This document shows, piece by piece, positions 1 to 64,000 of a stretch of DNA of 64,000 bases. Position 1 is the first letter of the stretch; every line of letters starts with the position of its first letter. The DNA is taken from assembly GCA_963725295.1 (NCBI GenBank), contig CAVRYB010000035.1, forward strand, positions 4,246-68,245, written 5' to 3'. The DNA is from an uncultured Acidobacteriaceae bacterium (lineage in GTDB: Bacteria; Acidobacteriota; Terriglobia; Terriglobales; Acidobacteriaceae). A program made the position numbers and the translations under genes. Below the pieces are notes generated by a model. That model was not told where the DNA came from. It did not search any database and saw only the letters and a list, made by a program, of their open reading frames with translations.

Positions 1-110
1 AACCCTCGAGACAATATGCGAGAACCAACAAGGTGATGCAGTTCTAAAAGGTGAGGCAGTGGTCCTCTTTTCGCAAGATTGAAAGAATTAGGGGCGGGTC
101 TGAAGATCAG

Positions 111-1166
111 ATGGCGGGACACTTAAACATCGCGGGGCGAGAGTTGGGAGCAGGGAAGCCCGCGTATATCGTTGCTGAGCTTTCCGCGAATCACAATCAT
201 GACCTCGAGCAGGCGGTTCGCATTATCCGCGCAGCCAAGGAAGCTGGGGCGGACGCGGTCAAGTTGCAGACTTATACGGCGGATACGATCACGCTCCGCA
301 GCGACAAAGAATGCTTTCGGGTCTCGGGTGGAACGCTTTGGGATGGTCGAATTCTCCATGACCTTTATCAGGAGGCATTCACTCCCTGGGAATGGCAGCC
401 GAAGCTTAAGCAAGTTGCCGAAGACTTGGGCATGGATCTGTTCTCGAGTGCTTTCGACGACAGTGCGGTTGAATTCCTGGAACGGATGAACGTTCCGGCG
501 CACAAAGTGGCATCGTTCGAACTGGTCGACATCGGATTGATTCAGAAGATGGCTCGCACCGGGAAGCCGCTGATTATGTCGACTGGGATGGCAAGTGAAG
601 AAGAGATCTCCGAGGCAGTGAACGCGGCGCGCGCGATGGGTGCAACACAAATTGCGCTCTTGAAATGCACGAGCGCTTACCCGGCACCGCCGGACGAGGC
701 AAACTTGCGCACAATACCGGAACTGGCGCGTCGGTTTGATTGTCCTGCGGGACTCTCCGATCACACGATGGGCGTTGCGGTTCCGGTTGTGGCGGTGGCG
801 CTGGGTGCGTGCATCATTGAAAAGCACCTTTGTCTACGACGTTCAGATGGTGGGCCAGATGCAGGGTTCTCGTTGGAGCCGCAAGAATTCAAGGCTATGG
901 TGGAGGCAGTGCGTTCCGCTGAAAAGGCTCTTGGGGTGGTGCAATTTTCGCCAGGGCCGCGCGAGGCCAATAGCCTCAAGTTCCGGCGTTCGCTGTTCGC
1001 CGTGGAAGACGTGAAAAAGGGCGAACTGTTTACAGAGAAGAATGTTCGATCGATTCGTCCGTCCAATGGGTTGCATCCGAGGCATCTCACTGAGGTCGTA
1101 GGAAAGCGTGCGGCTAGCGATATCGAGCGTGGCACTCCACTGAGTTGGGCGCTCGTGGAGCTCTGA
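111..1166 (+). CDS. pseI: Pseudaminic acid synthase (NeuB/PseI family)
   Basis: Within ORF 51..1166. N-terminal IVAELSANHNH motif is typical of PseI rather than NeuB (AEIGxNH). C-terminal SAF-like segment VRSIRPSNGL...GTPLSWALV. ATG 111 (MAGHLNIAG) preferred over GTG 51. Confidence 0.8.
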   Translation: MAGHLNIAGRELGAGKPAYIVAELSANHNHDLEQAVRIIRAAKEAGADAVKLQTYTADTITLRSDKECFRVSGGTLWDGRILHDLYQEAFTPWEWQPKLKQVAEDLGMDLFSSAFDDSAVEFLERMNVPAHKVASFELVDIGLIQKMARTGKPLIMSTGMASEEEISEAVNAARAMGATQIALLKCTSAYPAPPDEANLRTIPELARRFDCPAGLSDHTMGVAVPVVAVALGACIIEKHLCLRRSDGGPDAGFSLEPQEFKAMVEAVRSAEKALGVVQFSPGPREANSLKFRRSLFAVEDVKKGELFTEKNVRSIRPSNGLHPRHLTEVVGKRAASDIERGTPLSWALVEL

Positions 1167-1204
1167 GACCAGTCCCAACTGTCTATCATCCATCGTTATT
1201 ATCT

Positions 1205-2988
1205 ATGCGAGTTCTTCTCTTACACCCCGAAGATGATCTCCGCGGATCGTGGATTGGGCAGCGTTGGGATACGGTGATCGACCTCGGACGGGCACCGAGG
1301 TCCTTTTATGAAGAACGCAGTGCAGCACTGGGTTGTCCGGTCTGGAGCATCTTTGACCTTGCGGCAGAAGTCGCGGACTTGCAGAGCTTCCGTCCAGACA
1401 TCGAACTGGGCCTGGGACACGTCGTGGATCGGTTTGGGATCGACTGGTGGGGTGTAGTCAGCCTGCCGCTGCAACCGGAACTGCAGAGAATGCGATTGGC
1501 GATTCGGCTGGCGGAGAAGCTTCGAGGATGCCAAACGCTGGTGGCGACTCGTCCCTCGCTCACTGCTGAAGCGGTGTGTCAAAAGCTTGGAGCCCGGTTG
1601 CAATTGGTGTCTGGCGGGTTCCGCAGACGGCTGGTGCATGGGGGATTACGCCGCGCTTCGGCCCTGGCAAACCTGGAGCTTTCCACAACTGCGACAGGTC
1701 GTCTTTGATAAGTACGATCCGCACTATCAGTGGCGGAGAAAGCGGGCCGTTCGCCGAAGTCCAACTTGCGGCATGGGATCGACCCGTCGTGCTGTTGCCG
1801 TCGGCGTACTCGAATGTCACGAAGACGGCGGTCGGCTATCCGCAGATTTGCCGAAACAACACTTTCTGCTGGTGCTGGCTCGCGAGTCTGGGGCGGTTCC
1901 CCCGCTGCCAGAAAATGTCGAAGCCACACCACTCTCCAGATTTGCGCCAAGCGAGGTTGACCGGAGGGAATTGCAGTGCCTTGAAGAGAAATGGAAGCAA
2001 CTCGAGCGTTCGCTCGGAGAACATCCGGCCTTTCAGATACCAAACAAGCTGAGAGTATTAGAGAAAGCGTCACGATATTTGCGCTGGGGAATTACCATCC
2101 GCGACGCTTGGATGCGGGTCTATGAGGAGCATAACATTGTCAGTTGTTTGAGCGCGGATGACTCCAATCCCTACACGCGGATCCCGCTTCTATTGGCGCA
2201 ACGACGAAATATTCCTGCGGTGGCAGTCCATCACGGAGCTTTGGATTGCTTCATGGCATTCAAAGAGCTGAGGTTTTCGGACTACATCGCTAAAGGGGAA
2301 ATGGAGCGAGATTACCTGGAGGCGTATCTGCCGGGTCCCCGCCGATCGCATTCTCGTAGGCGCGGCGTCGACGCCCGATCGAAGTACTCGCGTTTGGAAT
2401 GATGATGCGCCGTGGATCACATTCTTTACCGAGCCCTACGACACAGATTCGTGGCGGGTGGAGGAAGTTTACCGAGAGTTGCTTCCACGTCTGCTTGCTC
2501 TTGCCCGCAACGCCGGTAAGACACTCGTGCTCAAACTGCATCCGTTTGAGAGCCTCCGGCAGCGAAAGAGTCTCGTGACACGATTGCTGGGCGCCACTGA
2601 GGGAAAGTTCGTCACGGTGTCCGATGCGCCAATGTCGAACGACATAATGAAGCGGACGTGGTGCGCGGTGACCGTTGAGTCAACTGTGGCATTCGATTGT
2701 GCGGCACGCGGGGTCCCGGCGTTTTTGTGCGGATGGTTGAGGCACGCTTATTCCGGATATGCTCCGCAGTATGCTCGTTTCGGCGTCGGACGGATGCTCA
2801 CCTGTGCGGATGAACTGCTATCGATACCGGACATGCTGAAGGAGACGATACCGGGGCCGGAGGTCGCGACGAAATTGGTAGAGGCAATGTCCCCGGATGC
2901 GTTGGCGGATGTTTTACTGGGCTCGAAGAGCGGCAAATCTCGATCGCACAGCGACGCGCCGGTGACGAGCGGCCGGACGAGTGGATAA
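1205..2988 (+). pseudogene. Polysaccharide-biosynthesis protein of uncertain family (GT-B / capsule-synthesis-like), reading frame broken about 4 times
   Basis: Protein-like translation hops frames. Frame 2, 1205 to ~1680: MRVLLLHPEDD...RRASALANLE. Frame 3 to ~1738: FPQLRQVVFDKYDPHYQWRRK. Frame 1 to ~1840: GPFAEVQLAAWDRPVVLLPSAYSNVTKTAVGY. Frame 3 to ~2335: DLPKQHFLLVLARESG...GEMERDYLEAY. Frame 1 to 2988: RVPADRILVGAAS...LKLHPFES...TVESTVAFDCAARGVPAF. Length 1784 nt is not a multiple of 3. Confidence 0.6.
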
Positions 2989-2997
2989 ACCTCCTTC

Positions 2998-4053
2998 ATG
3001 ATCACGATATTCACTCCGTCGTTCGCCGACGAGGCCAACACGAATGCGCAGAATCTGAGCGCTAAGGAAATTGTCAGCCGGCTGCCGGCGGATCGCTTTC
3101 GCGTGATCATGATGGCGGAGGGCGCGGTTGATCCGCGGATAGTTGCGCGGGGAAATACCGAGATTTGGCGCTGGTCACGGCGGGGAAATACAGCGAGGTT
3201 GCTGGCTCGTCTGCTGTTTTCAAAGATCGATATCTACTTCTTCCCACGGCCGGGTCCGCTGGAGACCGCCTTTCTTTTTTTCCGGCGCTCAGCTGGTCTT
3301 TCTATTTCGCTGGTGACTTATATCGTGATGGCGCTGGATGAGATCGAGGTGGAACCGGGGCTGGAGCGGCTGATCCGGGAGGCGGACTTCGTTCTCGGCA
3401 ACTCGCAATTCGTATCGCAGACGGTTCAGAACCGTTTTGCTGTGCCCGTCGCTACCATTCATAGCGGGATCAAGCGCGACGTTTTTTATCCTCCGTTGGT
3501 TGCGCGAACCGGCGATCCACTGCTCACGGCGCTGTACGCAGGTTCGTTCCAGGCGCGGAAGAGAGTGGAACTGGTGATTCGCGAAGCAGCGAAATGGCCT
3601 GCGGTTGAATTTCGCCTTGTCGGCAAGGGAGAAGAGGAACAGAAGTGCCGGGATTTGGTTCGCGAGTCAGGCTGCAGCAATGTCACCTTCGTCGGACACC
3701 TTCCCCAGCAGGGACTGGCTGAAGAAATGCGGAGAGCGGATTTGTTTCTTTTTCCGAGCATTCTGGAGGGACACCCGCAGGTCCTGGGCCAGGCAGCATC
3801 ATGTGGGTTGCCCGCGATTGCCATGGAGAAGTACCGTCCTGACTACGTCGTGAATGGTGAGACCGGGTACTTGGTAAAATCGGACATCGAATTCTCAGAA
3901 AAACTCGGTTTGTTACTCACCGATCACGAACTGCGGCGGCAGATGTCTGCGGCTGCGGCGCGGCATAGTTTGCAGTTTGATTGGGACAAGATCACGCACG
4001 ATTGGGAACAGGTGTTCGTGGAGGCGGCCTCGAAGCGTCGCGAAAAACAGTAA
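2998..4053 (+). CDS. Glycosyltransferase family 4 (Glycos_transf_1)
   Basis: 351-aa ORF. C-terminal GT-B motif LFLFPSILEGHPQVLGQAASCGLPAIAM...NGETGYLV. Confidence 0.8.
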   Translation: MITIFTPSFADEANTNAQNLSAKEIVSRLPADRFRVIMMAEGAVDPRIVARGNTEIWRWSRRGNTARLLARLLFSKIDIYFFPRPGPLETAFLFFRRSAGLSISLVTYIVMALDEIEVEPGLERLIREADFVLGNSQFVSQTVQNRFAVPVATIHSGIKRDVFYPPLVARTGDPLLTALYAGSFQARKRVELVIREAAKWPAVEFRLVGKGEEEQKCRDLVRESGCSNVTFVGHLPQQGLAEEMRRADLFLFPSILEGHPQVLGQAASCGLPAIAMEKYRPDYVVNGETGYLVKSDIEFSEKLGLLLTDHELRRQMSAAAARHSLQFDWDKITHDWEQVFVEAASKRREKQ

Positions 4054-5912
4054 TGTGCGGGATCTATGGTGTATTTGGCGGCGATGGCGTCGCGCAGTAT
4101 AAGTCGTGGGCCGCGCAGGCCGGGCAGTTATTGCAGCATCGTGGGCCGGACGGGACCGCGTGCCTGGAGTTGATGGGGGGGCGTTGTCTCCTCGGACATC
4201 GCCGCCTGTCAATCATCGATCTCGAGGGTGGCGCACAGCCGATCGCGAATGAAGATGAAACGATCTGGGTGGTTCTGAATGGCGAGATCTATAACTACAT
4301 TGAGATTCGCGAAAGGCTGATCGCCAAAGGGCACACGTTCCGCACTCACAGTGACACCGAAGTTCTGGTGCATCTCTACGAAGCAAAAGGCCATGAACTC
4401 GTCGACGATCTCGATGGCATGTTTGCGTTTGCCATTGTTGATGAGAAGAAGGAAGAACTTTTTCTGGCTCGCGATCGATACGGCGAAAAGCCTCTGTATT
4501 ATTCGCTCTTAACCGATGGAAAGCTTGCCTTCGCCTCGGAAATGAAGGCGCTGCTGCCGTTGCCGGAGCTGGATCGTGCCTTAGATGTCGCCGCGATCGC
4601 TCAGTTCCTGGCAGTCGGATACGTGCCGGCTCCGCGAACGCATTTTGAGGGCGTAAAGAAGTTGATGGCTGGCGAAGCGATATCTTTCCGAGCGAGCGCC
4701 GGGTTGCGAACGTGGCGTTATTGGCAGCCGAGAATCGAGCCGGGAACAAAGCCTCCGAGTCGCGAAGCGGCGGTGGAGGAAGTGCGGGCGCGCGTTTTGG
4801 AATCAGTCCGGCTGCGACTTCGGAGCGACGTTCCGGTTGGAGCGTTTCTTTCGGGAGGCGTGGACTCGACGTTCATTGCCAGCACGATCCGCGAGTTGGA
4901 ACCGGCGGCGAAGTTCAGTACCTTCTGCGCTTCGTTCGACGACCAAATGTTGGATGAAGCGCCCTACGCACGCCTGGTTGCCGAGCATCTGGGCACCGAT
5001 CACCACGAAGTTCACTTTTCAACGCACGAGCTCTTGGCGATCTTCGACGAGTTGATTGATCACTATGACGAGCCTTTCGGCGACGTCTCGATGTTCCCGA
5101 CTTTTGCTGTTTGCCGCGCGGCGCGCCAAGTCTGCAAAGTCATGCTCTCCGGTGACGGAGGGGACGAGGGCTTCGGCGGTTACACGGAGATGTTCGGTTA
5201 CTATCGCTGGAACGGTGTGCGGCGTGCGCCTGTGGTGAATGCCGCCGCACGGGGGCTACGGAAAATGTGGGGACAGGATTGGCGTGGGATCGGGCTGCTG
5301 GAGTTCTTATCCAAAAGTGATTGGACCCTGCTGCATCCGTCTCAGCAACGAGGTGTGGTTGCATCTTGTTTTCTTCCTGATCATCGCGGCGCGGCTGAGC
5401 GTGGGTTGCAGGAACTTGAAGAGCGCGAGTTGGAACATGCGCGCTTGCCCTACCCACTCTCGGCTTTCGAGGCGACGGTATCGGCCTATCTGCCAGAGCA
5501 GATCATGGTGAAAGTGGACCGCGCGAGTATGTCGGCTTCGCTGGAGTGCCGCGCGCCATTTCTGAATCCTGATCTGATGCGATTTGCCACGAGTCTCCCG
5601 CTTGATTATCACTTTGCAAAAGGCATGGGCAAAGCGATTCCGCGGGAGGCGCTTCCGGAGTGGGTCCCTGACGAAATTCGGTGGCGGCAGAAGCGCGGAT
5701 TTACGCCTCCGTTGTGCGCGTGGCTTCGCGGCGAGATCAAGAAAGAAATGGAAGAGAGCCTGGGCGAAGGGATGGGAGAACTGAAAAGGCTATTGGATCC
5801 GCGCCAGGCGAAAGAGCTTTTCCGCCAGCACCTGGCTGGTGCGGATCGCAGCGGGGCACTGTTTCGCTGGTTAGTTCTCAGCCGCCGCTGCCACGATGCC
5901 GTTCTCAACTGA
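4053..5912 (+). CDS. asnB: Asparagine synthase family amidotransferase (glutamine-hydrolysing), paralogue 1
   Basis: Starts MCGIYGVFGG (Ntn catalytic Cys2). GATase-7 motifs HRGPDG, LNGEIYNY, HSDTEV. PP-loop SGGVDST. The ATG overlaps the upstream TAA (TAATG). Confidence 0.85.
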   Translation: MCGIYGVFGGDGVAQYKSWAAQAGQLLQHRGPDGTACLELMGGRCLLGHRRLSIIDLEGGAQPIANEDETIWVVLNGEIYNYIEIRERLIAKGHTFRTHSDTEVLVHLYEAKGHELVDDLDGMFAFAIVDEKKEELFLARDRYGEKPLYYSLLTDGKLAFASEMKALLPLPELDRALDVAAIAQFLAVGYVPAPRTHFEGVKKLMAGEAISFRASAGLRTWRYWQPRIEPGTKPPSREAAVEEVRARVLESVRLRLRSDVPVGAFLSGGVDSTFIASTIRELEPAAKFSTFCASFDDQMLDEAPYARLVAEHLGTDHHEVHFSTHELLAIFDELIDHYDEPFGDVSMFPTFAVCRAARQVCKVMLSGDGGDEGFGGYTEMFGYYRWNGVRRAPVVNAAARGLRKMWGQDWRGIGLLEFLSKSDWTLLHPSQQRGVVASCFLPDHRGAAERGLQELEERELEHARLPYPLSAFEATVSAYLPEQIMVKVDRASMSASLECRAPFLNPDLMRFATSLPLDYHFAKGMGKAIPREALPEWVPDEIRWRQKRGFTPPLCAWLRGEIKKEMEESLGEGMGELKRLLDPRQAKELFRQHLAGADRSGALFRWLVLSRRCHDAVLN

Positions 5913-5922
5913 GGATGAGTAA

Positions 5923-7344
5923 TTGAGCATTTCTAAATCTCTTCTGCGATATGGCGGATTTGTGCTGTCGGTCACCACGGCGCGGGTGGTGGGCACGATC
6001 CTTACAGCCGCAACTTTTCCATTTCTGGTGCGGCGGTTGGGCGTGGATATGTATGGGCTGTGGAGCTACGTGGTGGCGGTGTGCGGATTCACGGCATTGC
6101 TCGCAAATCCAGGACTGACAACCTACGCGGCGCAGCAGGTGGCGGCTCGCCGGAAGGCGGCGTTTGAAACTATTTCTGATGTGCTTATCCTGAGGCTACT
6201 CGCTGCCGGAGTCGCGGCGATTGCGGTTGTGATCGTGGCTCGGGTTGAGCCGCGGCCGGACGTCCGGCTGCTTCTCACTTGGTACGGCATCGCTTCGGTC
6301 TTTACGGGAAGTTTGTCACTGGACTATCTATTGTCTTCGCTGGAACTGTTTCATGTGCAGTCGTCGGTTTCGATCGTGCAGCAGAGCTTGTACGCGGTGG
6401 GCATTTTCACGCTGGTCCGATCGCCGAAAGATGTGATTTGGATTCCGGTAAGTATTCTCGGGTCTTCATTCCTAACCAGCGTCGTAGCCTGGATTGTTCT
6501 GTGGCGGCAGGGCTATCGATTCCACTTTTCGATTGCACCACGGCGCTGGGGAGCAATTCTGAACCCGAGCCTGCACTATGCCGGTTCTGCGTTGATGTCG
6601 AATCTTTATCATCGCAGCGGCCATCTCGCGGTTCGCTGGTACCTGGGTGAGCACGCCCTAGGCTTGTACGCGGCGGCGGCCCGACTGGCTGACGTGCTCC
6701 GGAACTTTCTCTCGGTGACCCAAAACGTGTTGATGCCGCGAATGGCACTGCGGGCGAGTACTGGCGGCGATCTCTCCCGGCTCACGAGAATCTCGTCGTC
6801 GATTCTGATTTTGTTTGGTGCACCGCTGGCGATTGGTGGAATCGTGACTGCTCCGGTGGTTGTTCCCTGGCTGCTTGGATCGCAGTTTCAGGAGGCGGTG
6901 CGGGCGTTCCAATGGGTTGCACCGTATGTGCTCACCGCTCCGGCTGCGACACTGTTTGCGGGAACGATTCTCTATGCGATCGGGAATCATCGTGCCTATT
7001 TGCTTTCGACGTTGGCAGGAGCCGTGACCGCTGTTGCGCTTAACCTTCTACTGCCGCCGTTCTTTGGGATTCCAGGAGCGTGCGTGACGTTTGTGTTGGG
7101 AGAGCTGGGAGTGGCGCTTTGTGCCTTCTTCCTGTGTCCACCAGAGGTTCGGGCGGCCGCGAAGACCCCATTGCTAAATTTTGCCATCATCGCGAGTCTG
7201 GTGATGGGCTTGTCATTGTGGATCATGATGCCGCGGCACTTGCCTCCGCTAGCGCTGGTGGGCGTCGGATGTGCCGTCTACGCGATCATCTGGGCCGGCG
7301 GAGGACGTGGTTTACTGAAGAGGGAGACCGAAGGGATCGCATGA
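5923..7344 (+). CDS. Wzx-like polysaccharide flippase (MOP superfamily)
   Basis: 473-aa polytopic membrane ORF, hydrophobic segments throughout. TTG start preceded by GAGGA at 5911-5915. Confidence 0.7.
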   Translation: MSISKSLLRYGGFVLSVTTARVVGTILTAATFPFLVRRLGVDMYGLWSYVVAVCGFTALLANPGLTTYAAQQVAARRKAAFETISDVLILRLLAAGVAAIAVVIVARVEPRPDVRLLLTWYGIASVFTGSLSLDYLLSSLELFHVQSSVSIVQQSLYAVGIFTLVRSPKDVIWIPVSILGSSFLTSVVAWIVLWRQGYRFHFSIAPRRWGAILNPSLHYAGSALMSNLYHRSGHLAVRWYLGEHALGLYAAAARLADVLRNFLSVTQNVLMPRMALRASTGGDLSRLTRISSSILILFGAPLAIGGIVTAPVVVPWLLGSQFQEAVRAFQWVAPYVLTAPAATLFAGTILYAIGNHRAYLLSTLAGAVTAVALNLLLPPFFGIPGACVTFVLGELGVALCAFFLCPPEVRAAAKTPLLNFAIIASLVMGLSLWIMMPRHLPPLALVGVGCAVYAIIWAGGGRGLLKRETEGIA

Positions 7345-8060
7345 GCACAAAATCCGGTGAGATCCGCAGGTCGATAACGGAGCCGAAAGACAGTGGGATG
7401 GATCTGATCCACCCTTCGATCCGCGACTTTAGCTATCTGGATTGCCGGCGGCGGGCCGAATTGATCGCTGAACACGCAGCGAAACTGCCGGCGGCTGCGA
7501 GCAATTTGTTGGATGTGGGCGGTAAAGGGAAGCCATACGCGTGTTTCTTTGACGGCCGAGTCGCCCACCACTATGTACTCGACGTCGCGCTGGCAACGTC
7601 GGTGGACGTCGTTGGCGACGGACGCCGCATGCCGTTTGCAGATGCATCAATGGACGTCGTATTGATTACGCAGGTTCTGGAGCACATTCCGGAGCCGATC
7701 GCGGTCATCGCCGAGATTTTTAGAATCCTGAAGCCGGGTGGAACGTTGCTGTTGAGTGTTCCGTCGATCTTTCCCCAACACGGCGCACCGGGCGATTACT
7801 GGCGCTACATGCCGCAGGGACTGGAGTTCATCTTGCGCGATTTCAAGAATGTGAAGGTTCAGGGAGAGGCGGGAACCGTACCGTCGATTTTTCTGGTGAT
7901 CAACGTCTACCTGCAACTTCTTACGGGACCCGTACCCTGGCTGCAGTCGTTTCTGCGCTGGACGATTTGTCCGCTGAATAATGTTGCCGGTCTGCTGGCG
8001 GGCAAGGTGTACCGGGGCAGCCAGTTTGCAAGCAATTATTTCGTGGTGGCCGTACGCTAG
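7341..8060 (+). CDS. Class I SAM-dependent methyltransferase
   Basis: Start MSTKSGEI overlaps the wzx stop (ATGA). Methyltransf_11-like LLDVGGKGKPY ... VLITQVLEHIPEP...ILKPGGTLLLSVP. Confidence 0.75.
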   Translation: MSTKSGEIRRSITEPKDSGMDLIHPSIRDFSYLDCRRRAELIAEHAAKLPAAASNLLDVGGKGKPYACFFDGRVAHHYVLDVALATSVDVVGDGRRMPFADASMDVVLITQVLEHIPEPIAVIAEIFRILKPGGTLLLSVPSIFPQHGAPGDYWRYMPQGLEFILRDFKNVKVQGEAGTVPSIFLVINVYLQLLTGPVPWLQSFLRWTICPLNNVAGLLAGKVYRGSQFASNYFVVAVR

Positions 8061-8099
8061 AATCATTGTTTCGTTCTCACGGACGCGGGGCGTGATTAA

Positions 8100-9098
8100 G
8101 TGGCAGAGTCAAAACGGATCCTCCTGACTGGCGGTGCGGGTTTCATCGGATCCCACCTGGCCGAAGCGCTGATTGGGCGCGGTTGCGAGTTGAGTGTCGT
8201 GGACAATCTCGATAGTTTCTACGATCCCGGCCGCAAGCGGCTAAACCTGCAGGAAATTCGATCGACTGGGGAATTCTGCTTCTTCGAAGCCGACCTATGT
8301 GATTTGGCGGCGCTGCGGAGGATCGTTGAACAGGCGAGGCCTGAGATCATCATTCACCTCGCTGCGCGCGCGGGAGTGCGGCCTTCGATTGAGCAGCCGG
8401 CTCTGTATGAGCGCGTGAACGTTGGCGGTACCGTCAACTTGCTTGAGATCGCTCGGGAATTCAAGGTGCAGCGTGTGATCTTTGGCTCCTCGAGTTCCGT
8501 TTATGGTGCGACGGACCGCGTGCCTTTTTGCGAGGACGATTCGCAGACGCGACCAATTTCTCCTTATGCGGCGACGAAGCTGGCGGGAGAGTTGATGTGC
8601 TATACGTATGCACATTTATATGGGCTGACGACAATATGCCTCCGATTTTTTACGGTCTACGGTCCACGGCAACGGCCCGATCTTGCGATCCATAAATTCA
8701 CCGCGCTGATTGAGTCAGGCAAGACAATTCCCGTATTTGGGGATGGTTCCATGGGGCGCGATTACACGTACGTGGACGACATTGTGGCAGGAGTCATTGC
8801 GTCTCTGGAGTACGAACCGCAGTCCGCTGTTCCGTTTGACGTGTTTAACCTGGGAAACTGCAGCCCGGTCCGGCTGTCGGAGCTTATTTCGAAGTTGGAA
8901 AATGCCACGGGAAAAGCAGCGCGGCAGGAACGTCTGCCCGAACAGCCGGGAGATGTGCCCATTACCTGGGCGAATATTGAGAAGGCAAAGCGTCTGCTGG
9001 GCTATTCACCGACTACGCCCATGGAGCAGGGTCTGCGGAACTTTGTGTCCTGGTATCGTTCGACTCTGATAAGTGCGGGCGGCCGGAGATCGAGTTGA
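8100..9098 (+). CDS. NAD-dependent epimerase/dehydratase, UDP-glucuronate 4-epimerase-like
   Basis: Rossmann motif LLTGGAGFIGSHL, catalytic YAATK, and LRFFTVYGPRQRPDLAIHKF resembling UDP-GlcA 4-epimerases. GTG start. Confidence 0.65.
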   Translation: MAESKRILLTGGAGFIGSHLAEALIGRGCELSVVDNLDSFYDPGRKRLNLQEIRSTGEFCFFEADLCDLAALRRIVEQARPEIIIHLAARAGVRPSIEQPALYERVNVGGTVNLLEIAREFKVQRVIFGSSSSVYGATDRVPFCEDDSQTRPISPYAATKLAGELMCYTYAHLYGLTTICLRFFTVYGPRQRPDLAIHKFTALIESGKTIPVFGDGSMGRDYTYVDDIVAGVIASLEYEPQSAVPFDVFNLGNCSPVRLSELISKLENATGKAARQERLPEQPGDVPITWANIEKAKRLLGYSPTTPMEQGLRNFVSWYRSTLISAGGRRSS

Positions 9099-9153
9099 TG
9101 GAAAAAGCCGGGATTGCCCGACATGTCCGGGGCTCAGCAGTGGAATATCAACA

Positions 9154-10302
9154 ATGAGCCGCAAGCTCGTCATTCTCACCGAAATTATTGCGCCCTATCG
9201 CATTCCGGTATTCAATGCGCTCGCAGGTCAGCCGGGCGTTGATCTGCATGTGATTTTCCTGGCGGAGACGGATGAAGCGCTCCGCCAATGGCGGGTCTAC
9301 AAGAATGAGATCAAGTTTTCGCATCAAGTTCTTCCGTCGTGGCGTTGGCGGATGGGAAAGAGAAATATTCTCGTCAACCGGGGATTATTATCGGCCCTGA
9401 GCAAAGCGAAGCCGCAGGTGATCATTTGCGGGGGATATAACTATGCTGCCTCGTGGTTCGGTCTATGGTGGGCGAAGCGTCATAAAGCCGAATTTGTGTT
9501 GTGGTCAGAAAGCAACAGCCAGGATGCGCGTTCCGGAAATCGTCGGGTCGAATCTTTGAAAATGTTTTTCTTGCGGCACTGCGACAGGTTTGTGGTGCCC
9601 GGGAAAGCCTCTTTTGAGTATCTGACGTCGCTCGGATGCCCGGCGGCGAAGATCTGGGCTGCACCGAACGCGATTGACAACGATCTGTTTGCCGGGCGCG
9701 CAGAATCCGCGAGAAGCCAGGCCGCGCAAATTAAAGAGAAGCTGGGACTGCCCGCACGATTTATTCTCTTTGTGGGGCGACTGGTACCAGAGAAGGGCAT
9801 TTTCGATTTGCTCGGAGCCTATGCCAAACTTGAGGGTGCATTGCGATCCGAGGTAGGCTTGGTATTTGCAGGCGACGGCATCTCGCGAGGGGAATTGATG
9901 GAGAAAGCGCAGGAAATCAGTCCGGGTGCGGTTTTCTTTCCGGGTTTTGCGCAGCGTGACGATTTAGCGAATCTCTATGCGCTCGCGGAGGGACTGGTCT
10001 TGCCGACGCACACCGATACCTGGGGATTAGTAATCAACGAAGCGATGGCATGCGGGCTTCCGGTGATTGTGAGTGACGTGGCGGGATGCGTGCCCGATCT
10101 GGTGGAAGATGGATGGAACGGCTACGTCGTGCCGGCGAATGATCCGGAGAAGCTGAGCGTCGCCATGGATGCTCTGTTGAGAAAACCGGAACTTCGCCAG
10201 TCGATGAAGGCGCACAGTTTCGATCGAATTCGGAACTATTCTCCCCAAGCTTGTGCCAGCGGTCTAGCGGCAGCCGGGTTGTCTTTGGTGGGGACGCGAT
10301 GA
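9154..10302 (+). CDS. Glycosyltransferase family 4
   Basis: Start MSRKLVILTEIIAPYRIPVF inside ORF 9073..10302. Motifs FVGRLVPEKG and LPTHTDTWGLVINEAMACGLPVIVSD. Confidence 0.8.
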   Translation: MSRKLVILTEIIAPYRIPVFNALAGQPGVDLHVIFLAETDEALRQWRVYKNEIKFSHQVLPSWRWRMGKRNILVNRGLLSALSKAKPQVIICGGYNYAASWFGLWWAKRHKAEFVLWSESNSQDARSGNRRVESLKMFFLRHCDRFVVPGKASFEYLTSLGCPAAKIWAAPNAIDNDLFAGRAESARSQAAQIKEKLGLPARFILFVGRLVPEKGIFDLLGAYAKLEGALRSEVGLVFAGDGISRGELMEKAQEISPGAVFFPGFAQRDDLANLYALAEGLVLPTHTDTWGLVINEAMACGLPVIVSDVAGCVPDLVEDGWNGYVVPANDPEKLSVAMDALLRKPELRQSMKAHSFDRIRNYSPQACASGLAAAGLSLVGTR

Positions 10303-11730
10303 AGATACAGCACTGGATAGGACTTGCCCTTGGCGCTTGCGTTGCGCTCTACCTTCTTTATACAAATCTGCAATTCTTCGGCGATCTCAATTTTCTGGGC
10401 GGAATCCTGCTGCTGGAAGTACTGATCGTCTGTATCTGGAAATACGAACAGCGTTTTTTTGTGTTCCTGTTAATCGCGTTTGTATGGGCGGGCATGCACG
10501 TTCCATTGCAGGGCACATGGACAGCGGGACGGTGGGCTGTTTTGGCGGGGGGCGCCGCGGCTGGCTATGCGGTTTGGCTGAAGAATCCGCGGAGGCAGTT
10601 CGGAACCATGCATTTGCTGGCATTCTTCTGCGTCAGCGCTGCATTTGTCTCCGCGACTGTCTCTCAGTACGTGCAGATGGCATCGTTGAAAGCCTGCAGT
10701 CTGTTTCTTCTTTTTCTGTATTGCTCGTCGGGAGGACGTCTTGCCGTCATCGACCGCGAGGAGCGCTTTTTTTCTGGGCTGGTCTGGGGAAGCGAGATCG
10801 CGGTTTACGTTACGGCATTTTGCTATCTCGTGCTGGGGCAGACGATATGGGGAAATCCTAACTCTCTCGGCGCCGCGATGAGCATCGGACTATTTCCCGT
10901 TCTGCTGTGGGGATGGATCACTAGTGAGGGACCTGGCGTACGGGCCCGCCGGTTGGGCGCTCTCCTGCTCTGTACCTATTTGGTTTTCTTCAGCATGGCG
11001 CGGGCCGGAATCGTCTCGGATCTCCGTGGTGACCTTGATCTTCTGCGTGTGCTTGCGCCAGTACAAGCTGCTGGTGAAGGCAGTGGCGATACTTGCGGTT
11101 CTGATCACGGTGACAGGAATCTACGATCCAGCGGCATTGACCACCCGGCTGGGGAATTTCGAAGAGGCGGTCATTTACAAAGGACACAAGGGCGAAGGAA
11201 TGCTGGGCTCGCGGAAATCACCCTGGGAGAAAACGATTCAAACGATCAAGGAGCATCCGTGGTTTGGAACAGGATACGGAACGAGTCCCACCGGCGAGGA
11301 TCCCGGAAATTCGTTTGGTACGATTTCTTCGAGTGCAGAGACGGTTCGCGAGCACGGTAGCAGCTACATGACAATTGCCGAATGGGTCGGCCTTTTGGGT
11401 GTGGCTCCGTTTGCCGCGATCCTGCTACTGACCTTCTCAAATGTGTGGAAAGTTTGTAAGTGGATGAACCGGACTTCCGATCCGCGGAACTACGCAATCC
11501 CGTTGGCGATGGTAGTGCTGTCAGGACTTCTCCACGCGAATTTCGAGGATTGGTTGTTTGCCGTTGGTGCTTACCCTAGCATCTATTTCTGGTTTTTTGC
11601 CTTCATCCTGGCGGATCTTGTTCCCGCAACTGCTGCAGCCGACGCTCCTAGTGCGGTTTCAGGATATCCGGCACCGTTGCCCGCCCAGTTCAGAACTGTT
11701 TCGCCCAAGCCCGCGTTGTCCAATCGATGA
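10299..11730 (+). pseudogene. Wzy / O-antigen-ligase-family polymerase, one frameshift near 11016-11022
   Basis: MKIQHWIGLAL...FFSMARAGIVS reads in one frame. It continues as ISVVTLIFCVCLRQYK...EHPWFGTGYGTS...HGSSYMTIAEWVGLLGV in the +1 frame (ORFs 10251..11360 and 10924..11730). Length 1432 nt = 3n+1. The start overlaps the upstream stop (ATGA). Confidence 0.75.
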
Positions 11731-12905
11731 TCCGACTGTTTATCAACGGCCTCGCGGCGAGCGCCGGTGGAGGCCTGACCTACCTTCGCAACGTAATACC
11801 ACATTTATCGCGGCGGCAGGATGCGGAAACCACGGTTGCATTGAGTCCTGCGCTGCATGCCGAGTTTGGGGCGCTGCCGCGGATTTCGTTGGTTGAGGCG
11901 GAGAGCTCCGGGGCCTTGGGACGTTTTGTCTGGGAGCAGATGCAGCTGCCAGAGATGATCCAACGGAGCAGTGCACAAGTATTGATTTCCGCGGGCAACT
12001 TCGCGCTTTGGAATTCCCCGGTGCCGCAAATACTGCTATCGCGCAACTCACTCTACACTTCGGCTGACTTTCTACGCGATGTGCGCAGTCGAAAAGATTA
12101 CGCGATTTGGATCGATACGCTCGTAAAGGGCTACCTGGCGCAGCGATCCATTGTCCGTGCGAACGTGACCGTCGCCCCGAGCGAAGCCTTCGCGGCGGAG
12201 TTGAGCCGTTGGAGTGGGAAAAACGTGGTTGCGCTTCATCATGGATTTGATTCAGACGCTTTCTCATCCGATTCCACGCCATTACCGCTCGCAGCGCGAG
12301 CTGAGTTAGAAGCAGCCGAGGGCGATTTCCGGTTGCTGTTTGTCAGTCACTACAACTACTACCGCAATTTCGAGACGCTATTTCGGGCGCTGCCGATTCT
12401 GAGCAAAAGCTTGGGCGGAAAGAAAGTGAAGTTGTTCCTCACCTGCCGTCTGAATTCAGGTGCGAATCCGGGATCGTATCGAGCGGAAGGCGCTTCGTCG
12501 CTGGTGGAAAACCTTCGGAGCAGCGAGAGTGTAGTGGAACTTGGAACGATTCCTTACCGATCACTGCATCATCTTTATCGCGCATGCCACGTCTACGTGA
12601 GCCCCGCCTATGCAGAGTCGTTCGCGCACCCGCTGGTCGAAGCGATGTCCAGCGGCCTGCCGGTAGTCGCATCGGACCTACCGGTGCATCGCGAGATTTG
12701 TGGGGATGCGGCAGTTTATTTTCCGCGGTTTGCACCCGAGGAGTTGGCAGAATGGTTACTGCAAGTGCATCAGTCTTCCGAATTGGCAGAGAAGCTTTCG
12801 CAAAGCGGCCTGCGCAGATCGGGAGATTTCCGCTGGGATACTCACGTGGCTCGAATGGTGGAGTTGGCCCATGAACTAGTGAGCTCTGCATCTGTACGAA
12901 TCTGA
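11727..12905 (+). CDS. Glycosyltransferase family 4
   Basis: 392-aa ORF. VSPAYAESFAHPLVEAMSSGLPVVASDLPVHREICGDAAVYF. ATGA overlap with wzy. Confidence 0.8.
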   Translation: MIRLFINGLAASAGGGLTYLRNVIPHLSRRQDAETTVALSPALHAEFGALPRISLVEAESSGALGRFVWEQMQLPEMIQRSSAQVLISAGNFALWNSPVPQILLSRNSLYTSADFLRDVRSRKDYAIWIDTLVKGYLAQRSIVRANVTVAPSEAFAAELSRWSGKNVVALHHGFDSDAFSSDSTPLPLAARAELEAAEGDFRLLFVSHYNYYRNFETLFRALPILSKSLGGKKVKLFLTCRLNSGANPGSYRAEGASSLVENLRSSESVVELGTIPYRSLHHLYRACHVYVSPAYAESFAHPLVEAMSSGLPVVASDLPVHREICGDAAVYFPRFAPEELAEWLLQVHQSSELAEKLSQSGLRRSGDFRWDTHVARMVELAHELVSSASVRI

Positions 12906-13053
12906 GCCCAAGTCCATGCAGGCCGCGCTTTCCCTGTACTATACTGTGATTTCACAAACCGACTTGCTCTTGATTCGGTAGCTCGAGAAGAAGTATCCGC
13001 TTCGAGTTTGCGCATGAAGACGGGCGAAGCAGCCGAGCCGAGGGTAACCGACG

Positions 13054-14283
13054 TTGAATCCGGATCCAGTTTACCGAGCCAATTCCGTTGCCAGCCGAAG
13101 AGATGCTGAGAACTCCGCAGTGCACATCCTGACGCTTACGCCATTCTTTCCTTCAACCGCGCACGAGGTTCAGGGCTGCTTTGTTGCCGAACCCCTTAGG
13201 GCACTCGATGGAATCGGAGTATATTCTTCGGTGATCGCAGTTACTCCGCTCTACTATCCGCGCATGGAGCCGATTCAGTCGAGCCCTGCATTATGGATGA
13301 GATATCCGCAGATTCCGGGGAACATTGGTCTGTCGAACGCGGGGCGGTGGCTTTATGCGCGACTACTTGCCAAAGTATCGCGGCTGCACAAGGAAAATCC
13401 GATTGACGTGATCCATGCTCATGCCGCGCTGCCCTGCGGCCAAGCGGCGGCGCTGATGTCACAACGTTTGAAAATTCCTTTTGTTGTGACGCTGCATGGA
13501 CTTGATGTGTTCAACACGTGCTTCAGCGGCGGAGCCCCCGCAAAATGGCGGCGCAAGGCTTCAATGAAGGTATATCGGGCCGCTCAGACGGTGATTTGCA
13601 TCAGCGACAAAGTGAACCGGCTATTGCTGGATGGAATGCAAGGTGGCTTTCACAGTGCGACTGTCTACAACGGGACAGACACGGAACTTTTCTCACCCAA
13701 TATCCGGGAAGCACATCCGCAAGAATCAACAGAGATTTTGATCGTCGGTAATTTGGCGGTTGGTAAAGGGCATGAACTCGTTTTCCGCGCGATGCATCGG
13801 CTGAGAGTACTGTTCCCAACTCTGCGTTGCCGAGTGATTGGCGACGGCGCGGACCGCGTGCGATTTGAAGAATTAGTCCGTGAACTTGGACTTATTGAAC
13901 GTGTGCGGTTTGAGGGCTCAAGAAGCCGGAACGACGTGGCGGAGGCCATGCGCGCGTGTTCGGTGTTTGTGCTGCCCAGTCGGAATGAAGGTCTGGGATG
14001 TGTCTACCTGGAAGCCATGGCGTGCGGCAAGCCCGTGATTGCCTGTCGCGGGCAGGGGATCGACGAGATCATTGAACACGGCAAGAACGGGTGGCTAATC
14101 TCGAGTTGGGCGGAACCTGACGATGTAATCAACGAACTCACGCAGGGGCTTTCCGACTTGCTTCAGTCAGCCGATTTACGATCGAAGATTGGTGCTCTGG
14201 CACGCGAGACAATTCTTGGCCAGTTCACCTTGTCTCATCAAGCGCAGGGCCTGGCGCGGATTTATCGACAGGCGATCACGTGA
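13054..14283 (+). CDS. Glycosyltransferase family 4
   Basis: 409-aa ORF. GNLAVGKGHEL ... LPSRNEGLGCVYLEAMACGKPVIACRGQGIDEIIEHGKNGWLI. TTG start, so the start is uncertain. Confidence 0.8.
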   Translation: MNPDPVYRANSVASRRDAENSAVHILTLTPFFPSTAHEVQGCFVAEPLRALDGIGVYSSVIAVTPLYYPRMEPIQSSPALWMRYPQIPGNIGLSNAGRWLYARLLAKVSRLHKENPIDVIHAHAALPCGQAAALMSQRLKIPFVVTLHGLDVFNTCFSGGAPAKWRRKASMKVYRAAQTVICISDKVNRLLLDGMQGGFHSATVYNGTDTELFSPNIREAHPQESTEILIVGNLAVGKGHELVFRAMHRLRVLFPTLRCRVIGDGADRVRFEELVRELGLIERVRFEGSRSRNDVAEAMRACSVFVLPSRNEGLGCVYLEAMACGKPVIACRGQGIDEIIEHGKNGWLISSWAEPDDVINELTQGLSDLLQSADLRSKIGALARETILGQFTLSHQAQGLARIYRQAIT

Positions 14284-14354
14284 CCGACTCTTGCGGTTTT
14301 CGGCAAAACCTTGCAATTCCAATATAATGACGATCACTGCCTGCGGAGGATGGG

Positions 14355-15011
14355 TTGCTTCACCAGCGTTATAAAGACATTGTATTTTGGGGTATCGGTA
14401 AGGCCACTCTTCCCAATTACTACCTCCACCGCTATGTCACCAGTGGTAATCCTCGGAGCGGTGCTCGCCATTTGCATCTCGGATGCGGCCCGAAATACTT
14501 ACCCGGCTTCATCAATGTAGATGCAAACCTTTTCAATAAGCTCGATCTTTGGCTCGATGTGCGTAACGGACTCCCATTTGCGACGAACAGCGTGGATTCG
14601 ATTTACTCCACGCACATGTTCGAACATTTTTACCCGGACGAGCTGCAGAGGTTGCTGCGCGATTGCCAGCGCGTGTTAAAGCCAGGGGGAGGCGTCCGCC
14701 TCATTGTGCCGAATCTTGCAAGCGCAATTTCGGCATACTCCCAGAGGCAGATTGATTGGTTCGAAGCTTCTTTCCCGCGGCATTTCGACTCCCTGGGCGG
14801 GCGTTTCTCAAATTTTGTGTTCTGCGATGGGCAACATCGAACCGCCTTTGATCACACACATATGGACGAGGTGCTTCGACAGGCGGGTTTCCGCGAAGTC
14901 GAAGAGTCCGCGGAAGGAAAGAGCCGCTTGTACGGGGAGAAAGTTCCTGCGTATGAGCCCGATGATTCGCGCGATCAGCCGCATTCACTCTACGTTGAAG
15001 CATTCAAGTAA
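14355..15011 (+). CDS. SAM-dependent methyltransferase (Methyltransf_11-like)
   Basis: HLGCGPKYLPGFINVD ... VDSIYSTHMFEHFYPDE...VLKPGGGVRLIVPN. Non-ATG start, uncertain. Confidence 0.7.
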   Translation: MLHQRYKDIVFWGIGKATLPNYYLHRYVTSGNPRSGARHLHLGCGPKYLPGFINVDANLFNKLDLWLDVRNGLPFATNSVDSIYSTHMFEHFYPDELQRLLRDCQRVLKPGGGVRLIVPNLASAISAYSQRQIDWFEASFPRHFDSLGGRFSNFVFCDGQHRTAFDHTHMDEVLRQAGFREVEESAEGKSRLYGEKVPAYEPDDSRDQPHSLYVEAFK

Positions 15012-15051
15012 CTGTTTTCTGTGAAGCAATCGGTGACGGTCCATATTCTCG

Positions 15052-16920
15052 ATGTGCGGCATCTTTGGCATAGTCACGCGTAAGGCTCCGATTCCTCCTG
15101 GAATCCTGGAGCAAGCCACGCGCTCGCTCGCGCACCGCGGACCCGATGATTCAGGCACGGTTTTGTTGAAAGAAACCGAACCGGAACCGCTTGAGATCGG
15201 CCTCGGCCACCGGCGATTGGCGATCCTCGACCTTTCTCCTCTTGGACGTCAGCCCATGCAAGATCCAGTCACCGGGAATTGGATCGTCTTCAATGGCGAA
15301 ATCTATAACTTTCGCGAGCTTCGCCGTGAGCTTGAAAGCGCGGGGGCCGAGTTCAAGACGCATTCCGATACCGAAGTGATTCTGGCCGCTTACCGAGTGT
15401 GGGGCGAGGCGTGCCTGTTGCGGCTGAGCGGGATGTTCGCGTTCGCTCTGTGGGACGCGAGTCGAAAACGCTTGCTGCTGGCGCGTGATCCCATGGGGAT
15501 CAAACCTCTGTACTACTACCACGATGGGCGGACATTCATGTTTGCCTCTGAAGTGCGGACGCTACTGAAGACGGGTTTAGTTCCGCGAAAAGTTGATCCG
15601 ACAGGAGTTTTTAGCTATCTGGCCTTTGGCTCGGTCTCTGAGCCGTGGACCATTGTCGAAGGAGTGAAGGCAGTTCCGGCGGGCCACGTGCTCACTTTGG
15701 AGAATGGCTCGGTGGCCTCCCGGGAATACTGGAACCCGTTGCGGGCGGGCGAAGCAGTTCAGGCAGATCAATTGTCGGTGATCCTCCGCGACGCAGTGAT
15801 GTCGCACCTGGTGAGCGATGTGCCTGTGGGCGTGTTCCTCTCGGGAGGAATCGATTCCAGCGCCCTGGTCGCGGTGCTCAGCCATAACGGAGTACAGGCA
15901 AATACTTTCTCGCTGGTTTTTGCGGAAGAAGAGTTCAATGAGGGCGAGTACTCGCGGGCGGTGGCGCGGCGGTTTGGCGCCGAGCATCACGAGATAGCCG
16001 TCTCGCAACGGGACACGCTAGCGGTCTTGCCGGACGCGCTTTGTGCGATGGATCAGCCCACCATTGACGGCCTCAACACATATCTGGTGTCGGCGAAGAC
16101 ACGGGCTGCGGGAGTGAAGGTTGCTCTGACTGGCCTGGGCGCGGATGAGATGTTTGCCGGATACTCGAATTTTCGTCGCGTGCCGAGAATGGAGGCGCTC
16201 GCAAATCGCTTTGGGCGCTTGCCCCGGCTGGCGCGGCGTCCACTTGCGTCGTCAGTAAAGTTGTTTGCCGGCAGGGGAGATCGCGCGAGGAAACTCGCCG
16301 ATCTGGCGGTTGGCCAGGATTCGGCGGTGCATCCCTACTTTCTCGCACGTATGCTGTATGGGTTGGAAGATCGCGAGGCGTTGTTGGGGACGGGTTTTTC
16401 AGAAGCCTCGGAACGCGAGCTTGGAGCAGTTTTGGGCGAGTCTGTCGCGCGGAGTTCGAGTTTGGACCCGGTCAATCGCGTCTCCTATCTCGAGTCTCAG
16501 TGCTACATGCGCAACACGCTGCTGCGGGATTCTGATTTCATGAGCATGGCCCACGGCTTGGAGTTGCGCGTGCCCTTCCTGGACCGTGCGCTGGTTGAGG
16601 CATGCTTTCGCATCCCTGGACCGGAGAAACTAAAAGGTGATTCTCCGAAGAGCTTGCTGCTTGCGAGCCTCGGCGTGGAGTTGCCGCGCGAAGTCGTGAA
16701 CCGTCCGAAACGCGGATTCACCCTGCCGTTCGAGCACTGGCTTCGCCATGAGATGCGGCCCGTCGTCGAAACTGCGCTGTTGGCGGACGATTGGGGCCGG
16801 AGCGGAATATCCCCCCTCGCAGTGCGAACCGTGTGGAAGCGGTTTCTCGCCGGGGAGACATCATGGTCGCGGCCGTGGTCGCTCTTCGTGTTGAAGCGAT
16901 GGTGCGAACAAAATCTTTGA
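15052..16920 (+). CDS. asnB: Asparagine synthase family amidotransferase, paralogue 2
   Basis: Starts MCGIFGIV. Motifs HRGPDDSG, FNGEIYNF, HSDTEV, and PP-loop SGGIDSS. Confidence 0.85.
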   Translation: MCGIFGIVTRKAPIPPGILEQATRSLAHRGPDDSGTVLLKETEPEPLEIGLGHRRLAILDLSPLGRQPMQDPVTGNWIVFNGEIYNFRELRRELESAGAEFKTHSDTEVILAAYRVWGEACLLRLSGMFAFALWDASRKRLLLARDPMGIKPLYYYHDGRTFMFASEVRTLLKTGLVPRKVDPTGVFSYLAFGSVSEPWTIVEGVKAVPAGHVLTLENGSVASREYWNPLRAGEAVQADQLSVILRDAVMSHLVSDVPVGVFLSGGIDSSALVAVLSHNGVQANTFSLVFAEEEFNEGEYSRAVARRFGAEHHEIAVSQRDTLAVLPDALCAMDQPTIDGLNTYLVSAKTRAAGVKVALTGLGADEMFAGYSNFRRVPRMEALANRFGRLPRLARRPLASSVKLFAGRGDRARKLADLAVGQDSAVHPYFLARMLYGLEDREALLGTGFSEASERELGAVLGESVARSSSLDPVNRVSYLESQCYMRNTLLRDSDFMSMAHGLELRVPFLDRALVEACFRIPGPEKLKGDSPKSLLLASLGVELPREVVNRPKRGFTLPFEHWLRHEMRPVVETALLADDWGRSGISPLAVRTVWKRFLAGETSWSRPWSLFVLKRWCEQNL

Positions 16921-17066
16921 GAGCTTGGCAGCCTGCGTCTGACGGGCGAAGTCGGGCTTCCCCTGATCTTTGTGGCTGAGCCTTTGCTGTCAATCCCTAT
17001 GCACGATCGGCGTTCAGAGTGCCGCTTGTTCAGCTAACATAGTAAGACCTTCTATTTGCCCGCAAA

Positions 17067-17972
17067 ATGAGTGTGACCGAGACAAAGCCAGAGGCTGAAG
17101 TGTCGCGCGCGCGCGTCACAGACTTGCTGCCGGTCAGCGTGATTGTTCCGGTGCGTAACGAGGCGCGCAACCTTCCGCGCTGTCTGGAGTCATTGTCGGA
17201 GTTCGGCGAAGTGTTCGTGATTGACTCGCAGAGCACGGACGAGACTACGGCGATCGCAGAGTCGCATGGCGCGAAGGTGGCGCAGTTTCATTACGCCGGC
17301 GGCTGGCCGAAGAAACGCCAGTGGGCCATGGACACCTTGGCATTCGCCCATGAGTGGATTTTGCTGCTCGATGCGGACGAGGTAGTGACCCCGGAATTGA
17401 AAGATGAAATCCGAAGCGCGTTGCGGCAGCCCGAGATCGCGGGATATTCGATCCGCTTGCAGATGTATTTTCTGGGGCGAGTTTTGCGGCATGGCGATGC
17501 GAGCTTCTGGAAGCTATCGCTCTTTCGCAAGGGACGGGGCCGGTTCGAGTGCCGATTGAAGGACCAGGACACATCGATGGCCGACATCGAGATTCACGAA
17601 CATGTGGTGGTCGACGGGCAGACCGCGTCATTGAGAAATTCCCTCGTTCACCACAATGTCGACTCGCTCTCGCGCTACATCGTGAAACACAATGAATACT
17701 CAAACTGGGAAGCACGGGTGTTGTTGCGGCCGGGGGATGCTCCCGAGGAAGTAAGCGCCGATCTCTTCGGGACGCAGGCACAGCGCCGAAGATGGCTCAA
17801 GCGCAATCTGTACCGCTTGCCCGGATCACCTGTGCTGTTGTTTTTGTACCGGTATTTGTTCCGTCTTGGATTTCTCGACGGCACTCCTGGATTGATCTAC
17901 TGCGCGTTTCAGGCCGTTCAGATGTTTCATTCCAAAGCGAAGATCTACGAGTTGCGGAACACGGGGAACTAG
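17067..17972 (+). CDS. Glycosyltransferase family 2
   Basis: VSVIVPVRNEARNLPRCLESL...VFVIDSQSTDET, followed by a DAD motif (LLLDADE). Confidence 0.8.
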   Translation: MSVTETKPEAEVSRARVTDLLPVSVIVPVRNEARNLPRCLESLSEFGEVFVIDSQSTDETTAIAESHGAKVAQFHYAGGWPKKRQWAMDTLAFAHEWILLLDADEVVTPELKDEIRSALRQPEIAGYSIRLQMYFLGRVLRHGDASFWKLSLFRKGRGRFECRLKDQDTSMADIEIHEHVVVDGQTASLRNSLVHHNVDSLSRYIVKHNEYSNWEARVLLRPGDAPEEVSADLFGTQAQRRRWLKRNLYRLPGSPVLLFLYRYLFRLGFLDGTPGLIYCAFQAVQMFHSKAKIYELRNTGN

Positions 17973-17974
17973 TT

Positions 17975-19972
17975 ATGTGTGGCATCAGCGGACTGGTGAA
18001 TTGCGGCGATAGCGAGACACTCGTCCGAATGACGAACGTGCAGACGCATCGCGGACCCGACGACTCTGGGGTCTGGGAGCGGCATTTCCCGGATGGCGCC
18101 TACATTGGGCTGGGAAGCCGCCGGTTGGCAATTCTCGATCTTTCCGCCGAAGGCCACATGCCGATGAGCAACGAAGACGGCACGGTGTGGATCACCTACA
18201 ACGGCGAGATTTACAACTTTGCCGATTTGCGCCGCGAACTGGAGAGCAAGGGCCATCGCTTTCGCTCACACACGGATACCGAAGCGATTGTTCATCTTTA
18301 CGAGGAATACGGTCCTGATCGTTTTAGTGATTGCCTGAATCGCCTGGATGGAATGTTCGCGCTGGCAATCTGTGACTTGCGCGGCGCCTCGCCAAAGTTA
18401 TTTCTGGCTCGCGATCATTTCGGCATCAAACCTTTCTATTACTACGAGCGCGGCGGAAAGCTCGCCTTCGCATCGGAAGTCAAAGCCCTGCTCGAAGTGC
18501 CGGGGATCGAAGCGCGCATGGATTTGGACGCGCTCGATAAATACCTGACATTTCTTTGGGTGCCGGACCCGATGACCATGTTCGAAGGGATTCGCAAGCT
18601 CCCAGCCGGGAACTATGCGGTTTGGCAGGGCGGCGAGTTCAAGGTCACCCAGTATTGGGATTTGACGTTTCCTCCGGCGGACTACTCGTTTACGAGGACG
18701 GAGGCGGATTTGGCGGACGAGATTAGGGAAAGATTCTGCGCCTCGGTCGAGCGGCAGATGGTTAGCGATGTCCCAATTGGAGCGTTTCTGAGCGCAGGGC
18801 TTGATTCATCGAGTATCGTCGCGGCGATGGCGCGAAAGCAGCCGGTACGGACTTATACGATCACGTTCCCGGGAAAATATCGGGTGGGTGAAAGCACAAT
18901 TGACGATCCGGGCGTTCCGAAGCGGCTCGCACAGAAGTTGGGTTGTGAGCACCATGAGATCGTGGTCGAGCCGGATGTGGTTGACTTGTTGCCGAATTTG
19001 ACCTGGCACATGGACGAGCCCACGGCGGATCCTGCGATCATCACGGCATATCTTGTCTGTCGCGCGGCGCGAGAGCAGGCGACCGTACTTCTGTCCGGCG
19101 TTGGCGGAGACGAAATATTTGCCGGGTATCGAAAGCATGTGGCGAGTGCGTGGGCACAAGACTATCGAGGTCTTCCGGAATTCGCCCGATCGGCGATCGA
19201 GCGAACATTGCTGGGCGTGCCATCCATGCGCGGGACTCGTCTGAAAGGATCGGTGCGACTGGCCAAGAAAATGGCGCGTAGCGCGGCGCTTGGCCCGAAA
19301 GAGGCGTTCATCAGGAACTGCACGTATCTGGATGCTCAGCAGAAGGCGGGTTTGTATGCTCTAGAATCGCAACAGGGCAATCCGGCTGAGCAACATTTGG
19401 CGGCCTTCGATCGAGTGCGAGGGGCGGATTTCCTGAACCAGATGCTTTATTTGGATACGAAAATCTTTATGCCGACGCTGAACCTGACGTACAACGACAA
19501 GATGAGCATGGCGTCATCGGTTGAAGTTCGGGTGCCTTTTTTGGATCGCGAGTTGGCGGAGTTTGTCGCATGGAACGTGAAGCCGGAGTTGAAGCTGAAA
19601 GGGAAATGGCGTCCGGTGACGAAGCACATCTTTCGGGAAGCGATGCGCGGCATGCTGCCCGAAGAAGTGATGCGGCAGCCGAAAGCCGGTTTCGCGGCGC
19701 CCGTAGATTACTGGCTGGCAAACGATTTGCGGCCGATGGTGGACGATCTTCTGTCAGACGAACAGGTCCGGAGGCGGGGATTGTTTCGTCCGGCTGTGGT
19801 GCGTCAGTATATTGACGAACATCGGAGCGGCCGGGAAGACTGGTCGATGCAGATCTGGCAACTGCTGACGCTGGAAATATGGATGCAGCTGTTCTTCGAT
19901 GGGGGCGCGAAAAAATTGGCCGAGCAGCAAATCAATCTGCCACAACGTTCTCGACAGTTGGCGACTGCATGA
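17975..19972 (+). CDS. asnB: Asparagine synthase family amidotransferase, paralogue 3
   Basis: Real start MCGISGLV at 17975, inside ORF 17792..19972. Motifs HRGPDDSG, YNGEIYNF, HTDTEA, and SAGLDSS. Confidence 0.85.
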   Translation: MCGISGLVNCGDSETLVRMTNVQTHRGPDDSGVWERHFPDGAYIGLGSRRLAILDLSAEGHMPMSNEDGTVWITYNGEIYNFADLRRELESKGHRFRSHTDTEAIVHLYEEYGPDRFSDCLNRLDGMFALAICDLRGASPKLFLARDHFGIKPFYYYERGGKLAFASEVKALLEVPGIEARMDLDALDKYLTFLWVPDPMTMFEGIRKLPAGNYAVWQGGEFKVTQYWDLTFPPADYSFTRTEADLADEIRERFCASVERQMVSDVPIGAFLSAGLDSSSIVAAMARKQPVRTYTITFPGKYRVGESTIDDPGVPKRLAQKLGCEHHEIVVEPDVVDLLPNLTWHMDEPTADPAIITAYLVCRAAREQATVLLSGVGGDEIFAGYRKHVASAWAQDYRGLPEFARSAIERTLLGVPSMRGTRLKGSVRLAKKMARSAALGPKEAFIRNCTYLDAQQKAGLYALESQQGNPAEQHLAAFDRVRGADFLNQMLYLDTKIFMPTLNLTYNDKMSMASSVEVRVPFLDRELAEFVAWNVKPELKLKGKWRPVTKHIFREAMRGMLPEEVMRQPKAGFAAPVDYWLANDLRPMVDDLLSDEQVRRRGLFRPAVVRQYIDEHRSGREDWSMQIWQLLTLEIWMQLFFDGGAKKLAEQQINLPQRSRQLATA

Positions 19973-22188
19973 AGCAACTTCTACAAGATGCGCGCACGGG
20001 CGAATTGAAGGTCGCGGAGGTTCCGGCGCCGCAGCTGTTGCCCGGCTGTGTGCTGGTTCGAGCAGCCGCCTCGCTGGTTTCGGCCGGCACGGAGCGGGCC
20101 TCGGCCGAATTCGCGGGCAAGAATTTACTGGCGAAGGCGAAGGCGCGTCCCGATCTTGTGCGCGACGTGACGGCCAAGATGCGGCGCGATGGACTAAGCG
20201 CGACGCTGCAAACTGTGCGATCGCGTCTCGATCAGCCGCAGTCGGTCGGCTACAGCAGTGCAGGTGTTGTCGTGGCGGTCGGGGATGGCGTCACCGATAT
20301 TAACGTTGGCGATCGAGTAGCCTGCGCGGGAGCAGGGTATGCGGTGCACGCCGAGATCGCGTGTGTGCCACGCATGCTGGTGGCGAAGATCCCTGGCGAT
20401 AGCGGTCTCAACGTTTCGTGGGAAGAAGCTGCCTTCGGTACGTTGGGTGCGATTTGTCTGCACGGGATTCGTACATCCGAAGTAGCACTCGGAGATACAG
20501 TCGCAGTGGTTGGCCTGGGATTGCTGGGACAGATTACGGCGCAACTGCTGACGGCTGCTGGATGCCGCGTGTTTGGCATGGATCTTTTGCAGCAGCGCGC
20601 TGATCTGGCGGTGCTCAGCGGTGCCGAAACAGTATGTACGGATGCTCGAGAATTCCGCGATATTTGCTTTCAGCAAACGGGCGGCGTGGGTGTGGACTCG
20701 GTATTGATTACGGCCGAGACTCCAGAGCAGCGAACCCGTGAACCTGGCGGCGGAACTGGCGCGCGATCGGGCGATCATTGTCGCCGTCGGTACCGTTGGG
20801 ATGGAGCTGCAGCGCAAACTCTATTACGAGAAGGAATTGGATTTTCGCATCTCACGTTCGTATGGGCCAGGGCGCTATGACAGCGCGTACGAGCAAAAAG
20901 GGCGCGATTATCCGATCGGGCATGTGCGCTGGACCGAGACGCGCAACATGGCCGCTTTTCTGCAGTTGATTGCAGATGGAAAACTGAATTTGCCGGCGTT
21001 GATCACCCACCGTTTTCCGATGGAAGAGGCAACACGCGCCTACGATTTGATTACCGGAATGACGCGAGAGTTCTTTCTCGGGGTGATGATCAAGTACCCG
21101 GAGATTGAGTTAGCCAACGCTTCGATTTCGCCGGAGAAGATTGCGATCCCGACTGCGCCCGTGTCCACCGGCGCGCTCGGTCTGTGCGTACTCGGCGCGG
21201 GGAACTTCGCACAGAATACGTTGTTGCCCGCGCTGAAGGAGATCCCCGGCGTTTCGTTCGTTGGCGTTTGCAATGCAACTGGTCCACGGAGCCGGAACGC
21301 GGCTGAGAAATTCGGATTCTCCTACTGTACGAATTCAGAGCTGGAACTTCTGCGCGACCCGAAGATCAGCGCCGTCGTCATAGCCACACGACACAGTCTG
21401 CACGCCAGCCAGACGCTGGCAGCGCTCCGGGCGGGGAAGGCGGTCTTTTGCGAAAAGCCGCTTTGCCTGAACGAACGTGAACTATCCGAGTTAGTGAGCG
21501 TGTCGGCGCACGAAAGTGGGCCGCTGCTGGTGGTCGGGTTCAACCGTCGATTCGCGCCGATGGCGGGACAGATGAAAAGGTTTGTCGACGAAATTCACGA
21601 ACCGATAGCGATGCATTATCGCGTGAATGCCGGCTTCATCCCCGCCGATCATTGGGTGAACGATGAAGAGCAAGGAGGCGGCGGATCCTCGGTGAGATGT
21701 GCCATTTCGTTGACTTTCTGTGCTTTCTTGCTGGCGCGTGCCCAGTCGAAGTGCAGGCGCAGAGTTTGGGCAACGCTGGACAATACAGTACGGACAACAT
21801 AGTTGCCACGCTGAAGTTCGCGAATGGCGCGCTGGGGACGATCAGCTATCTGGCGAACGGTGATAAGTCGGCGTCGAAAGAGCGGATCGAAGTGTTCGGC
21901 GGCGGCTCGGTGGTGATTCTCGAGGATTTTCGATATCTCGAACTGGTTCGCAACGGGCGCAAGCAGATCACGCGCGCTCGCTGGGGACAGGACAAGGGGC
22001 ATAAGGCAGAGATGCAGGCCTTTGTGGACGCGCTGAAGGGGAAGACTCCAGCGCCGATCCCTCTGGAGCAGATCATTGGTTCGACACTTACGACGTTGCG
22101 GCTAAAGAACTCCTGTCAGACGGGACAAGCGCTGACCATCAACCTGAGCGAATTCGTGGATGCGGCTTTGGACGAAAGACCGCACTGA
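19969..22188 (+). pseudogene. Bi-domain oxidoreductase (Zn-ADH/MDR-like N-terminus + Gfo/Idh/MocA C-terminus), two frameshifts
   Basis: MKQLLQDARTGELKV...VGLGLLGQITAQLL...VLITAET reads in frame 1. SSEPVNLAAELARDRAIIVAVG...CVLGAGNFAQNTLLPAL...FCEKPL...HWVNDEEQGGG reads in frame 2. RILGEMCHFVDFL...ERPH is back in frame 1. Breaks lie near 20716-20726 and 21678-21684. Total length 2220 nt = 3n. Confidence 0.75.
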
Positions 22189-22237
22189 ACAGTCTGCGGC
22201 AAGACCAGCGCAAGATATCGAAGGGAATAAGTCGTAC

Positions 22238-23983
22238 ATGCTGATTCTGGGCCTAAATATGTTTCACGCCGATTCCTCGGCGGCGATTGTCGATGATGGA
22301 AAAATTTTGTTTGCCCGTCGCGGAGGAGCGGTTGAACCGGCACAAACATTACGGCGGCTTTCCGGCGCTTGCGGTGAAAGCATGCCTGGACGCAGCGGGC
22401 GCGAAGATCACCGATGTGGAGCACGTTGCAGTTGGGCAAGACAGCGATGCCAATCTCGCGAAGAAAGTGCAGTATGCCTTGGCAAATCCCGCCAAAGTGC
22501 TGAACTTTATCAAAATGCGGCAGCGCAAGGAGTCGATGCGCGACGTGCGCTCACTCTTGTCGAAAGCGCTGGACGTTGATGTTGTCGACCCTGAAATTTC
22601 GGGAACATCATTTCAGAACATCACATCGCGCACATCGCGAGCTCGTACTACTGTTCGCCTTGGGAAAGGCGGCGGGCTTCAGCTACGACGGCTCGGGAGA
22701 TTTTGTTTCCACGATGACCGCGCGTTGCGAGGGGCCCGAAATTCAGGTTCTCGACCGCGTTTTTCTCCCGCACTCGCTCGGCAGCTTTTACACCATGATT
22801 TGCGACTTTATCGGATACAGGAAGTACGGCGATGAAGGCAAGGTCATGGGGCTGGCTCCATACGGCAAAGATACATATGTGGAGCAGATTCGGAAAATCG
22901 TCGCGCTCAAAAATGGCAGCTTTCAGCTGAACATGAGCTACTTCAAGCCGCTGGGGAGCAGCCAGGGAATGCAGGTTCTACCAGACGGAACCGTGCGGCT
23001 GGCGCGGCATTTCTCTGACAAGATGGAGAAGCTCTTCGGTTCTCCGACGGAGCCGCACGCTGAAATCACGCAGCGCGACATGGATCTCGCGTACGCCATG
23101 CAACATGTTTTCGAGGAAGTGTTCTTTCACCTTGCCAACGAACTGCACAAGAGTGTTCCAAACGAAAATCTTGCCATGGCCGGAGGGTGTGCGCTCAACA
23201 GCGTGGCAAATGGAAAGTTGTTTGCGCGAACACCCTTCCAGCGAACCTGGATTCAACCCGCTGCAGGCGACGAAGGCTTGGCGATTGGAGCGGCGCTGCA
23301 CACTTATCACTCTGTGCTGAAGCGCCGCGCCGCGAGCAGATCGATCATGCGTACTCGGACCGGAATTTTCCGAGTCGCAAGTCAAAACCGCGTTGGATAG
23401 TGCCGGCGTAAAGTATCAGCGCCTGGATCGCGAGCCTTTGCTGGATGCGGCTTCCGAACAGATGGTGAAGGGCAATGTCGTCGGGTGGTTTCAGGGTCGC
23501 ATGGAGTGGGGGCCGCGCGCTTTGGGCAATCGATCGATTGTGACGCATCCGGGACTGCCCGATATGAAGGACGTACTAAACGCACGCATCAAGCATCGCG
23601 AGTGGTTCCGGCCGTTCGCTCCGGCGATTCTGGCCGAGGCGCAGCACGAGTATTTTGAACACGATCACCCATCGCCCTACATGCTTCATGTTTACAAGAT
23701 TCGTCCAGAAAAACGAAAGAGTCTGTGCGCGGTCAATCACGTTGACAACACCGGGCGATTGCAAACGGTGGCACGTGACGAAAACCCGCTCTACTACGAT
23801 CTCATTCAGACGTTTGGCCGAAAGACAGGCATTCCGGTCATTCTCAACACCAGTTTTAACGAGAATGAGCCGATCGTGTGTACGCCCCAGGAAGCGATCG
23901 ATTGCTTTCAGCGGACCAAGATGGACGTGCTTGCGATCGGGCCGTTCCTGGCGTGCAAAGGTGATCACAAGGCCAAGGCCTGA
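22238..23983 (+). pseudogene. NodU/CmcH-family carbamoyltransferase, about five frameshifts
   Basis: Family-typical segments sit in different frames: MLILGLNMFHADSSAAIVDDGKILFA | VAEERLNRHKHYGGFPALAV...DVVDPEI | EHHIAHIASSYYCSPWE | KAAGFSYDGSGDF...AGGCALNSVANGK...ALHTYHSVL | APRREQIDHAY | LGPEFSESQVKTALDSAGVKYQRL...GRMEWGPRALGNRSIV...ILNTSFNENEPIVCTP. Breaks lie near 22311-22318, 22596-22601, 22663-22669, 23316-23324 and 23350-23356. Confidence 0.75.
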
Positions 23984-23994
23984 CAACATCTCAC

Positions 23995-25062
23995 ATGGCT
24001 GAGATTCGAGTGGCGACAGCGTCGTCGACGATCAAGCTCCGGCGGATCGCCGCGTTCCCGGACATTCGGGTGCTTGCATGGGACGGTGACGTTCTTTACG
24101 GCTGCCGCGGATACAAGATTGTTCGTCTGCAACCGGGCAAGAGTTTGGAGTGGCAACAAGCCGCACGTTTTCAGCCAGTCGCGTGGAGGAATTTCACCTC
24201 GCGCAACAAGCTGAGCTATCGCCTTGTGCGCGATGGGTTCCACGCACTGGCGGTTCTTCCTGACCAAACCATCGTCGGAGCAGTCCCCGGCGCTCTCGTG
24301 ACCCGGACTCCTGACAGCGACTCGTTCCAGGTCTCCCATCGCATCTCTCGTGGTACTCGCCCGCTGCATATTACCGCTATCCCGTCAGGAAATATCTATT
24401 GGGGCGAATACTTCGATAATCGGGAACGCGCTGAAGTGCATATCTATGGTTCGAGCGACCAAGGCCAAACGTGGCAAGTGGCACATACATTTCCCGCAGG
24501 CAGTGTCCGGCATGTGCATAACATCGTTTACGACAGATGGGAAGACTGCTTATGGATTCTGACCGGCGATGACGGCGTCGAATGCAAGGTGATCCGCGCG
24601 TCGTGCGATCTGCAATCGGTAGAGATTGTGCTCTCTGGAAACCAACAAACAAGAGCTGTAGCTGCGATTCCCGCTCCAGAGGGGTTGTATCTATCGACCG
24701 ACACGCCGTTTGAAAAAAATCACGTGTACCGGTTGGATCGGAAAGGGAAATTCGAACTGGTTGGCGATTTTGCCAGTTCCTCGATCTACGGTTGCCGCGT
24801 TGGCGAGGCGATGTTTTTCTCCACGATGGTCGAACCGAGTGCAGTGAACGCGAGTCGTGAAGTGCATTTGGCGGGATCGCGTGATGGCAGGAACTGGCAG
24901 CGGATGGCTCACTGGAAGAAAGACCGCTGGCCGATGCGCTATTTTCAGTATGGCAACGCGTTTCTCCCAGACGGCGAGAATAAGACCGCTTATCTCGCGG
25001 TGACAACCATTGCAGTGGAGGCCGATGATCTGGTGACAACGTTGTGGGAAGTTGAAACATGA
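23995..25062 (+). CDS. Hypothetical protein, probable beta-propeller with Asp-box (BNR) motif
   Basis: 355-aa intact ORF. Canonical Asp-box SSDQGQTW and a weaker GSRDGRNW. The stop overlaps the next gene's start (ATGA). Confidence 0.45.
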   Translation: MAEIRVATASSTIKLRRIAAFPDIRVLAWDGDVLYGCRGYKIVRLQPGKSLEWQQAARFQPVAWRNFTSRNKLSYRLVRDGFHALAVLPDQTIVGAVPGALVTRTPDSDSFQVSHRISRGTRPLHITAIPSGNIYWGEYFDNRERAEVHIYGSSDQGQTWQVAHTFPAGSVRHVHNIVYDRWEDCLWILTGDDGVECKVIRASCDLQSVEIVLSGNQQTRAVAAIPAPEGLYLSTDTPFEKNHVYRLDRKGKFELVGDFASSSIYGCRVGEAMFFSTMVEPSAVNASREVHLAGSRDGRNWQRMAHWKKDRWPMRYFQYGNAFLPDGENKTAYLAVTTIAVEADDLVTTLWEVET

Positions 25063-26039
25063 GTCTGGCCACACGTTGGAATTACTACCGGCGCATTTTC
25101 AGCGCTTACCTGGGCTCCGGCCGAAGCCAGTTAACGTTCTGGCACGAATCGCCCGAAGAAAATCGGCGAGCCAGCATCGCTAAACTTGGCGAGTATTACA
25201 TGTCATTCCGCGAGAAGGCGGACTACGCCGGGCACCACGACGCCAGCGGTATTCCCATGCTCGACTACCGCGGAGTGATCGGTCTGCAGTACAACCCCAT
25301 TGCGGTCGCGCAGTGGGGGCTCGCAAACTACAACCTCTTGTGTGAGACCAACGACGGCGATCGCCGGCAGAAAGTTCTCAAGGCCGCAGACTGGCTGGTC
25401 GCAAACCTCGAACAGAATGCGCGCGGGATTTGGGTCTGGAATCACCACTTTGACTGGGAGTATCGCAACACGCTGAAGGCGCCGTGGTATTCCGGACTTG
25501 CGCAGGGACAAGGCGTTTCGCTTCTGTTGCGGGCGCATTTGCACTCTGGGGCAGAGAAGTATCAAGACGCAGCCGAACGGGCGTTTGCCGCCCTCACGAT
25601 TCCTATCAGTGAAGGGGGCGTGCTCTTCGAAGATGACCAGAAAGATCTTTGGATCGAAGAATATCTTGTCGATCCTCCGACGCACATTTTGAATGGGTTT
25701 ATGTGGGCATTGTGGGGAGCGTTCGACTATTGGGTGGCGCGGACCGATTCAAGCGCAAAGAACATTTTTGATCGCGGTGTCGAGACGCTGGTCCGCAATC
25801 TGCCGAAGTACGATACTGGCTACTGGTCTCTTTATGAACAATCGGGCACGCGTTTGAAGATGCTCGCGAGCCCCTTCTATCACAACTTGCATATCGTCCA
25901 ATTGCGCATGATGTCGAAGATGACGGGCAACGTTAGTTTCGCGACATTCGCCGGTCGATGGGAAGGCTATGCGCAAAGTGCCAGAAACCGTCGCCGAGCT
26001 CTTCTTGAGAAAGGTATTTTTAAACTGCTGCACTATTAA
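25059..26039 (+). CDS. D-glucuronyl C5-epimerase C-terminal-domain family protein
   Basis: 326-aa ORF. Family-like segments are YNPIAVAQWGLANY, PWYSGLAQGQGVSLLLRAH, PPTHILNGFMWALWGAFDYW and SPFYHNLHIVQL. Confidence 0.6.
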   Translation: MSLATRWNYYRRIFSAYLGSGRSQLTFWHESPEENRRASIAKLGEYYMSFREKADYAGHHDASGIPMLDYRGVIGLQYNPIAVAQWGLANYNLLCETNDGDRRQKVLKAADWLVANLEQNARGIWVWNHHFDWEYRNTLKAPWYSGLAQGQGVSLLLRAHLHSGAEKYQDAAERAFAALTIPISEGGVLFEDDQKDLWIEEYLVDPPTHILNGFMWALWGAFDYWVARTDSSAKNIFDRGVETLVRNLPKYDTGYWSLYEQSGTRLKMLASPFYHNLHIVQLRMMSKMTGNVSFATFAGRWEGYAQSARNRRRALLEKGIFKLLHY

Positions 26040-26066
26040 TAGCCTGAAACAGCGGCTCCAAACATC

Positions 26067-27299
26067 GTGAAGATTCTCTACGTCTCACAATATTTTCCGC
26101 CGGAAATGGGAGCTCCTGCCGCGCGCGCGGTGGAGTTGTCGCGGCATTGGGCCCGGATGGGGCATACCGTCACAGTCCTGACGGGCTTTCCGAATCATCC
26201 CACAGGCGTTGTTCCCGAGGAGTGGCGAGCGCGATTGCGCGGCCTGCATCATACCGAGACTATCGATGGTGTGCGAGTCGTCCGCACGTGGCTCTGGCCA
26301 CTGCCGAATCGCAAGGCGCACGAGCGGATTCGCAACTACGCGTCGTTCTGCTTTTCCGCAGCGATTAGCGGTCTGTTCATCGCCCGACCTGATGTCATTG
26401 TTGCAACTTCCCCTCAATTGCTTTGCGCGCTGGCCGGATGGTGGCTGGCTTTCTGGAAGCGAGTTCCCTTCGTGTTTGAGGTGCGGGACCTATGGCCGGA
26501 GTCACTGGCTGCCGTAGGAGCGGGCGGCGAAGGCACAATGTTGCATCGTACGCTGGGCGCCATTGCGGGGTTTCTTTACCGTCGTGCTAAACGCATAGTC
26601 GTGGTTTCGCCCGCTTTCAAGGACCACCTGATGCGGTACTGGAATGTTCCGGCCGAGAAAATCTCCGTCGTTGAAAACGGAGTCGAGACGGATCTCTTTC
26701 GGTCTGATCCGGCAGCGATCGAAGTGCGAAAGGAACTGCATCTCGAAGGACGATTTTTGGTTTGCTACATCGGCACGATGGGGAACGCGCATGGACTGGA
26801 AACACTGATCGATGCGGCGGAAGACCTGCAGTCCACGCTTCCCCAAGCGCTCTTTCTACTGATTGGCGAAGGGGCGGAAAAGGAACACATCGTGGACCTG
26901 GCGCGGGCCCGAGGGCTAACGAACGTTCAATTTCTTGGACAGCAGCCGCGAGAACGGATTCCCGCTTATGTTTCGGCGGCAGATCTCTGCCTGGTGATGC
27001 TGAAGAAAACGGAGTTGTTCAAGACAGTGATTCCGACAAAGCTTCTCGAATACATGGCGTGCGAACGCCCGGTCATCGTTGGCGTCGACGGACAGGCTCG
27101 CGCAATCGCGGAAGAGGCCGGCGGTGGTTTGTTTGTAGAACCGGAGGACAGCCCTGCTCTAGCGCAGGCGATTCGCAACCTGGCGAACGACGAGCAACTG
27201 CGGCGGCAGATGGGCGCCAGCGGGCGGCGGTACATTATCGGCAAGTTTTCGCGTGAAAAAACGGCGAGAGACTATATTGCCGTACTGAAATCGCTGTAA
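26067..27299 (+). CDS. Glycosyltransferase family 4, WbuB/WcaI-like
   Basis: MKILYVSQYFPPEMGAPAARAVELSRHWARMGHTVTVLTGFPNHPTG is typical of the WbuB-like subgroup. C-terminal motif TKLLEYMACERPVIV. Confidence 0.8.
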   Translation: MKILYVSQYFPPEMGAPAARAVELSRHWARMGHTVTVLTGFPNHPTGVVPEEWRARLRGLHHTETIDGVRVVRTWLWPLPNRKAHERIRNYASFCFSAAISGLFIARPDVIVATSPQLLCALAGWWLAFWKRVPFVFEVRDLWPESLAAVGAGGEGTMLHRTLGAIAGFLYRRAKRIVVVSPAFKDHLMRYWNVPAEKISVVENGVETDLFRSDPAAIEVRKELHLEGRFLVCYIGTMGNAHGLETLIDAAEDLQSTLPQALFLLIGEGAEKEHIVDLARARGLTNVQFLGQQPRERIPAYVSAADLCLVMLKKTELFKTVIPTKLLEYMACERPVIVGVDGQARAIAEEAGGGLFVEPEDSPALAQAIRNLANDEQLRRQMGASGRRYIIGKFSREKTARDYIAVLKSL

Positions 27300-27379
27300 C
27301 CCGGCGCTAAGAAATTGTCGTGCCTAGCAGCACCGTCGTGTGATGCTTGCCACCGAACTGCCTACGGCCCGATCGATCG

Positions 27380-28363
27380 TTACGGGTGCACAGCCACTAC
27401 CGCTAGAGCTGTCGACAGCGACATGGCCGCGTCGGCACTGCGATAGGCGGCGGCTTTGGCAGCGCTTCCGGGAATGAAGAGAACGTCGCCCTTTACCAGA
27501 GCCATATCTGGGGCCTTGGCATACAACACCTTCTTGAGATTGATGGGAATTTCCTGGACGCCGGTGGGTGTCTGCCGCAGGATCCTGGTCTTGTTTAAGG
27601 CTGATGTACGAGTACTCCCACCGGCCAGCGCCAGCGCCTTGAGAACACTGAGAGAACTGTCCTCGATCAGAAAACCGCTCGGTCGCTGTACATCGCCTAC
27701 AACGTAGACTATTCCCGCGCGCGAAACGATGATGGTATCTCCGGGGAAGACGTCCACGTTGTTCTTGGTATCCTCTGCAAGATTTGCGGAGAGTTGAAGT
27801 TCGACTCTCTGTTCCGGATCTCCGCGGTGCTCGATGGTCACATTGCGGCCTGCTTTATCACTCAGGCCTCCGGCGGCGGAAATTAGATCGAAAAGACGGC
27901 GATCGCCGATTGCTGGGTAAGGACCAGGGTGATTGACCTCGCCAACCACTGTGATGGCTTGCGACGCGGATTCGTCAACAAAAATGGAAACGTGCGGATC
28001 GCGAACGAAACCGCCGTCCTCCAGCCGTTTCTGGATCAATTCTTGCGCTTCGTCGCTGCTTAGGTCGGCGACGTGAACGTAGTCAATCAGTGGAAGGTAA
28101 AGATCTCCGGAGCCGCTGACTCTCGATTTGGTGGAAAGATCGGGTACTCCGAACACGCTGATCTCGACCAGATCGCCAACGCCCAGTTTCACGTTGGAGT
28201 TCGCAAGGGCGCGGTGGTTTTGGGGTGTGGCGGGGTCTTTGGCTGGAGCGGGTTGGGACGTTTCGCCAGAGACCGACGTCTGGGCCAGCAACTGCAGGCT
28301 GCAGAAAGCAACCAAAAAAATGCAAACACTTTGGAAAAGTACGTGACGGTTGGGCCCGGACAT
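27380..28363 (-). CDS. Polysaccharide export protein (Wza-like: Poly_export + SLBB)
   Basis: Signal-peptide-like N-terminus. KLGVGDLVEISVFGVPDLS...SGDLYLPLIDYVHVADLSSDEAQELI...VVGEVNHPGPY, then an SLBB-like repeat. Confidence 0.8.
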   Translation of the reverse strand: MSGPNRHVLFQSVCIFLVAFCSLQLLAQTSVSGETSQPAPAKDPATPQNHRALANSNVKLGVGDLVEISVFGVPDLSTKSRVSGSGDLYLPLIDYVHVADLSSDEAQELIQKRLEDGGFVRDPHVSIFVDESASQAITVVGEVNHPGPYPAIGDRRLFDLISAAGGLSDKAGRNVTIEHRGDPEQRVELQLSANLAEDTKNNVDVFPGDTIIVSRAGIVYVVGDVQRPSGFLIEDSSLSVLKALALAGGSTRTSALNKTRILRQTPTGVQEIPINLKKVLYAKAPDMALVKGDVLFIPGSAAKAAAYRSADAAMSLSTALAVVAVHP

Positions 28364-28664
28364 ACCACGACTCCTAGATTTATGCGTGCCATGAGTTTAA
28401 CACAGGAGGTACGGTGGAATGTGCGCCAAACGCTCCGTTTCGACCGTCGCACGGGCATGAAGAGTTAACGCAAAAGTGCATGCCAAGGCGCCGGAGCGGT
28501 TGCTCCACGGCAACCACGGTTGTATCATTTTAGAAAATCAACATTCGATTTGTGATTCGCCACTGAATCGGGAAGGCCCGTCTGCAAGACGTTTGACTGA
28601 GCTTCTGCGCGCGCCACAAAAAGTGTGACGTGTCAGATGTTCCAGCCGGAAGGGAACTCTGGTT

Positions 28665-30209
28665 TTGACGATTTTGTTTTTTGGCTTGTTCGCATTTTCG
28701 CTGGCGCTGTCGTTCGTTGCCACACGTGAAGTGCGAGATCTGGCGACGCGCCGTGGTTGGGTTTTCTTGCCGCAGGGCGGACGTCATCTGCATGAGTCAC
28801 CGCTTCCCCGTTTGGGAGGGGTTGCAATCTTCCTGGCGTTTTCGGTCAGCTTAAGTATCTGGCTGGCGCTCTCTCTGATATTTCCTCGACTGGTTGCGGG
28901 CCTGGCTCCCGCGACTCTTCTTCGTATTTATGTTCCGGCTTGCCTGATTTTCTGTCTGGGCATCTACGATGACATTCACGGGGCGGGGCCGTACCTGAAG
29001 TTCGTGGTGCAGGCGATCGCCGCGGTAATGCTGTTTGCGGGCGGTATGCGCGTTCTCGATCTGCCGCTGATTTTTGGTTCGCATTCGCTGCCGTGGTTCG
29101 TTGGGTTACCTCTTACCGTGCTTTGGGTGGTGGCCGTTACCAATGCTTTCAATCTGATCGACGGACTGGATGGCTTAGCCGCAGGCTCGGCTTTGTTTTC
29201 GACGATGGTATTTTTTGTCGTCTCCCTGGTCGACCATTCCTGGCTCGGTTCGCTGATGAGCGTAACCCTTGCCGGCGCGATTCTGGGTTTTCTGCGGTTC
29301 AACTTCAATCCAGCCACAATTTTTCTGGGTGATTCGGGCAGCTTATTCATCGGTTTCATGCTAAGCGCGCTGGCTTTGGCGGGAGCGCAGAAGGCTCCGA
29401 CGTTCGTTGCCGTCGCGATCCCGGTGGTTTCATTTGGATTGCCGATTCTGGAGACATTGCTCTCGATCATGCGGCGGCTCATCAGCGGGCGGCCGATTTT
29501 CACTGCCGACCGCGAACACATTCACCACAAACTGCTGCAGATGGGTTTCTCACATCGCCAGGTAGTGATCGTGCTTTATGCCGTTTCTGCCGTCTTCGCC
29601 ATGCTCAGCCTCTTCCTTCTGTGGCCGACGGGGAGCACGCTGGGATTGGTACTGGCAGTCGTCGGCACCGGGATCTGGTTAGGGGTGCAGCACCTCAACT
29701 ACCTCGAGTTTGGCGAACTGCGACGAGTGGCGCAACGCACCATCGACCAGCGGCAAATCGTGATCAATAACCTTGCTGTGCGTCGCGCGATTCAGGAACT
29801 GAAAGCGGCCAGTGATTTCGAACAAGTGCGGAGTGTGCTGATCGCGGCTTTCGAGAGTAACGATTTTGACGCCTTCGAGCTCAATTTGAAGGCACTTCCC
29901 GGCGATCAAGCAGCTGGCGGGGAGACTGGCCATCCGTTCCACTGGAGCAAGTACCCTCACATGATGGCGATTTCGAGCCAGCCTTCGTGGAAATTGACCC
30001 TGGATCTGGTAACGGCGTCAAATCAGCGCCGCGGTACGCTCATCGTCTATCGGGTATACACCACTCGTGACTTGCAGCTGGATGTGAATCTACTGACTTC
30101 TGAATTCCCCGCGACTCTGGCGAATGCGCTGGACAAGGTAATAACAAGTCCTCAGGTCCTCGAGCCCGCCGGAGAGGCTCGTACCCAGTATCTGGCCGCC
30201 AATCTATAG
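28665..30209 (+). CDS. Polyprenyl-phosphate HexNAc-1-phosphate transferase (WecA/MraY family) with ~170-aa C-terminal extension
   Basis: Motifs GIYDDIHG, NAFNLIDGLDGLAAG and FLGDSGSLFIGF. The membrane core ends near residue 345. A soluble tail follows (29697-30209). TTG start is uncertain. Confidence 0.8.
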   Translation: MTILFFGLFAFSLALSFVATREVRDLATRRGWVFLPQGGRHLHESPLPRLGGVAIFLAFSVSLSIWLALSLIFPRLVAGLAPATLLRIYVPACLIFCLGIYDDIHGAGPYLKFVVQAIAAVMLFAGGMRVLDLPLIFGSHSLPWFVGLPLTVLWVVAVTNAFNLIDGLDGLAAGSALFSTMVFFVVSLVDHSWLGSLMSVTLAGAILGFLRFNFNPATIFLGDSGSLFIGFMLSALALAGAQKAPTFVAVAIPVVSFGLPILETLLSIMRRLISGRPIFTADREHIHHKLLQMGFSHRQVVIVLYAVSAVFAMLSLFLLWPTGSTLGLVLAVVGTGIWLGVQHLNYLEFGELRRVAQRTIDQRQIVINNLAVRRAIQELKAASDFEQVRSVLIAAFESNDFDAFELNLKALPGDQAAGGETGHPFHWSKYPHMMAISSQPSWKLTLDLVTASNQRRGTLIVYRVYTTRDLQLDVNLLTSEFPATLANALDKVITSPQVLEPAGEARTQYLAANL

Positions 30210-30261
30210 CAGAAACCGGATATACGCCATCTGGCGCCTGTGAAAAGCTTTTCTGCTTCCT

Positions 30262-30293
30262 GAAACCGGCGGTTCGCCGGGTTTCTTATTCTT
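30262..30293 (+). terminator. Putative rho-independent terminator after the wecA-like gene
   Basis: Imperfect hairpin GAAACCGGCG-gtt-CGCCGGGTTTC followed by TTATTCTT. Confidence 0.5.
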
Positions 30294-30325
30294 ACTGCTC
30301 TAGGTTCGGTGCCTGAGTTAATATT

Positions 30326-32215
30326 GTGGCAACTATGGATCGGAGCATTGGCCGATTGCCGGATCCACTTGCAGGGCCTCCCAACCGAGAGCGTCGCCGC
30401 TGCGTTCGTCAGAAACTGCACACGCCGGTTTACGCCAGTTTCAATGGCCCGCAGACTGGAATCACCGTGGATCTGAGCGAGTTGCTCGATCTGAATGAAG
30501 AAGGTTTCGCCGTTCAAACTGCCCAGCGGTTGGAGACCAATCACGCGGTAAACATCTGTCTGGACCTGCCTGAAACAAGAGCTTTCGTCCACGGCAGCGG
30601 GCAAGTCATTTGGAGCGATGAAACCGGCCGTGGGGGGATTCGCTTTTCGCAGCTGGGAGAGAATTCTCGGAAAGCTCTTCAGGAATGGCTCTTTGCCAAC
30701 TTGTTGATCGCCTCTGGGAACCATCAGGCGCGAACCGCGCAACTTGCGCTGCACACACAGGAGAAGCTGTCTGAGCCGGCGCCGCCCCCTGAACTGACCA
30801 ACCTCGCGCAGATATTCGATCACGCATCGCATCTTTCCCCGCTGGAAACGGTTCGAAACGAAGTTCGCGAAATTGGGGATGACGTTGACGAGATTCAGCA
30901 ACTCATCACCGATCGTGCTCTGACTCTTACGGGAGCAACCGGAGCGGCTCTGGCGTTCTTGAAAGATGACAACATGGTCTGGCGAGCCCGGGCCGGAGAA
31001 CCATCCCCACCGGTTGGGGCGGCGGTCGACATTGCACAGGGAGTTTCGGGCGAGTGCGTGCACAGCGGTCTGGTTGTTTCGTGCGGCGACACGCAGAACG
31101 ATCCGCGAGTGGATCCGGAGATTTGCCGCGTACTGGGCATCGGGTCGCTGATGGCCAGTCCGATTGTTTCTGACTTCAGGGTGGTTGGGCTGCTGGAAGT
31201 TTTCTCCCCGCACCCTCACTGTTTTGCGCGGGCGCAAGGCACGATTCTAGAGCGGCTCAGTGAGTTGGTTCCGAAAGCGCACGTTGGCAAGGCGCAGGTT
31301 GAAACATCGGTGCCACAAGTTTCCCCCGTGCCGGTTGAGGCAGAAAGATCCGACGCATCGGAAGGGGTTTTACCGCGGGCGACGTCTGATTTAGCGCCGG
31401 TTGAGCCAGTCCTGATGATGCCGACTGCCGTAGACGTTGGGGCGGTTCACGGCATCCGCCAGCCATTATGGGATCTAGAACCGGAACCTCGGAAAGAGGT
31501 TCGAAACGAAATTCGAAAAGAAGTTCGAAAGGAAGTCGCTCAGCCCGTTTCGGTAGCAACATCGTCGGAGCTCGTGTCGGAGCCGCAGCTCGAGCCGCTT
31601 GCCGAGCCCGAGATTGCATCGGTGCGACGATCTCGTTTGCTCTACCGCGCTCTGCTCGGACTGGCGATAGCTGTCGTGGCGCTGGCCGTCGGGTATGTGC
31701 TTGGGCCGATCGTTGAAAAGCGCTGGCCTTCTTCGCGACGATCATCATCGGCTGCGGTGGAGGCGGCTTCTCCGAGTTCCCTGAGAGAGGCGGCCGATCG
31801 AGCCGCCGTCGATGGACGCAATCAGGTGAGATCGCTTGCGGACTTGCAGAAGCTTGCCGATCAGGGAGACCCGGAGGCGCAATGGCAGATGGCTGTGCGC
31901 TACCACAACGGTGAAGGCGTCCCGCAGGATGACACGCAAGCCATGAAGTGGTTTGAGCGCGCCGCCGAACAGGGTCACGTGGACGCCCAGTCTCGTCTGG
32001 GAGCCTATTATTGGGCGGGTCGCGGCGTTCCAGAGGATCTCTCCAAGGCGTACTACTGGTCGGCGATCGCCACGGCTCAGGGGGATGAAATCAGCAAGTC
32101 GCGGCTCGAAGGCCTGACCTACCAAATGACGCGAGCGCAAATCTCCACTGCCCGCCAACAAGCCGAAGCGTGGCTTCATAACCACAACCATCCGATAAAG
32201 CCCGACGCGAACTGA
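30326..32215 (+). CDS. PilZ-GAF-transmembrane-Sel1-repeat protein
   Basis: PilZ-like RRxxxR start (RERRRCVRQK) plus DLSELLDLNEEGFAV (about residues 20-125). GAF-like residues ~185-315. One TM segment (LLYRALLGLAIAVVALAVGYVLGPIV). Sel1 repeats (GDPEAQWQMAVRYHNGEGVPQDDTQAMKWFERAAEQGHVDAQSRLGAYYWAGRGVPEDLSKAYYW). Confidence 0.7.
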   Translation: MATMDRSIGRLPDPLAGPPNRERRRCVRQKLHTPVYASFNGPQTGITVDLSELLDLNEEGFAVQTAQRLETNHAVNICLDLPETRAFVHGSGQVIWSDETGRGGIRFSQLGENSRKALQEWLFANLLIASGNHQARTAQLALHTQEKLSEPAPPPELTNLAQIFDHASHLSPLETVRNEVREIGDDVDEIQQLITDRALTLTGATGAALAFLKDDNMVWRARAGEPSPPVGAAVDIAQGVSGECVHSGLVVSCGDTQNDPRVDPEICRVLGIGSLMASPIVSDFRVVGLLEVFSPHPHCFARAQGTILERLSELVPKAHVGKAQVETSVPQVSPVPVEAERSDASEGVLPRATSDLAPVEPVLMMPTAVDVGAVHGIRQPLWDLEPEPRKEVRNEIRKEVRKEVAQPVSVATSSELVSEPQLEPLAEPEIASVRRSRLLYRALLGLAIAVVALAVGYVLGPIVEKRWPSSRRSSSAAVEAASPSSLREAADRAAVDGRNQVRSLADLQKLADQGDPEAQWQMAVRYHNGEGVPQDDTQAMKWFERAAEQGHVDAQSRLGAYYWAGRGVPEDLSKAYYWSAIATAQGDEISKSRLEGLTYQMTRAQISTARQQAEAWLHNHNHPIKPDAN

Positions 32216-32265
32216 ACCTTTTCCGATCACAGACAGAGCCAACCCCTCAGCCGTAAAATAAGGCT

Positions 32266-33399
32266 GTGGCCTCTCTACGCGACATCTTGACGGCTGACGC
32301 TCGCGTTCGCGAAGGCGACCCTGCGCTGTGGGAAAAGCTGGATCGCAATCGCATCCGTTGTTTTGCCTGCGGCCATTGCTGCCCGATTCCGGAAGGACAG
32401 CCCGGCGTCTGCAAGGTTCGTTTCAACCGCGGAGGTACTCTCTACGTTCCCTGGGGCTACGTTGCGGGCGTGCAATGCGACCCGATTGAGAAGAAGCCGT
32501 TTTTCCACGCTTATCCCGGGGCCCTTGCCTACAGTTTTGGAATGCTCGGCTGCGATCTGCACTGCTCCTACTGTCAGAACTGGGTCACTTCGCAGGCGCT
32601 GCGCGATCCAGAGGCCGTCTCGGCGCCGCTTGCCGCTGATCCTGAAATTCTGGTCAAGGACGCTGTGGCGCTGGGTGCCAAGGTCGTGGTCAGCACCTAC
32701 AACGAGCCGCTGATCACGAGCGAGTGGGCGGTCGAGATTTTCCGGCAAGCACGTGAGGCAGGTCTGCAAACGGCGTTCGTTTCAAACGGCAATGGAACTC
32801 CGCAGGTGTTGGAGTATCTGCATCCGTGGATCGATCTGTACAAAGTGGATCTGAAGAGTTTCGACGATCGTCACTATCGGCAATTGGGCGGCCGCCTGCA
32901 ACCGATTCTCGATACTATTCTTGCCCTGCATCAGATGGGCGTATGGCTAGAGATCGTGACTCTGTTGATCCCCGGTTTCAACGACGGTGACGACGAGCTG
33001 CGCAAGTTGACGGCATTTCTGGCTGATGTCTCGCCCGATATTCCCTGGCATGTCACCGCGTTTCATCAGGACTACAAGATGACTTCGCCCTCCGACACGC
33101 GTCCTGCGGACTTGCTACGCGCCGCCGGAATTGGCCGCGATGCAGGACTGCGCTACATCTATGCCGGCAACCTGCCTGGACAGGTCGAGGGCTTGGAAGA
33201 TACTCACTGTGGCAGTTGCGGCGAACTGCTGGTTCAGCGCCGCGGATATTCGATACAAGCTTACAAACTCACCGAGCGAGGGGAATGTCCTGCTTGCCAA
33301 ACTCCGGTTCCGGGGCGCTGGTCAACGAAGTTTGACGGGCAGATCGCGACCTCGCCTTTTCTCCCCCGCAAGCGCGCACAATTCGTTAGAATTTCCTGA
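32266..33399 (+). CDS. amrS: AmmeMemoRadiSam system radical SAM enzyme
   Basis: N-terminal Cys cluster CFACGHCC...GVCKVR. Radical SAM CxxxCxxC motif (CDLHCSYCQNW). C-terminal CGSCG...CPAC. GTG start. Confidence 0.75.
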   Translation: MASLRDILTADARVREGDPALWEKLDRNRIRCFACGHCCPIPEGQPGVCKVRFNRGGTLYVPWGYVAGVQCDPIEKKPFFHAYPGALAYSFGMLGCDLHCSYCQNWVTSQALRDPEAVSAPLAADPEILVKDAVALGAKVVVSTYNEPLITSEWAVEIFRQAREAGLQTAFVSNGNGTPQVLEYLHPWIDLYKVDLKSFDDRHYRQLGGRLQPILDTILALHQMGVWLEIVTLLIPGFNDGDDELRKLTAFLADVSPDIPWHVTAFHQDYKMTSPSDTRPADLLRAAGIGRDAGLRYIYAGNLPGQVEGLEDTHCGSCGELLVQRRGYSIQAYKLTERGECPACQTPVPGRWSTKFDGQIATSPFLPRKRAQFVRIS

Positions 33400-33409
33400 C
33401 GACCAATCA

Positions 33410-34018
33410 ATGTTGATGCGCGCCACAAAAACCTTGCTGCTCGCGGTCTTGTTGTGTCTGGGGATTGCCTGTTCTCCACGGGATTTTCTGACGCGCCGTC
33501 TCGCCGCGGACTTGATTTCGGCTTCCGAGTCTTTCAAGGCACCGCAGATGTTTTGGCTGCGTCCGGGCATCGTATCCAATAAAGACTTCAGCTCTCCTGA
33601 CTTTATGGTCTTGCAGCGCCGCGGGTGGATTCTCGGAACTGAGGCGAAATGCCCCGCTGGCATGGAGCCGCCGCCGTGCTGGGACGTAGTGCTCACACCA
33701 CTGGGAGTCGACGCGATTCGTCCTCTGATTACAAGCGCGTTGCCCGATAACGGGCCGATAGGAATCCAGGTGGCGCGGCGGGAGTTGGTCAGCATTACCG
33801 GAATCAGCAAAGCCGGGAACTTTGCCGACGTGGAGTTCAGCTGGCGCTGGGTTTCGCTGAATCCAGTTGGCGCCGCACTTTACGATAGCGGAGTGCGCTA
33901 TCACTCGACCGTGGCGTTCCGAGGGTACGATGACGGCTGGCGGGTTGTAGAACAGGCCATACCGAGCAACCAGACGCTGGAAGAGGCGCTGCACAACGCA
34001 CAACCGACCGCGCCGTAA
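33410..34018 (+). CDS. Lipoprotein, function unknown
   Basis: Start MLMRATKTLLLAVLLCLGIACS (lipobox LGIAC) inside ORF 33131..34018. Confidence 0.55.
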   Translation: MLMRATKTLLLAVLLCLGIACSPRDFLTRRLAADLISASESFKAPQMFWLRPGIVSNKDFSSPDFMVLQRRGWILGTEAKCPAGMEPPPCWDVVLTPLGVDAIRPLITSALPDNGPIGIQVARRELVSITGISKAGNFADVEFSWRWVSLNPVGAALYDSGVRYHSTVAFRGYDDGWRVVEQAIPSNQTLEEALHNAQPTAP

Positions 34019-34064
34019 GGGTTCGCGGCAGTTATCTGATACTTGCTTTTGGGACAAAGGGGCT

Positions 34065-36251
34065 ATGCGACGATTCATTGGATTCTTCTTTCTGGCATCC
34101 GTTCTCTCTGCTTGTTTGATTCAATCGACTGTTGCCGACGCCGAGAGTGGTAAGCCAAAGCTCACGCTCGATGAATTCTTCAATTCCGTCAGTTTCCCGT
34201 CGGTGAAAGTCTCTCCCGATGGAAACTCCGTTGTAATTGAAACCGAGAGAGCCGACTGGAACCAGCAGATCTTTCGCAAGGAGCTTTGGCTCTATCGCGT
34301 GTCTACTGGCAATCTGCTGCAACTAACCCAGTCTGGACATGAAAGTTCGCCGCAATGGTCGCCCGATGGGCGCTGGATCGCCTTTCTGTCGGAGCGCAAA
34401 GGCGGCGATGCGAAAGAGGGAGACGAGGGCGACAGCAAACAAAAAGGCTTAGTGAAAGACGACGACAAGGACAAAGAGAAGGAGGCCGCGCAGCTCTACT
34501 TGATTTCGCCCGAGGGTGGCGAAGCGTTTGCCATTACCTCCAGTGATGAAGAGGTCCACGCTTTTGCCTGGACAAGTGATTCGAAGGAAATTGTCTTCGC
34601 CAGCCGCCAGCCGTGGAGCAAGCAGGAGAATGACGATCACAAACGGGAATGGAAAGACGTGATTCGCTACCGCGGCGATGAGCGCGGCGATGTGATTTTC
34701 CGTCTCACTCTGCAAGACGCCTTGGCGCGAAATGCGGCAAGTGGATCGAGGGAAATTACCGACGCGGAGAAAGACTCGGGCCAGATTCTGGGAGCGGTTG
34801 CTATTTCGCACACGCCTTTGCGCGTGCAGCAGATGACTGTCTCGCGCGATGGCCATCGGCTCGCGTTCGTCACTTCGTCGGTGTCGGAACGGCAGGAGAA
34901 GGTTGAAGACGTCGAACTCTACCTCCTCAACCTGACCGATAGCGCAGCGGAAGGCGAGCCTGTCCGTTTGACTCGCAACGAAGCGGTCGAACTCAATCTC
35001 GAATGGGCTCCTGATAATCGGCATGTTTTTTTTCAGGTGAACCTCGGCTCGGCGGAAGGGAAGTATGAGGATCCGCAGCCGCGACTCTACTGGGTCGACA
35101 CCAATGCCACTGCGGCCAAATACGAAGTCCAGCGCTGGTTTGCCGACTATCCCGGCGAGATCGTGCACTACACGCCGCTCTCCGATGGCTCCGTGCTCTG
35201 CGCTTGCCGCATTGGGACCGAGGTGCAGTTTGCAACGCAGGCGAGTCCGAAAGCTGCCACTGTCAAGCGTGAAGGCTGGGCTGGAGCCTACGAATCTCCC
35301 GCAGTCTCGTCGCAATCGCAAAGTCCACGGATCGCGTTTGCATACTCAGCAACGACGCGTCCTACGGAAGTCTACGTTGCTGATAGCATCGAAAAACTCG
35401 CGCAGGCCAAGCCAATTACGGCGTTTAACAAGCTGTTCGCCGAACGAGATCTTCCGCTCGCGAAGCCGTATCACTGGACCTCCGATGACGGGACACAAGT
35501 TGAAGGCATGCTGATGTATCCGCCAGGAAAATTTGAAGCGAAGAATCTGCCGATGTTTGTCTTTATTCATGGCGGTCCGCAGGACGCCGATGGCAACCAC
35601 TTCGAAGCCGACTGGTATCAGTGGGATCGTCTCGCCGCGACAGCGGGTTGGCTCGTGTTCGAACCGAACTATCGCGGATCGACTGGCTACGGCGACATGT
35701 TCGCGCTCCAGATCGTTCCGGAAATTGTGTCGCGTCCGGGAAAAGATATATTGACTGGCGTCGATGCGCTAGTAAAAGACGGAATCGCCGACGCGAATCA
35801 GTTGACGATTGGCGGTTACAGCTACGGCGGCTACATGACCAACTGGCTGATCACGCAGACCACGCGCTTCAAGGCCGCCGTGACCGGAGCGGGCGCAGTC
35901 GAGCACGTTTCCAACTGGGGCAACGACGACACAACCTTTGATGACGCCTATTTCCTCGGAGGACTGCCATGGGAAACTCCCGACCGCTATCGTACCGAAG
36001 GCGCGATTTACCAGCTCAACAAAGTGAAAACTCCAACTCACATGGTTGCCGGAGCGGACGACATCAGAGTTGCTGTCTCCGAGGACTACCTTCTTGATCG
36101 CGCACTTCACGAGTTAAATATTCCAAGCGATCTTCTTATCTTTCCCGGTGAGGGGCATTCGCTGGATAAGAATCCGTGGCACGGAAAGATCAAAGTGCGC
36201 GAAGAGTTGAAGTGGCTGGAGAAGTACGGCGGTCTGAAGGCTGCGAACTAG
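34065..36251 (+). CDS. S9 family serine peptidase (prolyl oligopeptidase / acylaminoacyl peptidase-like)
   Basis: Signal peptide. N-terminal propeller-like region with repeated SPDG motifs. Catalytic GGYSYGGYM (GxSxGG). C-terminal D and H region (GADDIRV, FPGEGHS). Confidence 0.85.
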   Translation: MRRFIGFFFLASVLSACLIQSTVADAESGKPKLTLDEFFNSVSFPSVKVSPDGNSVVIETERADWNQQIFRKELWLYRVSTGNLLQLTQSGHESSPQWSPDGRWIAFLSERKGGDAKEGDEGDSKQKGLVKDDDKDKEKEAAQLYLISPEGGEAFAITSSDEEVHAFAWTSDSKEIVFASRQPWSKQENDDHKREWKDVIRYRGDERGDVIFRLTLQDALARNAASGSREITDAEKDSGQILGAVAISHTPLRVQQMTVSRDGHRLAFVTSSVSERQEKVEDVELYLLNLTDSAAEGEPVRLTRNEAVELNLEWAPDNRHVFFQVNLGSAEGKYEDPQPRLYWVDTNATAAKYEVQRWFADYPGEIVHYTPLSDGSVLCACRIGTEVQFATQASPKAATVKREGWAGAYESPAVSSQSQSPRIAFAYSATTRPTEVYVADSIEKLAQAKPITAFNKLFAERDLPLAKPYHWTSDDGTQVEGMLMYPPGKFEAKNLPMFVFIHGGPQDADGNHFEADWYQWDRLAATAGWLVFEPNYRGSTGYGDMFALQIVPEIVSRPGKDILTGVDALVKDGIADANQLTIGGYSYGGYMTNWLITQTTRFKAAVTGAGAVEHVSNWGNDDTTFDDAYFLGGLPWETPDRYRTEGAIYQLNKVKTPTHMVAGADDIRVAVSEDYLLDRALHELNIPSDLLIFPGEGHSLDKNPWHGKIKVREELKWLEKYGGLKAAN

Positions 36252-36253
36252 GG

Positions 36254-38767
36254 TTATCGGGTGTTAGGTCTTTGCAACTGTGCGATTTTTGCGTGCGGCG
36301 CGGACTGCTGGTAGCCTGCTATGCCTTTGTACAGAGCTTCGGCAATCTGCTGGCGATAGGACGCGCTCTGCAGGTTGTGCTCGTCTTCGGGGCTGCTGAC
36401 GAATGAAATTTCCGTGAGGATGGCGGGCATGGTCGTCCCGGTCAGTACGACGTAGGATGCGTCTTTGATGCCGCGATTGCGAATGTCGGGATTGTTCGCG
36501 GCCAGCGTCGCGTAGAGCGAGCGCTGCACACTTGAGGCCAGGCGGCGCGACTCTTCGATCTTTTCGTGTAACCCTCCAGCAGTGAGAGAAACAGTTGTCA
36601 GCTTGGCGGACGTGCCGTCTTCGTGTTTCTCGGCTTCTTTCGATCCGGGAGCGGAGAAACTGTTCGTGTAGTAGGTTTCGACTCCGCGAGCCGTTGCCGA
36701 ACTGCTGTAGTTGGCGTGTACCGAGACGAAGAGATCGGCTTGCGCCTGGTTGGCGAAATCGGCGCGCTGGTCGAGCGGCAGATAAGTGTCCGCGGAACGC
36801 GTGAGCATGACTTCCGAGCCGAGGCGCGCTTGCAGTAATTTGGCCAGCCGCTGCGTTACGTCGAGCACCAGATCTTTTTCCAGCAATCCCTGACGCCCAA
36901 CTGTGCCGAGATCCCATCCGCCGTGACCGGCATCGAGCACGATGCGGAACTTGCCGGTCTTGGCAGGCAGAGGCTGATCCGATGCCTTCGCCGCTAGATT
37001 CGCTGTAGAAGCGGCTTTCGCGGCAGCGGGCTGAGTGCTTACAGACACTTGCTGGATCGAAGTCGTGTGGCTGGGAGAGACGCCGTTTCCGGCAAACAGG
37101 CGTCCGTTGCCGCTGCGCAACTCGACTACCAGTCGATAAGGACTAGTTTCCATGCTGACGGAGAAGTTCGAGCCGTCTTTGGTGTCGAGCACGATGCGCG
37201 TTACGCCCGCTACGGGCTGTGCGACGCGCACGCGGCTCAGCGCGGCATCCCCGACGTCCATTGTTTTGCCGTCCAATTCCGGCGCCAGGACTGTGTCGTG
37301 CAAATCAAAATAGATTCGCTCTGGCGACATGAGACGGTGCACTTCGTACGGAACCTGATCTTCCATGTCGATCACGACCGTGCTTCCCACAGAAGATGAC
37401 CAGTGACGCACGCCAGTGATTTTCGGCAAGGCAGCGAGTTTATCTGCAGGGACCGGAGTGAGTGGCGCGGTATCTGAGGCGACGCTCGCCGGGCTCATCA
37501 AATTATCGGAGGCGGCCACCGGCAAAACATTCGCCGGAGGCACCGATGGGGCAGTTACTGGGTGCGGCGCGGGCTCACTTTTTGTTGTGACGCTAGCGGG
37601 GAGCGTCTTGCCGCGCTCCTGCATGCCCCACCACAATCCGGCGGAAAACAGGGCAGCAACAGCAACCACGCCCAAGACCACACTTAGCCCGGGGCGGGAC
37701 TTGGTCGCGACGGAAAACCGCTCTGGGAATGACAGGACTCGACCGGATACGACGGGAGCGGGCGGCTCCTCGAAATCGAAAGCCTCGTCCGCCTCGAGAA
37801 AATGCTCATCGGTGTCCGCTTCCGGTAGTTCGATGGCGTTGACCGGAATCGATAAAGGTTGCGAGAGCGAGGACAGGTCATCGGCTGTCGCCAGCGTCGA
37901 CTCCGGAGCAAAGGCCACAACCTCCTGTTCGGGAATCGTGACGGTTGCAGCCGCTGCCTTCGCGACCGAAACAGCGGTTTCCGGAGGCTGGACCGCAGGA
38001 TTCTCATTCTCTGCTTCTTTGTCAGCGACTATGGCGGCGACGACAGGCTTCGCTTCAGGCTTTGCTTTGAGAATGTCGTCTGCGACTTCGGAAAGCCAGT
38101 TGATGCGGCGATCCTGATCTTCCGGCTTGAGTGCGGAGAGCACCAGTTCCGAGAACAGATCGAAACGCCGAATATCATCGTCGGTGAACGCCCAGGCGGT
38201 GTTGGAAAACGCCTGCATCACTCCAAGCTGCTCGCGGCGCCCGCGCAACGGGACCAGCACGGTGGAACGGGCTCCGATAGCACGCGCGAAATCCAGTTCC
38301 GTACGTACGTCGATGGCACAATCGTCGCATCGCAAGATGCGGCCCGATTCCATGCAGTCCTGAAGAAATGCCGATTCGCCGATCAGGCGCACTCCACGCT
38401 CGACCGAGAGCAGTCCGGAAGAAGCACGGCAAACCATGGCCGACTGCCCGGTCTGCAGTCCATTTCCTGAGGATTTCTCGGCGAGGGCGATGACGATGCC
38501 ATCCACTTTTGTGAGGACTTGCAGCCGGTCGCAGATCAGTTGCAGCACTTCATCGAGAATGAAGCGCTCGGTTTCGAATAAGTCACGACTGGCAGACTCG
38601 CGCCCGGCCAAACGCCGGTTACGGATCTGGTCATGAAGGTCGGAAAAAGCAAGCAGGGCTCGGACGGCTTCGTGCCGGGCAATCGACTCAATGACGCGGT
38701 TGCCCTCCTGGGAAGGAGAACCATCTGGCATCAATTCACAGTCGACTCTGGTTGGACTGGCACTCAT
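36254..38767 (-). CDS. GAF-TM-AMIN-N-acetylmuramoyl-L-alanine amidase (Amidase_3, AmiC-like) fusion
   Basis: 837 aa. GAF-like residues ~65-210. Acidic/Pro-Ala linker. TM segment LSVVLGVVAVAALFSAGLWWGM (~359-382). AMIN-like ITGVRHWSSSVGSTVVIDMED...YRLVVEL (~448-550). Amidase_3 FRIVLDAGHGGWDLG...LFVSVHAN...ILTEISFVS (~607-828). Confidence 0.75.
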   Translation of the reverse strand: MSASPTRVDCELMPDGSPSQEGNRVIESIARHEAVRALLAFSDLHDQIRNRRLAGRESASRDLFETERFILDEVLQLICDRLQVLTKVDGIVIALAEKSSGNGLQTGQSAMVCRASSGLLSVERGVRLIGESAFLQDCMESGRILRCDDCAIDVRTELDFARAIGARSTVLVPLRGRREQLGVMQAFSNTAWAFTDDDIRRFDLFSELVLSALKPEDQDRRINWLSEVADDILKAKPEAKPVVAAIVADKEAENENPAVQPPETAVSVAKAAAATVTIPEQEVVAFAPESTLATADDLSSLSQPLSIPVNAIELPEADTDEHFLEADEAFDFEEPPAPVVSGRVLSFPERFSVATKSRPGLSVVLGVVAVAALFSAGLWWGMQERGKTLPASVTTKSEPAPHPVTAPSVPPANVLPVAASDNLMSPASVASDTAPLTPVPADKLAALPKITGVRHWSSSVGSTVVIDMEDQVPYEVHRLMSPERIYFDLHDTVLAPELDGKTMDVGDAALSRVRVAQPVAGVTRIVLDTKDGSNFSVSMETSPYRLVVELRSGNGRLFAGNGVSPSHTTSIQQVSVSTQPAAAKAASTANLAAKASDQPLPAKTGKFRIVLDAGHGGWDLGTVGRQGLLEKDLVLDVTQRLAKLLQARLGSEVMLTRSADTYLPLDQRADFANQAQADLFVSVHANYSSSATARGVETYYTNSFSAPGSKEAEKHEDGTSAKLTTVSLTAGGLHEKIEESRRLASSVQRSLYATLAANNPDIRNRGIKDASYVVLTGTTMPAILTEISFVSSPEDEHNLQSASYRQQIAEALYKGIAGYQQSAPHAKIAQLQRPNTR

Positions 38768-39151
38768 GCTTGCGTGTTCTCTTTCGCGAAAAAGGCTTTA
38801 TTTATCGTATCCGGCGCTTGCCGGAAGCTCGTTGCCGCTCTTGGTTCGGAGCCAGTGCAACGGAAGCGCCGAACTAGTGTTTTAGCCCGGACGCTTCGAG
38901 CCCCAGGTGGTTCTGGCCGAGGCTTTTTAATGGATTTCGGCCGCAAAACGCCGTCACCACGCCACTTTTGAGCCTAATAGTCTTTGGGTGGGTGCCGCAA
39001 TGTCCGTTAGTACACGTCCGTTCGGGGGTATGGCTACAGCAAGCCAACTTGGACGGCTTCGCGGAGTTTCAGGTATGACCCTTCAGATTTTGCGGGCCGC
39101 TTTGATTCGTCCTATGGTGAAAGCAGCAAGACCGAAAGGCGGGAAGAGACG

Positions 39152-39451
39152 ATGAGCGAGCCAGTCGTGGCACCAAAGTCAGAGGGAATCCGGAAATCCA
39201 GCTGGTGGCTGCCGGGGGTAGTGATGACCAGCTTGGCGGGAGCGGCGGCAATGGTGTTTCGGGGATGCTGGCACTCAAACATGAGCTGGCCGCTCAACGT
39301 GAATGGATTCTCATACCAGGTGTGTCTCAACTGCGGCGCCATGCGACTGTTCGACGAGAAGAATCTCAAGGCGTATGGACCGGTCCGCTACAACTTGGCC
39401 GCACTGATTGCCTGGGAAAGATCGGCGAAGGCGGCACGACATTCCGTGTAG
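39152..39451 (+). CDS. Small hypothetical membrane protein with Cys motifs
   Basis: 99-aa ORF. One hydrophobic segment (WWLPGVVMTSLAGAAAMVF), then CWH...CLNCG. No family recognised. Confidence 0.35.
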   Translation: MSEPVVAPKSEGIRKSSWWLPGVVMTSLAGAAAMVFRGCWHSNMSWPLNVNGFSYQVCLNCGAMRLFDEKNLKAYGPVRYNLAALIAWERSAKAARHSV

Positions 39452-39504
39452 TGTGCGGGAAGTTCTACTTCCACGATGAGCCCTCCAGAAGCCGGAGACT
39501 TTCC

Positions 39505-40461
39505 TTAAGCACTCACCGGCTGGGCCTGACTTTTGTACCACTCGACGGTCCGGCGCAGACCTTCTTCGAAATGCACCAGAACTTTGTAATTCAGGTGCTT
39601 TTGCGCCAGCGTGATATCCGCCAGTGAATGCTTGATATCGCCGTCCCGCTCTGGCGCATACTTGACCGCGCCTTTGAATCCCGTCAGTTGTTTGAGCGCT
39701 TCGAAGGTCTGGTTCAATGTGGTCCGTTGACCGATGGCGCAGTTGAAAACGCGTCCGGCGCATTCTGCGGCCGGGGCGGAACAGGCCAGCAGGTTGGCGG
39801 AGACGGCGTTGTCAATGTAGGTGAAATCACGGCTGGTTTCGCCGTCACCAAAAATGGTTGGCTGCTCACCGCTCAGCATTTGCATGCTGAATTTGGCGAG
39901 AACGCCCGAGTAAGGCGAAGACGGGTCCTGCCGCGGGCCGAAGATGTTGAAATACCGCAGGCAGACGGTTTCGAGCCCATAGCAGCGGAAGAACGACACC
40001 ATGTAAAGCTCGCTTGCGAGTTTCGCGACCGCGTAGGGCGAGATCGGATTGGGCGACATGTCTTCGCGCTTCGGAAGCGTGGGAGTATCGCCGTAGGCCG
40101 AGGATGACGCAGCATAGACAACGCGCTTCACCTTGGCGTCGCGTGCCGCAACCAGCACATTGACGGTGCCGTCGACGTTGGCGCGGTTGCTTCCGAGCGG
40201 GTCGATCACTGATTTCGGCACCGAGGGAATCGCTGCCTGATGCAAAACGTAATCGACGCCGGAGCAGGCCTTGTGCATGGCGTCGAGGTCGAGAATGTCG
40301 ACCTCGCGAAAGTCAATCTGCTTCAAAACTTCGGTAAGATTTTCGCGCCTGCCGGTGGAAAAATTGTCGATCCCGCGGACTTCGTCGCCGCGTTTCAGTA
40401 GGGCGCGCACGAGAGATGATCCAATGAATCCGGCCGCGCCGGTCACCAGGTATTTCGCCAT
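39505..40461 (-). CDS. SDR-family NAD-dependent sugar epimerase (UDP-Glc/GlcNAc 4-epimerase-like)
   Basis: MAKYLVTGAAGFIGSSL, catalytic YAVAK, and LRYFNIFGPRQDPSSPYSGVLAKF resembling WbpP/TviC-type epimerases. Confidence 0.75.
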   Translation of the reverse strand: MAKYLVTGAAGFIGSSLVRALLKRGDEVRGIDNFSTGRRENLTEVLKQIDFREVDILDLDAMHKACSGVDYVLHQAAIPSVPKSVIDPLGSNRANVDGTVNVLVAARDAKVKRVVYAASSSAYGDTPTLPKREDMSPNPISPYAVAKLASELYMVSFFRCYGLETVCLRYFNIFGPRQDPSSPYSGVLAKFSMQMLSGEQPTIFGDGETSRDFTYIDNAVSANLLACSAPAAECAGRVFNCAIGQRTTLNQTFEALKQLTGFKGAVKYAPERDGDIKHSLADITLAQKHLNYKVLVHFEEGLRRTVEWYKSQAQPVSA

Positions 40462-40581
40462 AGTCCTTTCATGATACCGGATGGATTGCTAGATCCAGAG
40501 GGGTGGGCCATCACGAGGGTAACTTTCTGAAGATGTGACGAAAGGGGGATACGGAAGGGTTTGTCGAGCGGTCGGGAGCGA

Positions 40582-41238
40582 TCAGATGCGACGAACCCTT
40601 TTAGCCATCCGATGAAACTCGTCTTTGGAGAGCAGCCTGTTTTTGCGGAAAAAATCCCTGATCTCAGCCAGAAAGGATGTCGGATCGGCGGATGTTAGAG
40701 CATTGCGTATGGCCGCCTCCTCCAGGTCAGCGTCTCCATCTGTCGGCACACTGAGAGGGGCCGAAGCGAGGCCGTTGAAATGGGCCAGAAGCTTCTGGAG
40801 TTGCGATTGATTCTCCGGGTCGATCCGCGAGAAGCGTATACCCATGCCCAGTGCCGGGTACGACGCCCGCACGATGCCGTTGGCTTTGATCTGTATCCCG
40901 CACGATTTGAGCACGAGTTCCACTTTCGTATCGATCGGAAATGTCGTGTTCATCTCGAGGTAGCAACCATGCAGACTGATGTCGGTGAGCGTGCCCCAAA
41001 TACGCCCGGTATTAGCCTCCGTGCGGAATTCGGCGCTTCCGGAACAGCGGTAGCGAGGACTGCCTCGGCGCTCCTTGAGGGTAAGGTTCTGCGAGACGGT
41101 CTCGGGCTGCGCCGCCGGATCTGGCGGAAGCGTTGCGGCTAAGGTGCCCTTCAGTCGGCGAAGATAGTTGACGCTATCCTCCGCGTTGACGGGGTCTTCT
41201 GGAGAAGCTGAGTGTTCGGCGTGGTTGTTCAAGTTCAC
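40582..41238 (-). CDS. PilZ domain protein
   Basis: RRGSPRYR ... LTDISLHGCYLEMN ... GMGIRF pattern. GTG start is uncertain. Confidence 0.65.
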   Translation of the reverse strand: MNLNNHAEHSASPEDPVNAEDSVNYLRRLKGTLAATLPPDPAAQPETVSQNLTLKERRGSPRYRCSGSAEFRTEANTGRIWGTLTDISLHGCYLEMNTTFPIDTKVELVLKSCGIQIKANGIVRASYPALGMGIRFSRIDPENQSQLQKLLAHFNGLASAPLSVPTDGDADLEEAAIRNALTSADPTSFLAEIRDFFRKNRLLSKDEFHRMAKRVRRI

Positions 41239-41292
41239 GGACGTCTCTGACCAGATGCCTCGAACTTAGCATCGGCATATTAGTACGAGACT

Positions 41293-41925
41293 TTAGGCAA
41301 TCGGGGACGGTGGCAGAGAAGCCCGGATTTGCTGCCACAATTCGTCTTTCCCAGCGCCGGTTTTCGCCGAAAACGGCACAATGGGCACTTTCCCATAGGC
41401 CTGCCCGAGGGTTCGCATGGCCTGTTGTAACTGGTTGCTGGACAACCGGTCGCACTTGGTGGCAACGATGGCGTGGGGGCGACCCTGTGCAGACAGGAAT
41501 TCGATTAGCTGCTGATCACTTTCCTGCGGTGGAATATTTGAATCGATGAGCGCCAGGCAAAGGACCAAGGTCGGCCGCTGGTGAAGGTACGGATCAACGA
41601 AGCGCACCCAGTCGGCGGAGGTCTCGCGTGAGATCTTGGCATAGCCGTAGCCGGGCAGGTCGGCGAACACCAATTCTGGTTGCGGCTGGCCGGCGCGGCG
41701 AACTTCGTAAAAATTGATAGCGCGGGTACGCCCTGGAGTATTGCTGGTGCGGGCCAGCTTTGTGCCGAGGAGAGAATTGATCACACTGGACTTGCCGACG
41801 TTCGACCTTCCGAGAAATGCGATCTCCGGCACGCTGGGGCGGGGGAAGTGGGTCAAATCGGTCGCCGAAAGCAGAAATCGGGCCAGCATTCGCATATAGA
41901 CAGTTTCCAGTGTTCTGGCGCACAT
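41293..41925 (-). CDS. engB: Ribosome-biogenesis GTPase YihA/YsxC (EngB)
   Basis: G1 motif GRSNVGKSS, then TSNTPGRTR, DLPGYGYA and TKCD. The start may be an internal Met (41895 or 41889). Confidence 0.85.
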   Translation of the reverse strand: MCARTLETVYMRMLARFLLSATDLTHFPRPSVPEIAFLGRSNVGKSSVINSLLGTKLARTSNTPGRTRAINFYEVRRAGQPQPELVFADLPGYGYAKISRETSADWVRFVDPYLHQRPTLVLCLALIDSNIPPQESDQQLIEFLSAQGRPHAIVATKCDRLSSNQLQQAMRTLGQAYGKVPIVPFSAKTGAGKDELWQQIRASLPPSPIA

Positions 41926-41946
41926 GGCAAGTCGCGAGGTGAGTTG

Positions 41947-42177
41947 CTAGAGGCCGAGAGGGCGCTTGGTCTCGACGTCGTCTTCTTTGATGGGATGGGT
42001 CTCGTGCCACCAGGCGAGGCCGCCGGCGATGGCAAGTCCGATGAGGAAACTGAAGAGAAAGAACCAGCGATAGGCAGGCAGAGCAATGAGGAGAATCGCC
42101 ACGACGGCGATGGCGACGATGAGGCCTGCCGATCCTTTCAGGCTGAAGCGAAGACGTTGGCTGGGTTCCTGCTCCAT
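41947..42177 (-). CDS. Small two-TM membrane protein, unknown function
   Basis: 76-aa ORF with two hydrophobic helices (LIVAIAVVAILLIAL, FFLFSFLIGLAIAGGLAWW). Confidence 0.4.
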   Translation of the reverse strand: MEQEPSQRLRFSLKGSAGLIVAIAVVAILLIALPAYRWFFLFSFLIGLAIAGGLAWWHETHPIKEDDVETKRPLGL

Positions 42178-42205
42178 ACCGCAATTCTAGCGCTGCCAGC
42201 GAGGC

Positions 42206-42234
42206 AAAGAAAAAGCCCGCCGAGCAGGCGGGCT
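42206..42234 (-). terminator. Rho-independent terminator downstream of lon
   Basis: Minus-strand hairpin AGCCCGCC-tgctc-GGCGGGCT followed by TTTTTCTTT. Confidence 0.8.
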
Positions 42235-42258
42235 GGAAATCTACAAAACGGATTAGCG

Positions 42259-44664
<2,406 letters not shown>

Positions 44665-44689
44665 CTCAGTCTCCCGTCTCTGGTCCCGT

Positions 44690-45970
<1,281 letters not shown>

Positions 45971-46109
45971 TGGGCCCTACTCCCTTTCTGGTGGCCTGGC
46001 TGCCGCCTGCTGCCCGGTTTTTGGCTACATCAACCAATCCAACGCCAGCGCCAATTCCGTCGAGCCTAACCGTCTGCCCGATGCTGGTCACGAACGCCGA
46101 TCATATCCT

Positions 46110-46751
46110 CTATCGTGTCTTATAGATGATATCGTCGATGATTCCGTACTCCTTGGCCTGCTGCGAATTCATGATGAAGTCGCGTTCTACGTCTTTTTCC
46201 ACTTTATCGAGCTTCTGGCCGCTGTGCTTGGCCAGTAACTGATTAGTAATCTCTCGCATGCGGAGAATTTCGCGGGCGTGGATGTCGATGTCCGTGGCCT
46301 GCCCCGAAAGCCCGCCCATCGAAGGCTGGTGAATCAGGATGCGCGAATTGGGTAAGGCGAGCCGCTTCTTGGCCTGCCCCGCCGAAAGCAATAGCGCTGC
46401 CATGGAAGCCGCCTGGCCAATGCAAATCGTGGTCACGTCGTTCTTGACATATTGCATCGTGTCGTAAATCGCCATCCCCGCCGTGATCGAGCCGCCCGGC
46501 GAGTTGATGTAGAGCTGGATGTCTTTTTCCGGATCTTCCTGCGCCAGGAACAGCATCTGGGCGATAACCAGGTTGGCAATATTGTCGTCGATCGGGGTGC
46601 CGATAAAAATAATGTTATCGCGTAGCAAGCGCGAATAAATGTCGTAGGCCCGCTCGCCCCGGCCCGTTTGTTCAATCACCATAGGAACGAGCATCATGTG
46701 CGCGTCTTTGGAATTGGAATTGGAATTGGAATTCACGTTCGCCCTTTCCAC
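46110..46751 (-). CDS. clpP: ATP-dependent Clp protease proteolytic subunit ClpP
   Basis: [23 protein letters not shown], active-site GQAASMAA, and HQP. The start is ambiguous: GTG 46751, GTG 46736, or ATG 46697/46694. Confidence 0.95.
46711..46734. repeat. Hexanucleotide tandem repeat (GGAATT)x4
   Basis: Perfect ggaattggaattggaattggaatt. On the minus strand it encodes NSNSNSNS in the N-terminal extension of the longest clpP ORF. Confidence 0.9.
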
Positions 46752-46820
46752 ACTCCTGCCCTTCAGTCGCTGTCTTTGCTTAAGGGGAGGATCGAAATTG
46801 TCCGCATCATGACTCCTTAC

Positions 46821-48122
46821 CTACGCGGACTGGTGGTACAGAAAATCGAGGGTCTTCTCGTTGCGGATTCGTGTTCGTATCCTATCGAGGCCCCCATCCC
46901 GTGTCAAACGAGCTCTTACTGCTTCTGACGTCTGTTTTGCTTGTTTTGCCAGTGACTCGAGTTCCTGATTCAACTCGTCGTCGCTGACCTGAATATTTTC
47001 TTCCTCGGCCACCCGTTCGAGCAGCAGCGCAGCCTTTACATCGTGGACCGCCTGGTCATGTTGTCCGGAGCGAAGGCGGTTCAAGTCCATCTTCTTCATC
47101 TGTTCAGCCGTCAGACCTTGTGCCGCCAGCGCCCGTAGGCCACGCTCGATGCGGATGTCGATCTGCTGCTCGATCAGCGATTCGGGAACTTCGAAATCGT
47201 TCTGCTGGATCAGTTCGCCGACCAGTTTGTCCTTGGCTGCGTGTTCGGCTTCGTGCTTGCGCTCGGCCTCCATCTGCTCGCGAATCGTCTTGCGAACGTC
47301 GTCGACCGTCTGAAACTCTCCCAGCTTCTTCGCGAATTCGTTGTCTAGCTCCGGCAGGCTCTTCTGCTTGATCGATTGCACTTTGACCGCATAGCTGAAC
47401 GTCTTGCCCGCAAGGCGCTTGTCCTGCGTATCTTCTGGATAGTTCACGTCGAAGGTCCGCTCATCTCCGACGACGGCGCCGCGCAGGTGTTCGGTGAATT
47501 CCGGCATCGTGTTTTTGCCGGCGACTTCGACCAGCACTTCATCCATGTGGACGGGTTGGCCGTCACCGGCCTTTTCTTCGCCAGTCTTTTTTCCTCCAGG
47601 CTTAGGCGTGCCGTCGAGCGAGACCTGAGCGAAATCACCATCAGCGAGAGCGCGGCCCTCCACCGGATCGAAACTGGCATGCCGTTCGCGCAGGTCGTTC
47701 AGCGCCTGCTCCACGTCAGCCTCGGAGACTGCGATTTCAGGCTTGTCGGCGCGGAGTTCTTTGTAACCCGACAGCTTGATCTCCGGCAGGACTTCAAACG
47801 CCGCCTTGAAGCGCAGCGGTTCGCCATCGTGCAAGTGCATGTCGGTGACGCGCGGCTGCGACACCGGATGCAAACTCAGGCGCTCGGCTTCCCGGCGAAA
47901 GAAGCGCGGGATCAGCGCCTCCACCATGTCGGTCTTGATCTCTTCGGAGAACCGCTGGCGGATAATCGATGCAGGAACATGTCCGCGGCGAAAGCCGGGG
48001 ATACGGGCAACCTTCTGATATTTTTCGATCAGCGACTCGGTCTGCCGGGTGACTTCCTCAACCGGAATCTCAACTTCAATCTCGCGTTTTGTGGTGCTCT
48101 CTTTTGTTTCCGTGGGGCTCAC
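46821..48122 (-). CDS. tig: Trigger factor
   Basis: Ribosome-binding motif GFRRGHVP, plus PPIase and C-terminal domains. The long ORF reaches 48341. GTG 48122 (VSPTETKE) has an AAGG motif 5 nt upstream and gives a typical ~433-aa length. Confidence 0.9.
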   Translation of the reverse strand: MSPTETKESTTKREIEVEIPVEEVTRQTESLIEKYQKVARIPGFRRGHVPASIIRQRFSEEIKTDMVEALIPRFFRREAERLSLHPVSQPRVTDMHLHDGEPLRFKAAFEVLPEIKLSGYKELRADKPEIAVSEADVEQALNDLRERHASFDPVEGRALADGDFAQVSLDGTPKPGGKKTGEEKAGDGQPVHMDEVLVEVAGKNTMPEFTEHLRGAVVGDERTFDVNYPEDTQDKRLAGKTFSYAVKVQSIKQKSLPELDNEFAKKLGEFQTVDDVRKTIREQMEAERKHEAEHAAKDKLVGELIQQNDFEVPESLIEQQIDIRIERGLRALAAQGLTAEQMKKMDLNRLRSGQHDQAVHDVKAALLLERVAEEENIQVSDDELNQELESLAKQAKQTSEAVRARLTRDGGLDRIRTRIRNEKTLDFLYHQSA

Positions 48123-48370
48123 AGTTACCTTTCCAAGTGCGGCAGCGGCCGACACCCGCGGAAGCAAAATAGCCCGCGTCAACACGGTGGTGCCGTATCT
48201 TTGAGTGTAAAGACTCTCGAAGAATAACGTCAAACGGCGGGAGGCTAGTTTTGGTTTACCGAGGTAACGGTGTAGCCTTTGGTTCCGTGTTCCGATTTCT
48301 GGAGGATTGGCATTTCGGAATTCGGCAATCTGTGGCTTCACGTTTTGGATGACAAGTTGGCGACTCTCCC

Positions 48371-49066
48371 ATGGCTCTGCCCAACTGGCTCAAGGTTCTG
48401 AACGCCGAAGTGATCGCCTGTACTCGTTGCCCGCGTCTGGTCGAGTATCGCGAGCGGATTGCGCGCGAGAAGCGCCGGGCCTACCGCGACCATGACTATT
48501 GGGGTAAGCCCGTCCCCGGCTTCGGCGATCCGCACGCTCGCGTTCTCGTGCTTGGGCTCGCTCCCGGTGCGCATGGCTCGAACCGTACTGGGCGTCCGTT
48601 CACAGGAGATGCGTCGGGGAACTTTATGTATCCCGTCTTGTATGAGACCGGATTTGCCAGCCAGCCGACGGCGATCTCACGCGACGATGGGCAGGTGCTG
48701 ACGGATCTCCATATCACAGCGGCGGCGCGTTGCGCCCCGCCTCAGAACAAGCCGCTGCCGGAAGAACTTGCCAACTGCGCTCCGTTTCTGGATCGCGAGA
48801 TCGATGGACTGAAGGAGCTGCGGGTCGTAGTGGCTCTGGGACGGATTGGGTTCGAGGCCTATCTCAACTACCTGTTGCGCCGGAAGGTGATCACCCGCAA
48901 GAGGGATTACGAATTTCGCCACGGCGCGGAATGTGCGATGCCGGATGGGCGCGTTCTCTTGGCGACCTATCACCCATCCAACCAGAACACGAACACCGGC
49001 AAGCTGACGCGGCCGATGTTCGTGAAGATTTTTGAGCGAGCGAATCAACTGGCCGATCGGGCCTAG
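48371..49066 (+). CDS. Uracil-DNA glycosylase, family 5 (UdgB-like)
   Basis: C-x2-C near the N-terminus (CTRCPRL). Motif A GLAPGAHGSNRTGRPFTGD. Motif B HPSNQN. Confidence 0.75.
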   Translation: MALPNWLKVLNAEVIACTRCPRLVEYRERIAREKRRAYRDHDYWGKPVPGFGDPHARVLVLGLAPGAHGSNRTGRPFTGDASGNFMYPVLYETGFASQPTAISRDDGQVLTDLHITAAARCAPPQNKPLPEELANCAPFLDREIDGLKELRVVVALGRIGFEAYLNYLLRRKVITRKRDYEFRHGAECAMPDGRVLLATYHPSNQNTNTGKLTRPMFVKIFERANQLADRA

Positions 49067-49112
49067 GAAGGGCTGGTCCACGAGGCCCAGTCCGCGCGTT
49101 CATCCTCGGTTT

Positions 49113-49697
49113 CTAGTTTGCCTTAGTCGCAGTTACATCCAGTTGGAAGCGCCGCTTGCTGGCAGGGTCCTCCATGCTGCTGACCATGGTTGGCGTGCCA
49201 GGACGGATCAAAGAACGGACATCGGATTTCATCTGACCGAAAACGGGGTTCTGACCGCTGATCGAGTTTGGTGCGACACGTGCATCCGCGACTTCAACAT
49301 CGCTGGACTCGACGACCGCATTGAGTTCCAGATACCCACCCCGCTCCACTACACGGCAGTCAATGCTTACTCCAACATCCATGTACTGATACTGAGTGTT
49401 TTTTTCGGCAGTTCCCGTTGCTATCGGGTATCTCGCGCCCGAGCGCAGCTTGCTCATTTCGTCCTCGCGCGCGGTGACACTGTAGGTGCGCGTGTTGACC
49501 TTCTTGCCATCGAGGAATTCACTGAGCGCGAAATCCAACCGATATACGTTGAGAGGTTTCTTGGCCGCAGCGTTTCCGTTCTGGGTTGCCGCCTCTTGGT
49601 TCTCCGTTTTTTTGTCACCCTGTGCTAGCGCACCCTGTGACGCAATGGCCAGCATTACGAGCATTCCCAGCAAAGCAACTCGTCTTGCGATTCTCAT
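49113..49697 (-). CDS. Secreted hypothetical protein (last gene of the ECF operon)
   Basis: Signal peptide MRIARRVALLGMLVMLAIASQGALAQ. No family recognised. Confidence 0.5.
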   Translation of the reverse strand: MRIARRVALLGMLVMLAIASQGALAQGDKKTENQEAATQNGNAAAKKPLNVYRLDFALSEFLDGKKVNTRTYSVTAREDEMSKLRSGARYPIATGTAEKNTQYQYMDVGVSIDCRVVERGGYLELNAVVESSDVEVADARVAPNSISGQNPVFGQMKSDVRSLIRPGTPTMVSSMEDPASKRRFQLDVTATKAN

Positions 49698-49709
49698 GAT
49701 CTTCTCCTT

Positions 49710-50324
49710 TTAGTTCGTTTGATTTTCCGAAATTTCAATATCAGGAATCTGGAGGGGGCGAATCTCAAGGCTATCGATGCTCAGGTCAACCTCCGCGCCG
49801 GTTGCAGTGACCTCGGGCAACGCCTCCGTGCTGGGCTGGTCAGCTAGGCCCCGAACCAGTAGGCGCCGAACCAGCAACGACTCCTCTTTCGATAAATTGC
49901 GCGGCGAAGGAAACTGATCCAACTTCGGTGCCGCTGCCACCGCCACGATGCGAATCGGTCCGCGCCTGAGCGTGTGCGTCACCACTCGCTTCGCGGGGTA
50001 GCTCTCAGGCGGGTGAATGGTTGCCACTTCATGGTGCGTCGTGTTCGCGATCCCTGCCGTATTTGCCCGTCTCGCTTCATTGCCTCTCTGCCAGACCCAG
50101 ATCGCCGCTGCGATTAGCGCCAGGGCTGTTGCCATCCCCGTCACCCACCACCAGCGACTGGGCGCAGTCACCCGGGTTCGCTCAGCCTGCAGGCTCGACA
50201 GAACGCGGCCTTCCAATCCCGCCCTCGGCTCGACCTTGCCATATTGGTCGAGCGCCGCCTCAAGCCATTCATCAACCGCACGCTCTCTTTTGATCGGATC
50301 CATGCTCATATCCCCGTCGCTCAT
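49710..50324 (-). CDS. Putative anti-sigma factor / single-pass membrane protein
   Basis: Sits immediately downstream of the ECF sigma gene. One TM segment (WWWVTGMATALALIAAAIWVW). No zf-HC2 motif seen. Confidence 0.4.
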   Translation of the reverse strand: MSDGDMSMDPIKRERAVDEWLEAALDQYGKVEPRAGLEGRVLSSLQAERTRVTAPSRWWWVTGMATALALIAAAIWVWQRGNEARRANTAGIANTTHHEVATIHPPESYPAKRVVTHTLRRGPIRIVAVAAAPKLDQFPSPRNLSKEESLLVRRLLVRGLADQPSTEALPEVTATGAEVDLSIDSLEIRPLQIPDIEISENQTN

Positions 50325-50334
50325 ACGCCGTCAT

Positions 50335-50916
50335 TCATGCCCACATCCCCGGCCCGGTGACGGCCAAAAGCCTGTCCCGCAAAATTTCTCGCGCTCGAAA
50401 CGACCGGGAGCGGACCGCTGACTCGCTAATGCCAAGCATTTCCGCGACTTCTCGCGGAGCGATCTCCTCCAAGGTCGAAAGCACCAGCGCGTCTCGCAGT
50501 TGCGCGGGCAAGGCAGAAATCAGCTGCTCCAGAACTGCGCTGCGCTCCCGCTGCAGTAGAAGCCGGTCCGCCCCCTGGCTGCTTGATGCCAGCGAATCCG
50601 TAGCCTCCTCCGCTCCAGTGGCCGTTTTTGCCAGACTCTTGCGCCGCTCGACTGCCACCCGCCATGCAATCCGCGCAAGCCATGCTTTCGGGTCGCTAAT
50701 TCGACCGATCTTTTTCCCGTACCGCAAGGCGCGCAGGAAGACTTCCTGGGTCGCGTCTTCGGCGTCCGCCGGATTGCGCAAAACCGAGTATGCGATGCGA
50801 TAGACCAGACGGGCATGTTCGCGCACGGCCGTTTCCAGCACGTCGCCTTCTGGTTTTGCCAACGCTTTCTGCGCCAACTTCAGGGCCTCGCCCGGCATTG
50901 CAGATTCTGCAATCAC
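50335..50916 (-). CDS. ECF-type RNA polymerase sigma-70 factor
   Basis: Region 2 is RIAYSVLRNPADAEDATQEVFLRAL. Region 4 HTH is EIAPREVAEMLGISESAVRSRSFRAREIL. Confidence 0.85.
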   Translation of the reverse strand: MIAESAMPGEALKLAQKALAKPEGDVLETAVREHARLVYRIAYSVLRNPADAEDATQEVFLRALRYGKKIGRISDPKAWLARIAWRVAVERRKSLAKTATGAEEATDSLASSSQGADRLLLQRERSAVLEQLISALPAQLRDALVLSTLEEIAPREVAEMLGISESAVRSRSFRAREILRDRLLAVTGPGMWA

Positions 50917-51082
50917 GCTTGCTCCTGTTCATAAAGAACGGTGCCGGGGTGGATTCGTTCGCAATAAATTTCTTAAAGGGAATGGGTTGCTTTGCCGATG
51001 GGAATGGAGGGCGGATCCCGCGGTGACGGACACCTCTGGGCCGGCATGGGGGGAACGGTTGCTCCGGGATGCGCCGCCCTGA

Positions 51083-51122
51083 TTTATTGAGTCATTGAAT
51101 CATTGACGCATTGAATCATTAA
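51083..51122. repeat. Octamer tandem array (NNCATTGA)x5, downstream flank of murB
   Basis: Sequence reads tttattga gtcattga atcattga cgcattga atcattaa, with strict 8-bp periodicity. Confidence 0.85.
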
Positions 51123-51138
51123 GCCGACGGTGCCTCGG

Positions 51139-52197
51139 TCAAAATCCGACGAACACTGGCTCCGGCTCGAGCAAGATGCCCCAAGCCTGCTGGACTCCAC
51201 GCTGAATCTCTTCCTTTAGGGCCACAATGTCGCCGGCCATCGCTCTACCGCGATTCACTAAGGCCAGCGCGTGCTTGTGCGAGATGCCGGCCGTGCCGGC
51301 GGCATATCCTTTAATGAATCCCGAGTGTTCCACCAGCCACGCCGCCGACACTTTGTGCTTGGCATCGAGGGCGGGGTAGCTTGGAATCTCCACTCCCTTC
51401 GACGCGGCACGCTCGGCGAGTTCTTTGAACTGATCCTCGCTGAGCACGGGGTTCTTGAAGAACGATCCGACGCTACGGCAATCTTCGTCACCGGGAACGA
51501 TCAGCATGCCCTTGCTTTGCCTGATCCCGAGCACCGCCGAGCGCACTTCCAGCAGAGAAGGCGGACTTTTGCGGTCAGCGAACTGCTTTTGCAGATCGGC
51601 ATATTTCAGGCTCGGGGACCCTCCGCGCTTCAGACGGAAGTTGACGCGCACGATGACGTAACGTCCGCGCTCGGTGCTATTGAAGATGCTGGAGCGGTAG
51701 CGGAACTGGCATGCCGGCCTGGGCAGCACCACCATGCGGTCCTCTTTTAGGTCGAAGGCGCGCACCGACTCGATGGTCTCGGACACCTCCTGCCCGTAGG
51801 CGCCCACGTTCTGCACCGGGGTGCCTCCGACGCTTCCCGGAATACCGCTCAGGCACTCGATCCCAGCACAGTTCTGGGCGATGACCTGGGCCACGAAGGA
51901 GTCCCACTCTACGCCCGCTCCAACTTGAAAGAGCACGGCATTGCTCGTGGGGTTCTGCGGGGATGGGCTGACTGTGCCGCCGATCGAGACTTTGAGCACC
52001 AATCCGGGCCAACCCGAATCTGCGATAACGAGGTTGCTGCCCCCACCGAGCACGAAAAGGGGGAGGTTGCGGGTTTTGGCGAACTGGGTCGCTTCGCTCA
52101 CTTCGTCTTCCCGCTTTACTTCAACGAAGTAGCGTGCCGCTCCGCCCACATGCAGAGTGGTCAGGGGCGCGAGCGGAACATTTTCATGAATCGTCAT
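51139..52197 (-). CDS. murB: UDP-N-acetylenolpyruvoylglucosamine reductase
   Basis: MTIHENVPLAPLTTLHVGGAARYF, FAD-binding GGGSNL, and C-terminal GSFFKNP. Confidence 0.93.
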   Translation of the reverse strand: MTIHENVPLAPLTTLHVGGAARYFVEVKREDEVSEATQFAKTRNLPLFVLGGGSNLVIADSGWPGLVLKVSIGGTVSPSPQNPTSNAVLFQVGAGVEWDSFVAQVIAQNCAGIECLSGIPGSVGGTPVQNVGAYGQEVSETIESVRAFDLKEDRMVVLPRPACQFRYRSSIFNSTERGRYVIVRVNFRLKRGGSPSLKYADLQKQFADRKSPPSLLEVRSAVLGIRQSKGMLIVPGDEDCRSVGSFFKNPVLSEDQFKELAERAASKGVEIPSYPALDAKHKVSAAWLVEHSGFIKGYAAGTAGISHKHALALVNRGRAMAGDIVALKEEIQRGVQQAWGILLEPEPVFVGF

Positions 52198-52227
52198 CGG
52201 GCGAATTTCGCTCTATAGTAAGGTTCA

Positions 52228-52281
52228 GTCATTAAGTTAAATTCATTGAGTCATTAGATCATTGAATCAGTGAGCCATTGA
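52228..52281. repeat. Degenerate octamer array (NNCATTGA-like), upstream flank of murB
   Basis: Sequence reads gtcattaa ... attcattga gtcattag atcattga atcagtga gccattga. It has the same orientation and motif as the array at 51083-51122. Confidence 0.8.
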
Positions 52282-52311
52282 AACTCAATTACTCAAAATA
52301 CAGGAGATTGA

Positions 52312-52761
52312 ATGTATCCAGAAATCATGGTCGTTCCGATGCGGGAAGAACTTACGCGTCTGGGAATTGAAGAGTTGCGAACTGCTGCTGATGTGGACCG
52401 ATTTGTTACGGACGAAGCGGACGAGGGATCCAGCACGAAAATGGTGGTTGTGAATTCCATTTGCGGATGCGCTGCCGGACGTATGCGTCCCGCGGTGCGC
52501 CTGGCGTTGCAGAATGCCAATAAACCAACGCGGAGCGCGACGGTTTTTGCCGGACAAGATACTGAAGCGACAGCTCGTGCGCGCGCCCATTTCGCCGGAT
52601 ATCCGCCATCTTCGCCCTCGATCGCCATTCTGCGCAATGGCAAAGTGATTTACATGATGCATCGACACCAGATCGAAACGCGGGAAGCCGCCGCGATTGC
52701 TGCTGACCTCAAAGCGGCATTCGATCAGTACTGCGCTTCGCCAACCGAGACATATAAATAA
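52312..52761 (+). CDS. BrxA/BrxB-family bacilliredoxin (DUF1094)
   Basis: MYPEIMVVPMREELT...VVVNSICGCAAGRMRPAV, with the CGC redox motif. Confidence 0.75.
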   Translation: MYPEIMVVPMREELTRLGIEELRTAADVDRFVTDEADEGSSTKMVVVNSICGCAAGRMRPAVRLALQNANKPTRSATVFAGQDTEATARARAHFAGYPPSSPSIAILRNGKVIYMMHRHQIETREAAAIAADLKAAFDQYCASPTETYK

Positions 52762-52988
52762 GGACGTGGCTCGTGCGCGAGGGAAGGGGACGAGGGCGGG
52801 GAGGAATCCGCTCCTGCATGAGCATGTCATTCACCTTTGGTGGACAGTTAGCGTCTCCAAAAGAAGGCAATCCACCCTCCAGAATATTCCTGCTTCGTCA
52901 CAAATCAGCGTAAGCGCCGTCACAGCCGGAAAGACTAAATTGCCGGATCATAACAACAAGTGCGGCGCTTCGACGGCGGAGCATTGCG

Positions 52989-53210
52989 ATGATCACTGAT
53001 ACGAAGTTGCTCGTAGCGCATATTCAGAATTCGGACGAAGCGCTCACTCCGGAGCAAAAAGAAGGCCTACAGGCCGCCGTGGCGAAGATCGTGGCTTTGG
53101 GCGCGCAGAACGGCGTCACTCCGGAACAAATGATCGAGCTACTGAAGTCGGGGCTGACGGTTGGCGAACTGCTGGAATATCTCTCAGGGGGCGCGGGCGA
53201 GGTTGCTTGA
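52989..53210 (+). CDS. Small hypothetical protein
   Basis: 73-aa ORF with helical-looking, protein-like composition. No family recognised. Confidence 0.35.
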   Translation: MITDTKLLVAHIQNSDEALTPEQKEGLQAAVAKIVALGAQNGVTPEQMIELLKSGLTVGELLEYLSGGAGEVA

Positions 53211-53324
53211 TTCTCGCTACGCGATCCCCGGTTTCAGCTCCTGGGAATCGGACCGGCGGCTCATTTTGAGAAACTTGAGCTTTAAGCGATTGCCGAGGCG
53301 CTCGCGATTGAGTAATCTCTAGCG

Positions 53325-54164
53325 ATGCCAATTCGCCGGGAAATCAGCTTCCTTGAAAAAAACTCTGCCACCCGATCCACTAACGCTTTCCATTGGACGC
53401 CTGCTCTAGGCGTGTTTGTCGTTTTCGTTGCGATTGCGTGCTGTGCGCCGGGAGATGTGGCTGCCCAGGAAAACAAGCCACAACCGCAGACTCAGACTGA
53501 CACTTCATCGAGTGGGCAGAATACCGGGGTGGTGTCGAAAGTCCCCGGGGTAGCCCCGAGCGTTGCTCTGTACAACCTGCTGCAGGAGAAGTCCATCGTT
53601 TTTCCTGACATTGCTGCCAGTACGCAGCCGTTGTCGCCGGGACAGAAGTTTCAGCTGTTCGTGGACAACAGCATCTCGGTGCACACGATCACCTGGGCCG
53701 CGTTGGGATCATCGGTTGGCCAGGCGGAGGACTCGCCCACGGGCTTTGGGCAAGGGTGGGACGCATACGCCAAGCGCTTTGGGTCGTCGATGGCGCGGCA
53801 GTCGTCGAGCGAGTTCTTCGGTACGTTTTTTCTGGCGTCCGCATTGCATCAGGATCCCAGGTTCTATCCGGAGAGCCACCCCAGTTTTGGCCACGCGATC
53901 AAGTATTCTATACAGCGAGTGTTCGTGACGCGCAGCGATGACGGACGCGATGTACCTAACGCATCCGGGCTCGGCGGGATGTTGATGGCGGAAGGACTGG
54001 CGAATGTTTACTGGCCAGACCGCAACCGGACGGTTGGCGATACTTTCTTTCGTTTTGGTTTGGATGTTGCCACCCGGGCCGGCGGAAACATGCTGCGCGA
54101 GTACTGGCCGGTGTTTTATGGCAAGATCAGCCATACCTCCCGACCAGATGCCAGGCATAATTAG
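53325..54164 (+). CDS. Hypothetical exported/membrane-anchored protein
   Basis: 279-aa ORF with an N-terminal hydrophobic segment (ALGVFVVFVAIACCAPG). No family recognised. Confidence 0.5.
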   Translation: MPIRREISFLEKNSATRSTNAFHWTPALGVFVVFVAIACCAPGDVAAQENKPQPQTQTDTSSSGQNTGVVSKVPGVAPSVALYNLLQEKSIVFPDIAASTQPLSPGQKFQLFVDNSISVHTITWAALGSSVGQAEDSPTGFGQGWDAYAKRFGSSMARQSSSEFFGTFFLASALHQDPRFYPESHPSFGHAIKYSIQRVFVTRSDDGRDVPNASGLGGMLMAEGLANVYWPDRNRTVGDTFFRFGLDVATRAGGNMLREYWPVFYGKISHTSRPDARHN

Positions 54165-54297
54165 TTTTACGCAGAAATGCCGCGTTTCAGGCTCTTAACG
54201 CGCATCTAAAATAAAAAAGCGCTGAGCACAAGGGCAGCACTTCCGGCCGTCGAGGAGGGCTGTGCAACGCGGCGCTCCCATACAGGAGAATTGAATT

Positions 54298-55068
54298 TTG
54301 AGTTATCGGATACTTTGGCTGCTTCTTTTTTGCGGACTCGTGGCATCAGTTTCGGCGCAAACCGCGGCGTCACCTTCGGCGCAATCAGCAGCATCGTCCA
54401 CCCAGACAACGGCACCTGCTCCAGCTCCAGCGCCTGCACCGGCCCAACCAAATGAGGGCCAATCAAATGGGGCACAACCAAGCTTTAGGCGCTTCAACTT
54501 CAATGTGGGAGGGGGACTAGGCATTGGGAAAGACGACGTTGCCAGCTATGTGGGCAACTCGTGGCAGGGAGTAGCGGGCGCTGGAATTAATCTCAACCGC
54601 TGGTTCGGTGTCGACGGCGAATACATGTGGTACGACCTGAATTTCAGGCCAGAGGTGAAACTCAATCAGCAACTAACCAACCAGAGCGGCAATATGCAGT
54701 CGTTCAGCCTGGACGGGATCGTGACCGTCCCAAAGCATATTGGGAAGTTGGGCGCATACGGAATTTTCGGAGTCGGTTACTATCGGCGCACTGTTTCTGT
54801 TCCCAGCCGGTTTCTACAACCTGGCACCCTCTACGAGCCAGCTTGGAGATGGTGGGACATTCAACGGGATATTTTCGGAAATGTTCTCGGGCAGACGATG
54901 TCGTCCAATACAAAGGACGCGGGCGGCTTTAATTTTGGAGGAGGCGCCACTTATCAACTTAACCATCTTCACAATGCAAAAGTGTACTTCGAATGGCGTT
55001 ACCATCGCGCTTATCAAAGCGACGGCAAGACGATCGTGATGCCCATCACGGTCGGACTGCGCTGGTGA
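54298..55068 (+). CDS. Outer-membrane beta-barrel protein (OmpA-like/porin family 8-stranded type)
   Basis: Signal peptide. (AP)5 linker. Alternating beta-strand pattern. C-terminal VGLRW. TTG start. Confidence 0.6.
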   Translation: MSYRILWLLLFCGLVASVSAQTAASPSAQSAASSTQTTAPAPAPAPAPAQPNEGQSNGAQPSFRRFNFNVGGGLGIGKDDVASYVGNSWQGVAGAGINLNRWFGVDGEYMWYDLNFRPEVKLNQQLTNQSGNMQSFSLDGIVTVPKHIGKLGAYGIFGVGYYRRTVSVPSRFLQPGTLYEPAWRWWDIQRDIFGNVLGQTMSSNTKDAGGFNFGGGATYQLNHLHNAKVYFEWRYHRAYQSDGKTIVMPITVGLRW

Positions 55069-55103
55069 ACCAGCCGAGTCCGTTGGCAAGGAAATTGTTT
55101 GTG

Positions 55104-55140
55104 ACGCGGATGCGCGTGATCCCATCCGCGTTTGCATTTT
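55104..55140 (+). terminator. Putative bidirectional terminator between convergent genes
   Basis: Hairpin ACGCGGAT-(12 nt loop)-ATCCGCGT followed by TTGCATTTT. Confidence 0.5.
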
Positions 55141-56051
55141 CAGTTGCGTGACATCGCCGGCGGCGCTCCAAAAACAGCAGCCACTAGAGTGTGGATTTCT
55201 TCCACGGCGTCATCGAGTTCGAAGGTGAACCTTACCAGATCGACGTCTTGCAAATCGCGATGCTCGCGCAGCAGAATTTTCCAGGCTGGGTCCGAGACAA
55301 GGTCGACTTTATGCCGTTCGTAGTAGCCGTATCCGAGGTCGCGCATGCGGCAGAGCAAATCGCTGAGGTGCACAAGAGCAACCAGGGGCTGCGCGTTCTG
55401 GCTTTGCTCGACGGCATGGTGATGCGCGATCACCTCGCGGATATCGTTCGCCAGGTTCCACTTCTCGGATATCGCCAACCCTGTTTCACAATGAGTGAAT
55501 CCCATGACGGCGAGTTCCGCCTCATGAAGTGGAATGCCGTCCGCATAGGCCGACTCGAGGGCCCTGCCAAAGTCGTTCGGAAATGCGACGCAGCTGACGA
55601 TGAACCCAATATCGTGCAATAGACCAGCCATGTACGCCGTTTCGTGATCGGCAGCGCCTAATTTTTCGCTTAGCTTCTGGCAAACCAGCGCGCACCCGAG
55701 CGAATGCCTCCAGAAGACGCTGGGATCAAGCAACCATTTTCCCGTTGGCAAGGCCTGACCGAGGCAACAGGTGAGCAGAATCGTCTCCACGCGCCGGAGG
55801 CCAAGACTGATGACTGCTCCTTTGATCGATTTAGGCGGCTGAGAAAGGCCGAACAGAGGAGAACCTGCCATTCGCAGGCACTGCGCCGCGATCGATCCGT
55901 CGTAGGAAACCAGCCGTGCGACCTCGTCGACGCGCACTTCTTCGGAGTTGCCGAGCATTTTCAGCAGCGGAAGAAAGACTGCCGGAATGGCCGGCATGGT
56001 CTCGATCCGGCCGACGCGATCGCGAATCATTGAATCGAGTGCGTTTGTCAT
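55140..56051 (-). CDS. HDOD domain protein
   Basis: IPAVFLPLLKML...VARLVSYDGSIAAQCLRMAGSPLFG...WRHSLGCA...LLHDIGF. Confidence 0.8.
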   Translation of the reverse strand: MTNALDSMIRDRVGRIETMPAIPAVFLPLLKMLGNSEEVRVDEVARLVSYDGSIAAQCLRMAGSPLFGLSQPPKSIKGAVISLGLRRVETILLTCCLGQALPTGKWLLDPSVFWRHSLGCALVCQKLSEKLGAADHETAYMAGLLHDIGFIVSCVAFPNDFGRALESAYADGIPLHEAELAVMGFTHCETGLAISEKWNLANDIREVIAHHHAVEQSQNAQPLVALVHLSDLLCRMRDLGYGYYERHKVDLVSDPAWKILLREHRDLQDVDLVRFTFELDDAVEEIHTLVAAVFGAPPAMSRN

Positions 56052-56953
56052 AACTTTCCGCTGGTCAAGGACGGTTTCCAGTAGCCGATGGCGCCGGGAA
56101 AATGGACGAGATGGAACTTATCGTTCAAGTTCATCAGCGATTCGGATGTCCCAAGGAAAAAATAGCCACCGAAATTCAGGTTGCTGAAGAAGTGGTTAAT
56201 GACTTTCGATTTGGACGCGGCATCGAAATAGATCAGCACATTGCAGCAGAAAATCAGGTCCAGGCCCTTCATGAAGAGCATCCTGGAGTCGTCTTGCAGA
56301 TTGAGACGGCTGAACGTGATCAGTTTTTTTACTTCGGGCCGTACCTCTAACTTCTTTTGGTCGATGGCGGAGAAATATTTCCGCTTGAAGTAGTCGGTTG
56401 TCGCGCGCAGCGCATAATCGCCGTAGATGCCAGCCTTGGCGGTTTCCACAGAGCGGTCGTTCAAGTCAGTAGCGAGAATCTCGACGGTCCATCCTTTGAG
56501 CAGCCGCTCGCTTTCCTCGATCATGTTCATTGCCAGTGTGTAAGGTTCTTCTCCGGTCGAGCAGCCCGCACTCCAGATGCGCAGGCGCTTGGTGATCTGC
56601 TTGGTTCTTTCTGCCACCAGTTCCGGAAGAATGACTTTCCGCAAGGCATCGAGTTGCGGCTGGCTGCGAAATAGGCATGTTTCTCCGATGGTGACTTCGT
56701 TGAGCAGTTCCCGCATTTCTACATCGCGGTCAGGCGTGGCGGTAAGGCGATCCCAATATTCACGCAGAGAGCGCGCTTGCAGACGACTCATTCGCCGGTT
56801 ACAGCCGTCCACAAGCAGGTAGAGCTTCTCTTCCGCTTTGTAGATTCCCGAGACTTTGTACACAAGATCACGAATCTGGCGGTACACGGGATCCATGGGC
56901 TCGCCACTCTTGGTGACGGTCCGCGCAGGAGGGATTTGGGAGGCAGTCGTCAT
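56048..56953 (-). CDS. cheR: Chemotaxis protein methyltransferase CheR
   Basis: ETCLFRSQPQ, IWSAGCSTGEEPYTLAM, and FCCNVLIYFD. 4-nt overlaps with both neighbouring genes. Confidence 0.92.
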   Translation of the reverse strand: MTTASQIPPARTVTKSGEPMDPVYRQIRDLVYKVSGIYKAEEKLYLLVDGCNRRMSRLQARSLREYWDRLTATPDRDVEMRELLNEVTIGETCLFRSQPQLDALRKVILPELVAERTKQITKRLRIWSAGCSTGEEPYTLAMNMIEESERLLKGWTVEILATDLNDRSVETAKAGIYGDYALRATTDYFKRKYFSAIDQKKLEVRPEVKKLITFSRLNLQDDSRMLFMKGLDLIFCCNVLIYFDAASKSKVINHFFSNLNFGGYFFLGTSESLMNLNDKFHLVHFPGAIGYWKPSLTSGKL

Positions 56954-58089
56954 TGTGCGCGAGGCTCCAGTGTGGAATAAGTTCTAGTCGCGCCGACGGA
57001 GTCGGATTTTCGGCTTTGCCGCACCCAGCGCTCGATCTCAACCACCAGGCGATCGAGCGGATAGGCGGCATCGGCCAGGCCAGAGGCATGCACCAGGCCG
57101 GGCATTCCCCACACTACGGAGGACTTTTCGTCCTGAATAATGATGTTTCCCCCGGCGTCGCGAATATCCTTTGCTCCGAGGACGCCGTCCGCACCCATTC
57201 CGGTCATGACAACGCCGAGAACGTGAGCGCCATAGACCTGGGCAACTGAGCGGAACAAGACGTCGACCGCCGGCCGGCAGGAATTTTCGGGAGGCGATTG
57301 GTTCAAGGCCACTCGACAATCCGCGGCGGACCGGGTGACCTGCATGTGAAAATTGCCCGGAGCGATCCAGACATGGCCGGGGCTCACGACTGCGCCAGCC
57401 CGGCCCTCCTCAACGGCGAGGGTGGATTGTTTGGCGAGACGTTCCGCCAGGAGGCGAGTAAAAATGGCCGGCATGTGCTGCACGATTACGATCGGAACGG
57501 GGAAGTCGGCGGAAATTCGGGGCAAGACTTCGGCCAGCGCGTTCGGACCTCCGGTAGATGTGCCGATGGCAACAATGTCGATCCTTGGATGCGACTGCTT
57601 ACGTGGAATGGCAAGCGGGATCGCCGCCGGGATCGCGGTGAGAGTTAAGGTCGCGGCGCCACAGAGGGCTTTGATCTTGGGGATGAGTTCGGTGCGGATT
57701 CGTTCAATGGCGGCTGCCGGGCTCCCGGTGCTGCTCGGTTTCGTAGCGTAGTCGGAGGCGCCGAGGGCCAAAGCATCAAGAGTTGCCGCCGCACCTCGTT
57801 CGGTGAGTGTACTGAACATGATTACGGGCAGGCGCGGGTGCGTCTTCCGCAAGGCAGCCAGTGTTTCCAAACCGTTCATCACGGGCATTTCGACATCAAG
57901 CGTGACCAGATCGGGATTCAGCAACGGAATTTTGGAGAGCGCGATGTGTCCGTCGCCGGCAGTGCCCGCGATCTTTAGAGCGGGGTCGGTCGACAAGGTT
58001 TCGGAGAGTATCTTCCGAATGACGACGGAGTCGTCCACGACGAGGATGCGAATGGGTGTCATAAAAGACGAGCCGACTCGGTTGGCCAC
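56950..58089 (-). CDS. cheB: Chemotaxis response regulator protein-glutamate methylesterase CheB
   Basis: REC domain (ILVVDDSVVIRK...DVEMPVMNG). Methylesterase motifs GTSTGGPNAL and MTGMGADG. Confidence 0.92.
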   Translation of the reverse strand: MANRVGSSFMTPIRILVVDDSVVIRKILSETLSTDPALKIAGTAGDGHIALSKIPLLNPDLVTLDVEMPVMNGLETLAALRKTHPRLPVIMFSTLTERGAAATLDALALGASDYATKPSSTGSPAAAIERIRTELIPKIKALCGAATLTLTAIPAAIPLAIPRKQSHPRIDIVAIGTSTGGPNALAEVLPRISADFPVPIVIVQHMPAIFTRLLAERLAKQSTLAVEEGRAGAVVSPGHVWIAPGNFHMQVTRSAADCRVALNQSPPENSCRPAVDVLFRSVAQVYGAHVLGVVMTGMGADGVLGAKDIRDAGGNIIIQDEKSSVVWGMPGLVHASGLADAAYPLDRLVVEIERWVRQSRKSDSVGATRTYSTLEPRAQ

Positions 58090-58116
58090 CCCGGCACTCC
58101 GATCGCGTCGTGGAGA

Positions 58117-59760
58117 TCAGCCGGCATGAGCCGCTCCGGCAAGATGTTGCTCGGGGTCTGAGGAGTTGTCGTCAAAGCTCTGATCGCCACCGACTTTGAA
58201 ACGTCCGACCAGTGCATGTAACTCGACAGACATCTCCACGAGTTGCCGGGCCAAGTCCTGCGTGGAACTGGCTCCCTTCGACGTACTATCGGCCGAACGC
58301 GACATTCCCGTGATGTTGCTGGTGATTTCCCCGCCGCAGCGCGACGCCTCGTTGATGTTCCGAGTCATCTCCTGGGTGGTGATGTTTTGTGCTTCCACGG
58401 CCGTGGCAATCGTGCTCGAGATGCCATTGATCTGGTTGATCACGCTGCTGATGGAAGCGATCGCCGCCACGGCTCCGCGGGTGTCGGTCTGAATCGCTTC
58501 AATCCGATGACTAATGTCCTCGGTGGCTTTGGCAGTTTCTTTGGCGAGTTCCTTGACTTCGTCGGCGACGACCGCGAAGCCCTTGCCGGCCTCGCCGGCG
58601 CGGGCCGCCTCGATGGTGGCGTTCAGGGCGAGGAGATTCGTCTGCATGGCGATGGAGGTAATCACCCGGATGACCTGGCCAATCTCCCCCGAGGAATCAC
58701 CCAATTTGGCCACGGTCGAATTGGCGGTGGTGGCGATTTCGACGGCGGAGTTTGCCACGTCGGCGGCCTCGGTGGCGTTCCGGGCGATTTCTCTGATGCT
58801 GGCGCCCATCTGCTCGGCGCCCGTGGTGGCGGTTTGCAGGTTGGCGGTGACCTGACCGGCGGCACTGGAAATGGCGGCAGCTTGCGCCGAGGTTTCGAGC
58901 GAACTGGAGAAGATCTGTTCGCTGCCTTTGTAGGCATCTTTGCTGGCGTTTTCCAGGCGGCGGGTGGCGTCCGCAACAGATGAGATCATGTGCTGCAGTT
59001 TGTCGAGGAAGGTGTTGAACCATTTCGCCAAGTCGCCAATTTCGTCGTGGGCGACAGGAATCCGCTTGGTGACGTCGCCGTCGCCCTCGGCGATTTCCTG
59101 GTAGCGGTGAACCATATCGGCAATGCGAACGAATACGGAGCGCGTAAGGACTGCCATGAGAACGATCAGCGGAATCAGACACGCGAAGGCGATGCCGATT
59201 GCTTTCCACGCGCTTTGCTTCCATGCCGCATTGACTTCGTCGATGTAGATTCCGGTCCCGACGATCCAACCCCATGGCCCAAAACGCTTGACGTAGGAAA
59301 GTTTCTGCACCGGCTCGGTCCGTCCTGGCTTAGGCCAGAGGTAATATACGAAGCCGCCACCCCGGGACCGAGCAGCCTTGACGAATTCGACGAAGACAGC
59401 CGTCCCAGCCGGGTCATGGAAGGAAGTGAGATCGGTACCGTCCATATCGGGTTTGATCGGGTGCATGATCATCGTGGGGTGATCGTCATTGATCCAAAAA
59501 TAGTTGGCTCCCTCGTAACGCATGCTGCCGATGATCGTGGCTGCTGCCTGCTGCGCCTCGGCTTCGGTGAGCTTTCCGCTCAGTTCAAGCTGGTACTCCT
59601 GCTCAAGGATGGAATAGGGAACCTCAACCAGCGTTTTCGCCCGCTGCCGTTTTTCTTCGAGCAGAGTGGAGTGTTCTTCCTGGATCCAAAAACCGGCGAC
59701 AGACAATAGCCCCGCTGCAGAAACGGCGAGCATGCCCCAGAATTTCTTTTGAAGAGTCAT
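58117..59760 (-). CDS. Methyl-accepting chemotaxis protein with single Cache (sCache_2-like) sensor
   Basis: Start [13 protein letters not shown], inside the ORF that runs to 59919. Cache-like [15 protein letters not shown]...[10 protein letters not shown]...[17 protein letters not shown] domain. MA domain with [30 protein letters not shown]. Confidence 0.88.
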
Positions 59761-59869
59761 CGTAGGTCCACGTTGTAACAGCGCTCCTCTCGGTACTTCG
59801 GCGAGAGTCCGAACCATCGTTACCGAAGGTTGGAGCTTACGCGTCGTCTCGAATGTTCTCGAACAGCAT

Positions 59870-61510
59870 TTAAGATCCGGCTCGGGCAGCGTTGGCCCGC
59901 TCGCGAGACCTGCTGGCAAGGTCTCCGGAGTCTTCGTGCATGTCGACCTTGAACTGTTCCACCAGGCGGCGCAGCTGGGTAGAGGTTTCCACCAGTTGCT
60001 GCGATGCCTTCTGCGTGTCGGTGGCTCCCCGTGTTGTACTCTTTGCTGCCTCGGCCACCCCGGCGATGTTGCTGGTGATCTCGCCGCTGCCCTGCGCGGC
60101 TTCGCTGACGTTGCGGGTCATCTCGTTGGTGGTCGCGTTCTGCTCTTCGACGGCCGTGGCGATGGTTCCGGAAATGTCGTTGATCTGGGTGATGACGCCG
60201 CTGATCGAGCCAATGGCAGCGACGGCTTCCTTGGTGTCGGTCTGAATGGCTTCAATCTTGCGGCTGATATCTTCGGTGGCCTTGGCGGTTTCTTTGGCGA
60301 GTTCTTTGACTTCGTTGGCGACGACGGCGAAGCCCTTACCGGCCTCGCCGGCGCGGGCGGCTTCGATGGTGGCGTTCAGGGCGAGGAGATTGGTCTGCTG
60401 GGCGATGGAGGTGATGACTTTGATGACCTGACCGATTTCGGCGGAGGAGTCGCCGAGTTTGGCGACGGTGGCATTGGTGGTTTCAGCGACCTTGACGGCG
60501 GAAGTGGCGACGCGTGCGGCTTCGGTGGCGTTCTTGGCGATTTCCTTGATGCTGGCGCCCATCTGTTCGGCACCGGTGGCGACAGTATGGAGGTTCTGAC
60601 TGACCTGCTGGGCGGCAGTCGAGACGACGTTGGCCTGAGCGGAAGTTTCTTCAGAGTTGGCGGTGATCTGCTGGCTGGTGGCGTTCAGTTCCTCGCTGGC
60701 GCTGGCCACGTGGAGCGCCGAACGCGCGATCGATTGAATCAGCCCGTGCAGATTGTTTTTCATGCCGTTGAGCGCCTCTCCGGCTCGGCCGAGTTCATCT
60801 TGAGAAGTGATTTCCAAGTCCTCAGCCACAAGATTGTGGGCCGCAATCTCTTGAATCAGGGCAAGCATGCGGTTAATCGCAACGATGATGGCGCGAGTTA
60901 CGAGAATCGACACCACCAAACCGACGACCAGCCCTGCCAGCGCCAGTGCCGTCACCACCAATCGCAAGCGGGATTCGGCCGCGGATTGTTCTTTTAGAAG
61001 CTCGTCCTTCAACCGGTTTTCCAGATTCACCAGATCGTTGATGCTGTTGCGCAATTGGGTTCGCTTTTCTCCTGTCGACGCGCTGAACGCGAGCTCTTCC
61101 GCCTCTTTCGCGTTGCCCGCCCGCCGCAACTCGATTTCACGGTCGGCAATGGCGCGGTATTCGCCATAATAGCGGTGGATCTCCGCGTGTAATCTCTTGC
61201 CTTCGTCGGTGACGATGGCTTCCTGCAGCTTCTCCATGTTCTCGGAGAATTCGTTCTTCCCCTCCAAATCAATCTTCAGCAGATCTTCTCTTCCGGCAAG
61301 CAGATAGCCCCGGATTCCAGTTGTCTGCTTCTCGATCGCGGCTTCAACCTGGGAAGACATGTCCTTCTTGGTCATCATCAGAACGACGCGGTTAGAGATC
61401 TCCGTGAGCTGGCCGACCGAGGTGTAGGCGGCGTATCCCATGGCCGCGAGGATTAACAGCAATGCCCCGAAACCCGCCCCCAATTTCATTTTCAGACTTA
61501 ACCTGTTCAC
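59870..61510 (-). CDS. Methyl-accepting chemotaxis protein with CHASE3-like / 4-helix-bundle sensor
   Basis: 546 aa. [13 protein letters not shown] is CHASE3-like. HAMP domain. MA domain with [30 protein letters not shown]. Confidence 0.88.
60065..60586. repeat. Near-identical paralogous segment (copy A, in MCP2)
   Basis: Hand alignment with 61733-62256 shows roughly 7-10 substitutions plus two 1-nt length differences over ~522 nt. Confidence 0.85.
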
Positions 61511-61546
61511 TTACTTATCCTCCTGGCGGCGAATGCGGCGTGTCGT

Positions 61547-63240
61547 TTATCTTCCTGCACGCGCCGCCATGTTCTGGGCGGGCGGGGCAACTGCATCATT
61601 CCCACTTGTGTTGATCTTGAACTGTTCCACCAGCCGACGAAGCTTGACGGATGTGAGCACAAGGTCTTGCGCCGCTTTTTGCGTATTCGAGGCTCCGTTG
61701 GCGACGTCTTGCGCGGCGGTCGCCACGACGCTGATGTTGCTGGTGATCTCGCCGCTGCCCTGGGCGGCTTCGCTGACGTTGCGGGTCATCTCGTTGGTGG
61801 TCGCGTTCTGTTCTTCGACGGCCGTGGCGATGGTTCCGGAAATGTCGTTGATCTGGTTGATGACGCCGCTGATCGAGCCAAATGGCAGCGACGGCTTCCT
61901 TGGTGTCGGTCTGAATGGCTTCGATCTTGCGGCTGATATCTTCGGTGGCCTTGGCGGTTTCTTTGGCGAGTTCTTTGACTTCGTTGGCGACGACGGCGAA
62001 GCCCTTACCGGCCTCGCCGGCGCGGGCGGCTTCGATGGTGGCGTTCAGGGCGAGGAGATTGGTCTGCTGGGCGATGGAGGTGATGACTTTGATGACCTGT
62101 CCGATTTCGGCGGAGGAGTCGCCGAGTTTGGCGACGGTGGCATTGGTGGTTTCAGCGACCTTGACGGCGGAAGTGGCGACGCGTGGCGGCTTCGGTGGCG
62201 TTCTTGGCGATTTCCTTGATGCTGGCGCCCATCTCTTCGGCGCCGGTGGCGACAGTTTGCAGGTTCTGGCTGACGGTCTGCGCGGCCTTGAGACCACGTT
62301 CAGCTTGGGCGGAAGTCTCTCCGAGTTGGCGGTGATCTGCTGGCTGGTCGTAGTTCAGTTCCTCGCTCGCTCCCGCTTCTTCACGGCGCTGCCGAGAGAT
62401 GAGTGAATAGACCGGTGCAGATTCTCATGCAGTTGAGGGCGTTGGTTACTCGCCAATTTCGTGATCGGCGAGCACGGGCAAGTCGCGGACCGTCAGGTCA
62501 TTGGCCGCGATGCTGTTGGCCAGTGCCACAGTCCCGGACAGACGGCTTGACTACGATTTTGCGCACCGCGAAAAACACCACCGCGGAAGCAGCGAGAAGA
62601 GTGAGGAAGCTGGAGAGAAATAAGCCAAACGAATTGGCACCGGCGGTTTTCACCAGGCCATCCGTCGACGCCCGCACCGAGAAGGCTCCGCGCAGATCGC
62701 CCTTCTTCATGCCTTCCTTTTTGTAGCCGAACGGGTCCTCTCTCCGGCGGGATCGCCGTGGCACTGCAGGCAATCCTGGGTCAGACGAACCGGCTGGGCG
62801 TAGCGCATGAAGTTCTTTCCGTCTTCGACTTCCTGTTCCGAGAACTCCTTTAACTCAGGATCTTTGGCAAACGCCTCGAGCGCTCTCTGCTCAAACCCGT
62901 CGGGGCGGTTCTTGGGGTCGCGCGGGCTGAGAGAAGGAGTGGAGAATTCCATGTCACGGGTCTTGGCATACTGCTGCGCGACACTCCATGCGATCACCAC
63001 TGGCACTTGTGTAAGCGCCTTGAATTCACCCCCCGGAACCATCGTATTGATGTTGGAAGCGAACCAGTCTTTCGTGGTGCTGGCCATTCCCGTAACCTGA
63101 CGCACTTTGTCACGAAACGCCTCTTCCGCTTGCTGGTTGATGCGGCGCTGGGTGATCCAGAAGCTGATCGCGGAGGTTATCACCAGGGTGGCAACGATGG
63201 CCCCGACTATTTTCCCCGTCAATCTGACCTGTTTCAGCAT
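61547..63240 (-). pseudogene. Methyl-accepting chemotaxis protein with haem-c (CxxCH) Tll0287/DUF3365-like sensor, at least nine frame breaks
   Basis: N-terminus MLKQVRLTGKIVGAIVATLV...FMRYAQPVRLTQDCLQCHGDPAGE reads in one frame. DPFGYKKEGMKKGDLRGAF...TM, then RLSGTVALANSIAANDLTVRDLPVLADHEIGE (HAMP), [33 protein letters not shown]..., [12 protein letters not shown]...KEAVAAI and [18 protein letters not shown]...RLVEQFK fall in shifting frames. Length 1694 nt = 3n+2. Confidence 0.75.
61733..62256. repeat. Near-identical paralogous segment (copy B, in MCP3)
   Basis: Direct repeat of 60065-60586. It carries an extra A at 61880-61882 (AAA vs AA) and an extra G at 62185-62186 (GTGGCGGC vs GTGCGGC). 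Confidence 0.85.
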
Positions 63241-63368
63241 TGGTGTCCTCGCTGTTTCCCGGGCGCCCACGCGTTCCCGGTTATCCCTGAACTGGAGTTA
63301 TTGCCGTCACTCTGTCTGATCCAGAATGTCCCAGAAGCGGCCGATGGCCTGCCGAACGGGCGCCGTCC

Positions 63369-63829
63369 CTAAGCTCTTCCGGTCGCCGCAGACTCGGTTG
63401 CATCTTGCATCTGACAAGCCTTTTCAATATCCAATACATGCATGAGCCGGCCTTTCAGTTTGTGGACCCCGAGAATCATGTTGCGTACTGATCCGCGCAG
63501 GGTTTCGGGAGGCGGCTCGAAGGATCTTCTTCGACCTCGACCACATCGCCGATCTCGTCGACAACCAGGCTGACTGGACCATCTTCGGAGCGCACCACCA
63601 CGTTCATCGTCTCGCTGCCGGGCGGACTCGGCTCGAGTTCGAGGCGGCGGCGCAGATCCACCGCCGTGACAATCTGTCCGCGCAGGTTGATCAGGCCGCT
63701 TACCACCGCCGGCGCGAGCGGAACCCTCGTCATATCGAGCGCACGCATGACTTCCTGAACCCCCTTGAGTTCCACGCCAAAGAGCAGCTTGTCGAGATAG
63801 AACGTGCAGAATTGTGAAGTGTGCGCCAT
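63369..63829 (-). pseudogene. cheW: Chemotaxis coupling protein CheW, one frameshift near 63518-63528
   Basis: MAHTSQFCTFYLDKLLFGVELKGVQEV...SLVVDEIGDVVEVEED continues in another frame as FEPPPETLRGSVRNMILGVHKLKGRLMHVLDIEKAC...TGRA-stop at 63369. Length 461 nt = 3n+2. Confidence 0.7.
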
Positions 63830-63834
63830 GGCTG

Positions 63835-64000
63835 TCAGTTCGCTCCTCCCGCGGATTTTGCCATCAGGCCGGACCGGGCGTTGTTCACATCCGCCGCACG
63901 GAGGATGGCCGGGATGTCGAGCAGTTCCGTGACGTGTTCGCCAATGACGACGGAACAAAGGACGTTGGCGCGAGTGGCTGCGGACTTGACTGCGGCGCGG
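63835..64000 (-). CDS. cheA: CheA histidine kinase, C-terminal (CheW-like domain) fragment, truncated by the window edge
   Basis: The frame ending in TGA at 63835-63837 reads ...ATRANVLCSVVIGEHVTELLDIPAILRAADVNNARSGLMAKSAGGAN. The call rests on position just upstream of cheW. Only ~55 residues are visible. Confidence 0.4.
   Translation of the reverse strand, partial: RAAVKSAATRANVLCSVVIGEHVTELLDIPAILRAADVNNARSGLMAKSAGGAN

Follow-up and report, generated by a model that had tools for sequence, protein, structure and literature searches.

Genes and frame breaks in the window

The window, meaning the whole stretch of 64,000 nt that was analysed, is part of an 80,151-bp contig from an uncultured Terriglobales bacterium (read run ERR11630400). 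It holds an EPS cluster, whose broken genes lie on the forward strand between 1205 and 23983, and chemotaxis genes on the reverse strand. Frame breaks were located with our own protein-to-DNA aligner, which permits frameshifts, with intact reference orthologues taken from soil contigs of short-read assemblies (L008), from other Terriglobales MAGs (L012, L013 and L015) and from a sister strain (L003, 97–99% identical). This alignment gave 23 frame breaks of 1–2 nt in six genes, and Pfam searches found single families divided among frames in the broken genes. The first-pass annotation had named the same genes with about 22 breaks; genes and breaks proved real, but the total is 23, with six rather than five in the carbamoyltransferase gene. 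The alignment returned the same counts as before for the gene at 1205–2988 (four), wzy (one), the bi-domain oxidoreductase gene (two) and cheW (one), and the earlier figure of at least nine for MCP3 agrees with nine net breaks plus compensated pairs.

The gene at 1205..2988 is a polysaccharide-cluster gene of unknown family with a weak DUF6716 glycosyltransferase-like match. Its breaks at about 1676 (+1), 1785 (−2), 1846 (−1) and 2322 (+1) spread it over three frames. After repair it encodes a stop-free protein of 571 aa (584–628 aa in orthologues), whose identity of 65.7% to the L013 protein lies inside the range of the intact neighbour genes. The gene for a wzy-type O-antigen/EPS polymerase (Wzy_C; 10299..11730) contains one surplus base at about 11019 (G to GG), and removal of one base yields a 476-aa protein equal in length to its L008 orthologue. 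The bi-domain oxidoreductase gene (ADH_N/ADH_zinc_N and GFO_IDH_MocA; 19969..22188) is broken at 20722 (+1, C to CC) and 21683 (−1); the repaired protein has 739 aa and is 81% identical to the intact 771-aa orthologue of L008. We considered a recurrent break hotspot in this gene and rejected it, as the fragments in other assemblies end at about residues 400–480, in the inter-domain linker.

The carbamoyltransferase gene (Carbam_trans_N and Carbam_trans_C; 22238..23983) is broken at 22316, 22584, 22615 (+1) and at 22664, 23323, 23355 (−1). Its repaired product is 89.7% identical to that of L008, the highest conservation in the cluster, and the stretch of 17 codons between two of its breaks matches the orthologue at 100%. 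A candidate seventh break at 23981 was rejected: it also occurs in an independent k-mer contig (L006) of the sister strain, and the gene therefore has a genuine shorter C-terminus with an early stop at 23983.

On the reverse strand lies MCP3 (61547..63240), a chemoreceptor gene whose product combines a Tll0287-like sensor, which carries a CLQCH motif, with HAMP and MCP signalling domains. Its breaks lie at 62739, 62542, 62448, 62425, 62378, 62352, 62324, 62184 and 61880, five of the nine falling in 62324–62448, and the repaired protein of 564 aa shows 97% identity to that of the sister strain. The reverse-strand cheW gene (63369..63829) lacks one base at 63523, at a site outside any homopolymer. 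The unrepaired product ends at 117 aa, and the repaired CheW of 153 aa is 99.3% identical to the intact CheW of the sister strain. MCP2 (59870..61510, reverse strand), an intact tandem paralogue of MCP3, has no frameshift relative to the sister strain.

Distribution and sequence context of the breaks

No frameshift was found elsewhere in the approximately 38 kb of the window for which orthologues could be compared (111–1163, 2998–10299, 11727–19945, 23995–29822 and 46113–61510), as the first-pass annotation had stated for the neighbouring genes, and Pfam domains of the genes at 28.7–46 kb are covered full-length. Between the radical-SAM and S9 peptidase genes, an overlapping ORF (33131–34018) had raised the suspicion of a further break, but it reflects a lipoprotein gene of its own that starts at about 33413. 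When 24 sites (23981 included) are considered, the breaks fill 10 one-kb bins, against a mean of 20.1 under uniform placement, and 10 or fewer bins were obtained in 0 of 20,000 uniform simulations of these 24 sites. The first-pass annotation was right that a uniform error rate would not yield such a pattern. Neighbouring breaks are also closer than expected: seven pairs lie no more than 50 nt apart, where 3.4 would be expected (p = 0.02).

The gene, which had been taken as the unit of the phenomenon, does not describe this distribution. The breaks instead form four patches, two of which run over gene borders: 1676–2322, with the four breaks of the gene at 1205–2988; 11019, with the single break of wzy; patch C at 20722–23355, with eight breaks in 2.6 kb across the border between the oxidoreductase and carbamoyltransferase genes; and patch D at 61880–63523, with 10 breaks in 1.6 kb across the border between MCP3 and cheW.

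Approximately half of the precisely placed indels lie outside homopolymers and none lies in a long one; the contexts are runs of 1–3 nt, among them CCC, GG and TTT, or no run at all. The homopolymer sites noted earlier at 22314, 61880 and 62185 were recovered, whereas the one placed at 2335 is better placed at about 2322. The absence of indels from long homopolymers implies that these are not the classic systematic errors of Nanopore sequencing, and an explanation by low read support is required.

Repaired genes, sister assemblies and k-mer contigs

Repair of the breaks restores six full-length proteins that are colinear with their orthologues, with conserved residues flanking the breaks. The comparison with related genomes that the first-pass annotation had proposed showed the orthologues in short-read assemblies and other MAGs to be intact, as single ORFs in a syntenic cluster. 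No in-frame stop remains in the approximately 3,000 codons of the repaired genes; if as few as 25% of inactivating events were nonsense mutations, the probability of finding none alongside 23–24 frameshifts would be about 0.001. Unique amino-acid changes number 26 in the window and 20 in the relative for the carbamoyltransferase, and seven and five for MCP3, and the divergence of the repaired wzy lies inside the range of the intact neighbour genes. In the comparison with the sister strain, MCP3 outside a divergent tract has a dN/dS of 0.10 (21 synonymous and seven nonsynonymous differences) and cheW one of 0.11; the values for the intact MCP2 and MCP1 are 0.11 and 0.23. The divergent MCP3 tract of 170 nt (62290–62460) has a dS of 0.43 and a dN/dS of 0.30. 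Signs of relaxed selection, sought in the broken genes as nonsense codons, raised dN/dS, excess lineage-specific change and larger deletions, were not found.

None of the MCP3 and cheW indels of the window is present in the sister strain L003, in which cheW is intact and MCP3 has a single break at another site. The L003 contig has frameshifts of its own in murB (two), clpP, tig, MCP1 and a gene for a 279-aa protein, all of which are intact in the window. As the essential genes among these cannot all be pseudogenes, data of this kind evidently yield indel errors. A suspected break at the 3′ end of tig in the window was dismissed: judged from the C-terminus encoded in the window, which we take to be trigger-factor-like, the sister contig is likelier to be in error.

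A second sister contig (L005) contains 41 frameshifts in three genes, approximately one per 150 nt, and none at the positions broken in the oxidoreductase and carbamoyltransferase genes of the window. Once repaired, these genes are stop-free and their proteins are 84–91% identical to those of L008. L005 thus shows throughout the error signature of the patches, at a similar density. We rejected L005 as a close reference for the EPS region on account of its divergence of 10–30% and its many own frameshifts, and used it as a positive control. The EPS segment differs by 10–30% between strains, and two variants 3% apart occur within one sample. A search with the full carbamoyltransferase gave matches of at most 84% identity, and hence no close relative for the EPS patch.

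Logan provides k-mer assemblies of public read runs, including run ERR11630400 from which the window derives. The k-mer contigs that we retrieved from this run are 100% identical to the window at 11278–13947, 15313–19696 and 24397–26094, and reach none of the breaks: the contig near wzy begins 259 nt past the break at 11019 rather than across it, and the contigs end at 19696 and restart at 24397, on either side of patch C. Exact matches in Logan were found for none of five broken-gene fragments and for eight of nine intact genes (at most 352 aa; Fisher p = 0.003), and the k-mer assembly lacks the truncated ORF of cheW. Repaired CheW (in four repaired-codon variants), oxidoreductase and Wzy had no exact entry in a collection of 15 billion proteins, and two homology searches with chimeric break-spanning peptides as queries returned no near-identical intact copies. 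The best break-spanning matches were 92% identical for the oxidoreductase, 79% for wzy and 65% for the gene at 1205–2988; for MCP3 the best match was that of the sister strain.

Origin of the frame breaks

From these analyses, we consider it likely that the breaks are consensus errors, introduced during assembly or polishing of a long-read-only metagenome contig, and not mutations of the organism. The actual genes are probably intact and functional. The first-pass annotation had left both genuine decay and local failure of polishing open; local failure is now favoured, and decay is disfavoured by the lack of nonsense codons and of accelerated protein evolution, the purifying dN/dS, the intact orthologues, the errors in the sister assemblies and the lack of support in the k-mer assembly of the run. 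The contig probably stems from a Nanopore-only soil metagenome assembled with Flye and Medaka; platform and project are suggested by the Flye-style contig names of the sister assemblies and by the closest database relatives, which are long-read MAGs of Microflora Danica. In that project Nanopore data alone were assembled with Flye (--meta --nano-hq) and polished once with Medaka, and Nanopore-associated errors are reported there for MAGs of lower coverage. R10.4 reads are approximately 98–99% accurate, and a near-finished consensus needs about 40x coverage.

Most of the contig would have had enough read support for an error-free consensus, whereas in the four patches, about 5 kb in total, the effective support may have fallen to one or a few reads. 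Probably the strain-variable EPS and chemoreceptor segments differ among co-existing strains, so that few reads would match the assembly backbone. The patches would then keep errors like those of raw reads, at approximately one 1-nt indel per 210 nt. This cause, low coverage or heterogeneity, is inferred; the cleanness of the remaining contig means that a special local cause has to be assumed. Paralogues elsewhere, which had been put forward as a cause, could apply to MCP3 only, as no repeat of the other patches occurs within the window; a low effective coverage or a mixture of strains is the better fit.

Frameshifts caused by indels are documented for Nanopore-only genome and metagenome assemblies (Sereika et al. 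2022, PMC9262707), and frameshift-correction tools such as proovframe have been made for that problem (bioRxiv 10.1101/2021.08.23.457338). The window resembles such cases in that one-base indels split genes, frame correction restores them and sister assemblies break elsewhere, and in those cases the error rate depends on coverage. It differs from the classic Nanopore errors, which lie in long homopolymers and occur genome-wide at low coverage, in that the contig is clean but for four short patches. A clean contig with indels in runs of 1–3 nt or in no run suggests that read support was lost locally, not that homopolymers were systematically miscalled. A second likeness is to collapsed strain heterogeneity in long-read metagenomes, which Strainberry, a strain-separation tool, is presented as addressing (PMC8302730). 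The affected loci are strain-variable here as well, as seen in the mosaic structure of the EPS cluster, the diverged tract of MCP3 and the two variants from one sample, but a literal merge of two alleles is suggested at one site only (62184).

That site also bears on the possibility that reads of MCP2, or of another MCP gene, were used to polish MCP3 and produced a hybrid consensus, a reading confined to patch D that we consider unlikely. MCP2 and MCP3 share a common core of approximately 540 nt at 98% identity, the window at 62184 reads GCCGCCACG and thereby combines the MCP3-type C with the MCP2-type A of one synonymous difference, and the noisy tract has a few window-specific bases that agree with MCP2. 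Of the window-specific differences in this tract, however, most correspond to neither paralogue, and seven of the nine MCP3 breaks as well as the cheW break lie outside the common core. The tract substitutions are biased towards synonymous changes (dN/dS 0.30), which speaks for a real, diverged allele and not for noise, and the three patches of the EPS cluster would be left unexplained. We regard as quite unlikely a mixed origin, in which the patches with multiple hits are artefacts and the breaks at 11019 in wzy, at 63523 in cheW, or both, are real strain-specific alleles or polymorphisms. A lone 1-nt indel without a decay signature would be invisible to selection tests, the cheW deletion lies outside a homopolymer and populations are heterogeneous at these loci; yet cheW shares its 1.6-kb patch with the errors of MCP3, its truncated ORF is missing from the k-mer assembly, the k-mer contig near wzy starts only after the break, and orthologues and sister strain are intact.

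Genuine pseudogenes occur in Mycobacterium leprae and Salmonella Typhi, and the window resembles these genomes in having frameshifted genes beside intact neighbours. Genuine decay, however, is also accompanied by nonsense mutations, larger deletions, a raised dN/dS and disruptions that recur in independent isolates, none of which was seen for the window. Decay of six accessory genes by accumulated indels, with the remaining EPS and chemotaxis clusters kept under selection, is in our view very unlikely. The breaks do affect accessory functions that vary between strains (EPS synthesis, a single chemoreceptor of three and one of several genes with a CheW domain), the other approximately 50 kb is clean, unlike the outcome of a global error process, and neither look-ups in protein collections nor break-spanning searches yielded an intact gene identical in sequence. 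Genes with six to nine independent frameshifts would nevertheless have undergone long neutral decay, which is at odds with the absence of nonsense codons and of excess change and with the dN/dS of 0.10. Under decay, the most conserved protein of the cluster would be a pseudogene product, a broken wzy would stand beside approximately 20 perfect genes that depend on it, and patches would run over gene borders; the MCP3 and cheW indels are moreover absent from the sister strain, and the k-mer assembly of this run contains none of the truncated ORFs. A negligible probability attaches to programmed frameshifting or phase variation, with the breaks as functional recoding sites or on/off switches. 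Some breaks do lie at short runs (CCC, GG, TTT), but these are only 1–3 nt long, no slippery heptamer or long repeat is present, a single gene can hold up to nine breaks in both directions, and the single ORF of every orthologue at the break sites effectively refutes this reading.

Taken at face value, the window would lead an annotation pipeline to call six pseudogenes and suggest the loss of a Wzy-dependent polysaccharide pathway and of part of the chemotaxis input, which is probably wrong. If the breaks are consensus errors, the finding looks like a quality warning and not like new biology. Contigs from Nanopore-only metagenomes can be flawless for tens of kilobases and still contain short stretches of raw-read quality, and these seem to sit in strain-variable accessory loci, where real gene loss would be sought. 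Pseudogene counts, calls of presence or absence in pangenomes and selection scans on such MAGs therefore need frameshift-aware checks. It is highly improbable that the indels are real products of patch-wise mutagenesis, such as the 'mutation showers' of error-prone repair at breaks or recombination tracts, or of a strain-level inactivation too recent to have left a substitution signature. Real breaks would represent an unusual clustered indel mutagenesis that deserves a closer look.

Number and placement of the frame breaks

The ORF layout of the window shows overlapping same-strand fragments at the genes named in the first-pass annotation, with Pfam families divided among different frames. 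Counting the breaks requires intact relatives as references. One such relative, the short-read soil contig L008, has a cluster syntenic with the window; there, wzy, both glycosyltransferases, two asnB genes and their neighbours are single ORFs, and L008 also provided a 771-aa bi-domain oxidoreductase and a 589-aa carbamoyltransferase, each in one ORF. Orthologues of 1205–2988 (584–628 aa) and wzy (about 475–510 aa) were taken from other MAGs, and a contig of a 97–99% identical sister strain (L003) spans 45–64 kb of the window. Frameshift-tolerant protein-to-DNA alignment to these relatives essentially reproduced the list of breaks drawn up in the first-pass annotation, with 4 in 1205–2988, 1 in wzy, 2 in the oxidoreductase, 6 in the carbamoyltransferase, 9 in the chemoreceptor gene MCP3 and 1 in cheW, 23 altogether. 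An apparent extra break at 23981 recurs in a k-mer contig assembled independently for the sister strain and thus reflects a real, slightly shorter carbamoyltransferase C-terminus: one extra T (23975–24001) makes the protein of this lineage stop six codons before the end of the L008 orthologue. This small difference is genuine and not to be counted as error.

The breaks fall in 10 one-kb bins, whereas 20 are expected on average under uniform placement and 0 of 20,000 simulations gave 10 or fewer, so a uniform error rate cannot explain the pattern, as had been claimed. They form four patches (1676–2322, 11019, 20722–23355 and 61880–63523) that together cover about 4.9 kb at an average of roughly one break per 210 nt, and two of the four cross gene borders. 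Spacing within genes is also tighter than random (7 neighbour pairs at ≤50 nt vs 3.4 expected, p = 0.02), and of the indels that could be placed precisely, about half lie outside homopolymers. The neighbouring genes are indeed intact: the other window genes with an orthologue, about 38 kb, contain zero frameshifts in frameshift-tolerant alignment, and domain coverage is complete for the genes at 28.7–46 kb. An overlapping ORF at 33131–34018, suspected as a break, proved to be a separate lipoprotein gene.

Gene decay and consensus error

Real pseudogenes accumulate nonsense substitutions alongside frameshifts. The corrected sequences, about 3,000 codons in all, are free of stops, and residues beside each break are conserved; from break 22615 to break 22664, for example, all 17 codons match the orthologue exactly. 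At a nonsense share of 25%, zero nonsense changes beside 23–24 frameshifts have a probability of about 0.001. Decay with 6–9 independent frameshifts per gene would also imply a long neutral period, which is absent from every measure. Unique changes are balanced in relative-rate counts (carbamoyltransferase 26 vs 20, MCP3 7 vs 5), and the window-to-relative ratios of wzy and 1205–2988 lie within the range that intact neighbours show for the same species triplets. Outside a divergent tract, MCP3 differs from the sister strain by 21 synonymous and 7 nonsynonymous changes, and its dN/dS of 0.10 resembles that of its intact tandem paralogue MCP2 (0.11) and of cheW (0.11). Decay likewise fits poorly with a broken wzy beside about 20 flawless cluster genes. 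Real alleles may account for the isolated single breaks in wzy and cheW, and would leave no trace in the tests used. True decay of all six genes is very unlikely. The first-pass annotation had offered decay and local polishing failure as two readings; the absence of stops, the low dN/dS and the balanced rates count against the former, and we regard the breaks as probably artefacts of the consensus.

This is supported by two sister contigs of assembly ERZ25039480. L003 (contig_57227; window 46–60 kb) is itself broken by seven or more frameshifts, in murB (2), clpP, tig, MCP1, MCP3 and a 279-aa gene, several of which are essential. At every in-gene indel that separates the window from L003 outside MCP3 and cheW, the window ORF is full-length and that of L003 broken (murB, clpP, tig, MCP1 and the 279-aa gene); thus, the deposited sister MAG carries false pseudogenes in essential genes. 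The window also reads through the site of the L003 frameshift in MCP3. L005 (contig_113311) has 41 frameshifts, mostly insertions, in asnB, oxidoreductase and carbamoyltransferase genes; none of the 41 coincides with a window position, and after correction zero stops remain and identity to L008 is 84–91%. This contig is effectively unpolished, and its breaks have exactly the signature seen in the window patches, at a similar density (about one per 150 nt vs one per 210 nt). Reads of the R10.4 type are about 98–99% accurate, and a near-finished consensus from them requires roughly 40-fold coverage. On our own estimate of the indel share among read errors, the patch density is therefore as expected of a consensus built from a single read or very few.

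For five broken genes, the exact truncated ORF is known only from the NCBI/ENA contig and occurs in 0 of 5 cases in Logan, the k-mer assemblies of public read runs, vs 8 of 9 intact genes of similar size (Fisher p = 0.003). All three k-mer contigs retrieved from the window's own read run, ERR11630400, end before reaching breaks. Assembly of this type requires every 31-mer at least twice, and its silence at the breaks fits thin or conflicting read support. Look-ups of the corrected cheW, wzy and oxidoreductase and homology searches with break-spanning peptides found no intact copy of identical sequence.

Strain variability at the broken loci

Frameshift artefacts in Nanopore-only assemblies are already well described; what sets this case apart is only its patchiness, an otherwise clean contig dropping to raw-read quality in short islands at strain-variable loci. 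The finding is no biological discovery, and calls for caution when pseudogenes and pangenomes are analysed in long-read MAGs. The affected loci are strain-variable. Divergence from the polysaccharide (EPS) contig of a sister sample is 25–30% at 17.1–18 kb, about 10% at 18–24.3 kb and 2–3% beyond 24.6 kb, and a Flye contig and a k-mer contig from that one sample represent variants 3% apart, so several strains co-exist. The EPS cluster is a strain mosaic (window 17100–24300; L005:1681–9000). This variability, together with the divergent MCP3 tract, suggests that the backbone of a patch may derive from a variant that few reads carry, so that polishing would fail locally; alternatively, reads of two variants may have been piled together, with the same outcome.

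The MCP3 tract (62290–62460, 170 nt at the HAMP-signalling junction) contains five of the breaks and has a dS of 0.43 vs 0.06 elsewhere in the gene, with a dN/dS of 0.30. These values indicate a real divergent allele, and the segment looks like a recombination tract from one. At site 62184 (GCCGCCACG) an MCP3-type C and an MCP2-type A stand together in what looks like a literal merge, and mis-placed paralogue reads may thus contribute to the patch at 61880–63523, where most differences match neither paralogue. MCP2 and MCP3 (59941–60775 and 61609–62440) have about 540 nt of core sequence in common (98% identity), and several substitutions are common to both within a strain and different between the window and the sister strain, indicating probable concerted evolution of the signalling domain by gene conversion. 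The MCP3 sensor (62707–63240) has a Tll0287-like domain with a CLQCH motif and may thus bind haem in the periplasm; receptors of this type, about 565 aa long, occur widely in Terriglobales metagenomes.

Origin and gene content of the window

Exact-sequence look-ups place the window within an 80,151-bp contig in NCBI and ENA, and k-mer contigs of ERR11630400 match it at 100% identity over 11278–13947, 15313–19696 and 24397–26094. Its proteins are best matched by MAGs with the labels Terriglobales, Terriglobia or Candidatus Sulfotelmatobacter, and loci of several 'MFD...bin' MAGs, whose contigs are named in Flye style, are among the closest in species-representative genomes. Microflora Danica, in its long-read project, used Nanopore-only data, assembled with Flye (--meta --nano-hq) followed by one Medaka round, and reports Nanopore-associated errors for lower-coverage MAGs; we infer that the contig is a product of this project.

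A Wzy-type polysaccharide cluster occupies about the first 30 kb of the window, which also holds the housekeeping genes amidase, lon, clpX, clpP, tig and murB and a chemotaxis cluster including three chemoreceptors. Unusual domain combinations occur in a 629-aa protein (30326–32215; PilZ, GAF and Sel1 repeats) and an 837-aa protein (36254–38767; GAF, AMIN and Amidase_3). Downstream of an ECF sigma factor gene (50335–50916), the segment 49060–49930 is unalignable between the window and the sister strain, in which two genes of ~190 aa without Pfam match (49113–49697 and 49710–50324) are replaced or highly divergent.
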